A DNA stretch of 64,000 nt from the IMG/VR virus record IMGVR_UViG_3300022666_000111. One strand, 5' to 3'. The notes below the pieces were generated by a model. It saw only the letters and a list, made by a program, of their open reading frames with translations, did not search any database and had not been told where the DNA came from. The translations under genes and the position numbers were made by a program. Shown here piece after piece: positions 1 through 64,000 of the stretch. This DNA comes from a virus. Its lineage: Duplodnaviria > Caudoviricetes. The stretch's first letter is position 1. Each line of letters starts with the position of its first letter.

Positions 1-59
1 TTCAGCCGGATGGTCATCCCCCATCGGCACGTCAAGCCTACAACGGTGTAGAGCCTTCG

Positions 60-443
60 TCAAGCGATCTTTCCACCGTGCCGATTCTCACGGGTCTGGT
101 TGAAGGCATCCTTTGTGGCGACGGCATAGGCTACGTCGACGTTGTGCGCTCGGGCGGTATCCAGGGCACGAATGATGATATCCGCAATCTCCTCTTCGGC
201 GCAGGTAAGGGCCGGTAGCCCTACCGCGAGCATCTTCTCGGCCTTGTCACAAGGCGCATTGAGCTTGTCCTCCCGATATGCGTCCCAGAGTTCGGTAACC
301 TCCCCGTGGAGATTTGCGATGTACCGGGACATTCCCTTGGCCTCGAGGTCAGGGTCGTGGAAACCCTTCTCGGTGGCGACGGCGTGTACGTGGTCGCGAA
401 GCGTATTGAGCGTCGCGAGGTCCTGAGCAATGAACTTCCTCAT
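60..443 (-). CDS. MazG-like nucleotide pyrophosphohydrolase
   Basis: LHGEVTELWDAYR...EEEIADIIIR acidic MazG-type motif; start reassigned to ATG 443, 8 nt after GGTGTAG (452-458, minus). Confidence 0.75.
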   Translation of the reverse strand: MRKFIAQDLATLNTLRDHVHAVATEKGFHDPDLEAKGMSRYIANLHGEVTELWDAYREDKLNAPCDKAEKMLAVGLPALTCAEEEIADIIIRALDTARAHNVDVAYAVATKDAFNQTRENRHGGKIA

Positions 444-451
444 GCCACGGT

Positions 452-473
452 CTACACCGGGACCTCGGTGTAG
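452..473. promoter_or_regulatory. Divergent pair of GGTGTAG elements (CTACACC-N8-GGTGTAG)
   Basis: Back-to-back copies between divergent genes 60..443(-) and 535..2295(+). Confidence 0.7.
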
Positions 474-493
474 ATAGACCTGTCCAGGCCGTT

Positions 494-519
494 TATGCCG
501 CTGGCCGTGGAGGATCAAC
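494..519 (-). promoter_or_regulatory. GTTGATC-N13-GGCATA element
   Basis: Exact match to the recurrent bipartite motif, oriented toward the MazG-like gene. Confidence 0.65.
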
Positions 520-534
520 CGATCGGGAGAAATA

Positions 535-2295
535 ATGGCAAAGATTACGATTCCGGACCCCATAGAAGCGGTGCGTCCCGTCTACGAGAAGTTGCGTGAA
601 ATCCGTGAATCCAAGACGATAAGTCTCAAGCCCAGCCCTTATCTCCGGGAGGAAATCACGGGGTTGGATGGGGAAAAGGTGCCCCTCAAGCTCAGGTACT
701 ACCAGTGCCAGGGGATCTATCACCTGCTGCTCATGCGGAGGATGGTCCTTGGGGATGGTACCGGCTTGGGGAAAACCCTTCAGGCCATCGGATCCGTCTG
801 CTACCTTTGGCCCAAGGAGCCCGCCAACAGGGTCATCGTCATCGCCCCAAAGAGCGCCTTGCGTCAATGGGCGGCGGAGATTCAGCGCTTCACGAAGGGC
901 GTGAGGACGTTCATCGCTTCGGGCTCGTTCGCGGAACGTGAACGAGCTTACGACGCCTTTTTCAATTCCCCGGCCGAAGAGGGTAAGCCCCGGGCTGTCT
1001 TGCTCTTGAACTACCACGTCTTCACGAGGGATTGGCGCCAGGGGCGCGTTCAGCCGCTTCTCCCCAATGGGAGGATCAACCCCAAGGCCCCTGTGACTCC
1101 GGGCTACCTTGACCGGCGCACCGCGCCCGTAGGCAAGGATCTGGTGGTCATCTTCGACGAGGCGACCGCCTTCAAGAACATGCGGACGAAGACCTGGGAA
1201 GTCTGCCGGGAGCTAAGTGACCGCGCGGGTAGGGTCTACGGGCTCACGGCAACGCTGCTCAAGAACAAGCTGGAGGAGGGATTCTCGATCTTCAAGTGCA
1301 TCCACCCCCCAGTGTTCACGACCAAGTCGGCCTTCCTCGACACCTACTGCACGGTGAAGCTGCAAAGCGTGGGGACGGCCAAGGTCCCGATCATCCTGGG
1401 CTACAAGAACCTGGACCTCTTCCGTTCCAGGATCGACCCCTTCTTCCTCGGGCGCCCCAAGCACGCGGTCTCCAATGAGCTACCGACCTTGACGACCCGG
1501 GAGATCGTCTTCGACCTCACCGATGCCGAATGCGCCAAGTACAACGAGGCCCTTACGGGGATCTTCGAGTTGGGCGACGGAGAGGTCAAGGACTACGAGG
1601 AGCACAAGGCATTCGTCAGCCTCATCTATTGCCAGCAGATCGTCAACTCCCTCTACATGCTACGGTTCCAGAAGGACGCCGGGTTCACCTCCGGCATGTT
1701 TGACGACCGCGTCCATACGATCGGCGACGTGAGCAGCAAGGAACAGGAGCTGATCGACCTCATCAGCGAAGACCTTGATGGTGAAAAGGTCATCGTCTAC
1801 ACACGATTCGAGTCGCATGTTGGGCGGCTCGTCAAGCTCCTCGCCAACGCCGGGATCAAGAGCGTACGCATCACGGGGGCTGAGAAGGACAAGGAGCGGA
1901 AGGCATCGCAGGATGCCTTCCAGGACCTCAAGAGTGACACCCGCGTCGTCTTCATCACGGCGGCTGGATCCGAGGCCATCAACCTCCAGGCGGCCTCTGC
2001 CCTCGTGTTCTTCGACTCCCCTTGGTCCTGGGGCGAGTACGTCCAGATCATTGGGCGTATGATTCGCATCGGATCACCCCACACGGGTGTCCTCGTGTAC
2101 CACCTTGTAGCAGAACGTGTAGCTGACACGGCGGACGACCGGCATACGATCGACCTTCACATCTTGCGAACCCTGCGGACGAAGAAGAACCTGATCGATC
2201 GGGTCATTGGTGAAGCTGCCGTGGGGGCGCTTGAATTCGAGGCGGAGGGCTCAACCGTCAAGGACTTGCTGCGGCGGGTCAAAGGCGCGGTGTAG
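535..2295 (+). CDS. SNF2-family (SF2) helicase/ATPase
   Basis: GDGTGLGKT Walker A, FDEAT, LTAT, GSEAINLQ and QIIGRMIRIG motifs. Confidence 0.9.
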   Translation: MAKITIPDPIEAVRPVYEKLREIRESKTISLKPSPYLREEITGLDGEKVPLKLRYYQCQGIYHLLLMRRMVLGDGTGLGKTLQAIGSVCYLWPKEPANRVIVIAPKSALRQWAAEIQRFTKGVRTFIASGSFAERERAYDAFFNSPAEEGKPRAVLLLNYHVFTRDWRQGRVQPLLPNGRINPKAPVTPGYLDRRTAPVGKDLVVIFDEATAFKNMRTKTWEVCRELSDRAGRVYGLTATLLKNKLEEGFSIFKCIHPPVFTTKSAFLDTYCTVKLQSVGTAKVPIILGYKNLDLFRSRIDPFFLGRPKHAVSNELPTLTTREIVFDLTDAECAKYNEALTGIFELGDGEVKDYEEHKAFVSLIYCQQIVNSLYMLRFQKDAGFTSGMFDDRVHTIGDVSSKEQELIDLISEDLDGEKVIVYTRFESHVGRLVKLLANAGIKSVRITGAEKDKERKASQDAFQDLKSDTRVVFITAAGSEAINLQAASALVFFDSPWSWGEYVQIIGRMIRIGSPHTGVLVYHLVAERVADTADDRHTIDLHILRTLRTKKNLIDRVIGEAAVGALEFEAEGSTVKDLLRRVKGAV

Positions 2296-2303
2296 GCATG
2301 AGC

Positions 2304-3134
2304 ATGGCTGTTTGCCCGCATTGCAAAGATACTGGGTGGGTCGCTGTTGATGACACCACCCGACGCAAGTGCATCTGCGCCTACGCCAAGGAGCTAAAAG
2401 AGCACCTGGGAAAGGAGATCGCTTATGCAAGAACCCTGGAGCAGTCACCGCTCTTCGTGCCTGGTAAGGATGACCTCACGGAGGACGACCTCTTCATCAA
2501 GTGTGACTGGCCCAAGCTATTACCCCATCTCAAGTGGACGCTGACCTTCAAGACGCTGGCCTTCAAGTTCGTGATCGTCACGGACGAGAAGATTAAGACC
2601 GTCTACCTTGGAGCGGAATCCTATGCGGCCCGCGCCAAAGGGCTGCGTGACGACGTGTCCACGTACAACTGCCTAGCCGACCTCATTGGCTCGCAGTATG
2701 ACCTTGTGATCATCAAGCTAGGGAACCTTGGCTACCCCAACAAGGCCATGCCAGGGATCCTTAAGGAGGCGCTTCTACTTCGAGAGGCCCTTGGAAAGAC
2801 TACCTGGTTGATCGAGGAATCCGATAAGGTCTTCGGTCCGGGCAACTTCTCGTACAGCCCGGATCTGCACACCTACATCCAAGAGAATTTTACGGTTGTA
2901 GCATTAGAGGGAGAGGCGCGACACGTCCCGCCGCCGAAAGCGGTGACGGCCCCAAGAAAAGCGGAACCCATTGAGGACGTCTCGTTGGATGATCCTCCCG
3001 AAGAGGCCCCTGTAGCGGCAACAGAGTCCGCATTCAAGGACCTTGACTGGGATATTGTTGCGGGAGGAAGTCCCAAGCGTTCCAAAGGTGGGTGGAAGCC
3101 TAAGAAGCGCCCAAGTGGTGGAGGACCGATCTGA
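2304..3134 (+). CDS. Zn-finger protein, degenerate DnaC/IstB-like helicase loader
   Basis: N-terminal CPHCKDTGW...CIC typical of phage loaders; adjacent to DnaB-like gene; no clear Walker A. Confidence 0.5.
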   Translation: MAVCPHCKDTGWVAVDDTTRRKCICAYAKELKEHLGKEIAYARTLEQSPLFVPGKDDLTEDDLFIKCDWPKLLPHLKWTLTFKTLAFKFVIVTDEKIKTVYLGAESYAARAKGLRDDVSTYNCLADLIGSQYDLVIIKLGNLGYPNKAMPGILKEALLLREALGKTTWLIEESDKVFGPGNFSYSPDLHTYIQENFTVVALEGEARHVPPPKAVTAPRKAEPIEDVSLDDPPEEAPVAATESAFKDLDWDIVAGGSPKRSKGGWKPKKRPSGGGPI

Positions 3135-4594
3135 TGAAGCGTATTTTAAGGTCTCTGATCGACTACAATGGCTCTATTCCGCAGGATGCCTTGGCGTCGA
3201 ACTACCAGCGTGTCGTTAGCTCCAACATCGAATGGACCCGCCCGGACGAGGATCGCATCTTCCAATTTCTCAAGTCATACTTTCAGCAGCGCCTTGAGAT
3301 GCCTCACGTCCAGACGGTCACGGATTACTTCGAGAAGATGGGCGACCTTGAGGTCACCGAGCGCCTCAAGGACATCGCGGCGGCTCCGTCGTACACCCGG
3401 AGCAACTTCTCACACCTCTTGAAGGAGCAGCTTGAGGCGCAAAACCAGATCAAGGCTATCGCGCACCTCAAGGAAGCCCACGAGATGATCGTCAAGGGCG
3501 TCACCGTAGGGGGCGTCCGTAAGCAAGGCGTCCGCGATGCCCTCTTGTACTTCACGGAGAAGGCCAACCAGCTCATCATTCCAGAAGCAAATGCTAAGGT
3601 TCGCGGCAACATCCGTGAGGACGGTCAAGCCGTGTGGGACGAGTACCAACGCGCCAAAGGTGACCAATCCAAGGCGTGGGGGCGCTTCACGGGGCTCAAC
3701 AACATCGACACGATCTGCCGGGGTATTAAGAAGGGTGAGCTTTGGATTCACGCGGCCTTTGCCGGGGAGCTGAAGACGACCTTCGCGACCAATTGGTGCT
3801 ACAACCTCATCACACGCTACCGTTCCAATCTCTTCTACGGCTCCCTGGAGATGAAGTACGAGCACATCCGGCGCTTGATCTACGTCATACACTCGGCCAA
3901 CGCGCGATTCCGGGCCATGGGCTACGCCCCGCTTGATTACCGAAAGGTCCGCGACGGTGAGCTAACCCCCGAGGAGGAGGTCTACTACCAGCTTGTCATC
4001 AAGGACTTCGTCGAGAACCCCGAGTACTGTGACTTCGAAACCTGGGCGCCCGATCGCGACATCACGGTTGATGATATGAAGATCGAGGCCGAGATCCTTC
4101 ACCAACGCAAGGAGATCGGCATGGTGGTCATTGACCACGGCGGCTTGGCGGAAGCCCGGAAGGCCAAGCGCAACAAGGACTACGGCGTCGAGCTGAACAG
4201 CGTCATCCGTGACGCTAAGAAGTTCGCGCTACAATTCAATCACGGTGAAGGCATCCCGGTCCTTCTCCTCTTCCAGATCAACCGTGACGGAAAGGACTAC
4301 GCGGACAAGAACAACGGGGAGTACAAGATGCGGGCGCTAAGTTACGCCAACGAGGCGGAGCGTTCGGCCGACGTCATCACGACGACCTACCTCAATGCGG
4401 ACTACAGGGAGCACAACGTCACCAAGTTCTGCTGCCTCAAGAACCGTGACAATCCCCTCTTCGACCCCTTCGAAGCTGCCGTGGACTTCACAACCCGCCG
4501 CATCTTCAACGCGGACCCCTATGCGGGAGCTGACGGGCGCGGAATCTCGGTTGACGACAACCGACAAATCATGGACGTTATGATGACGGTGTAA
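3134..4594 (+). CDS. dnaB: DnaB-like replicative helicase
   Basis: TGLNNIDTICRGIKKGEL, AAFAGELKTT (Walker A variant), SLEM, VIDH, QINR, ERSAD, KNRD. Confidence 0.8.
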   Translation: MKRILRSLIDYNGSIPQDALASNYQRVVSSNIEWTRPDEDRIFQFLKSYFQQRLEMPHVQTVTDYFEKMGDLEVTERLKDIAAAPSYTRSNFSHLLKEQLEAQNQIKAIAHLKEAHEMIVKGVTVGGVRKQGVRDALLYFTEKANQLIIPEANAKVRGNIREDGQAVWDEYQRAKGDQSKAWGRFTGLNNIDTICRGIKKGELWIHAAFAGELKTTFATNWCYNLITRYRSNLFYGSLEMKYEHIRRLIYVIHSANARFRAMGYAPLDYRKVRDGELTPEEEVYYQLVIKDFVENPEYCDFETWAPDRDITVDDMKIEAEILHQRKEIGMVVIDHGGLAEARKAKRNKDYGVELNSVIRDAKKFALQFNHGEGIPVLLLFQINRDGKDYADKNNGEYKMRALSYANEAERSADVITTTYLNADYREHNVTKFCCLKNRDNPLFDPFEAAVDFTTRRIFNADPYAGADGRGISVDDNRQIMDVMMTV

Positions 4595-4596
4595 TC

Positions 4597-4959
4597 ATGT
4601 TCATTGGTAGCTTAGTGAATCAGACGGTACGATTGCGGATGGCTTATGATTGCCAGCACGATTGGCAGTACTACAACGCAACCGAGGATCAGTGTTCGAA
4701 GTGTCGCGTTATCGCGACGGAGGAGGGGAAGCGGACCCTGGCAGCTATGGCGGCACGCTTCCATGGGCTTCCGGTCGGTGTAGAAGCTGACCATGCCCCG
4801 GGACTTTCGGCGAGAAGCCGAACAGGAAAGCAGTCAGCGGAAGCTTCAACAAGCCTGGATTCAGGAACGTGTCGCTGCGATTCGGGCGACGGTGAGCGCC
4901 TACGATGTTCTCCGCAGGTTCGGAGTGAAGCTCCAACATGCGGGGGAGACCCGCATTGA
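4597..4959 (+). CDS. Possible small Cys/His protein
   Basis: CQHDW...CSKC motif; overlaps the next gene, so boundaries are uncertain. Confidence 0.3.
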   Translation: MFIGSLVNQTVRLRMAYDCQHDWQYYNATEDQCSKCRVIATEEGKRTLAAMAARFHGLPVGVEADHAPGLSARSRTGKQSAEASTSLDSGTCRCDSGDGERLRCSPQVRSEAPTCGGDPH

Positions 4960-5428
4960 GCAGTTCTCCTGCCCCTTTCACGGTAAAGACTCAAAGCCCT
5001 CGGCCCGGCTATACCCCGCTGGGCCTACGGGGCCGTCTCACGCTTGGTGCTTCGTTTGCCAAGAGCGCTGGGACGCCATAGCCCTCTGGCGCAAGTTCAA
5101 CGACCCTACGGCCCCCTTCACCCGGTCTCTTGCCGAGATCGAGCGGACTTACGGGATCCACGCGCCCGAAATGCCGAACCTCGGCGACATTCGTGCATCA
5201 ATCCGCGAGCAAGAGTTCGAGGAGCTTCAAAGCCTCTTGGATGTGGCTGAACGACGGCTCATGGGCGCCCGTGACGACTTCGACATGAAAGCCTACCTCA
5301 CCATCGGATCCGTCTTGGACAAGCTCCATACCCGGATCGAGAAGGGGACCATCACCGCCGAGGTTACCCGCGCCACCATCCGGAAGATTCTCGATAAGAT
5401 CGGAGAGCGATGCCGCGCCGCGTCTTAG
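4793..5428 (+). CDS. CHC2 zinc-finger protein (DnaG-like Zn-binding domain, no TOPRIM)
   Basis: CPFH.KD.KPS...WCFVC; GGTGTAG at 4777-4783, 9 nt upstream. Confidence 0.75.
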   Translation: MPRDFRREAEQESSQRKLQQAWIQERVAAIRATVSAYDVLRRFGVKLQHAGETRIEQFSCPFHGKDSKPSARLYPAGPTGPSHAWCFVCQERWDAIALWRKFNDPTAPFTRSLAEIERTYGIHAPEMPNLGDIRASIREQEFEELQSLLDVAERRLMGARDDFDMKAYLTIGSVLDKLHTRIEKGTITAEVTRATIRKILDKIGERCRAAS

Positions 5429-5835
5429 TGAACATCCGGGAGATGGGGCAGATCGAATTGCTCCTTGTTCGGATGGAGGGGGGCTGTTGGGAGCCGGAGT
5501 GGGAGGCTCTGCGCGAGACACCCATAGCGGGGCTGCTTCCGGTCGTTACCCGACAAGATATAGAGCACGCCCTCAAGGGATACACTCGCCCGCTATACCG
5601 TGGGCTGGGTTTGCCTCCTGACGGGGCGTTACGCAAGCTGCCCAAGGACGCCAAGGAGTGCCGTGAAAGGCGCTCCTGTCGCCTGTGGCGGCCCGAGGAG
5701 TGTCACCCCGTGGCGAAAGCCATGCCCTGGTGTTTTCAACCGGACGCCTTGCCCTTGAAGGCAGCCGAGGTGATTCAGTTATGGCGAGAGAAGACCTACA
5801 TCGTCATAACCCTTGAGGAGGATCAGAATGCCTGA
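5410..5835 (+). CDS. Hypothetical Cys-rich protein
   Basis: ORF coupled to neighbours in the replication block. Confidence 0.55.
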   Translation: MPRRVLVNIREMGQIELLLVRMEGGCWEPEWEALRETPIAGLLPVVTRQDIEHALKGYTRPLYRGLGLPPDGALRKLPKDAKECRERRSCRLWRPEECHPVAKAMPWCFQPDALPLKAAEVIQLWREKTYIVITLEEDQNA

Positions 5836-8647
5836 TGTACTAGATTGGGAAGGTAGCTTCGACGTCGAAGCCTTGCTGGATGACAGCGTCCCCGTGGCGT
5901 CAAATCCCCCACCCCCTGCGGCTGATCCACCCCCTATGGTCAGCCGTCAGATGGCCCCCGCTACATCATCGGATTCCGATGACGACGCAGCATACTTCCT
6001 CTCCATAATGCAAACGGAGAGGGAGGTCCCCAATCCCGAGAAGCCTTGGATGAAGCATCACAAGTTCGTCCTGGTCACCTCGGTTGATCAGATCAACCAG
6101 ATCGTGGATAGCGCCATCGCGGCTGGCAAGTGCGCCCTCGACCTTGAAACCGAGGGGTTGGACAACCGCATCAACTACGACGCGAATGGCGCCCCTCAGA
6201 CAGTCCATCAGATCGTAGGCTATTGCTTGTCCTATGACGGGCACACGGGTTACTACGTCCCCGTGGGGCACCGTGTCATCGAGGGCGAGGATAACCCCAA
6301 CCTCCCTCGCGACGAGGTTAACGCTGCGATCCGCCGCCTTTGCATCGCCGCGCAGCCGGTCATGGACCCAAGTGATCCTGACCCCCTTGGAGGTAAGACA
6401 TGGCTCGAGCCCCCCAAGGTCATCATCGGGTTCTGGCACGCCAAGTTCGACCAGGAGTTCCTCTACCCCGTGACAGGGATCGACTTCTGGCACCCCGACT
6501 CCTTCCACGACGGCTACCTTGCGTCATTCGTCCTCTACACGAATGACGTCCTCGGCCTCAAAGAAAAGGCGGCGGAAAAGCTCCGGGATCCTGACGGTAA
6601 CCCTTACGAGATGATCAAGCTCCAAGAGCTATTCATCCGGGGGCGTGACATCGAATTCGCAGAGCTTGACCCCCGTGAGGAGGGTGTGGTCAAGTACGCT
6701 TGTTCTGACGGCATCTGCACCTACAAGCTATGCTTCGAGAGCGACATCCCCACCCGCGTCGCGGACAAGAAGTTCACCGGGATCTATCGGCTCGAGAAGC
6801 AGGTCTCCCAGGTCATCCGCGTTATGGAGCGCAACCGCGTCAAGATAGACAAGGCCGAGGTCCAGCGGGTTATGCTGGAGGCCCAGGCCGAACGCGACGA
6901 GTATGAGCGGAAGATCCAAGCCTTGGCTGAGAGTAAGGGGTTCCACAACTTCAACCCAGGCTCGACCAAGCAGCTCTCCGATTTCCTCTTCGGTGAAGAC
7001 GGGCTCAACCTCACCCCCAAGCCCGAGAAGAATGAGAAGAGCGGCAACTACAAGACGGACGCCAAGACGCTTGAGGGGCTCATCGAAGACCTCCCGGAGG
7101 ATGAGGCCAAGGACAACGTCCTCGTGTGGATCGTCAAGCACCGGCAGATCGACAAGATCCTCGGGACGTATTTGACCAACATGGTCAACAACACGGACGA
7201 GCTTGACCAGCTCCGGTTCCAATTCAACCAGACCGGGGCTGCTACGGGGCGATTCTCAGCCCCTGCGGGCGACCCGGCCCACGGCTACGGCGGCGTACCA
7301 CCCCAGGGCATCCCAAGCCGATCGGACCCCAAGAGGCCCAAGTGCGCCAACAGTCTCCGGCGAACGTTCGTCGCTCGGGCGGGCTACACGCTGGCCAAGT
7401 GTGACTACGCCGGTCAAGAGCTACGCGTCGTTACGAACCTCTCTGGTGAGCCCGTTTGGATGAAGGAGTTCATCGAGGGTGACGGTGACCTCCACAGCAT
7501 CACGGCTCGAGCCTTCTTCGGCAAGGAGGATGTCACAAGCGAGGAGCGTGGCGCCGGTAAGCGCGCCAACTTCGCCCTGGTCTACGGAGGCGGCCCGGCA
7601 GCCATCATGCGCGCCACCGGCTGCAACAAGATCGAAGGCAAGCGCCGCAAGCAAGCCTTCGATAAGGCCGTTCCGACCTTCGCCAAGTGGGTTGAGAACC
7701 AGCACAAGAGCGTCAAGAAGGAGCTGGGGGTTTGCACGGCCTTCGGACGGTGGCTCGCTATCCCTGACGCCAACAGCCCCGACCACCAAATCCAGGCCGC
7801 TTGCGAACGATACTCGACGAACTACCCGATCCAGGGCTCAGGCTCCGACATCATGAAGATCTCGCTCGTGAAGATGCACAAGGAATTCACGAAGCGTGGT
7901 TGGCTCAAGGTAGGCGGGGACGATTCGGTTCGGATGCTTTTGACGGTTCACGACGAGGTGGTCTTCGAGATTCGGCATGACCTTGTGCCGATCGTCATCC
8001 CGGTCATTGTTGAGATCATGGAGTCACCGACCTTCATGGCGCGGCCTGCTTGGAAGGTCCCGCTGGTTGTAGAGCCGCTTCTCGGGCTTGCCTGGGACGG
8101 CAAGTATGACTGGGGCAAGATGCGGCATGGGCGCAAGGCGAAGCCCAATGAGCAGCCGAAAGAGAAGGAGTACGCGGTTGAGGATCGGATCTACCAGTGT
8201 GTTCCACCATGGCTCACTGACATTCTTGCTTTCAAGGGAGGTCATCTTGTGAAGCCTGGCACCGATGAGCTGCCCGAAGCCCCGAGCCCTGCGGTTGTAG
8301 AGGCCATCGCCAATGCGGTAGCGTCCGTCCCGGTCAAACCCGCAGAGGTCAAACCTACGTCGGCCCCGCCCCCGGCTGTGCCGCCTCCGCCCGCGCCCGT
8401 AGCAACACAGGATGGGGGGCTTGCGGAGTTTTGCATCGAGACCCTGACGCGCAACACGGCCAGGATCGTGAGCGTTGTTTGTATGGAGGCTCGGGATGTC
8501 GACGCGGGCAAGGTTCTGCGCCTGGTGGACATCCATGGCAATCTGCTGGTGGACCCGCGCCTCCAAATCCGCGTAGACCCTGACCATTTCCTCCGGGAGA
8601 TGCGAAAGTACAACCTTGGAGTTGGCAGAATCCTCGGGAAGAGCTAA
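5828..8647 (+). CDS. polA: Family A DNA polymerase (3'-5' exonuclease + polymerase, no 5' nuclease)
   Basis: ExoI DLETEG, ExoII HAKFD, ExoIII YACSD; ATGRFS; motif A DYAGQELR, motif B RGAGKRANFALVYG, motif C TVHDEV. Confidence 0.95.
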   Translation: MPDVLDWEGSFDVEALLDDSVPVASNPPPPAADPPPMVSRQMAPATSSDSDDDAAYFLSIMQTEREVPNPEKPWMKHHKFVLVTSVDQINQIVDSAIAAGKCALDLETEGLDNRINYDANGAPQTVHQIVGYCLSYDGHTGYYVPVGHRVIEGEDNPNLPRDEVNAAIRRLCIAAQPVMDPSDPDPLGGKTWLEPPKVIIGFWHAKFDQEFLYPVTGIDFWHPDSFHDGYLASFVLYTNDVLGLKEKAAEKLRDPDGNPYEMIKLQELFIRGRDIEFAELDPREEGVVKYACSDGICTYKLCFESDIPTRVADKKFTGIYRLEKQVSQVIRVMERNRVKIDKAEVQRVMLEAQAERDEYERKIQALAESKGFHNFNPGSTKQLSDFLFGEDGLNLTPKPEKNEKSGNYKTDAKTLEGLIEDLPEDEAKDNVLVWIVKHRQIDKILGTYLTNMVNNTDELDQLRFQFNQTGAATGRFSAPAGDPAHGYGGVPPQGIPSRSDPKRPKCANSLRRTFVARAGYTLAKCDYAGQELRVVTNLSGEPVWMKEFIEGDGDLHSITARAFFGKEDVTSEERGAGKRANFALVYGGGPAAIMRATGCNKIEGKRRKQAFDKAVPTFAKWVENQHKSVKKELGVCTAFGRWLAIPDANSPDHQIQAACERYSTNYPIQGSGSDIMKISLVKMHKEFTKRGWLKVGGDDSVRMLLTVHDEVVFEIRHDLVPIVIPVIVEIMESPTFMARPAWKVPLVVEPLLGLAWDGKYDWGKMRHGRKAKPNEQPKEKEYAVEDRIYQCVPPWLTDILAFKGGHLVKPGTDELPEAPSPAVVEAIANAVASVPVKPAEVKPTSAPPPAVPPPPAPVATQDGGLAEFCIETLTRNTARIVSVVCMEARDVDAGKVLRLVDIHGNLLVDPRLQIRVDPDHFLREMRKYNLGVGRILGKS

Positions 8648-8659
8648 CTTGAGGTGGCA

Positions 8660-9139
8660 ATGAGTGACTTCATCACGGAATGCAACGAGTACAAGGTCCC
8701 TGAACAGGACTTCGTTGGGGCGTGGTGTTCACGATGTCGCCGTGAGGATTGTGTTCGGAGCAGCCAAGGGACGAGCCGCTTTGACGTGCGTACCAAGACG
8801 TGGCAAGAGCGGCTCTTCACCAAGGTCCCGAAGCTGCCCGAAACCGATCCTCGCTTCCCTGGGATTGCTGCCAAGATGTTTCAGGAGACGGACAAGACCG
8901 TGCAAGCGCATGGATGGGATGCCCCTCCGCCGCCAATGCCTGAACCATCTCAAGTAGAATCGCCTCCGCCCGCGCCGGTTTCTGTGGGGCAATACACGAG
9001 GGCGCCCAATCAATCGGGGCGTGTCTTAGGCACGGCCCCGGCCGGTTGGACCCCGAAGGAAGCTGTTATTCGACCTGGGACCCGCATCAAACTTGGTGGT
9101 GGCGGTGTAGGAGAGGGCAGCGACGGAAGTAAGGCATAG
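8660..9139 (+). CDS. Hypothetical protein (CxxCxxxxC, Pro-rich tail)
   Basis: ORF with SD GAGGTG. Confidence 0.6.
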   Translation: MSDFITECNEYKVPEQDFVGAWCSRCRREDCVRSSQGTSRFDVRTKTWQERLFTKVPKLPETDPRFPGIAAKMFQETDKTVQAHGWDAPPPPMPEPSQVESPPPAPVSVGQYTRAPNQSGRVLGTAPAGWTPKEAVIRPGTRIKLGGGGVGEGSDGSKA

Positions 9140-9151
9140 GAGACCATCACC

Positions 9152-9334
9152 ATGGGTATGCGATTCAAGGCAGTCATTAGGAAAGACGGCAAGGTTGTGA
9201 CCGAGGTACTGGAGCGCGGTGAGCACCTCTGCACCGAGGTCTACAAGGTCACCAACGCGATCGGCAAGCAGCTATCGGACGAACACACTGGCCCAGAAGG
9301 GGACCGTGTTGAGGAGATCAACGGAGGGAGCTGA
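9152..9334 (+). CDS. DUF2997-family small protein
   Basis: IRKDGKVVTEV...C pattern; context next to DUF1257 and AAA genes. Confidence 0.65.
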   Translation: MGMRFKAVIRKDGKVVTEVLERGEHLCTEVYKVTNAIGKQLSDEHTGPEGDRVEEINGGS

Positions 9335-9380
9335 GAACGCGCCTCGACCCCCCACAACGTCAGTCACAGGAGAGTGGATC

Positions 9381-9707
9381 ATGTCACGAAGAGTTACCAC
9401 CAAGACCGAGATCAAGGACAAGGCGCTGGCCGAACAGGCGCTCAAGCTCGCCAACATGCACTACCGGGATGAAGGCGACGCGCTTTACATCACCTCGGGT
9501 GCCCTCGCGAACGCACGCATCAACCTCACCACGGGTGAGATCAGCGGCGACACGGACTACCGCCATAGCCAGGAGAGCCTTGGGGCGATCCGGCAATTCT
9601 ATGGTGAGGCGAAGTACCGCCAGGAATGCTTGCGACAGGGCATCACGATCGAATCCCGGACCGTCAATCGTGAGGGGGACATCGAGCTGGTCTGCATGAC
9701 GGCCTGA
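9381..9707 (+). CDS. DUF1257 (Ycf35-like) protein
   Basis: MSRRVTTKTEIKD..L..AL N-terminus, C-terminal EGDIELV; SD AGGAG. Confidence 0.65.
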   Translation: MSRRVTTKTEIKDKALAEQALKLANMHYRDEGDALYITSGALANARINLTTGEISGDTDYRHSQESLGAIRQFYGEAKYRQECLRQGITIESRTVNREGDIELVCMTA

Positions 9708-9730
9708 TCCCATCATCGACGGTGTCGTAA

Positions 9731-9760
9731 CGAAGCCCGCGCAAAAGATCGCGGGCTTCG
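9731..9760. terminator. GC-rich hairpin (terminator or processing site)
   Basis: CGAAGCCCGCG / CGCGGGCTTCG, 11-bp stem with 8-nt loop; no clear U-tract. Confidence 0.5.
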
Positions 9761-9797
9761 GTCTATCTGGTGTAGCAGTTGCTAGGAGAAAACAGCA

Positions 9798-11354
9798 ATG
9801 AGCCCCGACCTCGAATTCCTACTACGATCCTTGACCCGTATGATCTACGTCGTGACGGACGAGGAAGATCAATTCATTCGAACCTTCCAGAAGAAACTCT
9901 CGAAGTTTGAGAAGCAGACCTGGGTTTACAATGCGGCGCTCGGCCTTGTTCCCATCGGGCAGCTCACCAAGGATTGGCAGAACCGCGCGCACCAAGAGAT
10001 CCCGGCGACGATGAGCATCCATGAGGCGCTCATCCAGATCTACAAGAATGACCCGCAAGACGGGCAGCATTTCTATATCATCACGGACCCCGAGCGGTGG
10101 CTTCGTGACGAACACGTGCAGCGCCGGATCTTGAACGTCGCGCATCAGCTTCACAACAACATCAAGGTCGTCAAGCTGATGATCTTCGTCGGCCCCCGCA
10201 AATACATCCCCGAGAAGCTCTCGCGGTACATCGAGGTCGTGAATGAGCGCGGGCTTACGCCGGAGGAGATCACCGAGCTTGCGACCGAGACGTGTACGCG
10301 CCTCAAGATCGACGTTCCCGAGGACGCGCCTCGGATCTTCCAAGGGCTCACGCACTATGAATGCATCTCGGCCATTGCGCAGAGCTACATCAAGACGCGC
10401 AAGACGACCCGCAAGGTCGATCCGGCATACATCGCGCAATTCAAGCGCAACCAGATCAAGAAGACGGACCTGCTCCAATTCGTCGACACGACAACGACCT
10501 TCGATGACGTTGGCGGCAACGATCGCTTCAAGGAATGGGCCTTGGAGACCAAGGCTGCCTGGACCGAGCAAGGTCGCGCCTACGGCTTGAAGCCCCCGAA
10601 GGGCGTACTAGCGGTCGGCGTATGGGGCTGCGGTAAGTCCCTCTCGGTCAAGGCTATGGGGTCGGCTTGGAACCTCCCGGTGGTCCAGCTTGAAATGGGG
10701 AAGCTACGCTCGAGCGGCGTCGGCGAATCCGAAGCCAACGTCTACCGGGCAACGCGGCTCATTGAAGCCATCGCGCCTTGCATCGTATGGGTTGACGAAG
10801 CTGAGAAGAGCTTGGCGGGTAACGCATCCTCGGGGCAGAGCGACGCGGGTACGACGTCACGCACGATCGGCATCTTGTCGACTTGGCTGCAAGAGACCAC
10901 GGCGCCGATCTGCATGGCGATGACGGCCAACAGCCTCACTACGATGCCGGTCGAATTCGTCAACCGCATGGACGAGCGCTTCTTCTTCGACATCCCGAGC
11001 GAAGAGGAACGCATGGCGATCCTCAAGATTCACCTCCGGAAGGCGGGGCAGAGTCCGGACAACTACGACCTTGCGACCTTGGCCGAGAAGTCCAACAACA
11101 TGGTCGGCCGTGAGATCGAGCAAGCCATCCAGGCGGCCATGATCAAGAGCTTCAACGCCAAGAAGCCGAGCCTTGACGAGGGCATCCTCATCGACGTGTT
11201 CGCCCACAAGCCTCGGATTCTCCGGACCATGGCGGACGAGATGAAGGCGATCACCGAATGGGTGGGATACGATCCCGACGCCCAGGAGGGTATCCGCGCC
11301 CGTCTCGCCTCCGGGTCACGCAGCGCCTCTTTCCGGGTGGTCAACGGGTCATGA
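9798..11354 (+). CDS. Ycf46-like AAA+ ATPase
   Basis: FDDVGG, PKGVLAVGVWGCGKS, GVGESE, WVDEAEK, TAN, RMDERFF; degenerate N-terminal AAA domain. Confidence 0.85.
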   Translation: MSPDLEFLLRSLTRMIYVVTDEEDQFIRTFQKKLSKFEKQTWVYNAALGLVPIGQLTKDWQNRAHQEIPATMSIHEALIQIYKNDPQDGQHFYIITDPERWLRDEHVQRRILNVAHQLHNNIKVVKLMIFVGPRKYIPEKLSRYIEVVNERGLTPEEITELATETCTRLKIDVPEDAPRIFQGLTHYECISAIAQSYIKTRKTTRKVDPAYIAQFKRNQIKKTDLLQFVDTTTTFDDVGGNDRFKEWALETKAAWTEQGRAYGLKPPKGVLAVGVWGCGKSLSVKAMGSAWNLPVVQLEMGKLRSSGVGESEANVYRATRLIEAIAPCIVWVDEAEKSLAGNASSGQSDAGTTSRTIGILSTWLQETTAPICMAMTANSLTTMPVEFVNRMDERFFFDIPSEEERMAILKIHLRKAGQSPDNYDLATLAEKSNNMVGREIEQAIQAAMIKSFNAKKPSLDEGILIDVFAHKPRILRTMADEMKAITEWVGYDPDAQEGIRARLASGSRSASFRVVNGS

Positions 11355-12517
11355 GTGACCTTCAAAAGGGACCCTCCCAGGAGCTTCTGCTTAACGCTCG
11401 GGTTCTCATCAACAATGACCCCGAGCTTCAGGAGCTATTTCAGACGGCCCTACGCGAGAGCAAGGATGCCGAATGGTTGGCAGACAACCTGGGCATCCGC
11501 CTCTCGGCTCGATGGGGCGGGCATGACTTCGACGCGGCTATGGCGGTCGCGTCGAGCCTCACGGCGGAATTCTTCGCCCACCCCGACCGTGGGATCTCCA
11601 TCGTCAACACCTCCACGGGGGCTGTCGTTGGCACCTACAGCCCGGAGGACGTCTACACTCCGGCTCCGGTCCCCCGGGAGTCCGGGGGCTTGGCGCAGCC
11701 GCTACCACGCCTCCGCCCGGAGATTGAGGCTGCCCTTGTTGTCAACACGCACAACGCCGCCCGTGAGGAGCAGACAATTGCGGCCGTCCTGGCTAAGACG
11801 CCCTCTACAGCGCTTCAGCAGGCAGAGGGTGACCGAAGGCTTCAGGTGCTCACCAAGGGCGGCCGTGAGCGCCTCCTCGCCGAGATACCGGGCATGATCC
11901 AGGACCGCCTGTTCAACAAGACCGCCAGGGCGGCTATGCGCGACGAGAACCTCTCCGCATTCGAGATGTTGGCCCGCGTGGTCAAGACAGAACCCAAAGA
12001 GCCTGGAACCACCCACCTCGTGGAATCCAGGGTGGTTGTACCCATCCAAGACTTGCAAACGACCAATCTCCACTACAGCGCTCACGAAAGGATCGTCTCG
12101 GCGGTTCTTGGGGATTGGGCGAGATTTCTTGGGGTGCTCTACGTAGAGCGCGCGCAATCCGATCGAGTCTTTGAGGGGATGCCTGATCCCGAGGAGACGA
12201 CGTTGGAAGAGCTGGCGGCGCTTCCGTGCCTTTGCTGGATTGCCCCTCAAGATGTCGCGGTTCGGTTTCAAGCCATGGTTCGTCCCCGGCGCGTCATTGC
12301 CACGCCTCTTTGGGGTCCCTTGGTGGATGTCATGGCGCGGTCCGTTACGGCCATACCGCAGATCGAATCCATGGACATCAAGAGCATCGAGTACAATGAC
12401 CGCTGGGCGATCGTCGTCACCACATCGCTCAAGCTATGGTGGGAACACCCCAATCACTTCACGGCTCGCCACGTTGCGCAGCCGCCCGCCGAAGGACGCG
12501 CTGAAGTTCTGCGCTGA
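11351..12517 (+). CDS. Hypothetical protein, possible remote major-capsid-like paralog
   Basis: Long ORF; weak resemblance only (see findings). Confidence 0.55.
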   Translation: MSDLQKGPSQELLLNARVLINNDPELQELFQTALRESKDAEWLADNLGIRLSARWGGHDFDAAMAVASSLTAEFFAHPDRGISIVNTSTGAVVGTYSPEDVYTPAPVPRESGGLAQPLPRLRPEIEAALVVNTHNAAREEQTIAAVLAKTPSTALQQAEGDRRLQVLTKGGRERLLAEIPGMIQDRLFNKTARAAMRDENLSAFEMLARVVKTEPKEPGTTHLVESRVVVPIQDLQTTNLHYSAHERIVSAVLGDWARFLGVLYVERAQSDRVFEGMPDPEETTLEELAALPCLCWIAPQDVAVRFQAMVRPRRVIATPLWGPLVDVMARSVTAIPQIESMDIKSIEYNDRWAIVVTTSLKLWWEHPNHFTARHVAQPPAEGRAEVLR

Positions 12518-12543
12518 GAATGCGTTTATGCCTGGCAACAGGT

Positions 12544-12903
12544 ATGAGCATCTCTGACGTAACCACAACAGGTCTACAAGGGGCGCTAGCCACGATCACG
12601 GGGACGGGATTTGGAGCCTCGCGGGGCTCCTCCATGCTGCTCTTCTATCCGGGGGCGCTTAAGGCGGTAGTGCCTATCCTGCCGTTGACGTGGAGCGATA
12701 CCGTCATCACGGCCAACATCCCCACCAATGCGACCATCACGACCGAGGCATACTTTGCGGTTCAGCTTGCGGACGGTAGCGCCGGGTCGCGATCGGAGAG
12801 CTTCGCTATCACGCAAGGCGCGGTAGCGGCCATCACGGTCTACGATACAGGCACACTGGTTACGGCTAAGCCCGGGTCCACCGGCGAAGAAGTGGAGATG
12901 TAG
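12544..12903 (+). CDS. IPT/TIG (Ig-like) domain protein
   Basis: TITGTGFGASRG...WSDTVITANIP pattern. Confidence 0.6.
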   Translation: MSISDVTTTGLQGALATITGTGFGASRGSSMLLFYPGALKAVVPILPLTWSDTVITANIPTNATITTEAYFAVQLADGSAGSRSESFAITQGAVAAITVYDTGTLVTAKPGSTGEEVEM

Positions 12904-12904
12904 T

Positions 12905-13114
12905 ATGGCAACAGTCGTTCTACCTATCAAGGCAGGCTGGAAGACCCCAATCGGAACCATCCAAGGCGGCTCCGGACCTTACTTGACCTCTTGGGAGCAA
13001 ACAGACGACCACCCTCTGGTTCTTTCGGTTTTGGCAAGTGCCATCCGCCCTTCTGGTGTACTGACTCAACGGTACATACAGCGCGTGCTAGGTAGCGCGA
13101 CGAGGGAAGAGTGA
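12905..13114 (+). CDS. Hypothetical protein
   Basis: Tandem ORF. Confidence 0.4.
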   Translation: MATVVLPIKAGWKTPIGTIQGGSGPYLTSWEQTDDHPLVLSVLASAIRPSGVLTQRYIQRVLGSATREE

Positions 13115-13350
13115 TGGGATACTGGTCTATTGCGTGTCACGCAAGTCGTGAAGTGTACGTCAAGGAGGCGGACGTGGTCTTGGGTCCTGGTGACAACGTG
13201 TTCACGGTTGTCACCCCCAACCTTGATCGACTCATTGATTGGCTTGAAGCGCAAGGGGCGACCGTGCGCTGCATGCATTGTCTTGACACACATGAGGCCC
13301 TACATGAACCCGTCCAACTTCAAGCAGCAAGTCAAGACCTCCCTTCTTGA
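13114..13350 (+). CDS. Hypothetical protein
   Basis: Coupled ORF. Confidence 0.45.
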   Translation: MGYWSIACHASREVYVKEADVVLGPGDNVFTVVTPNLDRLIDWLEAQGATVRCMHCLDTHEALHEPVQLQAASQDLPS

Positions 13351-13528
13351 ATCCAGGATGCGCCGGGTGGGGCCGATCATGGTTGGACCCATCTCCGTAG
13401 AATTCCACCTTCGACTCTCCGTAGCCGAAGAGGTCCTCGAGGAGCTTGTTGACGACAAGGTCCTCCGCCGCGCAACGCCCGCCGAAAAACGCCAGTACGA
13501 TATCCAGGGTGGTTACTTCCTGGTGTAG
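13304..13528 (+). CDS. Small winged-helix-like hypothetical protein
   Basis: VAEEVLEELVDDKVLRR; stop lies within GGTGTAG. Confidence 0.45.
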   Translation: MNPSNFKQQVKTSLLESRMRRVGPIMVGPISVEFHLRLSVAEEVLEELVDDKVLRRATPAEKRQYDIQGGYFLV

Positions 13529-13537
13529 TACCTGCCC

Positions 13538-13837
13538 GTGGGAATCCGGGCAGAAAAACAGCGCTACGTCAGCATCATCCAGCTACACGCGAAGTCCAAG
13601 GGTTTCAAGCCCGAAGAGGTCGCGCGCCTTGTAGCGATGGTTCGGTCTTGCAAGACCGATGAGGCGCTTGCGCAAGTCAAGACGGCCATCTGGGACGTCC
13701 TTGGGGATAAGCCCCCAGACACGGCCACGCGCCTTCTGGTTGAGGACCTATTCGAGCGTGCGGAAGAGCCCGAGGATCCCCCAGCCTTGCGGGAGGCCCT
13801 TGCCCGCTCCCAAGTCAACCTCAAGGACTATCGATGA
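13538..13837 (+). CDS. Hypothetical protein
   Basis: GTG start 9 nt after GGTGTAG (13522-13528). Confidence 0.6.
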   Translation: MGIRAEKQRYVSIIQLHAKSKGFKPEEVARLVAMVRSCKTDEALAQVKTAIWDVLGDKPPDTATRLLVEDLFERAEEPEDPPALREALARSQVNLKDYR

Positions 13838-14385
13838 CCAAGACGATTCTCATCGACGCGGATGGCGTCCTATTCGACTTCATCACACCCTTCCTCGCCC
13901 TGGGTAACCGGATCGCCGGGACCCAGATCACCCGGGAGGACATCACTACGTGGGACATCCACCCACACTTCCCCGAAGCCCACCGGGAGGAGATTCTCGG
14001 GATCATGGGCTCGGAGGGGTGGTGTTACGACCTGCCGGTCCTTCCGGGGGCGGTGGAGGCATTGGCAGCGCTCCGGGAGATGGGGAGGGTCTATTGCGTC
14101 ACGTCCCCTTGGTCGTCACGCACGTGGGCGTATGAGCGAACGCTTGCCCTCAAGGACAAGCTGGGCTTCGACCCCCATGACGTCCTACACGTCTCCGCCA
14201 AGCACCTCGTTAAAGGAGACGTGCTTATCGACGACAAGTACTCCACGTTGGAGGCTTGGAAGGACGCCTTCCCCAACGGCACAGCCATCTTGATCCACAT
14301 GCCGTACAACGCGTCGATCCCCTACAACCCCCACATCTGGCGGGCGAAGAATTGGGACGACGTCCTAGCCCTATCAAGGATCTGA
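13834..14385 (+). CDS. HAD-family 5'(3')-deoxyribonucleotidase
   Basis: LIDADGVLFDF, PGAVEAL, VTSP, GDVLIDD, MPYN. Confidence 0.9.
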   Translation: MTKTILIDADGVLFDFITPFLALGNRIAGTQITREDITTWDIHPHFPEAHREEILGIMGSEGWCYDLPVLPGAVEALAALREMGRVYCVTSPWSSRTWAYERTLALKDKLGFDPHDVLHVSAKHLVKGDVLIDDKYSTLEAWKDAFPNGTAILIHMPYNASIPYNPHIWRAKNWDDVLALSRI

Positions 14386-14386
14386 G

Positions 14387-15121
14387 ATGATTTCACCGTG
14401 GCAGGAAGCGACACTTGAAGACCGTAAGGCCGACTTGGAAGCCACTATTCAATCGCTTCGCAAGTACACCGGCACCATCGCGGCACAAACCTTGGCAGTA
14501 CGCGAGAGGGAACTCGCGGAAATCAACCGGAGAATACAGATGAACAGCAGCAAAGTCGTAGCGCACGAGCCCCCGGCCGCAATCACCCCCGTGACGACGA
14601 TCAAGTACCTCAAGGATCCGGCCCGGCACCTTGTTGAGAGCGGGTTGCTTCAAGAGATCAACCGGACCCTCATGCACCCCCTGGGGCTCGCCCTCGCGGT
14701 GGAGTGGCCGGAGACGCCGGAGGAGGAGGCGCTTGCGGCCAAGTCCGAAAGCGCGGGGATCAGGATCTGGGACAATCAAAACGACCCCGAAGGGATCATC
14801 TACGATGACTCCTGCCTGACGGAAGAGCGTCGCGAGCGGTTCTGTAAGACGGTCGAAGCTGCCCTTCCCCTCTTGCAGACACGGCTCAAGATCCTTGGGT
14901 ACGTCGTCCAGGGGTCAACGATCGAGGACGAAGCCAAACGCGCCTACAAGGCGTATGGCGCCAGCACGGGCGGTAAGAACTTCCGGGGCGATCCTATGCC
15001 CAAGTGGGATGAGCTGCCTGGGGCTATCCGTGAGGCGTGGCGTCACACCGTAGGGACCATTCTAGGGCTGGCTGGGGCCGGACGTCCAACCGTTCCAGAC
15101 CCGGTCGGATGGGAGCCGTGA
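14387..15121 (+). CDS. Hypothetical (composite) protein
   Basis: GLLQEINRTLMHPLGLALAV and AYKAY...MPKWDELP segments. Confidence 0.6.
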   Translation: MISPWQEATLEDRKADLEATIQSLRKYTGTIAAQTLAVRERELAEINRRIQMNSSKVVAHEPPAAITPVTTIKYLKDPARHLVESGLLQEINRTLMHPLGLALAVEWPETPEEEALAAKSESAGIRIWDNQNDPEGIIYDDSCLTEERRERFCKTVEAALPLLQTRLKILGYVVQGSTIEDEAKRAYKAYGASTGGKNFRGDPMPKWDELPGAIREAWRHTVGTILGLAGAGRPTVPDPVGWEP

Positions 15122-15122
15122 T

Positions 15123-15392
15123 ATGCGCAAGCTCTACCGATACTTCAGCGATTGTGGGCGTATGGGCAACATCGAGGGGCTCTTCGTCGCCGAAGAGGAT
15201 GAGGTCAAGGCTGCCATCGGTAAGCACGTCTACTTCGGGGAGATCCTTGGTAAGCATTCCGAGATCTGCGGCGACATTGATGCCGATGAGATTGTCGCCT
15301 TGACGGACGACCAGGATTTCATCGACAAGGCCATCGCCTGCAATGTCGTGCCGACAGGCTACAACCCCTTGAAATACTTGGGGACGGGATGA
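15123..15392 (+). CDS. Conserved phage hypothetical protein
   Basis: DCGRMG.IEGLF...YFGEILGKHSE pattern. Confidence 0.65.
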   Translation: MRKLYRYFSDCGRMGNIEGLFVAEEDEVKAAIGKHVYFGEILGKHSEICGDIDADEIVALTDDQDFIDKAIACNVVPTGYNPLKYLGTG

Positions 15393-15724
15393 CACGCTGC
15401 CAAACCCTCACCGAGTACTTCCAAGCCGTCGTCGATCGACACACCCACCGAGATAAGCTCGTCGCCTATTCCGAAGGGAGAAGCATCGGGTTCACGGATA
15501 CGACGACGGACGAGACCATCACGGTGTCCTTGGGCGCCATCAAGGCGTACTACCACGTTCGCTTGTTCGAAGATCCTGCGGCGACCGGCCTCCTATTCAG
15601 GAAGGATCTTGAGCTTGCCTACAGCGGCGTCATGCCGGACCCCGTGGCACCTCCCACCAAATGGACCCGCGAGGAGCTTCCGCTCCCAGGCGGGAACACT
15701 GCTGTAGGCTTCACTCGCACATAG
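15389..15724 (+). CDS. Hypothetical protein
   Basis: ATGA coupling. Confidence 0.5.
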   Translation: MTRCQTLTEYFQAVVDRHTHRDKLVAYSEGRSIGFTDTTTDETITVSLGAIKAYYHVRLFEDPAATGLLFRKDLELAYSGVMPDPVAPPTKWTREELPLPGGNTAVGFTRT

Positions 15725-15731
15725 GAGTCTC

Positions 15732-15968
15732 ATGCCCTACAAGAAATCCATCTGGGCGGGTCTTGGTAATACGGCCCTCGACGCCGTTGTAGACCACCCT
15801 GTGATCACAATCTTGACCATTCTCGCGGTCATCGTGGCTATCTGCGCGGTGCTCATACACGCCCAAAACCTCGAAGTCATGGAGTGCTCCAAGATGTCCT
15901 GCCCGAAGGACATGGAGCCTCGGATGATTCGCTACAGCGGGTGCCTTTGCGTCACCCCGGCAAAGTGA
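15732..15968 (+). CDS. Small membrane protein with Cys-rich tail
   Basis: One TM helix; SD AGGAG. Confidence 0.55.
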   Translation: MPYKKSIWAGLGNTALDAVVDHPVITILTILAVIVAICAVLIHAQNLEVMECSKMSCPKDMEPRMIRYSGCLCVTPAK

Positions 15969-15974
15969 GGAACG

Positions 15975-17183
15975 ATGCATCAATATCAAGAGCTAGTCCG
16001 GCACATTCTCACGAATGGTGTCCGGAAGGAAAACCGTACCGGGGTCGACACGATTTCGACCTTTGGGTACTACTACGAGCTTGACCTTGAGGAGGGCTTC
16101 CCGATCCTCACGACGAAGAAGATCGCGTGGAAGAACATCGTGATCGAGCTGCTTTGGTTCCTTTCAGGGTCCAACCGGAGCGGCTTCCTTGATCGTCACG
16201 GGTGTGGGTTTTGGAAGCCATGGTACAACCAGCCGACTCAAGCGGACCTCTTCTCGGGCAGTACGGATGTGACTGTCAACGCCGCCTACGGCCCGGCATG
16301 GCGGCGCTTTGAGTACCCCAGCTACCATGAGAGCGAGACGGGCTTGACCGACGACGGCCCTTGCACGGGCTACAATGACCAAGTCTCCTGGGTCTTGCGC
16401 AAGCTCAAGGAGCGACCGATGAGCCGAGACCTTGTGGTCTCCGCCTGGCAGCCCCATATCGCCCAGAACCCCCCGAACCCCAAAGCGTACCTCGCGCCTT
16501 GTCACTGCATGTGGATTCTCAACGTTCAGAACGAAGAGGTCTTTGAGCGGCGGTACCACGTTCATGCGCTACAGGACGGCGTGGTCACGCATTTGGGGAC
16601 CATCAGGGCGATGTCCGAGCAAGAGGCTACGAATAAGGCCCGAGCAGACTACCCCAATGCGCTTGACATGGTGGTGGACGTGGACGCCCAGTACAACTTC
16701 GAACTCGCCGTCGCCAAGGGCAAGCGGTGGAACCCCAAGGGGTCGCCTCACGGGTGGCTGGGAGAGCCCATGACGCCAGATGCCATGAGGCAGCGCCTTT
16801 GCCTACACATGACCCAGAGGTCGTGTGATGTAGCCCTCGGGGTCCCGTACAACATCGCCTCCTACGCTCTTCTCTTGAGCCTCTTCGCCCGGTTCGCTGG
16901 GATGCCGCCTGGGATCTTCGGGCACACGCTCATTGACGCGCACATCTACACGTCCAAGCCGGACGGTACTCAAGCCGAGTATGACCACATCCCGGTGCTC
17001 TTGGAGCAACTTGATCGTAAGCCGAAGGCGCTCCCCAAGCTCCGCATCGCCGACGACATCCGGAGCCTCGAGGACGTTGAGCGCCTCTTGGATCCCAAGT
17101 ACAGCACGGCGGAGATCATGAGCAAGTTCGTCCTCGAGGGCTACGATCCTGACCCGGCCCTTTCCTTCAAGGTGGCCGTGTGA
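15975..17183 (+). CDS. thyA: Thymidylate synthase ThyA with internal insertion
   Basis: NRTG, FPILTTKK, ELLWFL, LAPCH, QRSCD..LGVPYNIASY, DAHIY. Confidence 0.95.
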   Translation: MHQYQELVRHILTNGVRKENRTGVDTISTFGYYYELDLEEGFPILTTKKIAWKNIVIELLWFLSGSNRSGFLDRHGCGFWKPWYNQPTQADLFSGSTDVTVNAAYGPAWRRFEYPSYHESETGLTDDGPCTGYNDQVSWVLRKLKERPMSRDLVVSAWQPHIAQNPPNPKAYLAPCHCMWILNVQNEEVFERRYHVHALQDGVVTHLGTIRAMSEQEATNKARADYPNALDMVVDVDAQYNFELAVAKGKRWNPKGSPHGWLGEPMTPDAMRQRLCLHMTQRSCDVALGVPYNIASYALLLSLFARFAGMPPGIFGHTLIDAHIYTSKPDGTQAEYDHIPVLLEQLDRKPKALPKLRIADDIRSLEDVERLLDPKYSTAEIMSKFVLEGYDPDPALSFKVAV

Positions 17184-17407
17184 TGGGCTGGCTCAAGCGC
17201 AACCTACCGACATGCCTTGTAGTGGCTGCAATCGCGATCGTCTACTTGGGCGTCGTCAATTGTGACTCACAGCCTACACCTCACTGCAATCAGGTCCGGT
17301 GTGTGCCGGTCACGACAATCATGCTCATTGGCAAGACCTTCATCCCGGTCACGACCCAAAGCTGCACCTGCGTTTCATTTGCGGCGGCTTCAAGCAGCGC
17401 ACCCTAG
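17180..17407 (+). CDS. Small exported/membrane protein
   Basis: N-terminal hydrophobic segment, Cys-rich. Confidence 0.45.
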   Translation: MMGWLKRNLPTCLVVAAIAIVYLGVVNCDSQPTPHCNQVRCVPVTTIMLIGKTFIPVTTQSCTCVSFAAASSSAP

Positions 17408-17424
17408 CGGTGTAGTCTGGGGGC

Positions 17425-17643
17425 ATGCCGAAAACCAACCGACCTGTTCGGGAGCTTATGCTCCTCACCCTTAAACTTCACGAAGAGATCGATCTCGGTA
17501 TGGGCGACGAGGCTCAAGCCGATGCGATCCGTGACGACATGGATGACCTCTGGAAGCTGATCCCAAAGGATGCCAAGGACGCCATTTCCAATATGAGCGG
17601 CGCCCTCAATGATGAGCGTAAGCGTCTTGGGGGTAAAGGTTGA
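17425..17643 (+). CDS. Hypothetical protein
   Basis: ATG 9 nt after GGTGTAG (17409-17415). Confidence 0.6.
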   Translation: MPKTNRPVRELMLLTLKLHEEIDLGMGDEAQADAIRDDMDDLWKLIPKDAKDAISNMSGALNDERKRLGGKG

Positions 17644-17650
17644 GGTTAAC

Positions 17651-17857
17651 ATGGCAGATCCAGTACAAGTAACGCGGGGCGCCTTCACGTACAGCATCGA
17701 GGGGGAGCTGGTGACGTGTACACTGGGGGATCCGAAGGACCCTGAGAGCGAGCACGTCTTCGCCCTTGATCATAGCTACCTGCCCGAGGTCATCGCGGGG
17801 CTACAGGCGATTGTTCGAAGCAAGAAGAGACAAGCCCGGAGGGGTAAAGATGGCTGA
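17651..17857 (+). CDS. Hypothetical protein
   Basis: SD GAGGT. Confidence 0.5.
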   Translation: MADPVQVTRGAFTYSIEGELVTCTLGDPKDPESEHVFALDHSYLPEVIAGLQAIVRSKKRQARRGKDG

Positions 17858-18086
17858 ACCGATCCAGATTCACTACTTGACGACCGGCACGTTCTCTTGG
17901 GAGCTTCACCTGGACAATGAAGAGGAGACGACCATCGCCAGTGTCTGCGGGGGGCCGCTGCCTCGACGAGGGGACCATGTCAGCCATGAGGACTTCGACA
18001 AGCCTCTCAAGGTGACGCGCGTCGTTTGGGATATTCGACGCGGATACGGACTACAAGCCGACGTCTACGTGGATCCGTTGGTGTAG
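17850..18086 (+). CDS. Hypothetical protein
   Basis: SD GGAGG; stop within GGTGTAG. Confidence 0.55.
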   Translation: MAEPIQIHYLTTGTFSWELHLDNEEETTIASVCGGPLPRRGDHVSHEDFDKPLKVTRVVWDIRRGYGLQADVYVDPLV

Positions 18087-18105
18087 CAGGACGCAAGGAG
18101 ACCCC

Positions 18106-18864
18106 ATGAATTCAGATGAGACCCGTGATCAGAAGATCGCCGAAGAAGCCGATGCCGCCGTCAAGGACGTCCTAGCTAACCTCTCCCCCGAAGAGCGTGA
18201 GGCGCTTGCTGCGTCCATGGCGAACCCTGTGCGTGGCCCCAGGGACCCTCTGGCCGAGATGGAGGCTAAGTTCGCGGCGGAGCCGGGGTATGCGGACCTC
18301 TCCTACGAAGAGAAGAAGGAATTTCTCAAGGAGAAGATCCGAACCATGCCTAAGCCGGATCGGAAGGCTCTGGTCAAGGCTATGGCGAAGCGTATGCGCC
18401 CGCGTGGCCCTGCGCCCGTCAAGCAGCCTCCGATGCCCAAGCCCAACGACCCCTGCCCATGCGGGGCCGAGAATGACGACGGTAAGCCTATCAAGTTCAA
18501 GAAGTGTTGTGGGTCCAACCGGGGAGACCTGGTGTACTTCGTGGCCCGGGGTGAAGAGGCCCTGATGAACGACTTGGGGCAAGTCCTGATCTTCGAATCG
18601 CCGACCCACGCTGTGGCAGGGGCAAGGCACTACGGGTGGACAGACGGGGACGTTATCCCGCTCCCTCCGGCACGCTTTGAGAAGTTCAAGGGGCAGATCC
18701 CCTACGTCCACGTGGTGACCAAGGAGTTTGACGTCGCCAAGACGGAGGACGAGGAGAAGGCTGAGCCCCCGGCCATCGCCATCACGTCCGTTGCTCAAAT
18801 CATGTCCGATGCAATCGCCAAGGAGACCTCGGATGAAGAGCAAGGCTCTACAGCAAGCCCTTGA
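18106..18864 (+). CDS. SEC-C motif protein
   Basis: PNDPCPCG...KFKKCC; SD AAGGAG. Confidence 0.75.
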   Translation: MNSDETRDQKIAEEADAAVKDVLANLSPEEREALAASMANPVRGPRDPLAEMEAKFAAEPGYADLSYEEKKEFLKEKIRTMPKPDRKALVKAMAKRMRPRGPAPVKQPPMPKPNDPCPCGAENDDGKPIKFKKCCGSNRGDLVYFVARGEEALMNDLGQVLIFESPTHAVAGARHYGWTDGDVIPLPPARFEKFKGQIPYVHVVTKEFDVAKTEDEEKAEPPAIAITSVAQIMSDAIAKETSDEEQGSTASP

Positions 18865-19135
18865 GGTTGCCAAGCAAGAGGTGAAGCCCTTGGGGGAGTC
18901 CTTGCGACGCGTCCACCGTCGCAAGGTCGAGATGGCGAAGGCTCAGAAGTACGACGGGAGGCAGACGGCGTACGCCGAGATCAACCAGATTGACTTCCGA
19001 GAGGCGTGGCGTCGTGCCGTCGAGGTTGACGCAGGGATTCCAGACGATCCCCCAACGGACCTCCCGGATGAAGCCAAACGGGCGATCATCACGCTTGCCA
19101 GGTCCCTAGCCGTATTGGAAAAGGAATGGTGCTGA
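18833..19135 (+). CDS. Hypothetical protein
   Basis: SD AAGGAG. Confidence 0.5.
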   Translation: MKSKALQQALEVAKQEVKPLGESLRRVHRRKVEMAKAQKYDGRQTAYAEINQIDFREAWRRAVEVDAGIPDDPPTDLPDEAKRAIITLARSLAVLEKEWC

Positions 19136-19136
19136 C

Positions 19137-19649
19137 ATGAAGATGATCGTCGCGATGGATCCCACTGGGATCATCGGGGTTAACGGAGGTATGCCCTGGC
19201 ACTACAAGGCTGACTTCAAGCGGTTCAAGGAGATGACCATGGGGGGAACGCTCATCATGGGTCGCAAGACCTGGGAGAGCCTCCCCGGGCCTCTTCCGGG
19301 GCGCCGTTCGATCGTCTTGACTCGAGCCTCTAACTACACGGCGGTAGGGGCAGAGGTCTATGCTGGGATCGATGCAGCTATCCTTGCGGCCGGTAGTGAC
19401 CAGCACGGCCCCTCCAACGGGGTCTGGATTTGTGGTGGGGCGGAGATCTACCGCCTCTTCCTTGAGCAGGCTTGCGCAGACATCGAAATGGTGGACGTGA
19501 CGATCGTCCCGTCCGTGGAAATCACGACCGACGAGCAGGATGTCACTCGCTTCCCCATTAATCTCCTTGAGGAGCGCTTCATAGGCGTAGGCGGCTACGT
19601 GAATAGCGCCGATCTACGGCTCACCCACAAGCAGTACATGAGAAGGTAG
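19137..19649 (+). CDS. folA: Dihydrofolate reductase
   Basis: IG.NGGMPW...DFKRFK.MT, IMGRKTWESLP.PLPGR, ICGGAEIY. Confidence 0.95.
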   Translation: MKMIVAMDPTGIIGVNGGMPWHYKADFKRFKEMTMGGTLIMGRKTWESLPGPLPGRRSIVLTRASNYTAVGAEVYAGIDAAILAAGSDQHGPSNGVWICGGAEIYRLFLEQACADIEMVDVTIVPSVEITTDEQDVTRFPINLLEERFIGVGGYVNSADLRLTHKQYMRR

Positions 19650-19651
19650 AC

Positions 19652-20026
19652 ATGGAGAGTACATCTTACTTCGCCGTTGAGGTGAAGCGTGGGGAAACAC
19701 CTCACGTAGTAGCAGGAGTTGTCATCAATGCCGCCATCGCGGCGGGGCTCAAGTTCAAGGAGCTTGAGGTGATGGGAGACCTTGAGATTGCGGGCGCCAA
19801 GTTCGTCCGATTCCGGGCGGATGTGTACAGCATCAAAGAGGCCCTCGATAAGGTCAAGGATCGTGGGCTCATTCAGCTTCAGGGGACGACGTTCCAAGTA
19901 GCCCTCACGAATGGGCGCAAGGGGACGCTGCCTCTCGAGCGTATGCTTGTGACCCCGAGGATGGATCAAGCTGTCAAGTACAGGGGTCCTGGCCAGCCCT
20001 ACGCCGAACGCCAATTCGAATCGTGA
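19652..20026 (+). CDS. Hypothetical protein
   Basis: Tandem ORF. Confidence 0.55.
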   Translation: MESTSYFAVEVKRGETPHVVAGVVINAAIAAGLKFKELEVMGDLEIAGAKFVRFRADVYSIKEALDKVKDRGLIQLQGTTFQVALTNGRKGTLPLERMLVTPRMDQAVKYRGPGQPYAERQFES

Positions 20027-20051
20027 TCCCTTTTATGGCGGCGCCCTGGTT

Positions 20052-20819
20052 ATGCGGGTAGCAGCTATCCAAATGCAGCCGGTCTTCAAAGACCATCCAG
20101 GAAACATCCGAAAGGCCATGCTGCTGGCCTCCAAGGCCGCCAAAGACGGCGCCAAGCTCATCGTTCTCCCCGAGCTATGCACGACGGGCTACTCCTTCAT
20201 GAGTGCCGAATCAGCTCGACACTATGCCGAGACCTTGAGTGACTTCGACCCCAGCAAGCGAATCCCTGACAGCGGGGCGTGCTCTTGCCCGAGCATGTAC
20301 GTCATGCACCGGGTAGCGGCATCGTTCGACACCTACGTAGCTTGGGGGCTCGTAGAGGCGGACCCTGGAACGGGGCACCTGTACAACGCTCAGGTCCTCA
20401 TGGCGCCGGATGGCTCCTGGGAAAGCTACCGCAAGGTCAACCTCTGGGGTAATGACTTCCTCTGGGCCAAGCCGGGGCGCGCTAACCCTCCGGTGGTCCC
20501 GACGCCTCATGGAAAGATCGGGCTCCTTGTTTGCCGCGACGTGCGGGACAAGAGCGACAAGCTCGACTCATTCTATGAGAAGGGTGATGCCGACATCGTT
20601 GCCTTCTCCGCCAATTGGGGCAAAGGGGGCTTCCCTGCGGTACACTGGATGGAGTTCGCCTCGGACAATGCCACAACGCTGGTCGTGGCCAATCGTTACG
20701 GGATCGAAGATAATAACGACTTCGGTCTTGGTGGAATTTGCATCATTCGCCCGGACGGCACGGTAAATTGCGACGGCCTTCTTTGGGGTGCCAACTGCAT
20801 TGTAGCAGGAGACCTGTGA
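20052..20819 (+). CDS. Carbon-nitrogen hydrolase (nitrilase superfamily)
   Basis: Glu-Lys-Cys triad: LPELCTTGY, YRKVNL, GLLVCRD. Confidence 0.9.
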   Translation: MRVAAIQMQPVFKDHPGNIRKAMLLASKAAKDGAKLIVLPELCTTGYSFMSAESARHYAETLSDFDPSKRIPDSGACSCPSMYVMHRVAASFDTYVAWGLVEADPGTGHLYNAQVLMAPDGSWESYRKVNLWGNDFLWAKPGRANPPVVPTPHGKIGLLVCRDVRDKSDKLDSFYEKGDADIVAFSANWGKGGFPAVHWMEFASDNATTLVVANRYGIEDNNDFGLGGICIIRPDGTVNCDGLLWGANCIVAGDL

Positions 20820-21829
20820 TGAAACATATCGCGAGAAACGTTGCCCGTCGTTACGCCAACGGACGGATCCTACCGGAGATGCTCAAGGCGCTCGATCAGC
20901 TCGATCAGCTTGACGAGAATCTCACGAAGCTCGAGACGACCTTCGACATGCACTTTGCGGCGGCAACCCCCGAGGTCAAGGGGCACATGGATTCGCTCGT
21001 CAAGGCCATCGAAGGGTTGAAGACGGCCAAGATGGTGCTTGACGGGCTCAACAAGCTCGTCGCAACGTTCCCCGAGGACAAGGGCGCGGCTAAGGCCAAG
21101 GTCGAGGCCGAACGTATGGTTGACCGCTTCGAGAAGCACATCGAGAAGACCAGGAAGATCGTCCGGACCCTTTCCGCCAAGGCGATGCCCAAGGCCCTCA
21201 AGGATCTTGGGGCCAAGATTGAAAAGATCATCAAGGCCAAGCTGGTGAACCCATCGGTGCTCGAGGTCCTCCCTTGGCAAGATACACAGACCCACACTGC
21301 ACCCTACTTGATCTTCTTCCGGATCCAGGATAAGTCGTTCCATAACGGGCGCGTAGAGGTACGCATCGAAGAAAACATCTCGTCAACGGATGGACCATCG
21401 TTGTACGATGGGTATAACATTACCCGAAATATCACGGCGGACAAAGCCGCTGAGGCATTCTTCGCGAAGCTGCGTGGGTGGGATGGCATCAAGGGCGGGG
21501 CTGAAGAGAAGACCCTCCGGAAGATGCGGTGCGTTGGGATTGAAGGCGCAATCAAGAGCATCACTAACTCGCTCGGTTGGATGACAGATCCTCCCACGGT
21601 TTCCGATGACTACCTCACGGTTGAGGGGTCCTACCGTGCTGGATCCTTGCCCAAGGAGGGTGCATACGAGCTAGGCGAGTATGCGTACGAGGAGTTGGTG
21701 AGGGCAGAGCGCGCCAAGTGTCAGAAGGCGGTAGATGCGAAACTCGCCCCCTACAAGGACGTCATCAAGAACACCGAGATCAGCTTCGGCGAGAAAAGCT
21801 GGGTCTACATCACCGTCCACCTGAAGTAA
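20819..21829 (+). CDS. Coiled-coil hypothetical protein with N-terminal IARNVARRY tag
   Basis: TGATG coupling to the nitrilase; shared peptide motif. Confidence 0.65.
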   Translation: MKHIARNVARRYANGRILPEMLKALDQLDQLDENLTKLETTFDMHFAAATPEVKGHMDSLVKAIEGLKTAKMVLDGLNKLVATFPEDKGAAKAKVEAERMVDRFEKHIEKTRKIVRTLSAKAMPKALKDLGAKIEKIIKAKLVNPSVLEVLPWQDTQTHTAPYLIFFRIQDKSFHNGRVEVRIEENISSTDGPSLYDGYNITRNITADKAAEAFFAKLRGWDGIKGGAEEKTLRKMRCVGIEGAIKSITNSLGWMTDPPTVSDDYLTVEGSYRAGSLPKEGAYELGEYAYEELVRAERAKCQKAVDAKLAPYKDVIKNTEISFGEKSWVYITVHLK

Positions 21830-21854
21830 GCACGTGCCCGGTGTAGATCCGGGC

Positions 21855-23153
21855 ATGACTACTACAACGCCCACCATCGAACGTTGCTCCTTCTGCAAGC
21901 GCCCTCGCAACGAGGTCAAGCAGCTCATTGCAGGCCCTGACGGCGCCTTCATCTGCAACAAATGCATCGCGGCGGCGGCTAAGGCCGTCGAATCCGCCGC
22001 CAAGGGGGCGACCCCCGAAGCCACCAAGGAAGAGCCTCTCCGCAAGCCCAAAGAGATCCGGGCCTACCTTGACGAACACATCATCGGGCAGGAAAAGGCC
22101 AAGGTCGACGTTTCTGTCGCCATCTACAATCACTTCAAGCGGCGCGTCACCTGTCAAAAGGGCATCCCCAACACGACCGGGGTGGAGATCCAGAAGTCCA
22201 ATATCCTCCTCATGGGACCCTCGGGGACGGGAAAGACGGAGATCGCCCGAACGATCGCGCGCCTCCTCAAGGTCCCCTTCTACGTCGCGGATGCAACCAG
22301 GCTCACGCAGGCGGGCTACGTTGGGGACGATGTCGAAAGCCTCCTCCAGGGGCTCCTGGCCGACGCGGACGGGGATGTTGAACGGGCGGAATGGGGCATC
22401 ATCTTCATCGACGAATTCGACAAGCTCGCCAGGAAGAGCGGGCGCGGGGCTTCGGGCTACCGTGACGTTTCCGGTGAGGGCGTGCAGCAGGCGCTTCTCA
22501 AGATGCTTGAGGGCGGCAAGGTGCAGGTCCCTCGGGGCATGAACGCCCGCGTCGTGAGCGCCAGCGGGCAGGCCGTCGATATGATTGACACGCGCAACGT
22601 CCTCTTCATCTGCGCGGGCTCCTTTGCGGGGATCGAGGAGACGGTCGGGCAGCGCCTCAACAAGGACGCCCGGGTGGGCTTCGGGACCGCCAAGAAGAAG
22701 ATCGCTCCGGACGAGGTCTATACGGCCATCACGGAGGACGATATCCTTGACTTCGGAATCATCCCGGAGCTGATCGGTCGTATCCCCATCCACACGACCA
22801 CGCTGCCTTTGTCCGAGGACGATATGGTGCGCGTCCTGACCGAGCCCAAGAATTCCCTGGTCAAGCAATACCAGGCCCTCTTCGCTATGGACAACGTCGA
22901 GCTATCGTTCGACGAGGCGGCGCTTCGGTCGATCGGGCGCAAGGCCAATGAGCGCACCACGGGCGCGAGGGCGCTGCGTAGTATCATGGAAGAGATCCTT
23001 CGGGCCTACGCCTACACGGTCCCCAGTGAGCCTGACGTGCGCGCCATCCACATAACGGAGATGGCCGTCAACGGCGGGGACGCAGTCATCATGCGCGGCG
23101 AGGCCCCGGTGGCCTCCGCAGAAGAGCCTCAGATCCGGCTCGCCAAGGGATGA
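21855..23153 (+). CDS. clpX: ClpX ATP-dependent unfoldase
   Basis: CSFC...CNKC Zn domain, KSNILLMGPSGTGKT, GYVG, IDEFDK, RDVSGEGVQQ, VGF docking loop, TGARALR. Confidence 0.95.
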   Translation: MTTTTPTIERCSFCKRPRNEVKQLIAGPDGAFICNKCIAAAAKAVESAAKGATPEATKEEPLRKPKEIRAYLDEHIIGQEKAKVDVSVAIYNHFKRRVTCQKGIPNTTGVEIQKSNILLMGPSGTGKTEIARTIARLLKVPFYVADATRLTQAGYVGDDVESLLQGLLADADGDVERAEWGIIFIDEFDKLARKSGRGASGYRDVSGEGVQQALLKMLEGGKVQVPRGMNARVVSASGQAVDMIDTRNVLFICAGSFAGIEETVGQRLNKDARVGFGTAKKKIAPDEVYTAITEDDILDFGIIPELIGRIPIHTTTLPLSEDDMVRVLTEPKNSLVKQYQALFAMDNVELSFDEAALRSIGRKANERTTGARALRSIMEEILRAYAYTVPSEPDVRAIHITEMAVNGGDAVIMRGEAPVASAEEPQIRLAKG

Positions 23154-23180
23154 GGATTGTTCTTTTCCTCCCACTAAGGT

Positions 23181-24379
23181 ATGCTCGTCACGTCCAGCTT
23201 TCAGGGTTCGGTCTACCTTCGGAGCGCACACGCCCTCGATGAGGGCGGCTTGAATGAAATCTACAACGCGAACTACGAGTTCGCGGATGGTGAGGTGAAG
23301 GGCTCTTCTCTTGTCCAAAACGTGGAAATGTACACGGACTACAAGAAGGGCATCGGCCGGGGTATCGTTTACGCCCTCAACCCTGACTACAACTACATCT
23401 ACAAGATCGAGCGACCCCTACGGATCTTCGAGAAGAAGCGCGAAGACTTCCTCTACGCGATCAAGCGAGGTATGGTCGACCTCGACCTCATTGCGAAGCA
23501 GCACCCCAAGCTGACGCAAGAGGCGGCCATTGAAGAGGTCCTCAAAGAGGTCCTTGGTGAGGGCGTCTACTACCTCCAGTACTTCAAGAAGGCCCCCTTC
23601 ATGAAGTACTATGACGGCGTTCAGGTCCACAAGACGGCTGACATGAAGTACTGGGGCAACGTGGGGATCTGGCTTTCGATCATCCAGACCGGCGCGGACC
23701 TGATCGACGGTAACGTCAAGCGGTTCGTCAAGGAGGCGCCGGGGACGGTCCCAGATATCCCTTCGGACATCGTAGAGGAGCTGGTTGACTACACGGCTAA
23801 GGCGGGCGGCCGTATTGGGACGCGTGCCAAGAAGTGGCTCCAAGAGAACATCAAGCCGCCTTACGGGTCCATCAAGGTCTACCGGGGCGTGAAGCTCGAC
23901 AGCTACGATGTCAAAGGGCTCACCGAAGATGCTCAGACTTACTTGGGGCTCTCCAAGCTCACGGACGTCCATAAGGGCGCCGTGGCGACGCTTAGCCGGG
24001 GCGAGCGTCGTCTTGGTCACAGACGCCCCAGATATCCCGAGAGTTCGCCAATTTGGGAGCCATGCACCTCCTCTTGCAAGCTGAGCTGAAGCCCAAGCAG
24101 ATCATCGTCGACCTCACCTTGCTCCCTATGGGCATCCGTACCAAGTTCAGGCACTTCAGCCAGAACGAGGTCATTGCCGCGCCGGGAAAGATCCCGGCGA
24201 AGATCATCTCCATAGGGGTTTCGGAGTACCTCCTGAAGCATCTGGAGACACCCACGCAGTATTCGGACCCTGCTCTCCAGAACTACGAGTGGGTTCCCCG
24301 CTACGGGTTCATCGAAAAGAAGGCCGATCTCGCGCGGAAGATCATGGCCCGTTATCTTGGGACTACAGATATGGTGTAG
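23181..24379 (+). pseudogene. ADP-ribosyltransferase-like gene split by a -1 frameshift near 23998-24001
   Basis: VYRG in the first ORF; SSWSQTPQISREFA and QNEVI in the -1 frame; one extra G in the GGGG run fuses them. Confidence 0.65.
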
Positions 24380-24387
24380 TAGTGAGC

Positions 24388-24759
24388 ATGGCAGCAACGT
24401 TTGAGCATCTTTCTTGCCCTCTTCCGCTACCTCCCCTCGATCATCTATCCGTTGCAGAGCTAACCGCGTTGCGTCAGGAGCTTCATAGGATAGGGCGCAC
24501 CGCCCGCAAGGAGGCGTCCAAGACCATCCAGAAGATCCCGGGCTTGAATAAGCTCTGGCTCAAGACGATCGCGGTCAAGACCGACGATGAGAATCGCCTG
24601 GCGATCCTTGAGGAGTTCAATCGCGAGCTGGTCAAGCATCCCGAGGCGTTCGTGAAGCACGCCTATGCCAACTCTCTCGTCATCATCGATACGGCCATCC
24701 ACGATGAGGCCATGAAACGCGCAGCTACGACCCCTGTGATGGTGACACGAAGACGTTGA
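24388..24759 (+). CDS. Hypothetical protein
   Basis: ATG 8 nt after GGTGTAG (24373-24379). Confidence 0.6.
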   Translation: MAATFEHLSCPLPLPPLDHLSVAELTALRQELHRIGRTARKEASKTIQKIPGLNKLWLKTIAVKTDDENRLAILEEFNRELVKHPEAFVKHAYANSLVIIDTAIHDEAMKRAATTPVMVTRRR

Positions 24760-24781
24760 TCCCTCGCTGACATCGGTGTAG
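24755..24781 (+). promoter_or_regulatory. Hybrid GTTGATC-N13-GGTGTAG element
   Basis: Links the two motif classes; ATG 8 nt downstream. Confidence 0.7.
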
Positions 24782-24789
24782 CTACCAGC

Positions 24790-25611
24790 ATGCTAAGCGG
24801 CAAAACAGAGGGGCTACCCTACTCGCTCTCACGTTGGACCGACGTTCCGGCGTCCAAGTGGGACTGGTTCAAGGCTCAATTGGCGCAAGGGCGCATGACG
24901 GCGTTCGACCCACGAACGGCCATCCCGGGGGAATGGAGCCTCCGGCAAGAGGACACCCAGGGGCTGATTCTTTGGACGAAGAACCCCACCAACCTCTTGA
25001 AGGACGCCGCGCTCCTCAAGGGCTACCCCCTGGTCGTGCATGTGACCTTGACGGGATGGGGCGAGGTTGAGAAAAACGCCCCCGACATTCACGAAGGCAT
25101 CCGGTTGCTCAAGGACACGGTCCGGACCTTTGGGGTGCATCAAGTCGTGTGGCGGTTCACGCCTATCCCGCAGCTCCCGACCCTTGAGATCCTCGATCGG
25201 TTCACTGAGATCGCTGAAGAGGTCGCCAAGGTGGGCGTTCGTGAGGTCTACACGGTCTTCTTGCAGCCGAATGACCGGATGCCTGAGACCCGGACGGTCC
25301 ACCGGCGCCACCTCACGATCCAAGCCATGGCGCGATCGGTGGAGTACCTACACATCCTGGTGCTTCATTGCAAGGATGACCAGACAACCCTCTCCAAGCC
25401 GATCGACCAGTACGAGTACAACCTCGATGTAGGCGTTTGTGAGGACGGGCGGCGGTTCGGGGCGCCTCCCACCATGGATTGCGGATGCTGCCTTGCCGTT
25501 GACCCCTTCACGATCAACGAGACGTGCGCCTTGGGGTGCAAGTACTGCTACGCGGCGGATAAGAGCCTCTCGGCGAAGAAGCGCAACACGACGCTCAGGG
25601 TGCTGCCTTGA
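24790..25611 (+). CDS. DUF1848-family radical-SAM-like protein
   Basis: SRWTDVPA, WTKNP, WRF.P, C-terminal CALGCKYCYA. Confidence 0.8.
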   Translation: MLSGKTEGLPYSLSRWTDVPASKWDWFKAQLAQGRMTAFDPRTAIPGEWSLRQEDTQGLILWTKNPTNLLKDAALLKGYPLVVHVTLTGWGEVEKNAPDIHEGIRLLKDTVRTFGVHQVVWRFTPIPQLPTLEILDRFTEIAEEVAKVGVREVYTVFLQPNDRMPETRTVHRRHLTIQAMARSVEYLHILVLHCKDDQTTLSKPIDQYEYNLDVGVCEDGRRFGAPPTMDCGCCLAVDPFTINETCALGCKYCYAADKSLSAKKRNTTLRVLP

Positions 25612-25994
25612 TTCACACGCATCCGTTTGCGGAGGATTGGCTTGCGCTCCAGGGCATACACATCCCCCCGGAGCCTGCCAAGGTCTCGCACTTCCTGAAT
25701 TTTGACGTGACGCTCTACGACTACCACGACCCCCGCCCTCTTACGGAGGTGGTTGAGGATCAGATCATGGTTTTGCTGGAGCGCTTCAAACCTGGAATGG
25801 ACACACGCCTTCAGGTGGTGACCACGTATGCGGACGGTTCGAGTTACACCCGCACCTTAACACATCTGTTCTTCAACATGCCCAGGTACGACCTTGTGCA
25901 TCGCGCGGTCACGTTATGCGACGACCGCGAGCGAGAGATTGCTGGGATCCAGTTGATACTTCACGACATGGAAGAAAGACAATGCCCGACCTAG
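25608..25994 (+). CDS. Hypothetical protein
   Basis: TTGA coupling. Confidence 0.45.
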   Translation: MIHTHPFAEDWLALQGIHIPPEPAKVSHFLNFDVTLYDYHDPRPLTEVVEDQIMVLLERFKPGMDTRLQVVTTYADGSSYTRTLTHLFFNMPRYDLVHRAVTLCDDREREIAGIQLILHDMEERQCPT

Positions 25995-26236
25995 AGGACT
26001 CACCTGACTTGACCGACGAAGAGGTTGCGGCGGCGGTAGACGCGACGGACGCTGAGCTTGGGAATCGCCTATTTGCCCTCAAGTGTCGGTGCGATAGGCT
26101 TCACGAGCGGAGGCACAATAGCCTTCGGCGTCGTCGCCCCTACCACTACGCCATTTTCGAGCTAAGCTGCCCTGTATGCGGTGACGCCCAAAAGGCTGTC
26201 TTCCGTTTGACCGATCCGAAATGGAGACTCACATGA
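25982..26236 (+). CDS. Small Zn-ribbon protein
   Basis: CxC...CPVC. Confidence 0.5.
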   Translation: MPDLEDSPDLTDEEVAAAVDATDAELGNRLFALKCRCDRLHERRHNSLRRRRPYHYAIFELSCPVCGDAQKAVFRLTDPKWRLT

Positions 26237-26598
26237 GCAAGTGCGACGACGGTTGTGACCAGACCCCGGTGACGTGCGAGACGCCCCGGACGACCTACTG
26301 CGATCGAGATCGCAAGAACAACGTCTGGATCGAGGGCGGTGATCCCGCGACCGGCGAGGGCGGTGTGTGCCTCTTGGACAACATGCACCGCGAGCAGGTC
26401 GTCTACATCCTTGAGCGGGACGAGATCGCCCGGCGCGACCTTGCTCGTGTGACGAGCGATCCTGAGCTTCAGGAGATGGCGCTTACGGTACCGCGCCTCG
26501 CGACCAAGGAAGAGGCGGACACGATCCAGGAGAAGGCCAACGCCAACACGATGCCCTTCTACACGGCCTTTGCGGGGCGGCCCCCCTTCGCCCAGTGA
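26233..26598 (+). CDS. Hypothetical protein
   Basis: SD GGAG, ATGA coupling. Confidence 0.55.
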   Translation: MSKCDDGCDQTPVTCETPRTTYCDRDRKNNVWIEGGDPATGEGGVCLLDNMHREQVVYILERDEIARRDLARVTSDPELQEMALTVPRLATKEEADTIQEKANANTMPFYTAFAGRPPFAQ

Positions 26599-26605
26599 GG
26601 TTGCC

Positions 26606-26953
26606 ATGGGCGGACAGATGAGAAAGATTGCTCGAAGGCAAAAGCAGGACCCCGTCAAGGCCCTCGGGTCAGCCATGCAAGCCCTCGAACGGCTTCAAGG
26701 CGTCCCGGAGCTTGTGGCGGCCGTCAAGAGCGTTGGTGAGGACCTCTCCGAAATCCAAAAGGTCCTGGCGATGGCCATCCAGGACCTTGGGGACCTCGAC
26801 CATCGCTTCAATAGATTTCGGTATGCCGTCACCGAGATACTCGCGATCGGCGGAACGGATACGGACATCGCCTACTTCGAGGCCAAGTACGACAAGGAGA
26901 CCAAGCATGACGATCCGGCACAAGGACCAGCAGACGGCAAAGACCCCGCGTGA
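26606..26953 (+). CDS. Hypothetical coiled-coil protein
   Basis: SD GAGGT. Confidence 0.5.
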   Translation: MGGQMRKIARRQKQDPVKALGSAMQALERLQGVPELVAAVKSVGEDLSEIQKVLAMAIQDLGDLDHRFNRFRYAVTEILAIGGTDTDIAYFEAKYDKETKHDDPAQGPADGKDPA

Positions 26954-27131
26954 CCTCTACGGGTGGGTCAAGCTGGCGCAGCTTGCCATTGCTCGGGCGG
27001 AAAAGATCAAGGATCGCCGTCTTGAGGGGCTGCGTGCATCGCTAACCAACGGAAAAGCCGAGAGAACCCTTCGACAGCTCGGGATCATTTGTGAGGCCGA
27101 CGTCGATCGCGAATTTCCCAACCCAACCTGA
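26907..27131 (+). CDS. Hypothetical protein
   Basis: SD AAGGAG. Confidence 0.5.
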   Translation: MTIRHKDQQTAKTPRDLYGWVKLAQLAIARAEKIKDRRLEGLRASLTNGKAERTLRQLGIICEADVDREFPNPT

Positions 27132-27263
27132 CCCTCCTAAAATCGAAACCATGATGCAAAGTTCTCTTGACATCGTGGGCATCACATCAAAAGATGGTGG
27201 CGATCATTAGACCTGGTGGTGTAGACATCAGGACAGAACCACATCGGATTCAAGGAGATCAAC

Positions 27264-27986
27264 ATGAACGCACGTGAGCTGAAGAACACCCGCAAGCGGA
27301 CCCTGGGCCTTGTCAACGCGATCGAAGCGCAGATCAAGAAACTCGAAGGCACCCTCAAGAGTGCCAAGTCGCACCTCAAGGAGGTCGACACCCTCATCGC
27401 CGACAACACCAAGCTGAGCGTGGCCAAGAAGAACGTCAAGGCTGAGAAGCCTGCGAAGGCGGCCAAGCCCGTCAAGGAAGCCAAGGCTACCAAGGCGGCT
27501 GCGAAGGTGAAGGCTGCCAAGCCCGCGAAGGAAGTCAAAGCGGCCAAGGCGGAGAAGCCTGCGAAGACGGGTGATCGCCCGACGCTGGTTGAAGCGATCA
27601 AGATCGTCATGGGCAACAAGGTGATGAACGCCGAGGCGGTTCTCGCTGCGCTCACAGAGAAGGGGTGGGCACCGGGTGCCCAAGACAAGAAGACCTACAC
27701 GAGCTACCTGCTCTCCTCGAACAAGGATGTCTTCGAACGCGTGCCTGACAAGGGTCGGGGATTCTACCGCGTCGCCGATGTCAAGGTGAAGGCTGCCGCT
27801 CCCAAGGCCGAGGCAAAGGCTGAAGTCAAGGCAGAGGCGCCCAAGGCCGAGGCAAAGGCTGAAGCCAAGGTCGAGGCCCCCAAGGCGGAGGCGCCCAAGG
27901 CCAAGAAGGACAAGGCTGCTGACGACAAGATCCTCGCCGACCTGGGCGTTACCGCGCCCGACGCCGCCAACCCCTTCGGCGGCTGA
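27264..27986 (+). CDS. Histone H1-like Lys/Ala-rich protein with central winged-helix domain
   Basis: KPAKAAK and PKAEAKAE repeats flanking TLVEAI...GRGFYR; SD AAGGAG. Confidence 0.7.
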   Translation: MNARELKNTRKRTLGLVNAIEAQIKKLEGTLKSAKSHLKEVDTLIADNTKLSVAKKNVKAEKPAKAAKPVKEAKATKAAAKVKAAKPAKEVKAAKAEKPAKTGDRPTLVEAIKIVMGNKVMNAEAVLAALTEKGWAPGAQDKKTYTSYLLSSNKDVFERVPDKGRGFYRVADVKVKAAAPKAEAKAEVKAEAPKAEAKAEAKVEAPKAEAPKAKKDKAADDKILADLGVTAPDAANPFGG

Positions 27987-28006
27987 TCCTACACTTCAAG
28001 CCCTTC

Positions 28007-28049
28007 CACAAGGGGGACGGCCGTAAAGCTCGTCCCCCTTGTGCTTTCT
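28007..28049 (+). terminator. Intrinsic terminator
   Basis: 13-bp stem CACAAGGGGGACG / CGTCCCCCTTGTG followed by CTTTCT. Confidence 0.75.
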
Positions 28050-28092
28050 GGTGTAGCTGTAGGGTGTACGTGAGACACTGACGAGGATTTGT

Positions 28093-28458
28093 ATGTCAGA
28101 CCGTAATGTAACGATCGACGCCGCCCGCAGGCTGATCAAGATCCGCATGCAGCAGGCGATTTGCCGTGAGAAACTCAAGGAGCTGGGAGGGACGGACCAT
28201 ATCTGGGAACCTATGCTGATGCTTGCAGACGGCTTCTACGACGAGGCCCTTAAGGATTGGAATGCCCATCTCAAGAGCGTCCCGATGCACATGCATGTCC
28301 GGCTTGCGCTCATCGTTGAGGCTATCTCCCAAGCAACCATTGAGGCGGGCTTCCCTTACAAGGACCACTGCGATGAAGCCTGGATCAAGCGGGTCATCGG
28401 TAACTTCCTGGCCACCTTTGACCCGATGGAGATGCTTGACGGTGTAGGGGACGCTTGA
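28093..28458 (+). CDS. Hypothetical protein
   Basis: SD GAGGA; GGTGTAG at 28050-28056. Confidence 0.55.
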   Translation: MSDRNVTIDAARRLIKIRMQQAICREKLKELGGTDHIWEPMLMLADGFYDEALKDWNAHLKSVPMHMHVRLALIVEAISQATIEAGFPYKDHCDEAWIKRVIGNFLATFDPMEMLDGVGDA

Positions 28459-28952
28459 TGAAGACCGGGGACCTCATAGATCTGGATGGCAAACGCTACC
28501 AAGTCGGTCAATTTCGACGTGACGTTAGGACCTTCATGGTTTACGACGTCACTGGAGTTGGGCGTGAGGTCCCAGACGACATTCCGCACAAGGTCGTGGC
28601 GCAACCGCCCTCCACGTGGCCCTTCATCACGTCGAAGGAGCATCCCAAACACGGGGCGGTAGCGTCCGTTCAGATCCCGTCCCGGCAGCGGGAGCTTACA
28701 CCTCTTGAGGATTGGGCGCCAAGTGAGCCCACCCGGGCAGGCGGCAGTATCTTCCTGAACCCTGCCTTGGGGCTACGCCTTGGGGATACCGTCAACGTCA
28801 CGCTCCGATCGGGAAAGATCGTCCGTGTGACCATACAGAGGTCCTTTGCGTCGGTTCCACAGCGGATCGAAAGAGCTGCGGCCAAACCCAAGGAGCCAAA
28901 GACTGCTTTTGACCATCTCCTAGAGGGAGATGACGATGAAGATACCCCTTGA
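28458..28952 (+). CDS. Hypothetical protein with KTAFDHLLEGDDD tail
   Basis: GGTGTAG at 28441-28447; shared acidic tail. Confidence 0.6.
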   Translation: MKTGDLIDLDGKRYQVGQFRRDVRTFMVYDVTGVGREVPDDIPHKVVAQPPSTWPFITSKEHPKHGAVASVQIPSRQRELTPLEDWAPSEPTRAGGSIFLNPALGLRLGDTVNVTLRSGKIVRVTIQRSFASVPQRIERAAAKPKEPKTAFDHLLEGDDDEDTP

Positions 28953-29538
28953 AGTCGATCGCGCCGTGGGTGCAATGCGGGTTGCCCGTTCCAGCATCCT
29001 CGAGGAGTTCACCCGGAAGAACGTGATGGGCACCACCTGTAGTGAGGGGTGTCACCATTGCTGCTATTGGCCGGTAGCGATATCGGTCCTTGAAGGGGCG
29101 GAGATCTACCTGCACCTCAAGGCGCAACACCGTTGGACGACGTCATTGGCGGCTCGACTTGACCAAGCGGCGACGGCGGTAACGGGGCTCAGCTATCCTG
29201 TGTGGCTGCATTCCGAGACACCGTGCGTCTTCCTCGAGAAGGGGCGCTGCTCGATCTATGCGGCAAGGCCAACGGCGTGTCGCAGCGCAATCTCTAAGGG
29301 GGACCCCTTGGATTGTAACGTCCATCGGTTAATCCAAGCGCAAAGCCTGGTCCCACGGGTTTCCGTCATGACGCGGTTTCACCAAGAGGAGCAGGCTATC
29401 CTCAAGCAATTCAAGGGTGACTGGCATACCATGCCGATCCCTACGGCGGTCCTTGTAGCGCATCGCATCTGCTCTGGGGAGTTCAACCTGAGCCAGGCCC
29501 GCGCGGCGGTGTTCGTTGAACACTTGGGGAGGATGTGA
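28930..29538 (+). CDS. YkgJ-family Cys-cluster protein
   Basis: CSEGCHHCC, CVFL..GRCSIYAARPTACR. Confidence 0.85.
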   Translation: MTMKIPLEVDRAVGAMRVARSSILEEFTRKNVMGTTCSEGCHHCCYWPVAISVLEGAEIYLHLKAQHRWTTSLAARLDQAATAVTGLSYPVWLHSETPCVFLEKGRCSIYAARPTACRSAISKGDPLDCNVHRLIQAQSLVPRVSVMTRFHQEEQAILKQFKGDWHTMPIPTAVLVAHRICSGEFNLSQARAAVFVEHLGRM

Positions 29539-29825
29539 TGATTTGCTCGGTATGCCGAAAAGAGAAGCCTTGCCCTCACAAGGTCACGCTGACCCAGGAG
29601 CAGCTTGAATCAATGCGCAAGCTCACGGGGCATGACCTCCCGGAGAGCTTCTACTACTGCGAGCCGTGCTGGCGCGTAGTGATGGATCGTGAACGCGGGG
29701 CGGCGCTTCTTCGGGGGCTCTACCAGACCGCGTTGACCAACCTCGGACATCCAAATGCCGTCAAAGCAGGGGAACGCCTACAAGCATTCCTCCTTGATAA
29801 GACCAGGAAAGGTAAGCCGTCGTGA
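29538..29825 (+). CDS. Zn-finger hypothetical protein
   Basis: CSVC...CEPC. Confidence 0.55.
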   Translation: MICSVCRKEKPCPHKVTLTQEQLESMRKLTGHDLPESFYYCEPCWRVVMDRERGAALLRGLYQTALTNLGHPNAVKAGERLQAFLLDKTRKGKPS

Positions 29826-30490
29826 GTGACAACAAGTTCGAAGCCTTGATGCAACACCTTAACGGGATCCGTGAAAAGTACGGCGACGACGCCTACAAAT
29901 CGGCCGCTACGGACATCGCGGGGCAATTCTTGGCGCAAGGAGGGGAGACCGCTGCCTTCGCCCGAGAGGCTTTCAAGGGCGTCGTTGATTTCGACGCCGT
30001 AGAGAAGCAGCGGGCTGAAATGCCTGCGGACAATCCCATCCTGGCGGCCATTCAACAGCAAGTCCCGGGGATCAAGTCACAAGCGCAATTCAACGTCTTC
30101 ATGGCAGCCTTTGACGCCCTGCGGGCCACCATGAACGCCATCTTCACGGGCAACGACGCTGACGAGGCCAAGGGTAAGAAGGCTCTTGAGTCAGCCTATG
30201 AGGCCGCACACAAGGCGACCGAGATCACAGGTAAGCTCACAGACGTCCCGGAGGCCGCTACCAGCAAGGCCGCCGAAGAATTCAAGAACCCTCCACGTCA
30301 ATTCACGGAGCTGGCCGAACAACGTGCCCTCCTCACCGAGCTTGGCGAGATCAAGAGCACCGACGACCTCAACACGTGGTACGCTGCCAACCGCTCCCGT
30401 ATTGACCGGGTTGTAAGTCAATCGCTACGCAACGCTCTCTTCGACTCGATTCGACAGAAGAGGGACGCGCTTTCCGCCTCCTCGGTGTAG
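29822..30490 (+). CDS. Helical hypothetical protein
   Basis: GTGA coupling; stop within GGTGTAG. Confidence 0.6.
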   Translation: MSDNKFEALMQHLNGIREKYGDDAYKSAATDIAGQFLAQGGETAAFAREAFKGVVDFDAVEKQRAEMPADNPILAAIQQQVPGIKSQAQFNVFMAAFDALRATMNAIFTGNDADEAKGKKALESAYEAAHKATEITGKLTDVPEAATSKAAEEFKNPPRQFTELAEQRALLTELGEIKSTDDLNTWYAANRSRIDRVVSQSLRNALFDSIRQKRDALSASSV

Positions 30491-30499
30491 AACCGGGGC

Positions 30500-30697
30500 A
30501 TGCCACACCCTGATCGAGACCACTGGTGGTATTGTCAAGCCAATGAGACCTTGCTACAAGGCCCTGGGTTTGATTTCAAGACCCTTGTCGCCGTCGAGGC
30601 GAATGACCTTGTCGTGCGGACCGGGATCGACCCGGATAACCCGATCCGGATTCCTCTCCCCTTGCTTGAAAATCTCCTGCGAAAGGCTGAAGGATGA
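30500..30697 (+). CDS. Hypothetical protein
   Basis: ATG 9 nt after GGTGTAG (30484-30490). Confidence 0.55.
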   Translation: MPHPDRDHWWYCQANETLLQGPGFDFKTLVAVEANDLVVRTGIDPDNPIRIPLPLLENLLRKAEG

Positions 30698-31632
30698 CTC
30701 TCTCCATTGAAAAGCTACGAAGCATCAAGACCATCATCACGCATGATGTGTGCCCTGATGGCACCGCCTCGGCCCTGATCCTCCAAGACGCTCTGGCTGA
30801 GAACGGGCTCACGGTCAAGTTCATCCAATACGGGACGGAGGCGATGGCTGCGCTCCAGCCGGAGCCTGGGATGATCTTCTGCGACGTGCATCCCAACGAG
30901 GACATGGCGCAAGCCTTCGCGGACGCCGGGGCGATCCTCCTTGACCATCACCGGACGGCAGAGCATGTCGTCAAGCTCTTCGGGGACAATGGTGTCTACT
31001 CCGCCGAGCCTGGGGTGAGCGGGGCGACCTTGGCCTACCGTGAGGTATGGCTTCCGGCCGTCGAGGCGAAGCTCTCGGAGCACCACGCCTCCAAGACGAT
31101 GGTCGAACGGATCGCGACGCTTGCGGGCATCCGTGACACTTGGCAGAAGACAGATCCTCAATGGATCGAAGCCTGCCATCAATCCTACGGGCTCATGTTC
31201 CTCCCGCAGGAAGCCTTCATCGGGTCGGTATCCGCGACGCTTAGCCCTCCCTTCTGGTCCAACCTCATGTGGGCTGGAAAGGTTCAGTATGAGAAGGGTT
31301 TGCGCCGGGTTGAACGGGCTGTCCGTGACGCCTACCGCTTCACGTCGGCCAAGGGGACCCGGGTTGCGGTATTCGAGGGAGTCAAGATGACGAGTGACGC
31401 TGCCGAGGTAGCCTCGGACATCGACCTCATCGTCGGGTTCGACTACTACGTCGACAAGGGGATCCCCAAGGCGGTCTTCTCGACGCGTAGCCGGACGACC
31501 TTTGACTGCGGGTCTTTCTGCAAGGCCCAGGGCGGTGGGGGCCACACCAAGGCGGCAGGCTTCAACGTGCCCAACCCCAAGCAGGACCCCTGGTCCATTG
31601 TGATGGAACGCGTCAACGCGTTTGAGGGGTGA
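30694..31632 (+). CDS. DHH/DHHA1 phosphoesterase
   Basis: H..CPDG, FCD, LDHH, SGA, RDTW, STRS, GGGGHTKAAGF. Confidence 0.9.
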   Translation: MTLSIEKLRSIKTIITHDVCPDGTASALILQDALAENGLTVKFIQYGTEAMAALQPEPGMIFCDVHPNEDMAQAFADAGAILLDHHRTAEHVVKLFGDNGVYSAEPGVSGATLAYREVWLPAVEAKLSEHHASKTMVERIATLAGIRDTWQKTDPQWIEACHQSYGLMFLPQEAFIGSVSATLSPPFWSNLMWAGKVQYEKGLRRVERAVRDAYRFTSAKGTRVAVFEGVKMTSDAAEVASDIDLIVGFDYYVDKGIPKAVFSTRSRTTFDCGSFCKAQGGGGHTKAAGFNVPNPKQDPWSIVMERVNAFEG

Positions 31633-31633
31633 T

Positions 31634-32272
31634 ATGCCAAGAGGCTATATCGCCACAACCCTGGCCGAGCTTGACGCCCTTCATGGGCAGCTCGTGCCGG
31701 GGTCGCACCTCGTCTTCCTCGGCGGGCTTGACGGGGGCATTCAAGGACGTCGCAGGGGGCTTGTCCTACGGGACACCTGCCTCCTCGTGACGGCTGACCA
31801 AGTCCGCTATGCCTACCTCCTACGCAAACCCCTGGAGGGCACGTTGGTGAGCAACCTCATCAAGCATGACGTGGGGGTTTTGAACATCCCGGTTTGCCGC
31901 TGCACGGCGGATGCCTCGGCTTGGCAGGCAAGCATCCAGACGGGCAGGTTCCCTTCCAACGTCCTCCTCGTCCACCAAGGGGGGTGCCGTGTTGAAGGGA
32001 CGCGACGGGTTCATAGCGGCAAGACGCCGGAGGTCCTTGGAGAGCGCGTGAGCGGTCTCTACAACATCGGGACCGATCGTAAGCTCCCCTCGGCATGGAT
32101 GTCCAAATGCTACGGGGATGAAGAAGGAATGGAAACCCTCGTTCAATGGGTTTGCGAGGCGGGCTGCCCCGCTATGACCGTCGACGAGGGTGAAGGCAAC
32201 ACCCGCTACCACCCGCAATTCAGATCCTACGCTGATGCTTTGGCTTGGCTCCAGGCCCTCGTTGACGCTTAG
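31634..32272 (+). CDS. Degenerate remnant of a phage amino-DNA methyltransferase
   Basis: LVPGSHL..LGG, RKPLEGT..SN...VG.LNI..CR and GRFPSNVLL segments; no DPPY or FxGxG motif. Confidence 0.5.
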   Translation: MPRGYIATTLAELDALHGQLVPGSHLVFLGGLDGGIQGRRRGLVLRDTCLLVTADQVRYAYLLRKPLEGTLVSNLIKHDVGVLNIPVCRCTADASAWQASIQTGRFPSNVLLVHQGGCRVEGTRRVHSGKTPEVLGERVSGLYNIGTDRKLPSAWMSKCYGDEEGMETLVQWVCEAGCPAMTVDEGEGNTRYHPQFRSYADALAWLQALVDA

Positions 32273-32444
32273 TCTCCCGCAGGAACGATACGTCCTCCGC
32301 CACAAATGCCGTGAAGGGAAGCATGGCGAGCAAAGCCAGTGAGCCCACCTTCGTGTTCAGCAAGGCAAAGCACAAGACCGTCGTGATTGCCATTCCAACG
32401 AAAGCGATGAGGGTAGCGTATCGGCAGAAGTTTGAAACTCTCAT
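32220..32444 (-). CDS. Small two-TM membrane protein
   Basis: Downstream of GTTGATC-N13-GGCATA (32456-32481). Confidence 0.5.
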   Translation of the reverse strand: MRVSNFCRYATLIAFVGMAITTVLCFALLNTKVGSLALLAMLPFTAFVAEDVSFLRETKRQRGPGAKPKHQRRI

Positions 32445-32476
32445 GGTGTCCTTAGTATGCCGTTGTAGGTAACGGA

Positions 32477-33085
32477 TCAACGAGAAAGCTGTGTCCAAAT
32501 CCAATCGACCCAAGTAGTTCGGCCTTTGGCGGTGGGGTGGAGGAGGTCAGAGCCCATCTCGGCATTGGATTCACGTCCGTCGAGGTAGGGGGTCTTGGAG
32601 TCATTGATCATGGCTTTGAAGGCGTCCAGGCCGGGCACAGCGCGGGCGAGGCAGTCTTTCATGGCGTGACACACGGTGGGGTCGGTTGAGCCGATCTTGG
32701 GCGGACCAAGCCAGACGATGCGGGTTGCTCCGGTACGGTTGAGGCGGTTCAAAAGCGTTGTGAGGTACGGGGGCTCATTGGTGATGATGCGCGTCCCCAT
32801 ACAGGCGTCGTTGGCGCCAAGGGCTACGAGGATGATCGTCGGCTTGAAGGCGCGGGCACGCCAATGCTCCCGGTGGAGGCTGGTCGCCCATTGGATGACG
32901 GTGCTCCCCGCCTTGGGATCGCCGCCAAAGGGGACGCCTTCAGCCTTTGCCTTGGCGGCCAGGTATGGGTAAATGAGGTAGCCGTTACTGTCACCGATGA
33001 GCCAAACGCGATCGGTGGCCTTAATCTCGGCCTTAGCCGTCGTGGCTGTGAGCAGTAGGGCTAGAATCAGGGGAAGATGCTTCAT
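32477..33085 (-). CDS. Secreted SGNH/GDSL hydrolase
   Basis: Signal peptide MKHLPLILALL; IGDS, AGS, LGAND, DLLHP blocks. Confidence 0.8.
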   Translation of the reverse strand: MKHLPLILALLLTATTAKAEIKATDRVWLIGDSNGYLIYPYLAAKAKAEGVPFGGDPKAGSTVIQWATSLHREHWRARAFKPTIILVALGANDACMGTRIITNEPPYLTTLLNRLNRTGATRIVWLGPPKIGSTDPTVCHAMKDCLARAVPGLDAFKAMINDSKTPYLDGRESNAEMGSDLLHPTAKGRTTWVDWIWTQLSR

Positions 33086-33095
33086 GGGTGATTTT

Positions 33096-33134
33096 CTACA
33101 CCAAAGAGGTTGATCTCTCGTAGGGTTAGGCATA
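33096..33134. promoter_or_regulatory. Divergent GGTGTAG (-) and GTTGATC-N13-GGCATA (+) elements
   Basis: CTACACC 33096-33102; GTTGATC 33109-33115; GGCATA 33129-33134; ATG 33143. Confidence 0.7.
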
Positions 33135-33142
33135 AGAGGGAC

Positions 33143-33481
33143 ATGGCAACCTTCAGGAAAGATAACCGAACAGGCGAGTGGAAAGTTTTTGGAACGGCTG
33201 ACGAGGTGGCCCCCGGGTCCGTCAGTGTTCGCAAATCGGATGGTACGTCGAAGACGGTTCAAGTGGATCGCGTGTCCAAGCCCTTCGACGTCAATGGGGT
33301 CCTGCACGTCTACGGCTACATTGCCGCCAGCACAGCGGCGTCAACGAGCACGGGGAGCTGCTGCGCGGAGTGCGGCGCACCAAGCTCACGGATGACCATG
33401 TGTTCGGATTCGAATGGCATCCAGGGACCCTGCTGCCCACGATGCGCAAGGATGTCACGCTTCGAACGCTCCTTCGCATAA
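33143..33481 (+). CDS. Small protein with C-terminal Zn finger
   Basis: CAECG...CPRC; ATG 8 nt after GGCATA. Confidence 0.6.
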   Translation: MATFRKDNRTGEWKVFGTADEVAPGSVSVRKSDGTSKTVQVDRVSKPFDVNGVLHVYGYIAASTAASTSTGSCCAECGAPSSRMTMCSDSNGIQGPCCPRCARMSRFERSFA

Positions 33482-33507
33482 TCCTCCTGTGACCGGGCGA
33501 TGATGTT

Positions 33508-34134
33508 ATGCGCGACCTCATCGCCCGTGTTGCTGCCCGCTATGAATGTCAGGACCTCCTTCGGCAAATCCAAGGGGGTAAGCCTGCGATCCTCGTCCTG
33601 GTCACATCCTACCCTGGGATGGACATCCGCGTTTATCCCACAGAGGACCTCCCGCCCGAAAGGGTCGCGGCGCTTGACACCTACCTCCAGGGGATCTTCA
33701 CGGCCAAGAAGATCGAAGACTACGGCCCATGTAAGGACCCCGGGGGCGCCCCGCTCTCCTACATGGTTCAGTCAGCTTGGGAGCACATCAAAGACGCCCT
33801 CTTGGGAGTCTCTTGGGAGGGGGCACCTTTCAAGCTCCTGCTCAACCCACAGCCTTCGCTCTATCCGGATGCCGAAAGGCATCACTTGGTCATCGACTCC
33901 TACGGGGAAACCTTCGAGGCTATCTTGAGGGTTCTCAAAGCCATCAAGGCGCTAGGCGACGCGGGACATTCAACCTCTGTCGACATTGATGGGAAGGCCG
34001 TTGCTGGTGTTGACGGTGACGGCGCCGACCGCATTGAGGAGATTCTCGTGGACGGTAAATCTCTAGACAGGATCGCTTCCTGTGTGGTGGCCAAGTACAA
34101 GGCCAAGAAGAAGGTCAAGACCAAAACATCTTGA
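33508..34134 (+). CDS. Hypothetical protein with LIARVAARY tag (N-terminal part of an ancestral TopIB fusion)
   Basis: C-terminus RIASCVVAKYKAKKKVKTK duplicates the TopIB N-terminus. Confidence 0.65.
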   Translation: MRDLIARVAARYECQDLLRQIQGGKPAILVLVTSYPGMDIRVYPTEDLPPERVAALDTYLQGIFTAKKIEDYGPCKDPGGAPLSYMVQSAWEHIKDALLGVSWEGAPFKLLLNPQPSLYPDAERHHLVIDSYGETFEAILRVLKAIKALGDAGHSTSVDIDGKAVAGVDGDGADRIEEILVDGKSLDRIASCVVAKYKAKKKVKTKTS

Positions 34135-34159
34135 CCGTGTGTAACGGTAGCGGTATGTT
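34131..34159 (+). promoter_or_regulatory. Sigma70-type promoter of the HNH gene
   Basis: TTGACC-N17-TATGTT, ATG 6 nt later. Confidence 0.55.
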
Positions 34160-34165
34160 GTCAGT

Positions 34166-35029
34166 ATGTCTTGCACTGCTGAAGGTTGCCAGGAAGTCGC
34201 GCGTATTAGGGGCTTGTGTCTGAGGCATTACCACTTGGCGCGACGGTCAGGTACCCTGGACGTCAAACGCCGGGGTCGGGCTTGCCAGGTAGCAGGATGC
34301 CCTGAACCGCACTATGCTAAGGGGTACTGCTCGGGCCACTATGACGCTTGGAAGCGGTGGGGGGATCCCTTAAAACGGGTTCGCGGACACAGAGGTGACG
34401 GTCATGTTGACCGTTTTGGCTACAGGTGGGTTTCCATTGATGGGAGGCTTGTTTTGGAGCACCGTGTCATTATGGAGGCCACCCTCGGTAGACCGCTTCA
34501 ACCAGGAGAAAGGGTCACACACCTGAATGGGGACAGATCTGATAACCGGATCGAAAACCTGAGCATCGCAACCAAAGGGTACATTTCCAAAAAGGGTCAC
34601 CGGGTACTCAGTGTTAAGGGTAAGCAAGTCCTTGAGCATCGCCTGGTTATGGAACGGCATCTTGGTAGAAGCCTTGGTGCAAATGAGCAGGTGCTGCACA
34701 GGAACGGAGATCCCCTAGATAACCGTTTGGAGAATCTCCTGATCCGCAACACCACTCCCGGAAGCTCGGATGGCTACATCTATGTGTATGTGGCAGGGCG
34801 GGGTAATGTGGCGGAGCACCGCTGGCTTATGGAGGGGATTCTAGGACGACCTTTGACATCCGATGAGAGCGTCCACCACCGTAATGGTGACCGTCAAGAT
34901 AACAGAGCCGAAAACTTGGAGTTGTGGTCAAGGTACCAGCCCTCCGGACAACGTGTGGCGGATAAGCTAAAGTGGGCGCGGGAGATAATCTCTCGTTATG
35001 GACACCTTGAGCATGCTGCGTCTAGCTGA
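34166..35029 (+). mobile_element. Free-standing HNH homing endonuclease (three tandem HNH units)
   Basis: Three EHR..ME..LGR.L...E.VxHxNGD..DNR.ENL repeats; two N-terminal CxxxGC...GxCxxHY motifs. Confidence 0.9.
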
Positions 35030-35870
35030 ACGGGTTGTGGCCCGCTACCAGTCAAAACACCGCGTCAAAACGAAAGACGGGGACGAAATGGTGGTCTACG
35101 AGTATTCGGAGCGCCAGATCGCCAACCGAAACCGTAAGAAGGCGGAACGCCTCGAGAAGCTCAAGAAGAACATCGGCAACCTCCGCAAACGCGTCCAGCA
35201 GGACCTCAAGAGCAGTGACCCTGACACCATGCTATCCGCCCTGGCGGTAGCCCTCATCGACCACACGTATGAACGTGTAGGGAACGAGGAGTCTGCTGAT
35301 GATGGGCACTTCGGGGTCACCGGGTGGACCCGCAAGCACATTAGCTTCGGTCGTGGGAACGCGACGGTGAAGTACGTTGGCAAGTCCGGCGTGAAGCACA
35401 CCAAGAAGATCTCCGACGCCAGCATTCTCAAGGCCCTCAAGGATGTCTACGAGGCCCGGGAGGACGAGGACGAGAGCATCTTCACGCATGACTTGGGGAA
35501 GGTTGATGCCCGCAAGGTCAACGCCTACCTCAAGCAATTTGACGTGACAGCCAAGGACCTCCGAGGCTTCCACGCCAATCGAGAAATGCAAGAGCGCCTC
35601 AAGGAGATTCGCTCCAAGGGCAAGGCGCTATCCGAAGACAAGAAGGCCCGGGAGAAGCAGCTCAAGGCGGAATTCCTCAAAGCGCTTGAGGCAACGGCTG
35701 AGGCTGTCGGGCATGAGCCTGCGACCCTACGGTCGCAGTATTTGGTTCCGGGGCTCGAGGACGAGTACGTTAACAAGGGTACCGTAATGCCGTCCTTCAA
35801 AAAAGACGCTTCCAGTCTTGCAATACGCGTCATTCAACGCTATCTTGGGGCATGCTCAAGAAATGGGTGA
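35013..35870 (+). CDS. DNA topoisomerase IB (catalytic domain)
   Basis: Pentad in YERVGNE (R), VGKSG (K), AKDLRGFHAN (R), VGH (H), LRSQY (Y). Confidence 0.85.
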   Translation: MLRLAERVVARYQSKHRVKTKDGDEMVVYEYSERQIANRNRKKAERLEKLKKNIGNLRKRVQQDLKSSDPDTMLSALAVALIDHTYERVGNEESADDGHFGVTGWTRKHISFGRGNATVKYVGKSGVKHTKKISDASILKALKDVYEAREDEDESIFTHDLGKVDARKVNAYLKQFDVTAKDLRGFHANREMQERLKEIRSKGKALSEDKKAREKQLKAEFLKALEATAEAVGHEPATLRSQYLVPGLEDEYVNKGTVMPSFKKDASSLAIRVIQRYLGACSRNG

Positions 35871-36709
35871 TCTATTCCCTTGAAGATCCGCGCGGTGGTG
35901 GTGTACGATACGTAGGCATCACACACCAAGAACCCCAAAAGAGACTTCGAGGGCACTTGTCCAAAGCCCGTCGAGGTGCCCGTTCCCACCTGTTCAACTG
36001 GATCAGGAAGCTTCAAGCAGATGGCGTTGAGCCTATCTTGCGTGTACTTGAATCGGGCTCTGGGGAAGGGTGGGGTGCTGCCGAAACTCAATGGATTGCG
36101 TGGCATCGTACACTAGGCTGCGACCTCACAAACGCCACAGATGGTGGGGAGGGATGCCCAGGTCACAAGGTATCCCTGGAGGCTCGTCAGAAGATGCGTG
36201 AGGCTCGACTGGGGAAACCCTTGAGCCCTGAGCACAAGGCGAAGGTGGCTGCGGGTAATCGCGGCAAGAAAATGCGTCCCGAGTCCATTGCGTTGGGTGT
36301 TGAAAAGAGGTGTGGGTTCAAACATACCGCCGAAGCACGAGCGAAGATATCTGCTGCCAGAAAAGGGAAGGCGGGGTGGATCCCCACCCCTGATGTGTTA
36401 GCTAAACGTGCGCGAGCAATACAAGCGGCTATGTCGAACAAACGCGCGGCTGGGGGAACGTTTAGCCCTGATGCAGCAACTCGCGCCAAGATCAGCCAGG
36501 CCAACAAGGGTCTGAAGCGGAGCCCTGAAACCCGCGCCAGGATGTCAGCGGCGCGTAAGGCGGTTTGTGCTAAAGAACGAGAACGGACGGGGAAGCAATT
36601 GGGAGAGAGAGCCTCCCACAAGACATGCCCTATATGTGGGCTTCACATGCACAGACAAAGCAAGACTTGCAGAAGTTGTTTTGAAAAGGCTAAGACACAC
36701 TGTTGTTAG
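35852..36709 (+). mobile_element. GIY-YIG homing endonuclease with NUMOD3-like repeats
   Basis: VIYSL.DPR...RYVGIT, E..WI, LTN.TDGGEG, H..E.RAKIS repeats. Confidence 0.9.
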
Positions 36710-36738
36710 ATCGGGTCCCAGGGCTTGAGGAGGACTTC

Positions 36739-37152
36739 ATGGCGGACGGTAAGGTGGACGGCAATTTCGTCAAGTCAGCATCCTTGGAGCAGCGCGTGGT
36801 ACAGCGCTACCTAGCGGATCGACGGGCAGCGGCCAAGTTTGCCGTCGTCGATACCTACGCGGCGCTTGTCAAGAAGTGTCATGATGCGGAGTACACTGGG
36901 GTCCAAAAGATCCTGGCCCGGGTCAATCTGATCGCGAAGACCATTGGCTACACTCTTGACATGCAGCAATCCTACCTCGAGGCGCGGACCGGGAGCGAGA
37001 CGACCATTGAAGGTCGGTTGCGCTTCAAGGAGATCCCCGGGGCGAGGAATATCGTCCTGGGAGAATCCGCTATTCACACGGCTATGCGTGACCTCTTTGA
37101 CCTGTGGTCCTACCCACGTATGAACCAGGATGGGTTCGACATTAGTGTCTAA
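36739..37152 (+). CDS. Orphaned original C-terminal part of the TopIB fusion (LEQRVVQRYL tag)
   Basis: Preceded in frame by VPGLEEDF, matching TopIB VPGLEDEY; SD GAGGAGG before ATG 36739. Confidence 0.55.
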   Translation: MADGKVDGNFVKSASLEQRVVQRYLADRRAAAKFAVVDTYAALVKKCHDAEYTGVQKILARVNLIAKTIGYTLDMQQSYLEARTGSETTIEGRLRFKEIPGARNIVLGESAIHTAMRDLFDLWSYPRMNQDGFDISV

Positions 37153-37203
37153 AGCGCCGCTCATACATTGATCGACACCCTCCAGGGGTGTAGTATGGGC
37201 ATC

Positions 37204-38052
37204 ATGCAGATTGCAGAACTACACTTAGCACCAAGCAACGTTGAGGAGACGCTTCACCGTATCCTTGACGACCTGGACCTTCCTCGCGTAGAGGCGCGGA
37301 CGGGGCTTCGGCTTTCCGAGCTGGTCCCACGCCTTCGTGAGTACCGCCACAATCAAGATCAATTCCACCAGGGCGAAACGATCCTTGAGCACATCCAGAT
37401 GGTTCTCGAGGATCTCGAGCGCATCACGGTTGGGTTGGGCTACCCAGACAGGCAGCTCCTCAACGCCACGGCGCTCTTCCACGACCTGGGGAAGGCTTAC
37501 ACGCGGACCGTTGAGGACGGCCGGTTCAAGTATCACCGGCACGCTGAGGTCAGCGGGCTCGTCTACGACGCTCTCATGGCTCAAGAAACTAGCCAGGAGT
37601 TCTTCCTGATCCGAGACCTTGTCCGGCTACACGACGTCTTCTTGGATCTTGCGCGGGCGCGACGGGAGGCCACTGGGGGATCGCTGCGTTACCTCAACCG
37701 GCTCATGACGGAGCCTCTCGTTCAGCAAGGGCGGCTCTACTTGCTCCTACACTTCGTTCAAGCGGATACCGCGAGGGCGCAGCAGGATAACGCCTCCGCC
37801 CGGAGCCTCCAGCGTGTCTTGAGCGACATCGAATCCTACCAGATTCGTCAAGCTGAAGAGGTCGAGCTACGACGCCGGATGCAAGAACGGGCTGTGACAC
37901 ATGCCGATGCCATCCGTGACCTTGTCCAAGAGGTCCCAGAAGCCGCAGCGGTCCTCCCTAACATCTCCGCTATGAACGAGATTCTGGGCCGCGTTCGTCG
38001 CTACGACCTCATTCGGGCTACGCAAGCTATCCTGCAAGGGAGCCCCACATGA
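37204..38052 (+). CDS. HD-domain phosphohydrolase
   Basis: H...ILEH, LFHDLGK, HAEVS, LHD, AD; ATTGATC-N13-GGTGTAG upstream (37167-37193). Confidence 0.8.
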   Translation: MQIAELHLAPSNVEETLHRILDDLDLPRVEARTGLRLSELVPRLREYRHNQDQFHQGETILEHIQMVLEDLERITVGLGYPDRQLLNATALFHDLGKAYTRTVEDGRFKYHRHAEVSGLVYDALMAQETSQEFFLIRDLVRLHDVFLDLARARREATGGSLRYLNRLMTEPLVQQGRLYLLLHFVQADTARAQQDNASARSLQRVLSDIESYQIRQAEEVELRRRMQERAVTHADAIRDLVQEVPEAAAVLPNISAMNEILGRVRRYDLIRATQAILQGSPT

Positions 38053-38291
38053 AGTACCTCCTCGTCCTTCTCGTTCTCACCGTAGGCTGCCACGATATGC
38101 GCGCAACCAACCCGGTCTCCGCAGAGTACCCGTGTGGGACACGTGCGCACCCTTGTAGCCGGGCACCGCTCACATGCTGCTGGAATGCTATGGTGTGTGG
38201 AGGGCTCGAGGGGACGGGGTGTCCCGCAGGGATGTGTTGTGCCATTGATAACGAGCGGACGCCCCAATGGCTGGGCTACAGCAGCCCGTAG
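38049..38291 (+). CDS. Small Cys-rich lipoprotein
   Basis: Lipobox LTVGC. Confidence 0.6.
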   Translation: MKYLLVLLVLTVGCHDMRATNPVSAEYPCGTRAHPCSRAPLTCCWNAMVCGGLEGTGCPAGMCCAIDNERTPQWLGYSSP

Positions 38292-38590
38292 TCGCGCAGG
38301 TACTCCCGCCAAGCATCCCAAGCCTCGGAAAGACCTCGCCAAGGGGCTATGGAGATCTCGGTGCCCCTCTTGCTTAGCGTGATCGTGTAGTGTGGGCGCT
38401 CCCAAATCCACAGACGGTATTCGGACCCCAGGACCGTCTTGGTCTGACGACCGAACCGCGCCTTGTGGCGGGCAAGCTTGATCTGGAAGGTGTCTCCGGC
38501 TTTGAGGGCGTAGCGTCGGTAGGCGTCGACCCAGCGATCGGGGTCGCCCTCATTGAGGATGATCTGCTCAATTGGAATTCGATCGTCCAT
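38276..38590 (-). CDS. Hypothetical protein
   Basis: ORF in minus-strand run. Confidence 0.45.
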   Translation of the reverse strand: MDDRIPIEQIILNEGDPDRWVDAYRRYALKAGDTFQIKLARHKARFGRQTKTVLGSEYRLWIWERPHYTITLSKRGTEISIAPWRGLSEAWDAWREYLRDYGLL

Positions 38591-38903
38591 CACAAGCCTC
38601 GCGGCAGGCTTCGGCCACGTAGTCCTCGCCGAGCTTCCAAGCGTGTCGGTAGTAGACGAAGGTGGCGGCGGCGCGAAGCGGGCACTTGAAGCTCCTGTAG
38701 CCAAAGGAATTGGCCTTCGCCCCGGGGGGAAGGTAGTCAGGGTCCCATTCTACCTCGTAGGTGCCTTGATCCGTCGATCGGACGGTCAACAGGTCCCCAT
38801 AGAGGTTGATGTCAAATCCAGCGGGGTGCTTCAGAAGGGTCAAGACCGCCTGAATCTCAGCCCTTAGCTCTCGTCGTCGTCCTCTCGAAGTCGGTCCAAC
38901 CAT
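38568..38903 (-). CDS. Hypothetical protein (start uncertain)
   Basis: ORF in minus-strand run. Confidence 0.4.
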   Translation of the reverse strand: MVGPTSRGRRRELRAEIQAVLTLLKHPAGFDINLYGDLLTVRSTDQGTYEVEWDPDYLPPGAKANSFGYRSFKCPLRAAATFVYYRHAWKLGEDYVAEACREACDGRSNSN

Positions 38904-39274
38904 GATTGACCCTCTGGTGCTGGTGTGGCTTCCTTGCGCTTACGGCCCCGACGTGCGGGCGCCGGAGGGGCCGCTGGGGCTTGGGGCTCTGGTGTTGCTA
39001 CGGTCGGGGGTGCTGGCGTTTGCGGGCGTTGCTGGTGCTCAGCTAGACGCCTGACTCTGCCTTGAAGATCCTCAATGGCTTCAGCTTGCGCACGAAGACG
39101 GGTGCGTACCATATCCAGGACGTCTTCAGACAGGTTGGAAGTCTCGTGCCGGATCATCCATGTCATGTAGTAACGCCAGGCCCGCCAGATCAAAATGAGC
39201 GCAAGCGAGAGAAGCATGGCGGCGACCCGCCAGTCACGGATGATGTAGGTCGAGACTTTCTCAAACCACGTCAT
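38864..39274 (-). CDS. Single-pass membrane protein with SWLDRLREDDD tail
   Basis: TM + coiled coil + Pro linker + acidic tail. Confidence 0.6.
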   Translation of the reverse strand: MTWFEKVSTYIIRDWRVAAMLLSLALILIWRAWRYYMTWMIRHETSNLSEDVLDMVRTRLRAQAEAIEDLQGRVRRLAEHQQRPQTPAPPTVATPEPQAPAAPPAPARRGRKRKEATPAPEGQSWLDRLREDDDES

Positions 39275-39971
39275 TGGGGTCTATGTCCCAGGCTGGACGT
39301 GCGGGTTGCTGTTCAAAAGCCTTGATGGGGGCGTAGCTACGGCGGTGGATCGGGCAGGGGCCGAGCTTGCGCAGCGCCTCCTCGTGGACTTTGGTGCCGT
39401 ATCCCTTGTGCTTCTCGAATCCGTAGCCGGGGTAGTCTTGAGCAAAGCGGGCCATCTCCCGATCACGGTAGACCTTGGCGATGACGCTTGCCAAGGTGAT
39501 GGCAGGGACGATCTGGTCACCTTTGGGGAGGCAGAAGACTTGGGGGTTGTGCTCTGGATCCAGGTTGGGGTTGATGCTCCCATCCACGATCACGATGGGG
39601 TTCACCGGGAGGCGGTGGAACGTCCCCTGGATCGCAAGGCGATGAGCCAAGCGTAGGGCCGCTGAAGCCCCGAGGCGGTCAATCTCCTCGGGGGGCATGA
39701 CGTAGGGGCTGATGACGATGCTATCGTTTGGCTTGAGCCAATAGCGGTCAAAGATACGCTCCCGTTCGGTCTCGGTGAGCATCTTGGAGTCACGCCAAGG
39801 GTTGCCTGGGCCACGGTTTCGGAATTCAGGATCGGTGGGTTCCCAATCACAAGAGACGGCGACCGCGCAGGTGAGGAGGGGGCCAGCCCAGGCCCCGTAG
39901 CCAGCCTCGTCGCTTCCGACAATCGGGGTGGCCCTTGCAGTATCGATGGTGGGGATGCCTGTCTTGAGCAT
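39261..39971 (-). CDS. rnhB: Ribonuclease HII
   Basis: GSDEAGYGAWAGP, DSKML, VDG, KGD, ASVIAKVYRD, HKGYGT, HRRSY. Confidence 0.95.
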   Translation of the reverse strand: MLKTGIPTIDTARATPIVGSDEAGYGAWAGPLLTCAVAVSCDWEPTDPEFRNRGPGNPWRDSKMLTETERERIFDRYWLKPNDSIVISPYVMPPEEIDRLGASAALRLAHRLAIQGTFHRLPVNPIVIVDGSINPNLDPEHNPQVFCLPKGDQIVPAITLASVIAKVYRDREMARFAQDYPGYGFEKHKGYGTKVHEEALRKLGPCPIHRRSYAPIKAFEQQPARPAWDIDPNDVV

Positions 39972-39979
39972 GATGCCAT

Positions 39980-40369
39980 CTACACCAGATTAGCCGTGTC
40001 GCACAACCCTCGAAGCTGGATTTCAGCGGTATGTAGCGCAGCTTTGTAGACCTGCATCTGCCAGGAGTTGAGCCGCACGCCACGGACCGGAACGAAGAGG
40101 GCCTTCTTGAGCTTGACGCCATCCATCAGACGCCCACCGGGGTAAGTCACCTTGCAGAGTTCGAGGGGATCAACAACAAGCTGACCAAGCACGACGTGGG
40201 CGGCGGAGTCAGCCCCCATGCGACCGTCGTCACAATAGTGTCCAGGGCATGTTGCGACGTCAGCCAGGATGGCCTTGGCGGACCAGAGGACCGTGAGGTG
40301 GTGCATGACAGCACCGGGGAGGTTGTTGAGCGTTTTACCAATGACACTGGAAGTCGTGTGTTGAACCAT
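39980..40369 (-). CDS. Hypothetical protein
   Basis: ATG 9 nt after GGTGTAG; stop within the next GGTGTAG. Confidence 0.55.
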   Translation of the reverse strand: MVQHTTSSVIGKTLNNLPGAVMHHLTVLWSAKAILADVATCPGHYCDDGRMGADSAAHVVLGQLVVDPLELCKVTYPGGRLMDGVKLKKALFVPVRGVRLNSWQMQVYKAALHTAEIQLRGLCDTANLV

Positions 40370-40378
40370 GCCTCAAAG

Positions 40379-40927
40379 CTACACCGGATCAACCTCTAGG
40401 GTGCGGTTTATCTTCTTGAGGTCGTCAAGCTCCTCCAGCTCCTTGGTTATGCTGAACGCCTCCAGCTCCTTGGCTTCCGCCCGCAGCCTTCGAAGCTCCT
40501 TCAATTGCTTGGCGAAGGCCGCCTCTGCTACGGTGATGTTGTCTCGGAGGGACTTCTGGTATGCTTCACGATACTGGTTGAACCGTAGCGCGGCGGCTTC
40601 CAGTGTTAGATCGCACTTCGACTTGGGGTAGGCGTACACCTTACCCACCTCCTCGGAGCGCGTCTTGTATCTCGCGCCGGACCAAATCAGATCGAGCTTG
40701 ATGCCAAGGAAGGCTGGGCCGCCCATCCGGACGGGCCGATCGCGTTCGCCTACGCACGTAAGCATGTGGATCGCCATTGATTGGAGGCTGAGCCCCTTGT
40801 CGACGTAGTAAATGGTCCTTGGGAGGGCGCGTAGGGCGCACCAGTCATCGGCGACGTCTATGGCAGCGTTGGGCTTTGGTGTTACAGGGGGCGCGCAAAG
40901 CTCATCCCAGTCGTCTTCGATGGTCAT
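40379..40927 (-). CDS. Hypothetical protein
   Basis: SD GAGGA; C-terminal coiled coil. Confidence 0.55.
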   Translation of the reverse strand: MTIEDDWDELCAPPVTPKPNAAIDVADDWCALRALPRTIYYVDKGLSLQSMAIHMLTCVGERDRPVRMGGPAFLGIKLDLIWSGARYKTRSEEVGKVYAYPKSKCDLTLEAAALRFNQYREAYQKSLRDNITVAEAAFAKQLKELRRLRAEAKELEAFSITKELEELDDLKKINRTLEVDPV

Positions 40928-40934
40928 GGCGTCC

Positions 40935-41288
40935 TCATACGAGCACGTGCTTCACGTTGTGCTTGGTTACCTTGCCCTTCTTGAGGCGAAGCCCTGAGAA
41001 GGAGTCACCGCCCTCCCAAGTCAAGACCAGGTCCGCCGACCCGTTGAAGGCGGGGAGGATCTTCTTGAGCAGATCTTCGGAGCCGCTGTTACCGCTCCAC
41101 CAGATGTGCTTGGGGTAGATCCGGCCGTTCTTGACGGTCTGGCCTTTGACCCAGCCGGGATCGAAGATGTTGACCTCTGGGAGGTACTCGTCCTCCGCGT
41201 ACTTCTCCTCGAGGGCCTTGTAGTCCTCCAGAGAAATGTAGAAGTCCTTGGATTCGACGATCTGGATTGAATCGATGTTGTAACTCAT
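40935..41288 (-). CDS. Hypothetical protein
   Basis: ATG 8 nt after GTTGATC-N13-GGCATA (41297-41322). Confidence 0.6.
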   Translation of the reverse strand: MSYNIDSIQIVESKDFYISLEDYKALEEKYAEDEYLPEVNIFDPGWVKGQTVKNGRIYPKHIWWSGNSGSEDLLKKILPAFNGSADLVLTWEGGDSFSGLRLKKGKVTKHNVKHVLV

Positions 41289-41321
41289 GCTGCTCCTATG
41301 CCCCAAGGTGCTGAGGATCAA

Positions 41322-41591
41322 CTAGAAAAGGGTCGAATCCGACATCTTTCGACGGAAGGCGACGCGGCCGGGCTCTTGCCCAGGGGCCGTCCAAACCTCG
41401 TAGACGCGTCCGTGGGCGCTTAGGTTGCCCCGGTAGTCCCTGTGCTCATAGCTCGGGGGCGTAAAGCGCGTGCCCCATTCCGGCTGGATAGCTGCGAGGG
41501 TATCCTTGTGGAAGACGAGCTTGATGCTTGAGGTCTCGTCAACAAGACGCCGGTCGAGAACGGCGGCCATACGGAGGGAGTCTTCGCTCAT
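41322..41591 (-). CDS. Hypothetical protein
   Basis: ATGA coupling. Confidence 0.5.
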   Translation of the reverse strand: MSEDSLRMAAVLDRRLVDETSSIKLVFHKDTLAAIQPEWGTRFTPPSYEHRDYRGNLSAHGRVYEVWTAPGQEPGRVAFRRKMSDSTLF

Positions 41592-42100
41592 TTGGTTTCT
41601 GCCTCAAGTAGAGCCCGAACGCGGGCGATCTCTTCGGGGGTATGCACGGTCCCACCTGTGTTGAAATCGAGGTACCATCGGAGGACATCGGCTCGGGTAT
41701 CCAAGTCGTTCACGTGGAACTTGACGCCGTGGTGGCTGCGCATGAACCCCGTAAACTCCGAGCGCTTGTGCCCGAACACGGGGATCTCGTCATGGAGGAA
41801 GCGGAGGAGGGCGTGGAGCCGTTGCTTGCCGTCTACAAGCACGAAGTCCTTGATGTCTCCTTGGGTCCATCCAATGCAGTTGAAAAGGATGTCCCGGCCG
41901 GTGCGACCCCCTCGGAGGATGTGTTCGACGTAGCGGATCTGCTGCTCGTCGACCCATACATGAGGCCGTTGGAAGTCAGGGTCCAGGTTGCAGCCGTACT
42001 TCTCAACGTACCGCTGAAGGCTCGCTTCCAGCCCGTCAAGGGGGACGTCGACGTAGTAGCTTGCGTCGCGGGTGTAGGGCTTGATCTCATCGAAGTTCAT
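41588..42100 (-). CDS. DUF262 (ParB/Srx-fold, GmrS-like) protein
   Basis: LDPDFQRPHVW, VDGKQRL, FNTGGT. Confidence 0.85.
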   Translation of the reverse strand: MNFDEIKPYTRDASYYVDVPLDGLEASLQRYVEKYGCNLDPDFQRPHVWVDEQQIRYVEHILRGGRTGRDILFNCIGWTQGDIKDFVLVDGKQRLHALLRFLHDEIPVFGHKRSEFTGFMRSHHGVKFHVNDLDTRADVLRWYLDFNTGGTVHTPEEIARVRALLEAETK

Positions 42101-42372
42101 TGGACCCTCTGGAGCGCCTCTGTCACGTATTTCTTGCAGGCGGCCTTGGCGTCCTCAATGTCCGTGTAAGGAGGGATGCCCTTGGCGGCGGAATTGAAGA
42201 GGGCGATGCCGTAGGTGTCACAAGCTGCCCACCAGTACCAGCCATTGGGGCATCGGCCGTAGTGGACGTGCCCGACCGCTACGCCCTTGTAGCGAAGGTC
42301 GTAGCCTCGTGGCCCTTGGCTTACGCGGGCGAGGCCCGTTTCGTTCGCTTGCTTTTTCCAAGTGAGGCGCAT
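42097..42372 (-). CDS. Hypothetical protein
   Basis: Coupled ORF. Confidence 0.55.
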   Translation of the reverse strand: MRLTWKKQANETGLARVSQGPRGYDLRYKGVAVGHVHYGRCPNGWYWWAACDTYGIALFNSAAKGIPPYTDIEDAKAACKKYVTEALQRVQ

Positions 42373-42551
42373 TAGTCTCTCCCGGGGATCGAAACCCAGC
42401 GTTCCGAGCCGTCCTTGGCGTAGGCTTTGTAGAGCACCACCAGCCCGTTGGCCTTGGCGTAGGTGTCACAGGCTTCGCGGCCCTTGGCGACCGTCTTTCC
42501 GTTGACTTGTAGCTGGGGGCCTTTGCGGGTTTCGATGTATTTAGCGAACAT
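42372..42551 (-). CDS. Hypothetical protein
   Basis: ATG 8 nt after GTTGATC-N13-GGCATA (42560-42585). Confidence 0.55.
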   Translation of the reverse strand: MFAKYIETRKGPQLQVNGKTVAKGREACDTYAKANGLVVLYKAYAKDGSERWVSIPGRD

Positions 42552-42586
42552 GCCCTCTGTATGCCGGTCAAGGTTGGGGATCAACG

Positions 42587-43126
42587 TTATTTGCAGAGCC
42601 AGGCGACGAGAAGTACCAGGAGGCAGGAGACGATCGGGATGGCATAGCCAGCAGGGGCCAGCTTGTCGCCCATATCGGAGATGCGAATGCGTGTGGGGCG
42701 CACAACGGCTGAGCTGAGGAGGAACGTGATGACGAAGGCCGCCTTGAGGGAGATCTGCTGCCAGCCCGTCAAGGGGACGATGTGCCAAGCCCAAACAACC
42801 TTGAGGGTGTATGCCTCAAGGAGGGACACGCCGGGGACCCAGAGGAAGAGGAACGCGATGATCTTCCAGAAGGACGTGAGCCGCGTCATTCGTTGCTGGA
42901 TGTCCTTGGAGGTCTGGAGGATCCGAACCTGTGTGTCTGTGGAGGCAAGCTCCCAAGAATTCCAGGGTATGACGGCACCCCAGAGCCCGTTATCGAGGTG
43001 CTCGATGGTGATGGGAAGCTCCCGTTCAGTGACACATGCTGCCTTGAGCAGGTTCAAGTCACCGGAGCTGGCGAGGACGTGGTAACGGTGGAGAGATGCG
43101 TCAACGTGGATTTTGAAGTCAGGCAT
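42587..43126 (-). CDS. Multi-pass membrane protein
   Basis: Several hydrophobic helices; ATG 9 nt after GGTGTAG. Confidence 0.55.
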   Translation of the reverse strand: MPDFKIHVDASLHRYHVLASSGDLNLLKAACVTERELPITIEHLDNGLWGAVIPWNSWELASTDTQVRILQTSKDIQQRMTRLTSFWKIIAFLFLWVPGVSLLEAYTLKVVWAWHIVPLTGWQQISLKAAFVITFLLSSAVVRPTRIRISDMGDKLAPAGYAIPIVSCLLVLLVAWLCK

Positions 43127-43135
43127 ACCGGGGAT

Positions 43136-43411
43136 CTACACCGGGAATCGGTACCACACGAAGCCATGCTCGGTACATTCGGCGACCCCGAGGTTCCCCT
43201 CGAGCTTGAGGTGGCGTACGTCCCCACCCTCCTTGCACATCGGGCAGGGCGCCTTGAAGGAGGCGAGAACCTTGGCGGTCCCACCCCCGGCTTCTGGCGG
43301 GACCTTAACCCAATCGGGGACGTCTCCCCCAAGCAGGAGCATTGTGGGGTCGTCACGGCCAATGGCTGCGACGTCTCCGGGGCGGCGGTTGAACCATTCG
43401 GTTGCCATCAT
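43136..43411 (-). CDS. Small Zn-ribbon protein
   Basis: CPMC...CTEH; SD AAGGAG. Confidence 0.55.
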   Translation of the reverse strand: MMATEWFNRRPGDVAAIGRDDPTMLLLGGDVPDWVKVPPEAGGGTAKVLASFKAPCPMCKEGGDVRHLKLEGNLGVAECTEHGFVWYRFPV

Positions 43412-43701
43412 GACTCCTTCGAGAAGACCACCAGGGCGGCGGCCAAGATATGCTTGCAGCGGATCTGACGCTTGGCGAAGTCGCCGCAGGTGCATTCGCT
43501 GCGGTGTGACTTCTTGACTAGCTTGACGAGGTAGCGGTGACCCTCGCTACCCTCGACCACAAAGATGTCCTTGTCTTGAGTTGCCTCAACATTCGCCACC
43601 AGGGCCTTCGCGCGCTCGAGGCGGTCGGCCAATTCGGGGGCGACCTTGGTCCAGCGAGCTGCGGTGGCGTTTACGGCGGCGGCGGTGGGGGCGTTCATCA
43701 T
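43408..43701 (-). CDS. SWIM zinc-finger protein
   Basis: Y.V....CTCGDF......CKHILA; bipartite element at 43710-43735. Confidence 0.8.
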   Translation of the reverse strand: MMNAPTAAAVNATAARWTKVAPELADRLERAKALVANVEATQDKDIFVVEGSEGHRYLVKLVKKSHRSECTCGDFAKRQIRCKHILAAALVVFSKES

Positions 43702-43708
43702 GCCCCTG

Positions 43709-44395
43709 TTATGCCGCGACGACGACGCGATCAACACTTTTCGTTGACTCGAGGAACTCCTCCCGGAGATCCTCGAGCCTGTGTTGGGGGTAGGTCAAAC
43801 GCAAGGAGGCGAAGTCCGCCAACGGGCGGGTAGCCAATGCGAAGTAGGTGGTCCTCTTCGAGATGAACCCGGTAAGGGCCACCTCTTCCGGAAGGGCCAC
43901 ACGAGACCGCTCACTCCAAAAGGGGTTGGATGTGAGGAAAAGGACGTGGGCTTGGACCCCCTCGACTTCAAGCAGGATCGCCCAATGCTCGGAACAGCCA
44001 TCGTAGTGCCGCAACACGGTGCCTGGGGCGAATCTATCGGGCGGTGCTGGGGGAGCCTCAACGCGATTGGCGAGGGCCTTCTTTGCGATGCCCCAGCATT
44101 CGTCAACGTTCCGCGCCATCACTTCGTACAAGGCGATGACGTTGTAGTGCTCACGGATGCTGGCCTCTCGGCTCTTCTTGGCCACGAAGATGGCCAGATG
44201 GTTTCGTACCCTGTGAAGCCCGTAGATCCACGGCTTGGGGGTTTGCTTGGGGCGGGCTTTCTTCTCGGGGAGCTGACTGTCAAGCGCCTTGTTGTAGGGA
44301 CGGATGTACGTTGAGCAGAAGGCGCAGACTACCTTAGCGTCCTTCACGTAGGTGTAGCTGGCTTGACAAGATGGACATACGTCGGCGGTCTCCAT
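43709..44395 (-). CDS. Zn-ribbon hypothetical protein
   Basis: CPSC...CAFC; SD AAGGAGG; bipartite element at 44434-44459. Confidence 0.55.
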   Translation of the reverse strand: METADVCPSCQASYTYVKDAKVVCAFCSTYIRPYNKALDSQLPEKKARPKQTPKPWIYGLHRVRNHLAIFVAKKSREASIREHYNVIALYEVMARNVDECWGIAKKALANRVEAPPAPPDRFAPGTVLRHYDGCSEHWAILLEVEGVQAHVLFLTSNPFWSERSRVALPEEVALTGFISKRTTYFALATRPLADFASLRLTYPQHRLEDLREEFLESTKSVDRVVVAA

Positions 44396-44454
44396 AGAGC
44401 CTCCTTCATCCGCTTTTGGCGGGGCGTCGTAGTTATGCCGGAGGCCGCACAAGA

Positions 44455-44688
44455 TCAACGACTTGTCGGGTCCCAACCGCTTTTGATTGCGCCTTGGACG
44501 ATCCTGGTGACGTCGCTGGGGGTCACCGTGCCGTAGACCGTGAATTGCTTAGGTTTGCCGGGCCGGTCCACGTCTTCTTGGACCGTGAGGATAGACTTGC
44601 TGGGGTCGAGCTTATCAAGCCGAGCCATCCAGCGGTAGGTCCTGCCGTTGATCTCAATGCCGCGACTTGCTTTTCGGGGGATTCCCAT
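44455..44688 (-). CDS. Hypothetical protein
   Basis: R.IEING..YRW...VTP..V...I.SGW.P pattern. Confidence 0.55.
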   Translation of the reverse strand: MGIPRKASRGIEINGRTYRWMARLDKLDPSKSILTVQEDVDRPGKPKQFTVYGTVTPSDVTRIVQGAIKSGWDPTSR

Positions 44689-45320
44689 CAAACACGCTCC
44701 CAACGCGCACGGTATTCCTGCGCATATTCCAGGTGGTAATGCACACGATCGTTATGCTGCATGATGCCCCGAGCCATTATGTGCCCAATGGCCCCAAGCA
44801 GCTCAAACCGACTCAAACCTTGGAGGGCGGGGAGGAGTACTTCCGGGGGATCTTTGAAACACGCCCGGTCTAGCTGCATGAAGGCCAGGGATGCCGGAAG
44901 GTCCTCCGGGACGTCAACACGAGGAACGTCGACGGCGTGTGGGGGCACCTCGGTGTCCACGGGGGTTACGGCGTGTCGCAGCCCTACCGGAACAGCCTCA
45001 AGGGCAGGGTCCTTGCCCGTCAGGATAAGGACATCGGCAAAGTGAATGTCCTCCCTACATCGGGCCACACACTGTACGATTTCATCCGAGAGCGTGCCTG
45101 TGGTGAGTAAGACGTGTTGACGCAACATGAGCGTTTTACGACGCGCCTCAAGGATTTCCGAGACTTGTGCTATGGCGCATTGCTGCACCTTAGCTCCGTA
45201 GGCCGATCCGTGGTGAAACGCCCCACAGAGGTCATTGTGTAACTCTTGGGGATCCTCCGAGCGTACGTAAATGATCGGCTGTAGCCCGCGTAGGTAGGTT
45301 CTGAGAAGGGTGGGTAACAT
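44688..45320 (-). CDS. Hypothetical protein
   Basis: SD AGGAG after GGTGTAG (45338-45344). Confidence 0.5.
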   Translation of the reverse strand: MLPTLLRTYLRGLQPIIYVRSEDPQELHNDLCGAFHHGSAYGAKVQQCAIAQVSEILEARRKTLMLRQHVLLTTGTLSDEIVQCVARCREDIHFADVLILTGKDPALEAVPVGLRHAVTPVDTEVPPHAVDVPRVDVPEDLPASLAFMQLDRACFKDPPEVLLPALQGLSRFELLGAIGHIMARGIMQHNDRVHYHLEYAQEYRARWERV

Positions 45321-45337
45321 GTGGGCTCCTGCTGGTA

Positions 45338-45802
45338 CTACACCGCGCGCTTCTGGTCGCGCTCGTAGGACATCTTGACGGCGTGCTCTTCGGGGCTGAG
45401 GGTGATGGTGCTATCAGGGCTGCCGTTCCAGTAAGGCTCCAGCCCGGCTGCCTCGAGGGCTGCCAAGACCAGGGCGCCGACCTTGGTGGTGTCAAGCCCG
45501 ATCGGGCCGAGCTGCTGGCTGTCAAGCTGGCCGAACCGGATGTGAAGGGTCTCTCCATCCAAGAAGCTCTCGGTGTCTTGGTGGTGGTAGAACACCGAAC
45601 CGTTGACCTTCTTGCCCTTGTTGACGCGAATGACGGCGTCTTCAGTGATCGCGTAGCCTGCGCAAGAGGAGCAGCATTCGTAGTTCTGCCTGGCGATCAG
45701 GCCCATGGCGCGCATTGCCGCGAATGCCTTGTTGAGGCGGTACTTCATGTCGGTAACGGCGCTGGTGATTTCGTAGCTGGGGCGGTAGTGGTGGCGGCTC
45801 AT
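45338..45802 (-). CDS. DUF6891-like protein
   Basis: L.KAF..M...G.IARQN..CC.SC, FYH.QD, WNGSPD. Confidence 0.65.
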   Translation of the reverse strand: MSRHHYRPSYEITSAVTDMKYRLNKAFAAMRAMGLIARQNYECCSSCAGYAITEDAVIRVNKGKKVNGSVFYHHQDTESFLDGETLHIRFGQLDSQQLGPIGLDTTKVGALVLAALEAAGLEPYWNGSPDSTITLSPEEHAVKMSYERDQKRAV

Positions 45803-45810
45803 GCCCTATG

Positions 45811-45843
45811 TATGCCGGGGCAGGCAGGGGATCAACGGTGTAG
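45811..45843. promoter_or_regulatory. Abutting divergent elements: GTTGATC-N13-GGCATA (-) and GGTGTAG (+)
   Basis: TATGCC 45811-16, GATCAAC 45830-36, GGTGTAG 45837-43; each start codon 8 nt away. Confidence 0.75.
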
Positions 45844-45851
45844 CGACATCC

Positions 45852-46187
45852 ATGTCGAGAAAATTCGAGACCGCCTTGCGGCGCAAGGGGCTCCGAGACC
45901 GGGCCGTTGCACATCTAGGCGGGAAGTGCCTGATTTGCGGCTACGACAAATGCTCCGAAGGGTTTGACTTTCACCATGTCGACCCGATGGGCAAGGACTT
46001 CACGATCTCGAACAAGATGACCTCGTGGGCGCGAATCCTTCCGGAGCTTTCCAAATGCGTGCTCCTTTGCTGTAGGTGTCACCGTGAGGTCCATGCGGGT
46101 TGGCACGTCGGCTTTCTTGCCACGGAGCCCGCCCATAGTGAACCTGCCGTAGGAGGCATCTCGGTCCAGCTCGATTTGGTTCGTTAA
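45852..46187 (+). CDS. HNH endonuclease (small, Zn-binding)
   Basis: GGKCLICGY...FHH.DP...LCCRCHREVH. Confidence 0.8.
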   Translation: MSRKFETALRRKGLRDRAVAHLGGKCLICGYDKCSEGFDFHHVDPMGKDFTISNKMTSWARILPELSKCVLLCCRCHREVHAGWHVGFLATEPAHSEPAVGGISVQLDLVR

Positions 46188-46210
46188 TCTCCATGGTTAG
46201 CTGATCAGGT

Positions 46211-46453
46211 ATGAGCAGCGTGCATCGCCTAATCCGAGCCTCCCAAGCGGTAACACCGCTCGCCGAGGTTCGCTTCAAGGGTATCCCCGACCGAGAGGAT
46301 TGGGTAGTGTGTCAGGTCTTGGCCGGTGGGGTCATCCTTGCGGAGTCAGCGGCGGGGCCGGTGGATACTGTCATGGAGGACGTGATTGGGCGGCTCGAGA
46401 AGATGAGTCAGCGGATCCACCTTGCGGCGGTTAGGGAGGAAGAGGAGGGCTAA
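46211..46453 (+). CDS. Hypothetical protein
   Basis: Plausible ORF converging on the next gene. Confidence 0.45.
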   Translation: MSSVHRLIRASQAVTPLAEVRFKGIPDREDWVVCQVLAGGVILAESAAGPVDTVMEDVIGRLEKMSQRIHLAAVREEEEG

Positions 46454-46914
46454 GCCCAGGTGATGTGTGTGGCACCCCTCTTGACGAGAACTTCAACGTT
46501 CTCCGCGAGCTGGGCTAGGCGGCGGGAGAGGTACTCCTCGTCGATGCCTTGGCTGTAGACACGGACGGGGCGAAGCTCAATTGTCCCGTCGCCGTTGTCA
46601 CGGGGTTTGCCGTATTCGATCTCCGTAGCGCGGGTGCAGGCGCCCGCCTTGGAGTCGAAGGTGTTGACAGCGCGCATGATGGCGCGCCGCATCTCGGGGA
46701 CAGTGACCTCCCCGACCATACCGTCGGGACCCATGGGCTCGAAGCCCAGCAGCTTCAGGAGCGCTGATGCATTCATATTTGAGAGGTTGAGGTCGAGGAT
46801 GTCCTCATCGCCCTCGCCCATGTGTACGGTCGTGGGGATTGTGTGGGTTTCCCCGGAGGAGAAGTTCACGGTGCGGGTGACGTTGTGGTTGGTGCCGTAG
46901 AAGGTGACGCTCAT
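46450..46914 (-). CDS. Hypothetical protein
   Basis: ATG 8 nt after GTTGATC-N13-GGCATA (46923-46948). Confidence 0.6.
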   Translation of the reverse strand: MSVTFYGTNHNVTRTVNFSSGETHTIPTTVHMGEGDEDILDLNLSNMNASALLKLLGFEPMGPDGMVGEVTVPEMRRAIMRAVNTFDSKAGACTRATEIEYGKPRDNGDGTIELRPVRVYSQGIDEEYLSRRLAQLAENVEVLVKRGATHITWA

Positions 46915-46943
46915 GTCCCTAGTATGCCGAGGGTCCTTGGCGA

Positions 46944-47417
46944 TCAACAGAATCTTGCGAGGTCCTTTTGAAGGTCCAGGCTTCGAGGGCATTCGTCAAG
47001 GAGGTGGAGGACCCGCTGAAGCTCTCGAGGTGGAACCTCTTGCAGGACGTTCTTGGCATCCAAGAGCTGCTCGATAGCATACTCAGGGTCTTCCAGTACG
47101 TAGCCCGGATGGCTACGCCGACTACGGCGGGCTGTGCCCCTACAGTAGTTGTAGAACTCATTGTGAAGGGCCGTCCACAAAGTATCACGGAACGCCCGCT
47201 TTGGGCGGCTCAACCAGACCTCTGACTCCAAGAGGCGGAGGAAGAGATGCTGAACGACGTCGTCCAAGTCCTCGGGGTTCTCAAGGTAGGCCAAGGTCCA
47301 TACACGGACAGCCTCCTGACAAGTCACGATGAATTCGTTCGCGGTGAGAGGGGCGACTCGGAGGGGAGTGAAGAGCCTTCTGGCTTGTCTATAGGATTCG
47401 TAGTCTGTTACGTTCAT
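46944..47417 (-). CDS. ECF-like sigma factor, region 2 only (region 4 apparently truncated)
   Basis: EDLDDVVQHLFLRLL...FRDTLWTALHNEFYNYCR resembles ECF region 2; GTTGATC-N13-GGTGTAC upstream (47426-47452). Confidence 0.55.
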   Translation of the reverse strand: MNVTDYESYRQARRLFTPLRVAPLTANEFIVTCQEAVRVWTLAYLENPEDLDDVVQHLFLRLLESEVWLSRPKRAFRDTLWTALHNEFYNYCRGTARRSRRSHPGYVLEDPEYAIEQLLDAKNVLQEVPPRELQRVLHLLDECPRSLDLQKDLARFC

Positions 47418-47551
47418 GCAGGTGAGTACACCGATGAATCGTTCAGATCAACAGAATCTTGCAGGCGACGGCGTTCGGATGCCTTGAGCTTCCAGGAGGT
47501 GCGGGCTCCATTCAGATGCCTTGATTAATCTACTTGTAATTCTGATGAGGC

Positions 47552-48049
47552 ATGCCACAGAAGATTTGCTTTAAGTGTAAGCTGCCCAAAGACCTTGAGA
47601 GTGAGTTCTTCAGGTGCCGGTCACGTGGGGATGGTCGTGGGGCGTGGTGCAAAGACTGTACCGTGAAGTACAATAAGGCCCGGCGAAAAGCCGATCCAGA
47701 GGGGACGTCAGAGCATTCCCGGTGGTACTTCCTCGGCTGGAAATACGGGATGACGCGGGAGCAGTACGAGCGGATGTTCGAAGCACAGGGCGGATGTTGT
47801 GCTATTTGCCGGATTCCCGACGCCCAGGCGAATCGCCCAGGCAAACAGCGCAACAGTCAGAGTAGTCGCGGTCTTTGTGTTGACCATGATCACCAAACCG
47901 GCGTTGTTCGCGGACTCTTGTGTAACACCTGCAATCGAGCCATTGGATATCTCAAGGACAGCCCGGAGGTTTTACTGCGTGCTATGTTATATCTTCAAGC
48001 AGCTCGCGCTGGATCTTGCGACGCTCTGACGGACGGAGCTGGTGTTTAA
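47552..48049 (+). CDS. Endonuclease VII-family protein (likely homing type)
   Basis: KYGMT..QY..M..AQGGCCAIC, CVDHDH.TG.VRGLLC..CN. Confidence 0.85.
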   Translation: MPQKICFKCKLPKDLESEFFRCRSRGDGRGAWCKDCTVKYNKARRKADPEGTSEHSRWYFLGWKYGMTREQYERMFEAQGGCCAICRIPDAQANRPGKQRNSQSSRGLCVDHDHQTGVVRGLLCNTCNRAIGYLKDSPEVLLRAMLYLQAARAGSCDALTDGAGV

Positions 48050-48131
48050 CCTTAGCCCCACATACTTTCCAGTATTTGCACATGATGCATCCGGATCGGC
48101 GATTCTTGGGGCGCTTTCGTTTGTGGTGCAT
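47982..48131 (-). CDS. Small basic CxxC protein
   Basis: MHHKRKRPKNRRSGCIMCK; strong SD AAGGAG. Confidence 0.5.
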   Translation of the reverse strand: MHHKRKRPKNRRSGCIMCKYWKVCGAKVKHQLRPSERRKIQRELLEDIT

Positions 48132-48223
48132 GTTATCTCCTTGACCGGCGCAACCGGCGCGGTCATGAAGAACCAGAGGAAGCGGATGTCCATTATCATG
48201 CCCCGGGGCATAGCATTGAAAGA

Positions 48224-48712
48224 CTAGGTTGGCACGCCTTCTCTTGTGCGGGTGATGTCGGATCCTCTTCGGGTGGCGAGCACAAGCCAGGTTCCAGGCG
48301 ACTTGGCGACGACTTCTTGAGCCATATCGCGCTGCATATACCGGACACCCCCATCGCTTTGCTGCCCTGGCCCATGGACTTCCCACCAGATCCCTTCAGC
48401 ATCCCACATGGTCCCTGCGTCCCGGAAGCCCGCCTCATGGACGTTGAAGAAGCTGAAGGGGGCGTCGTAAGGGTAGTTGTCCCCATTGTCATGGGCGATG
48501 AAGATCGTGCCCCCACGGGTGAAAGCCCACAAGCGATCCGTGAGCCAATCGACGTAGGTGTCATCGGAGCGGCTTTGGTACTGCTTGATGACAGCCCGCA
48601 TGGCGTCGCGGTCCTGCGTGACGGAGGCGAGGAATGCCTCCTCATAGCGAAAGTTTCGGACGGTGAACAGCTCACGCGTCTCAAGGTTCACGACGAAGGC
48701 GTCAACTCCCAT
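48224..48712 (-). CDS. Hypothetical protein
   Basis: SD AGGAG; MGVD...VNLETRE. Confidence 0.55.
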   Translation of the reverse strand: MGVDAFVVNLETRELFTVRNFRYEEAFLASVTQDRDAMRAVIKQYQSRSDDTYVDWLTDRLWAFTRGGTIFIAHDNGDNYPYDAPFSFFNVHEAGFRDAGTMWDAEGIWWEVHGPGQQSDGGVRYMQRDMAQEVVAKSPGTWLVLATRRGSDITRTREGVPT

Positions 48713-49049
48713 GGGGGTCTCCTAGTGCGTCATCCATTGCGTTCATCTTGACCCGAAGGGGGTCGTAGTACTTCTTGGGCGGCGTTCCGTCCAGCTTGGC
48801 GGAGACGGTTCGCCCACACTTTCGACACAGATAGAACCGGCCGAAGGTCCCATCCCGGAGGGTCATGTGGCGCCCGCAATCCGGGCAAGGAAGGTCCTTC
48901 ACAGCGCGGTCCGGGGCGATGTGCTCCTTGGCTATTTGCAGACGGTGGATGGCATCCCTTTTGGCAGGAGATACCTCCTTCCAGAATGCAATCATCTTGA
49001 GCTGCTTTTCCGTCTTGGGCTTTTCCGTCTTGGGCTTAGGCTTTTTCAT
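48702..49049 (-). CDS. Topoisomerase-C4-type Zn-ribbon protein
   Basis: CPDCG..M.LR.G.FGRFY.C..C. Confidence 0.65.
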   Translation of the reverse strand: MKKPKPKTEKPKTEKQLKMIAFWKEVSPAKRDAIHRLQIAKEHIAPDRAVKDLPCPDCGRHMTLRDGTFGRFYLCRKCGRTVSAKLDGTPPKKYYDPLRVKMNAMDDALGDPHGS

Positions 49050-49527
49050 CGAACATGCCATCCGATTCTTCGAGCAGGTCGAAAGCGTCGGACATCCCGG
49101 GGAACGTCTCTTTGAGAAGGCCAATGAGCTTGAGGCATTGCTCCGTGTTGAACTTGGCGATGTGCGCGTCGTCTGGGTGGATGGCCATGTTGATGGCCAT
49201 CCAGAAGTAGGCGTCATCACGATTCCTGAAGACCTTGTGGGGGCTGTCCGGCCGCCAAAGCCGGTCGAGGTAGTGGTGCGCGCGTTGCCTTGCGACACGG
49301 GTAAGTTTGTCAGCGGGGACGCCAAAGGGCTCCCCATCCGGGTGGGCTCCATGTGAGCCTCGGCATCGAGGGTAGTTCGAGCACCCGTAGAATTGCCCGT
49401 AGCGTGACGTCTTGAGGCGCAGCATACCATCGCAGCCAGGCTCGGGGCATTTGAGGTCTGTGCGTTCCTTGGGCCAAAGTAACTCGAGGCCCAGGTCATC
49501 GTCGTCAAAGGGGTTTTCGGCGAGCAT
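49036..49527 (-). CDS. Zn-ribbon / DUF3268-like protein
   Basis: CP.PGC...RYGQFYGCSNYPRC..SHGAHP.G.P.G.PA...R..AH..LD.LW. Confidence 0.75.
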   Translation of the reverse strand: MLAENPFDDDDLGLELLWPKERTDLKCPEPGCDGMLRLKTSRYGQFYGCSNYPRCRGSHGAHPDGEPFGVPADKLTRVARQRAHHYLDRLWRPDSPHKVFRNRDDAYFWMAINMAIHPDDAHIAKFNTEQCLKLIGLLKETFPGMSDAFDLLEESDGMFDEKA

Positions 49528-50104
49528 CCCCTGGCTCTACACCGTGTTCCTCCGGGATTCGGAAAACATCGTCCAGGGTAATGATGACAGCTTCACCGTT
49601 GCGCATGATCTTCACGCGGGTCTTGTCATCGGCCTCACGGTAGATCTCGTAGTCGGATGGGAGGTTGCCGGATCGGTAGTGCCACTCAAGGGCGAAGAGG
49701 GCGTGGATGCCCGTTCCCGCCAACGTCACGCCACGCACGACGCGATCGATCAGGGACATAGGGAATGCCCGCATCATTCCCTTGAGGTCTGCGGCCGGTA
49801 GGTTGAGGCCGTCAATGATGAATTCGACGAGCCCCGCGACATCCTGGTTACGATAAGCATCGTACCAGTGACGCATGTAGCCGTGGATCCCACGCGTGAC
49901 GAGCTGCGTGAGCATCTCACTTGTTACTACGGGGTGGGGGCCAAGTGACGCCATGTAGGTGCGCATGTCAAACGTGGCCTTGGCAGCGGCGTCTTCAAGT
50001 CCGTAGGTGTAGTCTCGGGGCTTCCCCTCAAAGACAATGAGGGGTTTACCTGACGACCCTTGTAGCTCGTTCCAGAATGAATCGAAGTCGTCATCCATGT
50101 TCAT
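49505..50104 (-). CDS. Hypothetical protein
   Basis: SD GAGGTG. Confidence 0.55.
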   Translation of the reverse strand: MNMDDDFDSFWNELQGSSGKPLIVFEGKPRDYTYGLEDAAAKATFDMRTYMASLGPHPVVTSEMLTQLVTRGIHGYMRHWYDAYRNQDVAGLVEFIIDGLNLPAADLKGMMRAFPMSLIDRVVRGVTLAGTGIHALFALEWHYRSGNLPSDYEIYREADDKTRVKIMRNGEAVIITLDDVFRIPEEHGVEPGDARRKPL

Positions 50105-50537
50105 CGGACACCTCAAGGACCTTCGGAGGGAACCAATCCGGCACTAGCGCATCCGGGCTGAACCCATAGGAAACCCAAAGGGGTGGCTCATCAATCCCGA
50201 TGATCCTTGAGCCCATCTGGATGTGCGAGATTGCCTTGACCACGAAGTCGTAGAGCCCCGGTCGCGTGTTGAGCTGCGTCAAAATGTGCTTGGCCGCAAC
50301 GCGGAGCGTTTCGACGCCCCAGGCAACATGCGTCGGAGGTAAGATTAGGTGAACCTTCCGGTACGTCCCATCTGTCGGCCGTGCAAGCCAGATCGCAAGG
50401 ATAATCACGGAGAGGAAGCGCTTCCGATTGAATGTGCTCTCCCGGAACCCTCGCATCAGCGGCTCGTTGTAAAGGGCAAGTTGTTCGTCAGTCGGGGCGA
50501 AGCCCATCATCTCTTCGTGGAATTGCGCAAGGTCCAT
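50091..50537 (-). CDS. Hypothetical protein
   Basis: ATG 11 nt after GGTGTAG. Confidence 0.5.
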   Translation of the reverse strand: MDLAQFHEEMMGFAPTDEQLALYNEPLMRGFRESTFNRKRFLSVIILAIWLARPTDGTYRKVHLILPPTHVAWGVETLRVAAKHILTQLNTRPGLYDFVVKAISHIQMGSRIIGIDEPPLWVSYGFSPDALVPDWFPPKVLEVSDEHG

Positions 50538-50548
50538 CGTGCGTTCCT

Positions 50549-50565
50549 CTACACCGCTGGTGTAG
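50549..50565. promoter_or_regulatory. Palindromic bidirectional element CTACACC-GCT-GGTGTAG
   Basis: Between divergent genes. Confidence 0.7.
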
Positions 50566-50715
50566 GTGGTGAGGCTAGACGTTTGTTGCTTCGACGGCAA
50601 CCCTCATGTATATGATCCCCTTCCAGGATCCCAAAGCCCAGAAAGGATGGCGATGGCAAGTGGCGAAGGGATCGGCAACGTCGAGCAACGACGCCCAACC
50701 CTCAAGGAGATTGTA

Positions 50716-51477
50716 ATGGAACAGCTATTCGCATGGATTCTCTCTTTCATGGTGGCCGTAGCGCCCCCGGGCCGGAACACTTACATCCCAGAAGCCAACG
50801 AAACCAAAGACGACGCAATGGCTCGCTATGAGTCGATCGCGCAAGACGTCGCACAAGTCATCTGGGACACCGAGGAAAAGCCCCTCTTCCAAGGCCCAAA
50901 CGGACGCGCACGAACAGCGGCCCTTATTCTTAGCGTGATGCTTCATGAGTCGGCATTCCGCAAGGACGTCGACACCGGGATCGGAAAGCTCGCCAGGGGC
51001 GACGGAGGTCGTTCTTGGTGTCTCATGCAGATGAACATCGGATCCGGTCGAACGATCTCGTGGAACAAAACCAAGTACCGCTTTGCCAAGGACGGGGACC
51101 CCGTCGACGAGATTCTCCCAAGCTACACAGGGCAGATGCTCGTCCAGGACCGGAAGAATTGCATCCGAGCCGGGCTGCACGGGATTCACGGGACGCGTTG
51201 CGGTGGGCTGCCGGTTCGAGAATGGCTGCGTGCGTACGCCAGCGGGTCTTGTGAGAAGGGCTCAACGGAGAGCCGCCGACGCATGGATGTAGCAATCGCG
51301 TGGTACAACAACCACCGACCGTCATTTACTGACGCGGACATCCTGACAGCAATGGCAACACCGCCTGCTCCAGCACCGGCGCCTACGGCCCCTATGGTCT
51401 TGGTTCTCCCCGAGGACCTTCGCCGGGCTGTTGCGGAGACACTTATCCCGAACCCTTGGAGAGGTGCTACCCCATGA
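50716..51477 (+). CDS. Lysozyme-fold / lytic transglycosylase-like protein
   Basis: N-terminal hydrophobic segment; VMLHESAF (catalytic ES), GDGGRSWCLMQ, LRAYASG. Confidence 0.6.
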   Translation: MEQLFAWILSFMVAVAPPGRNTYIPEANETKDDAMARYESIAQDVAQVIWDTEEKPLFQGPNGRARTAALILSVMLHESAFRKDVDTGIGKLARGDGGRSWCLMQMNIGSGRTISWNKTKYRFAKDGDPVDEILPSYTGQMLVQDRKNCIRAGLHGIHGTRCGGLPVREWLRAYASGSCEKGSTESRRRMDVAIAWYNNHRPSFTDADILTAMATPPAPAPAPTAPMVLVLPEDLRRAVAETLIPNPWRGATP

Positions 51478-51917
51478 AGATGACCAACGACGAGCTACAG
51501 GATCTGAAGGCGCGGTGCTTGACCGCGATCCATCGTGACTACACCATCGCGCATGTTGAGAGCCACATTGCCAACCTCAAGGTCGAAGCGGGTAATCCCG
51601 CGCTGCCTGCTGACCCCAGGATGGCCCTTGTAGCGCTCATTGACACGGCACTAGCCATCCGTGCCGGAAAGATTGCGCCCCCGGCAAAGCCCATCGTGGC
51701 GCCCGAGGTCAAGCCAGCCCCGAAGCCTGAGCCCGTCAAGGAGCCCGAGCCCGAGCCGGTTGTGGAAGAACCCAAGGCAGAAGAAGCACCTGTCGAGGAG
51801 CCCAAGGCAGAAGAAGCACCTGCGCCCGTGTTGACCTCGGGTGAGACGACAGCCGCCGATGACGCCCCCGCAGCCGAAGAGACCCCCAAGCACAAGAGGG
51901 GCGGCAAGCGCTCCTAG
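51474..51917 (+). CDS. Pro/Glu-rich hypothetical protein
   Basis: SD GAGGTG; EEPKAEEAP duplicated. Confidence 0.55.
   Translation: MKMTNDELQDLKARCLTAIHRDYTIAHVESHIANLKVEAGNPALPADPRMALVALIDTALAIRAGKIAPPAKPIVAPEVKPAPKPEPVKEPEPEPVVEEPKAEEAPVEEPKAEEAPAPVLTSGETTAADDAPAAEETPKHKRGGKRS
51771..51822 (+). repeat. Intragenic direct repeat (22 bp, 30-bp period)
   Basis: CCCAAGGCAGAAGAAGCACCTG at 51771 and 51801. Confidence 0.8.
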
Positions 51918-52615
51918 TCCTTCTTTTCCCCATAAACACCCACACCATGTAGTGCATTGAAGATCGGCTTTACGCTCAAACCCAGAGCTTGGGCTATACG
52001 CTTCAAAGACCATCCTTCAGATCGTAAGCGCTGACACACGGCCACCTGCTCGGTATCAAGGGCTCGCTTAGCTTGACCCATGCGTTTGCGGGTCGACTCG
52101 GTGTGGATAGCCCCGAGTCGCATGTAGCCAACTTGTGCGGCACGTTCCGGATGATCTTGATGCCAAGCTTTGAGAGCGTCTGAGATGGCTTGTTTTGTCT
52201 CAGAGCTTCTGGGAACACCTCGTATAGCGTCGTGTGCTTTTGACGTTAGGGTTAACCTTTCCTCGGCTGATAGCCCCTGTAGACGTGCCTTGTGTACAGC
52301 GGACATCCTGTTCGGAGAACCTCCAAAGCCCCCTGTTTGGCGGTTCTGTAGAAGAGGGCACGTCTTCATAGCCTCGGCTATCCTTAAGCGTTCGTCTGTA
52401 TAGGCGGCCTCTTCATTGTCCCACCACTGCAAGGGTTGTAGCTCATACGCTTGGAACCCCCCATTTTGAAGCATGTACTGTCGAAGGTGGTTGCAACGCT
52501 TGGCATTGCAGTGGTTAGCCCAGCGCTTTCGAGGCCGTGCCGTTTTTCCGATATAGATAGTTGCGTCTGTCTCAATGTGGCGAATACGATAAACGCAGAA
52601 CTTCTTGTGTGACAT
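51914..52615 (-). mobile_element. GIY-YIG homing endonuclease with NUMOD3-like and HTH domains
   Basis: CVYRI...IYIGKT..P.KRW.NH, E...I, N...GG.G; C-terminal GWSLKRIAQALGLS. Confidence 0.85.
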
Positions 52616-52622
52616 GCTTGGC

Positions 52623-53333
52623 ATGAGCATTGAACTCCCAGATAAACTAACACCGCTCACAAAAGTTGATCTCATCGAGGCGCTTTGGATGGGGCATCTG
52701 GCATACTTCGGCGCTCCTCCCTCTAAAGAGTGTCTCTGGATTGTTGCGGCACAGGTCATTTTGGAAACGGGCCTCAAATACTGTCATAACTATAATCTAG
52801 GAAATGTTAAGTCGAAGGACGGGGACGGCTTTGACTACCAATTCTTCGGATGCGGTGAAGAGGTCTCCCTCGCGACCGCCAATGCTTGGAAGGCCAAAGA
52901 CCCGAGCCTCGTCAAGATCAAGCGAATCTACCAGGTGAACGGAAAAGACCGGGCATCGGTCTGGGTTGACCCGCCGCATTGGGTGAGCCGGTTCCGAGCC
53001 TTTCACACAGCGGAGGAGGGCGCCCTTGACCACGTAGCGCTTCTCGCCCGGCGCTTCCCCTATGCGCTTGAAGCCGCCAAGCGTAAGGACATCCGGGGGT
53101 ACGCCCATGCCCTGAAGCAGGCGGGCTACTACACGGCGGATGAGGGGCAGTACACGGCAACGATCGTGGGGAGCTACGTGATCGCCGAGAAGGTCCCCGT
53201 GGACTATGACGCCCTCCCCGTCTTGACGGACGCCCAAGGCGAGCAGCTCATGAACCTCGTCGCACGGTCCATCCAAGCCAGTGTGGATGACTACCTCCAA
53301 GAATGCCGTGAGGACGAGCCCGATACGGTGTAG
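52623..53333 (+). CDS. GH73 (FlgJ/glucosaminidase-like) peptidoglycan hydrolase
   Basis: AQVILETG, NYNLGNVK, FRAF, LKQAGYYTA. Confidence 0.75.
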   Translation: MSIELPDKLTPLTKVDLIEALWMGHLAYFGAPPSKECLWIVAAQVILETGLKYCHNYNLGNVKSKDGDGFDYQFFGCGEEVSLATANAWKAKDPSLVKIKRIYQVNGKDRASVWVDPPHWVSRFRAFHTAEEGALDHVALLARRFPYALEAAKRKDIRGYAHALKQAGYYTADEGQYTATIVGSYVIAEKVPVDYDALPVLTDAQGEQLMNLVARSIQASVDDYLQECREDEPDTV

Positions 53334-53342
53334 TCCCAAGGC

Positions 53343-53636
53343 ATGTGGCTCAAATACCGACACAAGTTTTCCAGCGGTTCAGGCGGGGAGTGGTCGTGGA
53401 AGATCCTCTCCTTCGACGACACCGTTCCGAGCAAGGACATCCTCAAGGACACCCTCACGGAGATTCGGCAGGAGTATGAGTGGTCTGAGCAATACCGTGG
53501 GGTCGAGCACGAGGTCGTGAGCGTTCCGCCGCAAGAGGTCATTCTGATGAAGATCGGCGAGACACGGAGCCGGATCCAGGCTTTGGAGAACTTTTCACGG
53601 TATCTCCAAAGCCTCGTGGAGCCTACGGCTTCTTGA
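53343..53636 (+). CDS. Hypothetical protein
   Basis: ATG 9 nt after GGTGTAG (53327-53333). Confidence 0.55.
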   Translation: MWLKYRHKFSSGSGGEWSWKILSFDDTVPSKDILKDTLTEIRQEYEWSEQYRGVEHEVVSVPPQEVILMKIGETRSRIQALENFSRYLQSLVEPTAS

Positions 53637-54000
53637 CTTCAACGCGGTCTTCGCGGTCATCAATGGCCGCGAAGTGCTTGTTTGGATGGTTGCCCTCTTC
53701 GAATTCCAAGAGGGCTAGGTTGGCGACGTCAACCAAAAACTCCACGTTCCCCGTCTCAGCATAGCGGTCAACGCGGGCCTTGATGGCCTTGAGGAGGTCG
53801 TACTTAGGCTTCCCGGGGGAGTTGAGCCTGCCGTAACGGAGCGCCCCCATAACGAGACGGTTCCGCATGAGCTTCTCGAAGCGTGGGCTCCATTCGGTTT
53901 TCCACAGGTCCTCCGAGTAAGCGACGCTATTCTCGGTAAGCTCCGGGAGCCCGGCCGCCCAACGCCAAAGGTTCTTGATGAAAAAGGCGCGATCCATCAT
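53623..54000 (-). CDS. Conserved phage hypothetical protein
   Basis: MRNRL.MGALRYG, TGN.EFLVDVAN.A..EF. Confidence 0.65.
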   Translation of the reverse strand: MMDRAFFIKNLWRWAAGLPELTENSVAYSEDLWKTEWSPRFEKLMRNRLVMGALRYGRLNSPGKPKYDLLKAIKARVDRYAETGNVEFLVDVANLALLEFEEGNHPNKHFAAIDDREDRVEVKKP

Positions 54001-55709
54001 AGCTGGTGTCCCCATTCGGAATCATCCGGTTGACCAGGATCCTCGAGGTAGCCCTCGGGGATCCTCCCATTCTCTACGAGCTTTCCCATGAGCTTGCGGG
54101 TCCGGTCAAGGGTAGCCTCATCCGGGATGCCTGCCTTGCGGGGCCGGGGGAGGATGCTCATAAGCCAGAAGGCTTCAACCGGCTTGAGCTGCCCCGGTGT
54201 GACCTTGAAGTAGTGCTTGGAAGCCGGGCCGATCCCGTAGAGGTCCGGGCCGTATTCGACGACGTTGAGGTATAGCTCGATGATCTTGTCCTTGAGGTAG
54301 CAAGACTCGATCGCCTGGGCCAAGAAGAACTCCTGCGCCTTACGCCCCAAGGTCTTATCGCGACGAAGCCAGAGGTTCTTCGCGAGCTGCATGGTGATCG
54401 TTGAGCCGCCTCGGTGGAAGCGCCCGAGCTTGAGGTTGTCCAGGAGGGAGTTACGGTAAGCGCCGATGTCAACGCCTCTGTGTGCGACGTAGCCGGGGTC
54501 CTCCATGGTGATGGCCGCGTTGATGAGCCCCTCGGGAATCGCCTCAAGGGGGACCCAATCGGCGGAGCCTGGGCCGGACGTGCGGTCTACGAGGTCGTTC
54601 TTGGAGGAGTAGACCTTGTAGGTGAACGGCTTGGCAAGCGCCTTGAGCTTGGCCGCGTCACACTTCGCGCGACAGGATGTGTTGACATGTAGGGAAGGTT
54701 TGTCCCCATAACCAACGCGGAAGTCCACGTCTCCGGTGAACGTGATGCCTTCAAGAGGCTCACGAAGCCCCACGGGGAGGCTGGCGACCCAAGCCGAGCA
54801 TGCGCCCTTGCCATCGATCGTCTTGGCGTCAGGAATCCATGAGGCGTCTGCGAAGCCCTCAAGGTTGGCCGTGATGACTTTGCGGTTGGTGATCGTCAGT
54901 ACCACCATCTTGTCGAAGACCACGGGAACAGCGTTCAGCCACTCGTGCTGGAGCACGGCGCCTCCGATTTGGACCTCAATGGGCTCGCCGTAACGCACGA
55001 CGACCTTCTCGAGGCGTTGCCCCATGGCGATGACGCTTTGAGCCATCGCCTTCCTCCCGTCCTTGGAAATCATCGCCTTCTCAACAGCGATCTCAGGACC
55101 TCCTTCGGGCTTGATGGTGACCTTGGCGACGGTGCCAAGGTCGTCCTTGAGGTTCAGGGCGGCGCCTTGTAGGGACCAGGACGTTGTGGGGTATGTGTGA
55201 ATCGGCTGGAGGTACTTCCCAGAAGCCTCAGTGAGGGTGATGTCGTCCTTGGCCTTTCGGACGCCCTTGAAGGTCGCCTCGAAGTCTGGGTTGGTGGCCT
55301 CGCCGGTTTCGGCGGTGATGGTCCCCTGGTCATCAAGGGCAGCGTTGTGCAGCACGGCCTTGAGGCTTCCCTTGAAGACCGTGACCGTGAGCCCCGAGGC
55401 TGTGACCTTACGCTCGGAGGGGTTTGTGGGCTTGCTATCGCCCAAGGTGACGGCTGCCCAGCCTCCTTGGATTTCCACCCGGCCTCCCCAGCTTACGCGC
55501 ACGTTTGGCAACGACGCCGTGAGGTTGGGGCGGTTGACGTGGAGGCTCAGACGAGAGTACCCCAAGCGTGGGCTCACGTCACCAACGGTGACGCCAGGGT
55601 AGTTCTTCTCGACGTGCCATCGGATGGCCATAGGGGTCGCCGCGTAGAAGCCGGTCCCGAGGGCAAGCACCGAGATCGCGACCAGGGCTGTTTTATGCCG
55701 AAAGGTCAT
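53997..55709 (-). CDS. Biosynthetic peptidoglycan glycosyltransferase (GT51, MtgA-like) with long N-terminal region
   Basis: N-terminal TM; ED..Y..H.G, GGSTITMQLAKNL, RKAQE, K..IIE.YLN..EYG, LP.P. Confidence 0.9.
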   Translation of the reverse strand: MTFRHKTALVAISVLALGTGFYAATPMAIRWHVEKNYPGVTVGDVSPRLGYSRLSLHVNRPNLTASLPNVRVSWGGRVEIQGGWAAVTLGDSKPTNPSERKVTASGLTVTVFKGSLKAVLHNAALDDQGTITAETGEATNPDFEATFKGVRKAKDDITLTEASGKYLQPIHTYPTTSWSLQGAALNLKDDLGTVAKVTIKPEGGPEIAVEKAMISKDGRKAMAQSVIAMGQRLEKVVVRYGEPIEVQIGGAVLQHEWLNAVPVVFDKMVVLTITNRKVITANLEGFADASWIPDAKTIDGKGACSAWVASLPVGLREPLEGITFTGDVDFRVGYGDKPSLHVNTSCRAKCDAAKLKALAKPFTYKVYSSKNDLVDRTSGPGSADWVPLEAIPEGLINAAITMEDPGYVAHRGVDIGAYRNSLLDNLKLGRFHRGGSTITMQLAKNLWLRRDKTLGRKAQEFFLAQAIESCYLKDKIIELYLNVVEYGPDLYGIGPASKHYFKVTPGQLKPVEAFWLMSILPRPRKAGIPDEATLDRTRKLMGKLVENGRIPEGYLEDPGQPDDSEWGHQL

Positions 55710-56230
55710 TCTTGTTCCTCATCAGCTATGCGATCGTACCAGGTCGAATCTGAATCCTGGGACGGAGGTTGCACTATGGTGGGGTTTGGATCGACATGCG
55801 GTTGGGGTTGGATGAGGATCTCATCCATATCGTGACCATGGACCGCGTTCGTGAGCATGTTGACTTGGCGGGCAAGACGATCGATCCGACCAAGCATACG
55901 AGCATTAAGCACTTCTAAGGGGACTCCGTTTTTGATAGCTTTTACCTGGTCCTCAAGGCGCGCTAGCCGAATTGCTGTCTCACGTTTCCATTCAGCGTCA
56001 TCCGCGCGGGTTTGGTGGCGGTTAACCACACGTGCCAGCAGGTCGGTAGCTACGACAACCCCTCCAAAAACCCACACGAGGTGCCAGAACTTGACGCTGA
56101 AGCCTACAAAGTGTGCCGTGACGCCGTAGGCCGTCAGTAGGACGACGCCTGAGCAGAGCGCGCACAGTATGATCCTGAGACGGCGAAGGATGACCTTATC
56201 GTCAACGGGGGAGCCAGGTGAGTATCCCAT
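55706..56230 (-). CDS. Two-TM membrane protein with STWYDRIADEE tail
   Basis: ATG 9 nt after GGTGTAG (56240-56246). Confidence 0.6.
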   Translation of the reverse strand: MGYSPGSPVDDKVILRRLRIILCALCSGVVLLTAYGVTAHFVGFSVKFWHLVWVFGGVVVATDLLARVVNRHQTRADDAEWKRETAIRLARLEDQVKAIKNGVPLEVLNARMLGRIDRLARQVNMLTNAVHGHDMDEILIQPQPHVDPNPTIVQPPSQDSDSTWYDRIADEEQE

Positions 56231-56295
56231 GGACCCCAACTACACCGATGGCTCCTTGGGGTCCAGCTAGCCTTTCGATAACGATGTCATTGGTG

Positions 56296-56814
56296 ATGAC
56301 GACCTCTGGCATCGTGACCAAGCCAAACCCTCAAGACCTGTGGGAGCCGACCAACGTTGGCCTATGGGAGAGGGTCAACGACTTGGCTCAAGGCAGGATC
56401 AAGGAACTCAAAGGCAAGGACACCACGTATCACGCCCCAAGGGATGGCGCGGGGTTCAAGGAGTTTCCCTCACCACGTGCCAATGGGTGGTGCGTGAGGA
56501 TCTACAACCTTGCCGGGGGACGTTGGCGCAAAAAGGGTGAGACGCGAACCTTCCTTCTCACGGGGAACATGGTTGAGAAGGTCGTTGAGCGGCACCAAAC
56601 CAAGCTGGCGAAGATGCTCGGAGAGGACATTCGTCGCAGCATGGCCCGCTATCAAGAAGGGCCGAGCCGCGAATGGCACCAGTGTAACGGATGCTCCTTA
56701 TGGGTTGCCACCGAACCTCGCATTGTCACGGCGGCGCAGCCTGGCATCTGCCTTCGCTACCAATTCAGAACAATCGATAAGGGGTGGTGCCCCACACATC
56801 ACACGATGGAGTAA
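56296..56814 (+). CDS. Hypothetical protein (FPSPRANGW motif, C-terminal CxxC...C...C)
   Basis: Start uncertain (56284 or 56296); contains MVEKVVERH variant tag. Confidence 0.5.
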   Translation: MTTSGIVTKPNPQDLWEPTNVGLWERVNDLAQGRIKELKGKDTTYHAPRDGAGFKEFPSPRANGWCVRIYNLAGGRWRKKGETRTFLLTGNMVEKVVERHQTKLAKMLGEDIRRSMARYQEGPSREWHQCNGCSLWVATEPRIVTAAQPGICLRYQFRTIDKGWCPTHHTME

Positions 56815-56819
56815 CAACC

Positions 56820-57380
56820 ATGGCTATGATCGGCCTGCGTATGCCTGCCGAGACAGGTAGGCTGCTTTCAGAGATTTCCGTCGAAGGGGAGGCGGTTGAT
56901 TTCGGCCACGCCCACGTGACGGTCGTCTACCTTGGTGATGACGTCCCTCTCCCGGCTGTCTTGAAGGCCGTGGAGGTCTGCTATGACGTGGCGCAACGAA
57001 TGCGTCCGATCAAGTGCAGCACGCGTCACACGTTCTGCTTCCCTCCATCGGATGAGGGAAAGCATCCAATCATCTGCCCGATTGATTCCCCAGACCTACA
57101 TGTCCTCCATGCAGGGATCACCGCAGGGCTTGACGCTGCGGGCGTCGAGTACAGCAAGAAGTGGCCGGAGTATAGGCCGCACACGACGTTGGCCTATGCC
57201 GACGCGCCTTACCCCGTGATCGACTTCGATCCGATCGAATGGACGGCTTTCGAGCTGACCGTATGGGGTGGGGATCATCGGGATTCGCGGATAGTCATCG
57301 CGATCCCGTTCTACTTCAAAAGTGACGCCAAGTTGGCCGCCAGGGTAGCCGCCCGGTGGCTTGGGCAAAACGCAGGCTAA
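56820..57380 (+). CDS. 2H phosphoesterase (LigT/Acb1-like)
   Basis: HVTVVYLG and YRPHTTLAY HxT motifs; C-terminal LAARVAARWL tag. Confidence 0.85.
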   Translation: MAMIGLRMPAETGRLLSEISVEGEAVDFGHAHVTVVYLGDDVPLPAVLKAVEVCYDVAQRMRPIKCSTRHTFCFPPSDEGKHPIICPIDSPDLHVLHAGITAGLDAAGVEYSKKWPEYRPHTTLAYADAPYPVIDFDPIEWTAFELTVWGGDHRDSRIVIAIPFYFKSDAKLAARVAARWLGQNAG

Positions 57381-57661
57381 GCCACCTTCTCAACATCGCT
57401 TTCCAAGTCCGTCGAACGAATAGCCGGGCACGACCCCGTGTACCACACAACGGGGCGCTTGTTCGTGGATGCCGCCATCCTGTTGTGCTCAAGCCAAGCT
57501 AAGCAATTCCGTAAGAGGCTGCCGTTGAGGTGGGTTTCACGCGCCCATTTGAGCAATTGCGCCCACGTCCGGGGTTCGGAGAGGTACTCCTTAACGGGGG
57601 CGGCCCAGTCTTTCCAACGTGGATCTGTGATGGGAGGGGCGTTGTTGATGAATTTGGGCAT
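57377..57661 (-). CDS. Small winged-helix-like protein
   Basis: ATG 11 nt after GGTGTAG (57673-57679). Confidence 0.5.
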   Translation of the reverse strand: MPKFINNAPPITDPRWKDWAAPVKEYLSEPRTWAQLLKWARETHLNGSLLRNCLAWLEHNRMAASTNKRPVVWYTGSCPAIRSTDLESDVEKVA

Positions 57662-57672
57662 CGCCCCAGGGA

Positions 57673-58170
57673 CTACACCGAGGGGGAGGGCTTCCAGAAA
57701 GACAGGCAGTGATCCTTCGGTTCGTCTACGCTGACGTCTGGCATCCTGATCGTCGGCACGGCGGCCTCTTCAACAACGAATCGGAAGAATTCGTGTGTCT
57801 TCGGAACTTGACCAAACCGAATGTGCCCAACGGCTAGGAGGTGCGGGATGTCCCCGTATTTGGCCTCGGTTTCAGTATCGTACACGTCGTCGGCCTTCAC
57901 GTCCTTAGCGCGTAGCACAACGCCAAAGGTTGTCCGGGCTCGAGCGACGATGCGGGCAGCGTCCTCGGTATTGCCGATGGCTGTTGTGATGGCGTCAACC
58001 ACAGCCTTGAGGTGATCGTTTGCCGTTCCGGGGGTGGGAATGGTGACGAATAGCTCGACGGCCAGGTGAAGGGCGCGGAGGTTATTCTCGTCGCGTTTCA
58101 GGGCGTCTCCGCGTGTGGAAGCCTCAACGGAGCCAACGACCTTGTTATAGAGCGTGATGTCTGTGGCCAT
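57673..58170 (-). CDS. Hypothetical protein
   Basis: SD GGAG; stop within GGTGTAG. Confidence 0.55.
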   Translation of the reverse strand: MATDITLYNKVVGSVEASTRGDALKRDENNLRALHLAVELFVTIPTPGTANDHLKAVVDAITTAIGNTEDAARIVARARTTFGVVLRAKDVKADDVYDTETEAKYGDIPHLLAVGHIRFGQVPKTHEFFRFVVEEAAVPTIRMPDVSVDEPKDHCLSFWKPSPSV

Positions 58171-58209
58171 ACCCAGATCTCCCTATTGAAAGAAACGTTC
58201 GAGGTTCAG

Positions 58210-58983
58210 ATGCTACAAGTCCTACGTCTCAATAGCCAAGGTCCGATCGTGACGCAATGGCAGCAGTTCCTCCGGGGGCAGGGCTACTATGCTTGCGTAG
58301 TTTCGGGGATCTTCGACACCACTACGCAAAACGCCACCATCGAATTCCAGCGGGCGCACGGTCTTGATGACGACGGTGTCGTTGGGCAATTCACGTACTC
58401 CAAGGCGCTCAAGCTGGGGTTTGGGATCGTCACTGACGACGATCCTGACAAGAGCGGTCCCAATTGGCCTCCCAAGGGCACGTTGCGGGTACTCACGCTG
58501 GCAGAGCGTAAGGCTGCCTTCGGGGACTTCACCTTCGCCTCGGCGCCTGTTCCGGGCAACCCGGAGGCTATCCAAATCCACGGCTCGTGGGTCAAGGACA
58601 ACATCGTTCGCGTCACGGTGCCGCAGCTTGCGCCCTTCGTCGCCGGGGGTACCGTATCCTTCCACAAGAGCGCGGCGGACAAGCTCAAGGCGCTCTTTGC
58701 TGCTTGGGAGGCAGCGGGGTTGCTTGACCGGATCCTCACGTGGGACGGTGGCTGGGCGCCCAGGTTCGTGCGCGGAAGCCGAACGACGCTTTCCAACCAT
58801 GCGTGGGGGACCGCCTTCGATCTCAATGCCAAGTGGAACTACATGGGCGTCAGGCCCGCCCTTGTTGGCGAGAAGGGGTCGGTCAGGGAGCTTGCGGAGA
58901 TCGCCATGGGGCAGGGGTGGTTCTGGGGCGGGCACTACCCGGAGCGTCTTGACGGGATGCACTTCGAGTTGGTGCAACCGTGA
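58210..58983 (+). CDS. Endolysin: PG-binding domain + M15 peptidase
   Basis: WQQFL...FQ..HGL.DDGVVG..T; R...SNHAWGTAFDLN, WGG.Y...DGMHFE. Confidence 0.9.
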   Translation: MLQVLRLNSQGPIVTQWQQFLRGQGYYACVVSGIFDTTTQNATIEFQRAHGLDDDGVVGQFTYSKALKLGFGIVTDDDPDKSGPNWPPKGTLRVLTLAERKAAFGDFTFASAPVPGNPEAIQIHGSWVKDNIVRVTVPQLAPFVAGGTVSFHKSAADKLKALFAAWEAAGLLDRILTWDGGWAPRFVRGSRTTLSNHAWGTAFDLNAKWNYMGVRPALVGEKGSVRELAEIAMGQGWFWGGHYPERLDGMHFELVQP

Positions 58984-59225
58984 GGGACATCGGTCATGGG
59001 GTTTCAATCGAGGAGGCCATCTATGAGGGGCACCTCTACGGCTTCTGGTATGAGCATCCCGGGATAGGGGGAAAGCCCTGTTGGGGCTGGATCCCTATCA
59101 TATCGGAGAGCCCTTTGGGGTGGACGATCGTGTCGATGGATCCCTTGACGTTGAGCCCCTCACTGGTCTGCCGCCTATGTGGGCATCACGGGTTCATCCG
59201 TGAGGGTCGGTGGATTCCTGCCTGA
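58980..59225 (+). CDS. DUF6527-like small protein
   Basis: PLTLSPSLVC..CG.HGFIR.G.W. Confidence 0.6.
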   Translation: MRDIGHGVSIEEAIYEGHLYGFWYEHPGIGGKPCWGWIPIISESPLGWTIVSMDPLTLSPSLVCRLCGHHGFIREGRWIPA

Positions 59226-60072
59226 GTGGGGGCATCCGCAACTTCTCGGTGCGACGGCGAAGACTCAGGTTGTACGTATCCACGAAGTACTTGACACATT
59301 CCCTCATCATGTCCTTGGATCCTGGACCCATAGTCATACGCACGGCGGTTTTGATTCGAGCGTGTGCCATGACGGGCGTGACCCTCTGGAGACGGTCGAT
59401 GAGATGTGCTTGATCCAGGGCAGGGAATTGCGCCAAGAAGCAAGACATACCTCGAATCAAGGTCTGGTGGAACACATCGGGGTTCCCATCCGGGCACCAT
59501 GCAAGCAGCACGCGAATCGTCTGGTCGAGATTCTTGTTGACAACATGCACCCACCGGACGGCATTGACCGCATTGATGTTGTGACTTCGACGAACATTGT
59601 GCATTCCAACACCATGCACTTTGAGAATGCTTGAGATCTCCGTCACGGTCGCATCTTGGTAGTGCGCTTGCGCCTTGAAGTGCTCTACAGGGGTGCAAGC
59701 TATACGGCGCCCCTGTCCATTTCCGTTGTAGAAGTCGTAGAGCATAGACTCTTGCGCAGACGTGAGTCCCTCATACACAAGACAGGGGAGCGGTGTATCC
59801 CCATAACCACTTCGGACAGCAGCAGTGGCACGCTGCTGTCCGTCAATGGCAAAGTACGCATTGTCACGGTAGGAGACAATGAGTGCTCCCGCAATGGCCG
59901 GGTTGAAGCTCTCCGTCATGAGAGCTACATGCCGCACTTTCAGATCGCGCTGGTACCTTGGATCGCAAATCAGGTCGCACGGGCGCAGCATCTTGGTCTT
60001 CGGGGGCGTGACGCTCCGGAGAAAGGCTGCGAACTCTTCGGCTGTGACTGTCCTTTTCTTTCGATCTGCCAT
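59194..60072 (-). CDS. ParB/Srx-fold protein (DUF6551-like)
   Basis: DPRYQR, IDGQQR..A, E..LY..YN. Confidence 0.75.
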   Translation of the reverse strand: MADRKKRTVTAEEFAAFLRSVTPPKTKMLRPCDLICDPRYQRDLKVRHVALMTESFNPAIAGALIVSYRDNAYFAIDGQQRATAAVRSGYGDTPLPCLVYEGLTSAQESMLYDFYNGNGQGRRIACTPVEHFKAQAHYQDATVTEISSILKVHGVGMHNVRRSHNINAVNAVRWVHVVNKNLDQTIRVLLAWCPDGNPDVFHQTLIRGMSCFLAQFPALDQAHLIDRLQRVTPVMAHARIKTAVRMTMGPGSKDMMRECVKYFVDTYNLSLRRRTEKLRMPPLRQESTDPHG

Positions 60073-60718
60073 GATGACTCTCCAATAGGTTGCGGACGTT
60101 CTTTCCAAGTGTGTCAGCCGCCTTTCTCAAGGCTTGGGCAACGGTATAGAGGGCTTCCAACCCCTCCTTAGAGTCCTTGTAAATGGCTGCAATCTCTGGA
60201 TCGGTTGCAACAAGCGTGGTGCCGTAGACGTACTCATCCAAGCGCGAGGCAAGCTCCATGACTTTATCGTTGCGCGGTGGCACCAATCCCATCTTCCGTT
60301 TGATGTAGTGGACCGTGTGGTAAGGTAGGCACATCTCTTGTGCGACCTCAGAGGGTGACTGTGTTTTGAGCAAGTCTTGAACCTTCGCCCGAACAGCATC
60401 GGTTAAGGGGGCACGCCTACCACCATTGAACATGGGATGCTGACCGTTTTCAAGAATGGTTACGGTGGGCGCTTTCGGAGCGTCATTACCACTCAACGAA
60501 GTCAGCTCTTGCTGTCTGAGGGAGATGTACTTGCGGATGCTGTCCCGCTGATAGGCACTCATTGGTTCCTTATGCTTACGAGCACGATCGATGAGGTCCG
60601 GCAGAGTTTTACGCTCCTTGAAAATCTGAGCCGATACATCCTCAAGCGATGTCTTTTCCGGAACCACTTGAAAAAGGCGGATAATGTCAAGGTCTTTCGG
60701 AGGCTTTGATGCTTTCAC
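59864..60718 (-). CDS. HTH-containing hypothetical protein
   Basis: SPSEVAQEMCLPYHTVHYI helix-turn-helix; SD AGGAGGAG. Confidence 0.55.
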   Translation of the reverse strand: MKASKPPKDLDIIRLFQVVPEKTSLEDVSAQIFKERKTLPDLIDRARKHKEPMSAYQRDSIRKYISLRQQELTSLSGNDAPKAPTVTILENGQHPMFNGGRRAPLTDAVRAKVQDLLKTQSPSEVAQEMCLPYHTVHYIKRKMGLVPPRNDKVMELASRLDEYVYGTTLVATDPEIAAIYKDSKEGLEALYTVAQALRKAADTLGKNVRNLLESHHGRSKEKDSHSRRVRSLSPERHAPEDQDAAPVRPDLRSKVPARSESAACSSHDGELQPGHCGSTHCLLP

Positions 60719-61638
60719 CGTGCTCCTCCTTGTCTACGGGCGGTTCGATTAGGGGGCAGGCCGCGACCCGCCCGTTGAGTTGACTCACAGATCTCGAAGT
60801 ACCAATCCGGGCGGATGATCCCTCGTAAGACACGGGCAGCCTCCTCACGATCCTCCTCCGAGGCGTCTACCCGTATGTAGGTGTCCACCGTAGCAAGCAG
60901 CGACTCGAGCTTGGCCGGGCGGACGTTGAAGCACATTTGCTGGCCCTGGCTTTCGGCGTGTTCAATCAAGCCGACGCGGGCAAGGCAGTTGAGCGTGGTG
61001 AGGACGTAGTTGTAGAAGAGCTTGCCGCCGTAAGGGCCGATCGTGAACTCCTCAGCGAACTTGAAGGCATTGACCAAGCCGGTCTTCGTGGCAACCTTCT
61101 GAATGACTTGGAGGGGTGACACGACCTCATGAGGCTTAGCCGCCCGCACCCGGTCGCCCTCTTGGATGTAGTAAACGCCCCGGTAGTGTGTCAGGTAGTT
61201 GTGAAGCGCGTCATACGCCTTGTTGTCCTCACCGTTTGCCTGCCAGGCGCCTAGATCCACCAGGACCCTGTGTATCTCTGGCGTAGTGAGCGCCTTGTCT
61301 TGAAGCAGCGATGTCAAGTAGGCCGTGACGCGCGGGATGTCCCAAATGCGACGAGCCGATCGGGAAGACTTTTGACTTGCATCCGAATGCGTAGTGACTG
61401 CGCTCTGTGGGACACTCGAGTCGAGAATCTCTCCCAGATCTTGTTCCGGAATGCTCAGGAGCACCGCAAGTTTGGGAACCGAGAGGCCCATCACCATAGC
61501 CTCTCGGACAACCCTCGCCAGTTGCAGACGCGCTGTAATCAGGCGTTGTTGAAGGGTTCGGGCTTCCTCATTGACGGCCGTCCACCCAGAGGACGCCTCC
61601 GCGAGGGCCAGGTACTCATCATGAGTCAAGGGTATCAT
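60715..61638 (-). CDS. Multi-HTH / winged-helix protein
   Basis: GLSVPKLAVLLSIP, LTTPEIHRVL; ATG 9 nt after GGTGTAG (61648-61654). Confidence 0.55.
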   Translation of the reverse strand: MIPLTHDEYLALAEASSGWTAVNEEARTLQQRLITARLQLARVVREAMVMGLSVPKLAVLLSIPEQDLGEILDSSVPQSAVTTHSDASQKSSRSARRIWDIPRVTAYLTSLLQDKALTTPEIHRVLVDLGAWQANGEDNKAYDALHNYLTHYRGVYYIQEGDRVRAAKPHEVVSPLQVIQKVATKTGLVNAFKFAEEFTIGPYGGKLFYNYVLTTLNCLARVGLIEHAESQGQQMCFNVRPAKLESLLATVDTYIRVDASEEDREEAARVLRGIIRPDWYFEICESTQRAGRGLPPNRTARRQGGAR

Positions 61639-61733
61639 GGTGAGCCCCTACACCGCAAGTGGTGGGAGGCTCAAAGAATATTTGGTTTTAAGAGCTGCGG
61701 GGTGTCGGAGGGGAGCGTTGGCAGTGTCGAGTG

Positions 61734-62687
61734 TCAGGAGTCTTTGTCAACGAGGGGGAGCTTCGACCACTCGTCAAGGGTGACGTCCTTGTACCAGGGG
61801 CGTTCATCGGTCATGATGATGCGGCGGGTAGCGCTGATGATCTCGCGCCAATCCTGCTCACCGTCACGACGCTCGGACCCAAAGACGCGGATCTTGCGTC
61901 CGGGCTTGTGAATGATGAATTGCGCCCAGTACTTGTGTTCAGGATCGTTTTCCACGGACATCCGAACGTAGGCGGTCTTGCCGTAGGACGTGTGGACGAA
62001 GACGTCAGCCGGGGCCTTCTGCGAGGCACGGTAGGGCTCCACCGTAGCGTTGATGGTGAAGGACGTCTTCGGATCCTGAACCTTGCGGCCAGACTCCGTC
62101 ACGATGACGAGGTACCGCTGGTCGTCGATGGTATAGGGGGCGACGGCCGCACGGCCTTTCCCTTGCTCCATAACACGGGGAAGGACCTCTTCGCGAGCGA
62201 ACTTGCAGAGCTGTTGAAGGTGTGAAGGCTCTCCTTTTGCCTCGTAGATGGCTTCACCCTCTTGCGCGAGGTCTCGCAAGAGGTCGCTGATGTCTGGATC
62301 AAGCGTCTCGACCGTCACGGGGGCGTCTTCGGGCTCGGGCTCAATGGCGGGCACCGGCGCCTCAAGGGTCGCCAAGGCGGCATGAGCTTGTTCAAGGGCC
62401 GGTACCGCTAGCTCCTTGAACATGGGGGCCGTCTTCCCGCTGTTGACCACGATCTCGCGGAACATGCTCTGCGCCTTACGGTATTGCGAACGAACGCGCT
62501 GATAGACCTTCGGCGCGTAGTTCATGCGCTGGCATGTATCTGCCAAGAGGTGATGCCATTGATCCGCTACGGACTGCATCCCCAAGTGGTGGTTTGTGAC
62601 CAACGCGGCCACAAGAAGACGAATGACGACAGACTCTGATCCAAATTGAGTACGTTCCATAACTTCACCGTAGGTCCACACGTTCAT
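61734..62687 (-). CDS. Hypothetical protein
   Basis: Long ORF with phage-like codon usage. Confidence 0.6.
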   Translation of the reverse strand: MNVWTYGEVMERTQFGSESVVIRLLVAALVTNHHLGMQSVADQWHHLLADTCQRMNYAPKVYQRVRSQYRKAQSMFREIVVNSGKTAPMFKELAVPALEQAHAALATLEAPVPAIEPEPEDAPVTVETLDPDISDLLRDLAQEGEAIYEAKGEPSHLQQLCKFAREEVLPRVMEQGKGRAAVAPYTIDDQRYLVIVTESGRKVQDPKTSFTINATVEPYRASQKAPADVFVHTSYGKTAYVRMSVENDPEHKYWAQFIIHKPGRKIRVFGSERRDGEQDWREIISATRRIIMTDERPWYKDVTLDEWSKLPLVDKDS

Positions 62688-62726
62688 CAAGGACGGGAGG
62701 GCGGACGTTCACCCGTCAGAACGTAC

Positions 62727-63149
62727 CTACACCGGGTCGTCGTCGGAATCCTCAATAAGGTGGTCAAAGACGGTTTTTGACTGCTTCTTAGGCTTGAAGG
62801 GTCTGATAGGGGGCAGCTCTAGCAGGAGGTGGTCAAAAAGGGTGACTTCCTGTGGCGGGGGCTCCTGGTACGTATTCTGAACCGTGGCGTTTGGGGTCTC
62901 CACCACGATCACGTTTGACTCACCGTCCATAGGAGGGTAACGGCTTGGGAGGTGGTGGAGCGCCCGGTTACGTGGCTGGGTCTTGTCCGATACCAAGGTC
63001 ACCTCCACCGACCATCCTGGGGAATCCGCGTCTTCGGTTACGTTGACGCTCACGACGAAGGGGTCCCGGCTGAGCCCTCTGGCGTGTAGCTGAAAAGCTT
63101 CTCGCGCCTCAAACGGATAATACATGCGCCAGGTGACTTGCGAGGGCAT
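62727..63149 (-). CDS. Hypothetical protein with two FDHL acidic motifs
   Basis: TLFDHLLLE and KTVFDHLIEDSDDD. Confidence 0.6.
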   Translation of the reverse strand: MPSQVTWRMYYPFEAREAFQLHARGLSRDPFVVSVNVTEDADSPGWSVEVTLVSDKTQPRNRALHHLPSRYPPMDGESNVIVVETPNATVQNTYQEPPPQEVTLFDHLLLELPPIRPFKPKKQSKTVFDHLIEDSDDDPV

Positions 63150-63185
63150 GCCCGATGCTACACCATCGGTGTAGGTGCATCCATG
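63147..63185. promoter_or_regulatory. Symmetric bidirectional unit CAT-N8-CTACACC-ATC-GGTGTAG-N8-ATG
   Basis: Directly visible between divergent start codons 63149 and 63183. Confidence 0.8.
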
Positions 63186-63848
63186 GCTTTTCGTTCAGAT
63201 CCTGTGAACTTGCTCTATTACGAAAACCTCGCACACCGTCCTCCAACGGAGATGGTCTATGCGGTGGACACGGCGTCGGCAACGATCTACACACAGAACG
63301 TCGGTGCGAACGTGCGAACCGTGGAGCGATCAAGGCTAAGAGTCCCGGTCTTCTCCTTTCAAAGGCCCTCCGACCTCAACAACATAGCGGTCAGCGTCAT
63401 CACGGCGGCGGCGCAGGAGTCGGCCAACACAACACGTCCGCCTATCTATGCCGGGGAGAGCCCCCTTGAGGTCTTGTACGAGGCGAGGAGGGTGCTGGAG
63501 TCTGAGAACGTCCCATTCCACGCGATCCTCCTACATCCAAGCTACCTCCGATTCGTAGACGGCCTTGATGACGACATCCCCTGCTACGTCCATGACGACG
63601 CACCAGCGGGGGCGGTCCTCTACCTCCCGGACCCTGCCTACCTTGGTGTCGTTTCGGTTTTCGAGAATGTGGCAGCCATACACGTCCGGGGGCCGATCGC
63701 GACGATCCTCACGGACCCATCAAGCCGATTCCGGAACATTCGGCATCCGATGGTCATCCCGACACAGGTTAAGCCCAAGGCGCCTGTGCCATCCGATCCG
63801 CAGTACCGTGACGTTTGGAGGCACCTTGAGGACGACGACCTCTTCTAG
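63183..63848 (+). CDS. Shortened major-capsid-protein-like paralog (tentative)
   Basis: RLRVPVF, AILLHP, APAGAVLYLPDPAYLG..SVFENV resemble HK97-fold capsid segments of large phages; RDVWRHLEDDDLF tail. Confidence 0.45.
   Translation: MAFRSDPVNLLYYENLAHRPPTEMVYAVDTASATIYTQNVGANVRTVERSRLRVPVFSFQRPSDLNNIAVSVITAAAQESANTTRPPIYAGESPLEVLYEARRVLESENVPFHAILLHPSYLRFVDGLDDDIPCYVHDDAPAGAVLYLPDPAYLGVVSVFENVAAIHVRGPIATILTDPSSRFRNIRHPMVIPTQVKPKAPVPSDPQYRDVWRHLEDDDLF

Positions 63849-64000: not shown

Follow-up and report, generated by a model that had tools for sequence, protein, structure and literature searches.

A near-invariant (C)GGTGTAG box at gene starts of a huge phage is probably the -10 element of promoters for leaderless or near-leaderless mRNAs

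Introduction

What is the short box that recurs just upstream of so many genes in the 64,000-nucleotide stretch of Caudoviricetes DNA studied here (IMG/VR record IMGVR_UViG_3300022666_000111; "the window")? The initial annotation read it as a single-box promoter making leaderless mRNAs. Gene starts in the uncultured huge phages of this clade (180-510 kb) are otherwise guessed. If the promoter reading is true, an 8-base rule would serve across the clade to pick out both true start codons and transcription units.

Results

The box is enriched and held at a fixed distance from start codons

We observed that a near-invariant 8-base sequence, (C)GGTGTAG, lies 8-11 nt 5' of about one-quarter of the window genes, on both strands (Table 1). 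Exact GGTGTAG occurs 39 times on the two strands, as against 4.85 +/- 2.08 copies (maximum 10) in dinucleotide-preserving shuffles. An ATG follows at a gap of 8, 9, 10 or 11 nt in 9, 9, 3 and 2 copies, respectively (23 of the 39), where about 2.4 would be expected in total (about 0.6 per offset). The initial annotation had set enrichment near starts relative to shuffled sequence as a test, and the enrichment was indeed found; every motif position and gap that it listed was also reproduced. With the copy before a GTG at 13522 and the GGTGTAC at 47426(-), the start-proximal sites number 25, and the start codon is ATG at 24 of them. This GGTGTAC is the sole start-associated variant, the other one-mismatch variants not being associated with starts. 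When starts were picked by coding score alone, GGTGTAG was the top-enriched 7-mer in the -30..-1 region (before 19 of 94 genes, with 0.69 expected), and AGGAGA-type Shine-Dalgarno (SD) words came next. The ClpX start at box 21840 is supported, since the zinc finger begins at residue 10. Six GGTGTAG copies are not associated with any gene (45, 17274-, 42071, 44351, 50006 and 51539-), including 42071 and 44351, which had already been taken as background.

Table 1. Box sites, bipartite sites and the sigma-like gene of the window. Promoter labels are predictions; gaps (nt) run from box to start codon.
Feature	Coordinates	Strand	Start, gap	Remarks
Proximal GGTGTAG	2289..2295	+	ATG, 8	TAG = stop codon of SNF2 helicase gene
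Proximal GGTGTAG	4777..4783	+	ATG, 9	gene with DnaG-type zinc ribbon
Proximal GGTGTAG	13522..13528	+	GTG, 9	TAG = upstream stop codon
Proximal GGTGTAG	17409..17415	+	ATG, 9	
Proximal GGTGTAG	21840..21846	+	ATG, 8	ClpX
Proximal GGTGTAG	24373..24379	+	ATG, 8	TAG = upstream stop codon
Hybrid promoter TTGATC-N13-GGTGTAG (box from 24775)	24756..24781	+	ATG, 8	DUF1848 gene
Proximal GGTGTAG	28441..28447	+	ATG, 10	
Proximal GGTGTAG	30484..30490	+	ATG, 9	TAG = upstream stop codon
Hybrid promoter TTGATC-N13-GGTGTAG (box from 37187)	37168..37193	+	ATG, 10	HD-domain gene
Proximal GGTGTAG	45837..45843	+	ATG, 8	back to back with class-1 promoter 45810-45835(-)
Proximal GGTGTAG	53327..53333	+	ATG, 9	TAG = upstream stop codon
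Proximal GGTGTAG	63168..63174	+	ATG, 8	back to back with 63158(-), 33-nt divergent gap
Proximal GGTGTAG	452..458	-	ATG, 8	partner 467(+)
Proximal GGTGTAG	33096..33102	-	ATG, 10	GDSL lipase-like gene; back to back with class-1 promoter 33110(+)
Proximal GGTGTAG	39980..39986	-	ATG, 8	RNase HII; TAG = upstream stop codon
Proximal GGTGTAG	40379..40385	-	ATG, 9	TAG = upstream stop codon
Proximal GGTGTAG	43136..43142	-	ATG, 9	TAG = upstream stop codon
Hybrid promoter TTGATC-N13-GGTGTAC	47426..47451	-	ATG, 8	upstream of sigma-like gene, putatively driving its transcription
Proximal GGTGTAG	49537..49543	-	ATG, 9	
Proximal GGTGTAG	50549..50555	-	ATG, 11	partner 50559(+)
Proximal GGTGTAG	56240..56246	-	ATG, 9	
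Proximal GGTGTAG	57673..57679	-	ATG, 11	TAG = upstream stop codon
Proximal GGTGTAG	61648..61654	-	ATG, 9	
Proximal GGTGTAG	63158..63164	-	ATG, 8	
Distal GGTGTAG	467..473	+		SNF2 gene, SD-led, start 535
Distal GGTGTAG	9104..9110	+		ATG 9152 with AGGAG
Distal GGTGTAG	9769..9775	+		right after GC-rich hairpin (~9735-9768); ATG 9798 with AGGAG
Distal GGTGTAG	18080..18086	+		ATG 18106 with AGGAG; TAG = upstream stop codon
Distal GGTGTAG	27218..27224	+		ATG 27264 with AGGAG
Distal GGTGTAG	28050..28056	+		ATG 28093 with GAGG
Distal GGTGTAG	45338..45344	-		ATG 45320 with AGGAG; TAG = upstream stop codon
Distal GGTGTAG, divergent pair	50559..50565	+		gene start GTG 50566 or ATG 50653 with AGGA
Distal GGTGTAG (ninth)	62727..62733	-		TAG ends upstream gene; downstream gene 61734-62690, start uncertain
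Class-1 TTGATC-N13-GGCATAA	33110..33135	+	ATG, 7	
Class-1 TTGATC-N13-GGCATAC	32455..32480	-	ATG, 10	
Class-1 TTGATC-N13-GGCATAG	41296..41321	-	ATG, 7	
Class-1 TTGATC-N13-GGCATAC	42559..42584	-	ATG, 7	
Class-1 TTGATC-N13-GGCATAA	43709..43734	-	ATG, 7	
Class-1 TTGATC-N13-GGCATAA	44433..44458	-		no nearby ATG (leadered)
Class-1 TTGATC-N13-GGCATAC	45810..45835	-	ATG, 7	
Class-1 TTGATC-N13-GGCATAC	46922..46947	-	ATG, 7	
Class-1 TTGATC-N13-GGCATAA	493..518	-		upstream of box 452(-)
Sigma-like gene, 157 aa, Sigma70 region 2	46944..47417	-		Pfam PF04542, 26.8 bits (cut-off 24)

The genes with a close box mostly lack an SD site, as had been claimed: among the 25 proximal sites, an SD-like tetramer lies within the gap at two only (40379- and 50549-). 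This lack of SD sites, and the location of the box at the ribosome-binding-site position with a narrow spacing of 8-11 nt, would also suit a translation-initiation signal in the mRNA that replaces the SD sequence and is recognised either by rRNA or by a factor of the phage or the host. The 3' tail of 16S rRNA has CACC, which could pair with GGTG; however, GGTG lies 11-14 nt from the AUG, too distant for that part of the anti-SD, and we consider such a role unlikely. The precedent, a conserved asymmetric repeat adjoining starts, is the start-associated sequence (SAS) of Cluster K mycobacteriophages, a 13-bp element that includes the SD core AGGAG and is spaced 3-7 bp from the start (PMC3203893). 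Our box resembles it in abutting many phage starts as a conserved asymmetric repeat, in the strong preference for ATG, and in that the upstream gene's stop codon sometimes falls inside the repeat. Identity with the SAS was nevertheless rejected, since the box has no AGGAG core and its spacing is 8-11 nt. Also unlike the SAS, it couples to a -35-like hexamer and occurs at a distance from genes with a separate SD site.

The box overlaps the stop codon of the upstream gene in 13 of the 39 copies, and many copies sit between genes that run closely packed in the same direction. Such a placement could be that of an RNA-processing site, near which polycistronic transcripts would be cleaved by an endoribonuclease of defined sequence specificity to free leaderless mRNAs. 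Phage endoribonucleases that cut short motifs are known, e.g. T4 RegB, which cuts at GGAG. We looked for a candidate nuclease in the window and none was identified; this explanation is in our estimate highly improbable, and several of the results below speak against it.

A -35-like hexamer lies at one exact spacing

TTGATC-N13-GG[CT][AG]TA was found 12 times in the window, and TTGATC at the nine other spacings (N9-12 or N14-18) before GG[CT][AG]TA was found there 0 times. As the hexamer is exactly 13 nt before the box, the TA sits 17 bp from it. GGTGTA[GC] stands in for GGCATA, the box of the class-1 sites, in 3 of the 12. The 25 GGCATA copies without TTGATC were not start-associated, with one lone ATG at gap 12. 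GGTGTAG works alone, unlike GGCATA, which is start-associated only with TTGATC, and this favours the promoter reading. The single exact spacing argues against both a translation signal and RNA processing. Upstream of the box there was no information content in 21 of 24 window sites, nor in the relatives. The earlier description as "single-box" holds for most sites but not for every one. In our reading, GGTGTAG promoters would usually not need a -35 element. The other class, TTGATC-N13-GGCATA(A/C/G)-N7-ATG, would depend on it strictly, and the two may act at different times of infection.

Distal boxes precede SD-led genes, and divergent boxes lie back to back

For the eight more distant copies, an ordinary SD site between box and start had been described, and we observed GGAG, AGGAG, GAGG or AGGA 4-9 nt before the start; a ninth distal copy is at 62727(-). 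At box 50559, the AGGA-led ATG is about 87 nt downstream and the alternative GTG start adjoins the box. Non-proximal GGTGTA lies 14-80 nt before an SD-led start in 29% of cases in the window and 13-14% in the relatives, the same placement being seen for 0-7% with five composition-matched hexamers. A distal box would give a transcript with a leader, whose gene then carries a normal SD site. That the distal copies are enriched and are then followed by ordinary SD sites is not expected of a signal replacing the SD sequence.

Boxes placed back to back occupy divergent intergenic gaps down to 33 nt. Were the box a translation signal, the 33-nt pairs would have no space for separate promoters; were it a processing site, an upstream transcript in the same direction is not expected at divergent pairs. 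A terminator-like hairpin with an 11-bp stem and a T-rich tail (28012-28046) was seen just 5' of box 28050.

The box is conserved in related huge phages

Five huge phages that are distant relatives contain CGGTGTA-N9/10-ATG in 50, 60, 29, 5 and 33 copies, while the reversed control gives 0-2, and the box precedes orthologous genes near PolA. In the relative G001 the box runs on as TATG(G/T)T, i.e. in the TAnnnT form, which has no RNA-level rationale and so also speaks against the translation and processing explanations. TTGAC[AC]-N13-GGTGTA occurs five times in G003, against 0 in the control. No enrichment of the box signal was seen across 65 bacterial genomes. The canonical TTGACA/TATAAT-type sites, for which we also searched, were not enriched.

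The geometry points to a -10 element with the transcription start near the ATG

Of 25 box genes, 21 have a C directly before the ATG, compared with 18 of 40 SD genes; in the relatives this holds for 60/87 and 68/103 box sites. Transcription starts usually have C at -1 followed by a purine at +1 (PMC3898074). This C-1/A+1 context is a further point against RNA processing. The ATG follows the TA after 9-10 nt at 19 of 24 window sites, after 10 nt at 55 sites of G001 and after 9 nt at 48 sites of G002. A T at hexamer position 6 (TANNNT) is present at 3/24 sites in the window, 11/103 in G002 and 58/87 in G001. TG adjoins TA (GGTG-TA), which places TG at -14/-13, and the conserved stretch is CGGTG. 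The canonical extended -10 (TGnTAnnnT) was rejected, as the TG is not one base upstream of the hexamer (-15/-14). The sequence of the box, its statistics, its geometry and its conservation are matters of observation.

We infer from the sequence that (C)GGTGTAG has promoter activity, sets a transcription start site and leads to leaderless translation. It is probably the -10 element of phage promoters, used by a sigma70-family factor with host core RNA polymerase and giving leaderless or near-leaderless mRNAs. This agrees with the -10-type promoter first proposed, a reading that we found backed by the -35 coupling, the interchangeable boxes, the distal SD class, the divergent pairs, the C-1/A+1 context, the clade-wide conservation and the TAnnnT of G001. 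The TA would be the -12/-11 pair, and CGGTG, at -17..-13, would form a non-canonical "extended -10". Transcription would start at the ATG's A, 9-10 nt after the TA, or no more than a few bases away; with a start so placed, the mRNAs of about one-quarter of the window genes would be leaderless and would be translated without an SD site. The earlier statement that the box does not match the sigma70 TATAAT consensus was right in that canonical sites are not enriched, but the box fits sigma70 geometry better than claimed because TA can be taken as the -12/-11 pair and GGTG as -16..-13. If this is true, CGGTG would be an unusual specificity determinant, in a promoter that is compact and independent of a -35 element.

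Some features run counter to the -10 reading. The position-6 T, normally a key -10 base, is missing in the window and in G002, and TG abuts TA instead of lying one base away. At class-1 sites just 4 nt separate a hexamer anchored on TA from the ATG, a short distance if transcription starts at the A. A near-invariant 8-mer is atypical of primary-sigma promoters, and a G-rich run, SD-like in look, lies between box and ATG in several relatives.

An asymmetric, oriented and highly invariant short repeat at gene boundaries might alternatively be no promoter element at all and instead serve as the operator of a DNA-binding regulator. It broadly resembles the stoperators of Cluster A mycobacteriophages, which PMC3203893 mentions. 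We give this very little weight: 7-8 bp is short for an operator, and the rigid spacing to the ATG and to the -35-like hexamer, the Y-1/R+1 context and the TAnnnT of G001 point to contacts with RNA polymerase and sigma.

Discussion

The design, most likely a -10 box at the start codon, is a known one, here in a new sequence form. In Deinococcus-Thermus, -10-only promoters abut ORFs and yield leaderless mRNAs, with TANNNT 6-7 bp before the ORF (PMC12340547, PMC4007540); the Deinococcus TANNNT design has been validated experimentally, and a GGAG class exists alongside (PMC12340547). Mycobacterium tuberculosis also has TANNNT, with the -35 consensus absent and 22-26% of mRNAs leaderless (PMC3898074). 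Our phage shares with these bacteria a lone -10-type box that stands a few bases ahead of the start codon at a constant distance, a coexisting GGAG/SD gene class, an optional -35 at 17 bp, and C at -1 with a purine at +1; as in Deinococcus, TAnnnT is present in G001, where the ATG begins with the seventh base past the hexamer. Unlike in these bacteria, CGGTG plus TA (-17..-11) is near-invariant and the T at -7 is dispensable in the window phage, and the signal belongs to a phage clade, not being enriched in the 65 bacterial genomes.

Among phages, the middle and late mRNAs of Thermus phage phiYS40 are leaderless, as summarised in PMC3594737, and the middle and late "extended -10" promoters of P23-45 escape the inhibition of -35-dependent promoters by gp39 (PMC3950348). 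The likeness lies in -35-independent extended -10-type promoters for many genes, in leaderless mRNAs (predicted here), and in -10/-35 and -10-only classes that could underlie a temporal switch. The box sequence differs from their TGnTAnnnT because TG abuts TA inside CGGTGTA; the phages also have no detectable relation, and a gp39-like factor was not identified here. If our reading is true, huge phages of this kind, and not Thermus phages alone, would have a conserved strategy of expressing at least one-quarter of their genes from leaderless mRNAs.

The T4 late promoter, TATAAATA, is read by gp55, and T4 late mRNAs are as a rule not leaderless. As in T4, one highly conserved 8-bp box near -10 would suffice without a -35, and the phage encodes small sigma-like proteins. 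Unlike in T4, no gp55 homologue was found in the window, and the sigma-like protein of the window matches Sigma70 region 2.

Phage sigma-like genes are present both in the window and in the relatives, and the box could be read either by the primary sigma of the host or by a phage sigma-like protein conserved in the clade; the promoter would then be paired with candidate phage readers. A Pfam search detected no RNA polymerase genes in the relatives, although highly diverged phage forms may escape Pfam. Only tentatively do we suggest that the reader is a phage factor conserved clade-wide, and not the host primary sigma, driving a private -35-independent programme in a genome-wide takeover of transcription and translation. 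If a phage factor does read the box, the leaderless mRNAs would bypass SD-dependent initiation. The promoter reading, if right, would also bear on the reason for translation-related genes in huge phages.

The 157-aa protein of the window has a weak match to phrog_1740 ("sigma factor") and none to the gp55 families. Its orthologue was not found in the relatives G002 and G003, and its only homologues are P0001 (99% identical) and P0002 (45%). The best candidate for a phage-encoded reader is a sigma-like protein of 303-514 aa, in which region 2 is split by an insertion of about 100 aa. This protein is present in all three complete relatives and in G001 (78% complete), with a weak match in G005.

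Enrichment and position of the box at gene starts

The initial annotation had described GGTGTAG as an element recurring throughout the window, close to start codons. We observed that the 7-mer was indeed over-represented, with 39 copies in the window against 4.85 +/- 2.08 in shuffled sequence. The proposed tight spacing was also seen: an ATG followed at gaps of 8, 9, 10 and 11 nt in nine, nine, three and two copies, respectively, where 0.6 were expected per offset. The start-proximal sites (those with the start codon 8-11 nt downstream) number 25 in the window, counting the GTG site at 13522 and the variant GGTGTAC at 47426 on the minus strand. This variant was the sole one-mismatch form associated with a start. 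Since the other one-mismatch variants showed no linkage to starts, the 7-mer is near-invariant. A C lies directly 5' of the box in 19/24 sites.

To avoid circular reasoning, genes were called with a periodic Markov model and starts were picked on coding score only. With these starts, GGTGTAG was the top 7-mer between -30 and -1, occurring in 19 of 94 genes (0.69 expected), and the second-ranked words were Shine-Dalgarno (SD) sequences of the AGGAGA type. Domain boundaries (the ClpX zinc finger from residue 10, DUF1848 from residue 12) were consistent with the box-led starts. A literature search with the bare motif returned primer sequences only.

In 13 of the 39 copies the TAG of the box terminates the gene before it; the proteins concerned end in Val, and the box supplies roughly half of all TAG stops present in the window. 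As roughly one in three would be expected from frame alone, no separate function was assigned to it. The 8-9 nt stretch from box to ATG is G-rich in the window (GGGGC, GAGGGG); in some relatives it is SD-like but too near the ATG. This stretch may serve as a discriminator element or, on read-through transcripts, as a weak SD.

Evidence for a DNA-level promoter element

A second box, GGCATA(A/C/G), was found in the window with TTGATC exactly 13 nt upstream in nine sites, seven of which are followed by an ATG (six at 7 nt, one at 10 nt). When the spacing in TTGATC-N-GG[CT][AG]TA was varied, 12 sites were present at N = 13 and none at N = 9-12 or N = 14-18. GGTGTA(G/C) replaces GGCATA in three of these 12, and therefore both boxes share one promoter position. 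The 13 nt together with the four bases GGnn give 17 bp between the hexamer and the TA, which is the classical sigma70 spacer. The 25 copies of GGCATA that lack TTGATC had no start association (one lone ATG, at a gap of 12), unlike GGTGTAG, which is start-associated without TTGATC. In the related genome G003, TTGAC(A/C)-N13-GGTGTA occurred five times, versus 0 in the control. Canonical TTGACA/TATAAT-like sites were not enriched in positions 1-40000 (3 vs 5.7 expected, and 5 vs 5.2).

It had also been proposed that some boxes lie farther upstream, with an SD site in between. This distal class was borne out: in the window, an SD-led start followed 14-80 nt after 29% of the GGTGTA copies that are not start-proximal, compared with 13-14% in two relatives; five hexamers of matched composition gave 0-7%. 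Because these copies precede SD-led starts, the box is independent of the AUG. The alternative that the box itself acts as an SD, through pairing of GGTG with the anti-SD, was rejected because of the spacing. The boxes at 9769 and 28050 lie closely 3' of a GC-rich hairpin; these were the only two clear cases. Our own terminator scan was noisy, and terminator-like sites called by a separate tool were not enriched. Boxes also stand back to back between divergent genes, where one gap (63149-63183) is only 33 nt long. The ATG is immediately preceded by C in 21/25 box genes vs 18/40 SD genes of the window; in M. tuberculosis, the start-site context is usually C at -1 and a purine at +1 (PMC3898074).

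The -35 coupling, the distal SD-led class, the divergent pairs and the C at -1 support the earlier suggestion of a -10-type promoter. On these sequence patterns, the box is probably a DNA-level promoter element. We are somewhat less confident that the starts would be strictly leaderless.

Conservation of the box in related phages

The surroundings of the polymerase genes were examined in 13 distinct relatives (G+C 48-64%). In nearly all of these, GGTGTA ranked near the top of the words enriched upstream of ATGs, and orthologous genes in relatives had GGTGTA 8-9 nt upstream. In the whole records of five relatives, CGGTGTA-N9/10-ATG occurred 50, 60, 29, 5 and 33 times, and the reversed pattern 0-2 times.

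Lineages were compared using the full G001 record (87 start-proximal sites) and 400 kb of G002 (103 sites). C precedes the box in 63/87 and 77/103 of these, and the ATG in 60/87 and 68/103, respectively. In G001 the box runs on as TATG(G/T)T, with T at hexamer position 6 in 58/87 sites. Its ATG is found 10 nt past the TA, at the seventh base beyond the TAnnnT hexamer. This T is not conserved in the window or in G002; here TAG leads into a G-rich run and the ATG is one base nearer, mostly 9 nt after the TA. Between lineages, the spacing changes together with the 3' half of the hexamer, G001 (loci L101-L119) differing from G002 (L120-L139) and the window.

Candidate sigma factors for the box

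The box may be read by the host primary sigma. This is favored by the -35-like partners at 17 bp, by the TATGKT form of the G001 box, and by TTGACC-N17-TATGTT-N6-ATG, which looks canonical and lies upstream of the HNH gene that starts at 34166. Group-1 sigmas make discriminator contacts, and the G-rich run past the hexamer resembles these.

A phage factor is the other candidate, and is suggested by an almost invariant 8-mer that is kept across phages of widely differing G+C. The box pattern was also not enriched in 65 bacterial genomes of five phyla, with at most ~6 matches per Mb vs ~134 per Mb in phages. The set comprised 61 Myxococcota genomes (no enrichment, at most ~6 per Mb) and one genome each from Planctomycetota, Vampirovibrionia, Bdellovibrionota and Opitutales (likewise no enrichment).

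No RNA polymerase beta/beta' or T7-type polymerase was found in the relatives by Pfam, a search that very diverged enzymes can escape. They do encode sigma-like proteins. A 157-aa sigma-like gene of the window (Sigma70_r2 26.8 bits, cut-off 24) lies downstream of a hybrid TTGATC-N13-GGTGTAC promoter. Its product has one real homologue only, and the complete relatives G002 and G003 lack an orthologue yet still use the box, so this protein is a poor candidate and unlikely to be the clade-wide reader. AlphaFold prediction from the single sequence gave a model of the sigma-like protein (pLDDT 45) that was too poor for use.

Members of a second sigma-like family (303-514 aa) have region 2 split by an insertion. 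They are orthologous among G001, G002 and G003, with a further member in complete G072 and a weak match in G005. Judged solely by co-occurrence, this protein would be a better candidate for reading the box than the 157-aa protein. The protein is clade-conserved, and the insertion in its Sigma70 region 2 is ~100 aa long; the N-terminal block holds FDDLLQHVW and a second block holds SVHNIYANWCRTR.

Coordinates of box-related features, sigma-like genes and other genes
Feature	Location	Strand
Box TAG used as upstream stop	2289, 13522, 18080, 24373, 30484, 53327	+
Box TAG used as upstream stop	39980, 40379, 43136, 45338, 51539, 57673, 62727	-
Back-to-back boxes between divergent genes	452/467, 50549/50559, 63158/63168, 33096/33110, 45830/45837	
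SD-like box-to-ATG stretch, relative	L001:3572, 14063, 17012, 21300	
157-aa sigma-like gene	46944-47417	-
Split-region-2 sigma-like genes	L017:790-1701, L018:619-1686, L020:523-1677	-
Split-region-2 sigma-like gene	G072:C1:306363-307046	
TTGACC-N17-TATGTT-N6-ATG	34131-34168	
HNH homing-endonuclease gene	34166-35029	
Type IB topoisomerase gene	34998-35870	
HNH to GIY-YIG/NUMOD3 region	34166-36709	
ClpX	21855-23153	
DHH/DHHA1 match	30694-31632	
Transglycosylase-domain protein	53997-55709	

Comparison with known systems

Closest in design are the -10-only promoters that abut ORFs in Deinococcus-Thermus and mycobacteria. In Deinococcus radiodurans, a TANNNT -10 motif 6-7 bp before ORFs was shown by experiment to drive leaderless genes alongside a GGAG class, with expression raised by a -35 element at 17 bp (PMC12340547; also PMC4007540). 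The G001 box has the same geometry. The box of the present phage falls outside the TANNNT definition, and also outside that of the canonical extended -10, because its TG abuts the TA.

Among phages, the nearest are the Thermus phages phiYS40, whose middle/late mRNAs are leaderless (PMC3594737), and P23-45, whose -35-independent extended -10 middle/late promoters escape gp39, a phage blocker of -35 recognition (PMC3950348). A strictly -35-dependent class occurring together with a -35-independent one would allow a P23-45-like switch between promoter classes in this phage. The box shares its form with the T4 late promoter; no homologue of T4 gp55 was found. The start-associated sequences of Cluster K mycobacteriophages differ from the box in having an SD core inside and in lying 3-7 bp from starts (PMC3203893). 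Jumbo-phage promoters so far known, such as those of AR9, are also different, with long leaders (PMC5312081), and we found no account in the literature of the box signal in huge or jumbo phages.

In general terms the principle is not new, being established for bacteria and for Thermus phages. The box is of moderate interest, since it is clade-wide, provides a practical annotation rule and is open to direct testing.

Gene content of the window

The window (G+C 59%) is the replication and nucleotide-metabolism region of a large phage. Its predicted products include an SNF2 helicase, a DnaB-like helicase, a family-A DNA polymerase, thymidylate synthase, ClpX, RNase HII, a type IB topoisomerase, and HNH and GIY-YIG endonucleases; small ORFs are numerous. 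Searches of the phage collection and IMG/VR gave no nearly identical record for the window. The polymerase has 47-53% identity to relatives on IMG/VR contigs, the largest being 512 kb, and a JGI contig of 341,626 bp carries a protein with 99% identity. ClpX is full-length, including the zinc finger; with 45-50% identity to proteins of many phyla, it was uninformative on the host. The topoisomerase gene sits between the HNH and GIY-YIG/NUMOD3 homing-endonuclease genes, with a slight overlap at each side. The near-canonical sigma70 promoter preceding the HNH gene has the leaderless geometry of the box without CGGTG. Other features noted were a PBP-type transglycosylase domain in a protein of 570 aa, and a weak match to DHH/DHHA1 (RecJ-like).

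Follow-up and report, generated by a model that had tools for sequence, protein, structure and literature searches.

The dyad GTTGATC-N13-GGCATA, which recurs in the window (the whole 64,000-nt stretch of phage DNA that was analysed), is very probably a promoter, and its reader is likely to be an alternative sigma factor of the ECF type. With moderate confidence we favour the fuller reading, that this is the lineage's own bipartite promoter and that it is used by an ECF-type holoenzyme, likely made up of host core polymerase and a phage sigma; the chances that the reader is phage-encoded, taken as a claim of its own, are evenly balanced. To our knowledge, hardly any promoter mapping exists for huge phages that have not been cultured.

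An exact search for GTTGATC-N13-GG(C/T)(A/G)TA, the best-scoring gapped dyad of the window, returned 11 copies plus one variant beginning with ATTGATC (Table 1), whereas the pattern was absent from 100 of 100 dinucleotide-preserving shuffles (expectation 0). All nine GGCATA copies listed in the initial annotation were recovered at their coordinates, as were its three hybrids, in which the downstream box reads GGTGTA, although the last of these begins at 47427 and not at 47426 (47427-47452), a seventh base of the box having been counted. The spacer, said to be invariant, was 13 nt in all copies when lengths of 8-19 nt were scanned, and no pairs occurred at 12 or 14 nt. As a search tolerating two mismatches yielded just two additional, doubtful sites, the motif is nearly all-or-none. 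The spacer sequences are unrelated (mean pairwise identity 0.33), as had been claimed, except for a near-duplicate pair, 42585 and 83275 (the latter beyond the window), which lie ~40.7 kb apart. The adjoining 23.6 kb of the same phage contain six further copies, five of them with an ATG 8 nt downstream, and across the resulting 87.6 kb (window plus extension) all 18 copies face a co-oriented ORF 2-50 nt downstream. Those of the window encode 59-285 aa and mostly belong to no known family, in keeping with their earlier description as small accessory genes.

Table 1. Copies of the two-box motif in the window and the genes associated with them. Class I, GTTGATC-N13-GGCATA.
Feature	Position	Strand	Start codon, gene and context
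Class I	494..519	-	leadered; GGTGTAG box (452-458) 35 nt downstream, then ATG 443
Gene under the 494 promoter	60-443	-	MazG-like pyrophosphatase; phrog_3301, 1.6e-21
Hybrid (GTTGATC-N13-GGTGTA)	24755..24780	+	ATG 24790, 9 nt downstream; DUF1848 protein, 273 aa
Class I	32456..32481	-	ATG 32444, 11 nt past GGCATA; 74-aa ORF
Class I	33109..33134	+	ATG 33143, 8 nt downstream; 112-aa ORF without family
Hybrid (ATTGATC-N13-GGTGTA)	37167..37192	+	HD-domain protein; in-frame ATGs 37195, 37204
Class I	41297..41322	-	ATG 41288, 8 nt downstream; 117-aa ORF
Class I	42560..42585	-	ATG 42551, 8 nt downstream; 59-aa ORF
Class I	43710..43735	-	ATG 43701, 8 nt downstream; 97-aa SWIM zinc-finger protein
Class I, 38-nt leader	44434..44459	-	AAGGAGG 6 nt before ATG 44395; 228-aa zinc-ribbon protein
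Class I	45811..45836	-	ATG 45802, 8 nt downstream; DUF6891 protein, 154 aa
Class I	46923..46948	-	ATG 46914, 8 nt downstream; 154-aa ORF
Hybrid (GTTGATC-N13-GGTGTA)	47427..47452	-	ATG 47417, 9 nt downstream; heads sigma-like gene
Sigma-like gene, 157 aa	46944..47417	-	Sigma70_r2 and TIGR02937 profile matches

The copy at 33109 and a GGTGTAG box on the opposite strand (33096-33102) stand back to back, and the copy at 45811 abuts a GGTGTAG box on the + strand (45837-45843), so that these last two would form divergent promoters. At the 24755 hybrid the TGA within GTTGATC ends a 224-codon upstream frame, and at 46923 it terminates the sigma-like gene upstream.

The start codon is always ATG and is found 8 nt past GGCATA in 11 of the 14 GGCATA copies of the window and its extension, among them the six of nine for which this distance had been claimed (33109, 41297, 42560, 43710, 45811 and 46923). 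Past the downstream box, a pyrimidine occupies position +8 in 15 of 18 copies and a purine position +9 in 16 of 18. These counts include the leadered copies, and the pattern corresponds to the -1/+1 start-site rule. Transcription would start at this purine, 9 nt past GGCATA, and since in most copies it is the A of the ATG, the mRNAs are predicted, with good probability, to be leaderless. Counted in the same way, the 32456 promoter would start at an A and give a 3-nt leader. Akin to this arrangement, ECF promoters that produce leaderless mRNAs are reported to be enriched for A starts (PMC7776599). A caveat on the leaderless reading is that the 8 nt ahead of the ATG are G-rich (aGGGac) in the GGCATA copies, and the mRNAs may instead have a cramped ribosome site on a leader that is very short.

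The leadered copy at 44434 bears on what kind of signal the motif is, as its predicted start, again 9 nt past GGCATA, falls upstream of its canonical AAGGAGG, as expected of a promoter. A non-transcriptional signal (in RNA processing, in translation or as the boundary of a mobile gene cassette) could be considered in view of the many sites at which the boxes overlap the preceding gene's stop codon, and of the near-duplicate promoter pair, which is reminiscent of recombining promoter cassettes. We regard this as highly improbable: in the 44434 copy the motif is followed by a separate ribosome site, GTTGATC and GGCATA are not mutually complementary, a spacer of fixed length but free sequence typically marks the reading of duplex DNA by a protein, and the shuffling of cassettes would be a consequence of promoter function and no alternative to it.

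Conservation in the relative L056, whose proteins are 45-64% identical to those of the window and which is syntenic with it over 46.4-50.4 kb, provided additional support for a promoter. In both orthologous promoters box 1 is unchanged (7 of 7 bases), the boxes are again 13 nt apart and the ATG again follows after 8 nt, whereas matching positions number only 5 of 13 in the spacers and 16 of 45 in the 45 nt upstream. The 46923 promoter reads GTTGATC-N13-GGCATC-N8-ATG in L056, and the site orthologous to the 47427 hybrid is pure class I there (GGCATC, 8 nt to the ATG).

Among 14 relatives, TTGATC-N13-GGYRTA was not found beyond a single chance match. Three huge-phage relatives (PolA ~50% identity) each have a two-box motif of their own with the same geometry, namely CCGAAC-N16-CGTAGTA-N5-ATG in G003 (46 copies, 36 of them at the fixed distance), GGTATAG-N14-GCGCGTT-N8-ATG in G005 (36 copies) and GGAAAAA-N15-TCGTCT-N7/10-ATG in G006 (31 copies). 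When CGT is aligned to the CAT of the window, the distance from this core to the ATG is 9 nt in all four phages. In two of the three relatives the boxes follow the AAC/CGT pattern of ECF cores (CGAAC/CGTAG in G003, GGAAA/CGTCT in G006), of which the group 4 promoter GGAAC-N16-17-CGTC is an example (PMC7776599). The boxes of the window depart from this consensus, with no AAC in GTTGATC and CAT instead of CGT in GGCATA. As to geometry, the end of GTTGATC is 15 nt from CAT, or 17 nt with GTTGA as the core (ECF cores are 16-18 bp apart), and CAT is 9 nt from the ATG, where an ECF start would be expected ~9-10 nt past the -10 core.

The hybrids link this class to a second one. From 52 GGTGTA and 25 GTTGATC sites we estimate ~0.01 coincidences at any one fixed spacing, and as two hybrids with GTTGATC and one with ATTGATC were observed, they are not due to chance. 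GGTGTA-N8-11-ATG is a clade-wide class, present also in phages whose two-box promoters differ markedly in the second box, and the relatives that carry it have essentially no hybrids. The ATG is 9-10 nt past GGTGTA compared to 8 nt past GGCATA, and GGCATA was never seen in a gene-start context without GTTGATC. At the promoter of the sigma-like gene, GGTGTA is replaced by GGCATC in L056 at the same 13-nt spacing, indicating that boxes of both types can fill one slot. This exchange is the point in favour of the earlier proposal that GGTGTAG and GGCATA are a single -10 box, used in the former case without a -35. We consider this proposal weakly supported, given that GGTGTA forms a separate class throughout the clade and that the relatives have almost no hybrids.

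The dependence of GGCATA on GTTGATC, with GGTGTAG standing alone, and the 13-nt distance kept by the hybrids could also reflect a form of sigma appropriation similar to that of T4 middle promoters, in which GTTGATC would bind a MotA-like phage activator at a fixed distance and the -10-type box would be read by the sigma of the GGTGTA class. The distance itself would suit this model, as in T4 the MotA box precedes the -10 element by 11-13 bp. In the relatives, however, both boxes change jointly and hybrids are essentially absent, which is better explained by one two-domain reader than by an add-on activator, and we judge appropriation to be improbable.

Candidate sigmas are encoded in the phage genomes. 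The 157-aa protein of the window has an ECF-type region 2 (Sigma70_r2, 26.8 bits against a cut-off of 24) and covers positions 4-101 of the 165 of the TIGR02937 profile, with no region 4 detectable by profile comparison. Its gene, the only sigma-like one in the window, is specific to this lineage and is preceded by a hybrid promoter here and by pure class I in L056. The protein counts among the candidate readers of a promoter class, but makes a poor one for the -35 box because of the lack of a detectable region 4. Another candidate sigma-like gene, at +22 kb, has no Pfam match. The relatives tested, 5 of 5, encode a split sigma bearing a C-terminal HTH, and in G003 a class I box lies upstream of it. 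On grounds of parsimony the reader of the conserved GGTGTA class would be this split sigma, conserved likewise, which would leave the lineage-specific class without an identified phage-encoded reader.

In each of these relatives the split sigma gene is preceded by TTGAC(A/G/T)-N18-TA, which suggests that host sigma-A would make the split sigma first. Since the -10 at these sites is equally degenerate, one may ask whether GTTGATC-N13-GGCATA is itself an early promoter for host sigma-A, with TTGATC as -35, a 17-nt spacer, TA opening a degenerate -10 and GGCA providing a contact like that of an extended -10. TTGATC matches TTGACA at 4 of 6 positions, TTGATC-N17-TA has the geometry of sigma-70 promoters, and small ORFs of unknown function are typical early genes. 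We nevertheless hold this explanation to be quite unlikely, for the conserved bases sit upstream of TA, the -7 T (sixth position of TAnnnn) is found in just 1 of 18 copies, and TA at -12/-11 would put the start inside or past the ATG. The motif is moreover all-or-none, showing no graded consensus, and the promoters of the same geometry in the relatives are unlike TTGACA/TATAAT, and sigma-A specificity is nearly universal. Consensus sigma-70 promoters (TTGACA-N17-TATAAT type) were not enriched between 31 and 50 kb (3 found, 5.6 expected).

An ECF sigma of the host could likewise be the reader, each phage having its accessory promoters tuned to its own host. The diversity of host ECF sigmas would fit the lineage-specific spellings, including the two textbook ECF motifs of the relatives; there are weak leads to Acidobacteriota as host, and no two-domain phage sigma is tied to the class. 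Yet host ECF sigmas are normally scarce and kept inactive by anti-sigma factors and would therefore serve a large phage regulon poorly, and the phages encode sigma-like proteins of their own, so we consider a host ECF sigma unlikely.

Taken together, the fixed spacing, the orientation of the genes, the conservation in L056, the motifs of the relatives, a -10 box that is not that of sigma-A and the presence of sigma-like genes support the earlier suggestion of a -35/-10 promoter for an alternative sigma factor, with a reader that has candidate status only. In the mechanism that we propose, an ECF-type holoenzyme of the sigma-70 family, most likely consisting of host core RNA polymerase and a phage-encoded sigma, would read GTTGATC like a -35 element and GGCATA like a -10 element. 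The regulon driven by class I would consist of small accessory genes, most of them unknown, and the hybrid form would drive the sigma-like gene. More tentatively, phages of 370-510 kb in this clade might express their non-structural genes almost wholly from leaderless mRNAs, by means of a shared -10-only GGTGTA class and of an ECF-like two-box class that is respelled in each lineage along with a fast-evolving phage sigma.

The motif translates into a testable transcription map, comprising the genes of the accessory regulon and the positions at which their mRNAs start, and it improves gene calling, as the true start would be the ATG 8 nt past GGCATA and not an in-frame codon upstream. The comparison of relatives suggests how huge phages diversify their control, with one class kept clade-wide and the other respelled per lineage. 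Should phage sigmas be what reads the lineage-specific promoters, the clade would constitute a natural library of sigma/promoter pairs orthogonal to one another, and a model of sigma/promoter co-evolution; if the two-system reading holds clade-wide, the stop codon of the upstream gene would often be built into the promoter.

Known phage systems resemble this one in part. The late promoters of T4 gp55 (TATAAATA) are -10 only, and the promoters of gp28 and gp33/34 of Bacillus phage SPO1 are bipartite. As in these cascades, sigma-like phage proteins would redirect the host core polymerase, and bipartite and -10-only classes stand side by side in one genome; the sequences are unrelated, however, the mRNAs appear leaderless here, and it is the bipartite class that varies from one related phage to the next, the -10-only class being the conserved one. 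The middle promoters of T4 (MotA box, sigma-70 -10, AsiA) likewise have an upstream box ~13 bp from a -10-type element in place of the -35 hexamer, but here both boxes co-vary between relatives. In Deinococcus-Thermus, -10 elements directly adjoin ORFs and give rise to leaderless mRNAs (PMC12340547), and Thermus phage P23-45 has extended -10 middle and late promoters (PMC7403470). These share with our motif a -10-type box whose distance from the start codon is short and constrained, with no ribosome-binding site, although their boxes are sigma-A TANNNT, as opposed to GGCATA/GGTGTAG with no final T, and class I also needs its upstream box. ECF promoters differ from the window in that its boxes lack the AAC and CGT cores and in that its regulon is phage-borne and, by prediction, almost entirely leaderless. 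The likeness to them lies in the two short boxes, the spacer of strict length and free sequence and the pyrimidine/purine step at the start, in the leaderless A-start variants known among them (PMC7776599), as predicted here, and in the near-consensus GGAAAAA...TCGTCT and CCGAAC...CGTAG of the relatives, which have the same layout.

The two-box motif GTTGATC-N13-GGCATA is real and highly non-random, and judged from its sequence and surroundings it is almost certainly a promoter. An exact search for GTTGATC-N13-GGYRTA returned 11 copies in the window and none in 100 shuffles, and this element scored highest when gapped dyads within the window were ranked. The geometry described in the initial annotation held up: 13 nt was the sole spacer length found, the ATTGATC variant was confirmed at 37167, and the spacers were indeed unrelated (mean identity 0.33), with the exception of one near-duplicate promoter pair. 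The members of this pair lie ∼40.7 kb apart, are identical at 11 of 13 spacer positions and are alike also in the 8 nt before the ATG; they head different genes, and the pair resembles a promoter cassette that has been copied or recombined. Six further copies, for a total of 18, came from a Logan contig belonging to this phage (overlap 100% identical), with which the sequence was extended to 87.6 kb: five with GGCATA, each having an ATG exactly 8 nt downstream, and an ATTGATC/GGTGTAG hybrid with a leader. Over the 87.6 kb, all 18 copies face an open reading frame, and an ATG is found 8 nt downstream of the box in 11 of the 14 GGCATA copies. No recurrent context was seen around the 25 other GGCATA copies that lack GTTGATC, which argues that the downstream box works only jointly with the upstream one. 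At 7/18 sites a long upstream frame ends in the TGA within GTTGATC, so these promoters appear to be packed into gene ends. AT-rich, UP-like tracts before GTTGATC were marginal (0.46 vs 0.41). The tetramer GATC, present in every upstream box of this class, occurs 487 times in the whole window compared to ∼234 expected from base composition, and Dam-type methylation of all these promoters could occur.

Pattern scans of IMG/VR for the motif gave single chance matches only; in JGI metagenomes the strict pattern had 0 matches, and with a looser pattern the multi-copy contigs among the matches listed were only unrelated low-GC tandem repeats. Two JGI contigs of a diverged relative (L056 and L057) are syntenic with 46.4-50.4 kb of the window, with protein identities of 45-64%, and carry a homologue (45% identity) of the window's 157-aa sigma-like protein, which has hardly any homologues in a set of 1.8 billion representatives. 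On L056, both orthologous promoters read GTTGATC-N13-GGCATC-N8-ATG. Compared to their window counterparts, they match at 7/7 bases in the upstream box, at 5/13 in the spacer and at 16/45 in the 45 nt upstream. As the boxes and the distances have been kept, while spacer and flank have diverged, the boxes and both distances appear to be under selection and the intervening sequence does not.

The base preceding the ATG is nearly always C. Of the 18 copies (leadered ones included), 15 have a pyrimidine at position +8 after the downstream box and 16 have a purine at position +9, a pattern that reads as the usual −1/+1 start-site preference; A starts are reported to be favoured at promoters of group 4 alternative (ECF) sigma factors giving leaderless mRNAs (PMC7776599). 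The leadered copy at 44434 has AAGGAGG 6 nt ahead of its ATG, indicating that the host uses ordinary ribosome sites and that the motif itself is not one. Most of the genes headed are small and of unknown function; those with recognisable products encode a SWIM finger, DUF6891, a zinc ribbon, a MazG-like pyrophosphatase, DUF1848, an HD-domain protein and the sigma-like protein. Directly upstream of the promoter of the sigma-like gene lies an Endonuclease VII gene, which is missing from the gene tables of some near-identical strain variants of other sequencing runs.

The window, part of a huge uncultured phage, encodes an SNF2 helicase, a DnaB-like helicase, a family A DNA polymerase, a thymidylate synthase and a ClpX-like ATPase. 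With 40-48 kb as query, megablast gave no match among cultured and deposited phages, and the best named relatives by helicase, Tunturiibacter phage Tunturi_5 and the 485-kb uncultured phage LR745208.1, show only 32-39% identity and do not have the two-box motif. Weak leads point to Acidobacteriota as host; one such lead is a phage-encoded 570-aa protein with a PBP-type transglycosylase domain, whose nearest Atlas clusters are mostly from this phylum. Relatives at ∼50% PolA identity were found at fifteen IMG/VR loci, mostly on contigs of 183-513 kb. TTGATC-N13-GGYRTA was absent from the 14 relatives' records searched, one chance match aside, and dyad discovery on three of them (G003, G005 and G006) showed that each has a two-box motif of its own, arranged as in the window (Table). 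The G003 and G006 motifs closely approach the ECF sigma consensus, and when the relatives' CGT core is aligned to the CAT of the window, the distance from core to ATG is 9 nt in four of four phages. These same-layout motifs are the strongest argument for regarding the window motif as the local spelling of an ECF-type class heading leaderless genes. They favour the alternative-sigma promoter proposed initially, as does the lack of any enrichment of consensus sigma-70 promoters in the window; just 1 of the 18 copies has T as the sixth base of TAnnnn. In the 512-kb relative G011 the dyad search was dominated by CRISPR arrays, of which there is at least one, with a variant repeat, in addition to the array listed in the Table.

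Table. Features of the window phage and its relatives (positions in the window or extended sequence unless another genome is named).
Genome	Feature	Position (strand)	Observation
Window	GGTGTAG, examples	2289-2295 (+), 21840-21846 (+), 39980-39986 (-), 61648-61654 (-)	Copies window-wide
Window	Inverted back-to-back GGTGTAG pairs, CTACACC-N3 to N8-GGTGTAG	452-473, 50549-50565, 63158-63174	Between divergent genes
Window	GTTGATC box close to a GGTGTAG promoter	40387-40393 (-); promoter 40379-40385 (-)	1 nt apart, not 13
Extended sequence	Near-duplicate two-box pair (L185)	42560-42585 (-), 83275-83300 (+)
Window	Endonuclease VII gene	47552-48049 (+)
Window	Transglycosylase-domain protein	53997-55709 (-)
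G011	CRISPR array, GGGGATCCTTGATTGGATCCCC core (L243)	124.3-126.2 kb	28 repeats
G003	CCGAAC-N16-CGTAGTA-N5-ATG		46 copies, 36 at fixed distance
G005	GGTATAG-N14-GCGCGTT-N8-ATG		36 copies
G006	GGAAAAA-N15-TCGTCT-N7 or N10-ATG		31 copies
G003	GGTGTA-N8-11-ATG		91 vs 5 in control
G005	GGTGTA-N8-11-ATG		112 vs 10 in control
G006	GGTGTA-N8-11-ATG		71 vs 0 in control
G011	GGTGTA-N8-11-ATG		73 vs 12 in control
G012	GGTGTA-N8-11-ATG		53 vs 3 in control

A second motif, GGTGTAG, is present in 39 copies in the window compared to 4.9 expected. An ATG follows GGTGTA after 9-12 nt (mostly 9-10) in ∼24 copies, several copies have long leaders with AGGAG, and at 19/57 sites the upstream gene terminates at the TAG. 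A search for a hidden −35 box upstream found none, the sole conserved base being a C immediately preceding the box. GGTGTA at 8-11 nt from an ATG is strongly enriched across the clade, as counted in five relatives (Table), and not enriched in Tunturi_5; GGTGTA itself showed no clear enrichment in either named relative (none in Tunturi_5, weak only in LR745208.1). The window phage has four hybrids in which GGTGTA is combined with the lineage-specific −35 box; such hybrids are essentially lacking in the relatives. GGTGTAG had been taken for the same −10 box used without a −35; its clade-wide enrichment in phages essentially without hybrids leads us to read it instead as a separate conserved class. 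The GGYRTA second boxes have been swapped at one orthologous site between the window and L056, and in the window lineage the two appear similar enough to be exchanged. The two classes are found on the same arms of the genome, and hardly any copy of either lies in large central regions that probably constitute the structural module. The inverted GGTGTAG pairs are predicted to form compact bidirectional promoter palindromes, and the GTTGATC box abutting a GGTGTAG promoter could be due to chance or mark a site where a box-binding factor blocks the promoter. TTGAC-N18-TA was not enriched genome-wide and is therefore not proposed as a third class.

Sigma-like proteins are encoded in the clade of the window phage. 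The 157-aa protein matches Sigma70_r2 at 26.8 bits (cut-off 24) and aligns with no more than the first 101 of the 165 positions in the ECF sigma model; no orthologue was found in the clade relatives and no sequence match in the PDB, and its AlphaFold model was too poor for use (pLDDT 53). Another gene, at +22 kb, that had been flagged as sigma-like gave no Pfam match even at E ≤ 1. Each of the five relatives tested (G003, G005, G006, G011 and G012; L225-L229) has a longer protein, the split sigma, in which an insert of ∼100-180 aa interrupts region 2 and which carries a C-terminal HTH; its family comprises at least 69 clusters. Its gene is preceded in 5/5 relatives by TTGAC(A/G/T)-N18-TA, a sigma-A-like signal rare elsewhere in their genomes, which suggests a cascade in which the phage sigma would be made through host sigma-A and would then drive phage promoters. 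Two assignments are considered. In one, the split sigma, which has both domains and diverges to 27-68% identity, would read the lineage-specific two-box class; in the other, favoured by parsimony, the conserved sigma would serve the conserved GGTGTA class, and the lineage-specific class would be read by another factor, either lineage-specific or from the host. The latter assignment fits Tunturi_5 and LR745208.1, in which no split sigma was found and GGTGTA is unenriched or only weakly enriched, although this fit amounts to one phylogenetic contrast only.

We found no paper describing either the two-box or the GGTGTAG motif. On the sequence evidence, the two-box motif is most likely the promoter of an alternative (ECF-like) sigma factor giving leaderless mRNAs; in Deinococcus-Thermus, −10 boxes next to ORFs have been validated as sources of leaderless mRNAs (PMC12340547).

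What the first reader, a model, noticed from the sequence alone, without database searches (positions are those of the whole stretch)
20819..57362. Shared LAxRVxxRYL peptide tag on unrelated enzymes: candidate virion-packaging signal for an injected toolkit
Seen, always at a terminus or domain boundary: IARNVARRY (20819, N-term), LARKIMARYL (24329, ART C-term), LIARVAARY (33508, N-term), IASCVVAKY (34072), LAERVVARY (35013, TopIB N-term), LAIRVIQRYL (35817, TopIB C-term), LEQRVVQRYL (36784), MVEKVVERH (56569), LAARVAARWL (57333, 2H phosphoesterase C-term). Several follow K-x-A/S (KKAD, KDAS, KSAS). None of these genes is directly headed by a GGTGTAG or GTTGATC box. The tag is present on both duplicated segments at the homing-endonuclease insertions, which suggests selection. 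Established analogy: the T4 capsid-targeting sequence directs internal proteins into heads, and T4 injects the ADP-ribosyltransferase Alt. Inference: a basic amphipathic helix addresses cargo (topoisomerase, ART, cyclic-nucleotide nuclease) to the prohead, perhaps with prohead-protease cleavage.
Basis: partly seen in the sequence, partly recalled or inferred. Interest (0 to 1): 0.85.

Follow-up and report, generated by a model that had tools for sequence, protein, structure and literature searches.

The report
Portable helix tag on huge-phage cargo enzymes
A huge uncultured phage and hundreds of relatives put the same 12-residue basic helix (M-x-x-L-A-x-R-V-A-A-R-Y) at the ends of, and between, unrelated enzymes that in related phages are fused into giant proteins encoded between the portal and head-protease genes, so it is probably an address label for loading enzymes into the virus head, although what reads it is unknown.

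Summary
The motif is real. Six of the nine listed sites are strong: ART C-terminus, 2H C-terminus, both TopIB ends, and the two proteins flanking TopIB. One is a variant in the correct N-terminal register (20828). One is a decayed duplicate (34072). One is unsupported (56569). The loose motif occurs 6 times against 0.41 expected (0 of 300 shuffles). Conservation is in the peptide, not the DNA. Two pairs of copies are duplications made by HNH and GIY-YIG homing-endonuclease insertions.

In related huge phages the same TopIB and 2H modules sit inside 2,000-3,100-aa polyvalent proteins, with the tag at the N-terminus, at the C-terminus and between modules. In two relatives these genes lie between portal and head-maturation protease. 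Among 120 longer TopIB fusions, 68 tags were found against 0-1 in shuffles, all outside Pfam domains. AlphaFold models show the tags as loosely attached terminal helices.

Head loading is therefore supported by context only. Cleavage, the K-x-A site and the receptor are not supported. Phage G lacks the motif, so there is no experimental anchor. This scan had already flagged the same tag in at least four other huge-phage genomes. I found no published description.

The parts
20819..21829 (+). 336-aa protein of unknown function. Its N-terminus, MKHIARNVARRY, is a variant tag (20828-20854) in the canonical register.
   Evidence: No Pfam, PHROG or Atlas lead. The tag profile does not score it.
23181..24379 (+). 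ADP-ribosyltransferase-like gene read in two frames, with the shift at the G-run 23997-24002. The C-terminal tag LARKIMARYL is at 24329-24358, 6 residues before the stop.
   Evidence: YRG lies in frame 0; SSWS and QNE lie in the -1 frame. Tag profile 23.1 bits.
33508..34134 (+). 208-aa protein of unknown function. It has an N-terminal tag MRDLIARVAARY (33517-33543) and a decayed C-terminal copy IASCVVAKY (34072-34098).
   Evidence: 22.4 bits for the N-terminal tag. No family or Atlas lead.
34166..35029 (+). HNH homing endonuclease inserted at the junction tag upstream of TopIB. It is flanked by a 26-aa duplication.
   Evidence: PF13392, E = 9e-32; duplicates 50% aa and 57% nt identical.
34998..35870 (+). 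Type IB topoisomerase module with a tag at each end: LAERVVARY (35022-35048) and LAIRVIQRYL (35817-35846). The catalytic Tyr is in LRSQY, around residue 248.
   Evidence: 20.9 and 21.9 bits.
35852..36709 (+). GIY-YIG/NUMOD3 homing endonuclease inserted after the TopIB core. It is flanked by a 34-aa duplication that includes the tag.
   Evidence: PF01541 and PF07460; 53% aa and 57% nt identity.
36703..37152 (+). 149-aa protein. Its first 37 residues repeat the TopIB end, including the tag LEQRVVQRYL (36784-36813). This is probably the original continuation of a TopIB fusion protein.
   Evidence: 21.8 bits.
56826..57380 (+). 2H phosphoesterase (LigT/Acb1-like, 184 aa). The C-terminal tag LAARVAARWL is at 57333-57362, 5 residues before the stop.
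   Evidence: PF13563, with PF23474 weak; tag conserved in homologues; separate C-terminal helix; 26.4 bits.
56569..56595 (+). It is not a supported tag.
   Evidence: Internal position and no profile score.

Best explanation
Shown. The motif is an autonomous helix of about 12 residues, [M]-[DAS]-x-L-A-x-R-V-A-A-R-[YWF]-[LK]. It marks the edges of enzyme modules in a large clade of huge phages. In many relatives the modules (TopIB, 2H phosphoesterase, CCA/poly(A) polymerase, GNAT, NUDIX, SOD, PAP2, HD, peptidase C45, DUF5661, LPD1) are strung into polyvalent proteins of up to about 3,100 aa. The tag sits at the N-terminus, between modules and at the C-terminus. In this phage the same modules are mostly separate genes, and each keeps its tag. 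Gene boundaries fall on either side of the helix, so it can end up N- or C-terminal. Two homing endonucleases inserted at tags and duplicated them.

Inferred. The helix is a docking or address peptide read by a conserved component of the assembling head. It brings these enzymes into the prohead so that they enter the host with the DNA. In function this resembles the T4 capsid-targeting sequence, scaffold C-terminal helices and encapsulin cargo peptides. The reader of the tag, cleavage at the tag and actual packaging are all unknown.
For: - The motif is real and selected as a peptide: enrichment, scrambled synonymous codons, and retention at the 2H C-terminus down to about 40% identity.
- Clade-wide use: at least 8 unrelated G001 ORFs begin with it, including a DRAT-like ART and a DnaJ-like protein.
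- It lies at junctions and termini of P0001-P0004.
- Among 120 longer TopIB fusions there are 68 tags, against 0-1 in shuffles and 0 in reversed sequences. 26 are N-terminal and 8 C-terminal.
- Every tag checked lies outside the Pfam domain envelopes.
- In L003 the tag ends the 2H gene. In L004 and L002 the equivalent tag begins the giant ORF.
- Head context: TerL, portal, tagged 2H(-CCA), giant polyvalent ORF, head-maturation protease, acidic scaffold-like protein, MCP.
- LPD1 in the fusions ties them to the polyvalent proteins that PMC5512222 predicts to be packaged and injected.
- AF2 models: tags are terminal helices with low pLDDT beside confident cores.
- The tag consensus is constant although TopIB is only 56-66% identical. 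A reader that conserved is plausible, because the MCP is at least 90% identical across the 120 best of more than 2,000 homologues.
Against: - There is no experimental datum. No cultured relative was found, and Bacillus phage G has no copy of the strict motif.
- In this window the tagged genes lie among replication and nucleotide-metabolism genes. In G001 tagged genes are scattered over the genome. So the head-module context holds only for part of the clade.
- Head structural proteins (protease, scaffold-like protein, MCP) carry no tag, and no complementary site was identified.
- Some fused domains (SOD, carbonic anhydrase, CCA enzyme, DnaJ-like) are not obvious injected effectors.
Confidence: 0.5

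Rival explanations
1. Polyprotein processing signal. The helix is mainly the recognition element of a protease (the embedded C45/Ntn-hydrolase module or the head-maturation protease) that cuts polyvalent proteins into separate enzymes. Terminal copies on single genes are then propeptides or remnants.
For: - Tags sit exactly between modules.
- The giant ORFs carry a peptidase C45/AAT domain.
- A head-maturation protease is encoded nearby.
- The T4 CTS combines targeting and cleavage (established knowledge; reviewed in PMC3012670, listed).
- This window's C-side tags follow F-x-K-x-A-[SK].
Against: - No conserved residue pattern typical of a scissile site flanks the tag in 67 unique contexts.
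- The conserved part has helical periodicity and is predicted helical.
- Tags are kept at the extreme termini of single-domain proteins, where cutting would release nothing but the tag.
- This reading is compatible with, and not exclusive of, the docking reading.
Confidence: 0.2
2. Hub-binding motif unrelated to the capsid. The basic helix tethers diverse enzymes to another conserved partner, for example DNA or RNA, a replication or transcription factory, the phage volactin filament, or the acidic D-x-F-x-x-L-x-E-D-D-L-F tails found on other proteins of this genome.
For: - In this window and in G001 the tagged genes are dispersed among non-structural genes.
- The tag is basic, and on TopIB it runs into a Lys-rich stretch.
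- Volactin is encoded next to the TopIB locus in G001.
- Acidic tails occur in this window.
Against: - In two relatives the tagged genes are concentrated between portal and protease.
- The family carries LPD1 and fits the polyvalent architecture.
- No partner of this kind was tested.
Confidence: 0.17
3. Functionless relic. The helix is an inherited seam of module shuffling, the start of once-separate genes (hence the frequent Met at -6), or a recombination joint. It has no present role.
For: - Met at position -6 in 7 of 42 internal copies, against a 1.9% background.
- Module insertions occur at tags: DUF5661 in L004 and two homing endonucleases here.
Against: - Strong residue conservation with scrambled codons.
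- Retention at C-termini across a protein family down to 40% identity.
- Identical consensus in phages whose modules have diverged to 56% identity.
- DNA identity is too low for a recombination site.
Confidence: 0.06
4. Chance or compositional artefact of an Arg/Ala-rich, 59% GC proteome.
For: High GC favours Ala and Arg codons.
Against: - 0 of 300 shuffles reach the observed count.
- 68 tags against 0-1 in shuffled and 0 in reversed controls.
- Only one hit in the five non-coding frames.
Confidence: 0.01

Closest known systems
Polyvalent proteins of phages and conjugative elements (Iyer, Burroughs, Anand, de Souza, Aravind 2017, PMC5512222)
   Same: - Giant proteins combine many unrelated effector-type enzyme domains (ART, GNAT, 2H, peptidase and others).
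- They carry an LPD1 domain.
- They are encoded next to terminase and portal genes.
- They are predicted to be packaged and injected.
   Different: - That paper describes no shared junction or terminal helix.
- In this phage the modules are mostly single genes, each still carrying the tag, and TopIB is a core module.
Capsid targeting sequence (CTS) of phage T4 internal proteins IPI-III and Alt
   Same: A short peptide shared by unrelated proteins, one of them an ADP-ribosyltransferase, directs them into the prohead. This rests on established knowledge.
   Different: - The T4 CTS is strictly N-terminal and is removed by the gp21 protease at L/I-x-E.
- This tag also works at C-termini and internally.
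- It has no similar sequence and no conserved cleavage motif.
- A T4-type protease family was not detected in relatives, although that search was uninformative.
Scaffold C-terminal capsid-binding helices (P22, 80alpha/SaPI1) and encapsulin cargo-loading peptides
   Same: Short terminal peptides or helices dock cargo or scaffold onto the inside of an HK97-fold shell. Encapsulin peptides work at either terminus. This rests on established knowledge.
   Different: - The consensus sequences differ.
- Binding of this tag to the 291-aa HK97-type MCP of the clade is not shown.
Homing-endonuclease cassettes that split genes (for example the mobE-split nrdA of phage Aeh1)
   Same: Free-standing HNH and GIY-YIG genes are inserted inside a coding region, which is left as separate but complete pieces.
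   Different: Here the insertions lie at or next to the tag and duplicate 26-34 residues that include it, so both pieces keep a tag.

Membership tests
Polyvalent proteins (Iyer et al. 2017) | One polypeptide with several unrelated enzymatic or effector domains | tested here: met
   Met for relatives. P0003 has AAT/C45, DUF5661, TopIB and GNAT. P0185 has DUF5661, TopIB, 2H, SOD and PAP2. The window's own genes are single modules, so the window holds a dispersed form and not a polyvalent protein itself.
Polyvalent proteins (Iyer et al. 2017) | Presence of large-polyvalent-protein-associated (LPD) domains | tested here: met
   PF18796 LPD1 in P0173, and precomputed in several TopIB fusions. It was not found in the window's proteins.
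Polyvalent proteins (Iyer et al. 2017) | Phage context beside the portal/terminase packaging genes | tested here: met
   The order in L003 and L004 is TerL, portal, tagged genes, giant ORF, protease, MCP. This does not hold in the window, where the neighbours are replication genes.
Polyvalent proteins (Iyer et al. 2017) | Packaged in the virion and delivered into the host | not testable with these tools
   No cultured relative and no proteomics.
T4-type capsid targeting sequence | Strictly N-terminal leader of about 10 residues | tested here: not met
   Tags also occur at C-termini and internally.
T4-type capsid targeting sequence | Removed by the prohead protease at a conserved L/I-x-E site directly after the leader | tested here: not met
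   No conserved Glu-containing motif after the tag in 67 contexts. The PF03420 search found nothing, but its controls did not ring either.
T4-type capsid targeting sequence | Sufficient to load a foreign protein into proheads | not testable with these tools
   This needs a packaging assay.
Encapsulin/scaffold-type capsid-docking peptide | Binds the inner face of an HK97-fold shell protein | tested here: inconclusive
   An HK97-type MCP is present in the clade. The single co-folding job gave no verdict.
Type IB topoisomerase (carrier of two tags) | Catalytic core with an S-K-x-x-Y-type active-site tyrosine | tested here: met
   PF01028, E = 1e-28. The alignment to poxvirus TopIB places LRSQY on SKRAY. 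The tag's Tyr is not the catalytic Tyr.
2H phosphoesterase (LigT/Acb1-like) | Two H-x-T/S motifs in a 2H fold | tested here: met
   PF13563. H30-x-T32 and H119-x-T121 are invariant. The core folds confidently. PF23474 Acb1 scores below its cut-off, so anti-CBASS activity is not established.

The most novel reading that the evidence does not exclude
The helix is a universal, orientation-independent loading code of a very widespread clade of huge phages. Any protein carrying M-x-x-L-A-x-R-V-A-A-R-Y at either end, or between modules, is captured by one highly conserved head component and injected with the DNA. These phages would then deliver a customisable toolkit of dozens of enzymes: topoisomerase, ARTs, cyclic-nucleotide or RNA-end phosphoesterases, a CCA enzyme, SOD. 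Genes could join or leave the injected set simply by gaining or losing 12 codons.
Probability: 0.4. Interest if true: 0.8.

Novelty: new variant of a known kind. Interest (0 to 1): 0.66.

Why it matters
How huge phages choose which proteins travel inside the capsid is largely unknown outside T4 and the phiKZ-like phages. A 12-residue tag that works at either end would make the question directly testable by tag-reporter packaging and virion terminomics. It would allow the injected proteome to be predicted from sequence in hundreds of uncultured huge phages. It would also explain how polyvalent proteins are assembled and taken apart during evolution, because fusion, fission and homing-endonuclease insertion all occur at the tag. 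Finally, it could serve as a compact cargo-loading handle for engineered phage capsids.

Tried and rejected
- DNA repeat, recombination joint or endonuclease target as the source of the similarity: rejected. Identical residues mostly use different codons, and the duplicates are only 57% identical in DNA.
- The tag's Tyr as the TopIB catalytic tyrosine: rejected. The catalytic Tyr is in LRSQY upstream.
- Resemblance of the MCP N-arm (AVKQKLISEYIK) to the tag: not supported by the profile.
- Co-folding of the G004 MCP with the tagged N-terminus of P0004: no verdict, score 0.03 against a mark of 0.32. This is evidence neither way.
- Phage G as an experimental anchor: no profile hit and no strict pattern hit.
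- Degenerate DNA pattern counts in G001-G004: no better than the reversed control, so uninformative.
- Megablast and blastn of the window against deposited phages: no close relative.
- tblastn with the giant proteins: only the unannotated LR745208.1 is close.
- PF03420 (T4 prohead protease) search: nothing found, but its controls were silent too.
- ESM Atlas look-ups for the unknown tagged proteins: no usable lead.
- IMG/VR search for relatives of the ART tail: one weak hit only, so the frameshift could not be compared.
- No whole genome is held for the window, so its own head module could not be read.


Full report
**Observation**

Three coordinates are off by 9 nt. The loose pattern [LIMV]..[RK][VI]..[RK][YW] hits six times in + coding frames and once in all other frames together. 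Against residue-shuffled versions of the about 100 window proteins, it is seen 6 times versus a mean of 0.41, and 0 of 300 shuffles reach 6.

A profile built from the tags and iterated over related loci gives six window sites at 20-26 bits. The next hit is 7.5 bits in a non-coding frame. The six are:
- the C-termini of the ART-like gene (24329) and of the 2H phosphoesterase (57333);
- both ends of TopIB (35022, 35817);
- the N-terminus of the 208-aa protein (33517);
- residue 27 of the 149-aa protein (36784).

The other three sites are weaker. MKHIARNVARRY (gene start 20819) does not score but is in the exact canonical register. IASCVVAKY (34072) is a decayed duplicate. MVEKVVERH (56569) is internal and unsupported.

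Copies that share residues mostly use different codons. For example, the 2H and TopIB C-terminal tags share 5 identical residues and 0 identical codons. So the conservation is in the peptide and not the DNA.

**The carriers**

| Coordinates | Identity | Evidence |
|---|---|---|
| 34998-35870 | Type IB topoisomerase (PF01028, E = 1e-28) | Catalytic Tyr aligns to the poxvirus SKRAY motif at LRSQY, upstream of the tag |
| 56826-57380 | 2H phosphoesterase with both H-x-T motifs | |
| 23181-24379 | R-S-E type ART | YRG lies in one frame, SSWS and QNE in the -1 frame; the shift falls at a G-run, 23997-24002 |
| 34166-35029 | HNH homing endonuclease | |
| 35852-36709 | GIY-YIG/NUMOD3 homing endonuclease | |

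Each endonuclease is flanked by a duplication of 26 or 34 residues that includes the tag, at 50-53% aa and 57% nt identity. Four of the nine sites are therefore two insertion-generated pairs. This fits cassettes that bring in a diverged copy of the gene end. It is not independent evidence of selection in this genome.

**Relatives**

The window has no close deposited relative and no genome on hand. Notes of this scan place it in a genome that extends at least 73 kb upstream and at least 108 kb downstream.

TopIB recovers five IMG/VR loci from contigs of up to 618 kb, at 56-66% identity. There, TopIB is one module of ORFs of 2,020, about 2,020 and 3,125 aa. These also carry a peptidase C45/AAT Ntn-hydrolase, DUF5661 and GNAT. 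A 707-aa neighbour reads tag, 2H, tag, CCA/poly(A) polymerase.

The tag opens the giant ORF in L004 and L002. In L003 it instead closes the preceding 2H gene. In L004 it is split by an inserted DUF5661. In the closest relative, G001 (406 kb), at least eight unrelated ORFs scattered over the genome begin with it. Examples are MSRIASRVAQRYL, MNPIALRVMTRFL and MDKLALRVAQR, and the ORFs include a DRAT-like ART and a DnaJ-like protein.

The 2H family keeps the C-terminal tag down to about 40% identity.

**Breadth and position**

A search for longer proteins found 573 TopIB fusions of 509-2,000 aa. Their partners include HD, LPD1, DUF5661, poly(A) polymerase, SOD, PAP2, 2H, GNAT, NUDIX, carbonic anhydrase and RNA ligase.

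In the 120 listed proteins the profile finds 68 tags in 52 proteins, against 0-1 in five shuffles and 0 in reversed sequences. Of these, 26 lie within 25 aa of the N-terminus and 8 within 25 aa of the C-terminus. In ten proteins with Pfam coordinates, every tag lies outside the domain envelopes.

The positional profile is [M]-[DAS]-x-L-A-x-R-V-A-A-R-Y-[KL]. Met at -6 occurs in 17% of internal copies against a 1.9% background. No conserved [KR]-x-A-[SG] or Glu-containing motif flanks the tag.

**Structure**

- AF2 of the 2H enzyme gives a confident core (pLDDT above 90). After a short linker there is a separate C-terminal helix, residues 167-183, at pLDDT 59-70.
- AF2 of TopIB predicts both tags as helices at pLDDT below 50, beside a core at 70-93.
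- Both results fit an appended helix and not part of either fold.

**Context bearing on function**

In L003 and L004 the gene order is terminase large subunit, portal, tagged small proteins, giant polyvalent ORF, head-maturation protease. In G004 this continues with a 524-aa acidic scaffold-like protein (22% Asp+Glu), a 219-aa protein and a 291-aa HK97-type MCP. None of these structural proteins scores with the tag profile.

LPD1 and the domain syntax place the fusions among the polyvalent proteins of Iyer et al. 2017. That paper predicts such proteins to be packaged in the head and injected, and it describes no shared junction helix.

The MCP is at least 90% identical across the 120 best of more than 2,000 homologues. 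A reader as conserved as the tag therefore exists in principle.

Against the head reading, the tagged genes of this window sit among helicase, DnaB-like, DNA polymerase, thymidylate synthase and DHH genes, and G001's tagged genes are dispersed.

**Mechanism**

Best reading (about 0.5): a portable docking helix loads these enzymes into the prohead. The descriptive part is close to certain: an autonomous junction or terminal helix of a polyvalent-protein family, here dispersed over single genes.

Rivals:
- a polyprotein processing signal (0.2, not exclusive of docking);
- a hub-binding motif unrelated to heads (0.17);
- a functionless seam (0.06);
- chance (0.01).

No experiment exists for this clade, and phage G lacks the motif.

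**Novelty**

Peptides that target cargo to capsids are known, and so are polyvalent proteins. I did not find this motif, or its use at both termini and at junctions, in the searched literature. The same tag was already flagged by this scan in at least four other huge-phage genomes and elsewhere in this genome. Those notes reached the same unproven reading, and I treated them as leads only.

Noticed in passing
window 23181-24379 (junction 23994-24005): The ART-like gene has its Arg motif (YRG) in one frame and its Ser (SSWS) and Q-x-E (QNE) motifs in the -1 frame. The switch must occur at AGC CGG GGC. One extra G would give ...ATLSRGRASSWSQ... This could be an assembly error in a G-run, a real frameshift or programmed slippage.
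   Followed up: partly
window 28455-28952 (+), 62727-63149 (-), 63138-63848 (+): Three unrelated proteins end in an acidic-aromatic tail (KTAFDHLLEGDDDEDTP, KTVFDHLIEDSDDDPV, YRDVWRHLEDDDLF). This is a second shared terminal motif, opposite in charge to the basic tag. Other notes of the scan report about 20 such tails elsewhere in this genome.
   Followed up: no
window, whole: GGTGTAG occurs 39 times against 4.85 expected, mostly just upstream of starts. One copy overlaps the ART stop codon (24373-24379). GTTGATC occurs 25 times against 9.0 expected.
   Followed up: partly
L015 4131-5006 (G004) and L013 1474-2397 (G001): The 291-aa HK97-type major capsid protein of this clade is extraordinarily conserved. 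The best 120 of more than 2,000 homologues are at least 90% identical, while TopIB modules of the same phages are 56-66% identical.
   Followed up: partly
L004 6416-15790 (P0003 residues ~1125-1205): A DUF5661 module is inserted inside a tag. LIERVAARSL precedes it and HGARYKSKKKV follows it, whereas L003 and L002 have one uninterrupted tag at this place.
   Followed up: partly
P0003 (L004) residues ~80-120, ~520-560, ~1910-1950: A second short repeated unit, F-x-x-x-V-x-x-x-x-F-x-N/H-P-x-T-G-N-x-V-x-F-x-S-L-x-x-x-E-Q-x-K-I-x-x-x-W, occurs three times in the giant protein. A related HP-x-A-D/P-K-N-H string follows a tag in G001 (L009).
   Followed up: no
C-termini of P0001, P0002, P0003: All three giant ORFs end in the same conserved stretch, a tag-like RVAQxWL followed by WLAHVRSFHPDDPxRPxVVLDxA. 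It could be an anchoring or processing element of its own.
   Followed up: no
L015 5110-6084 (G004): A LAGLIDADG/HNH-type homing endonuclease gene lies directly downstream of the major capsid gene.
   Followed up: no
L001 1854-2861 and 4642-9117 (G001): A volactin-family actin (PF25216, E = 3e-72) lies near a 1,491-aa protein that has a tail-sheath domain only in its last 360 residues. Both are next to the TopIB locus.
   Followed up: partly
L001 9809-10774 (G001 TopIB): The G001 TopIB has two tag-like helices at its N-terminus, separated by an insert of about 45 residues (KGEFCVRSPNNKDWNGGCYPSKGEAEKRLSEVEYFKH). It has no C-terminal tag.
   Followed up: no
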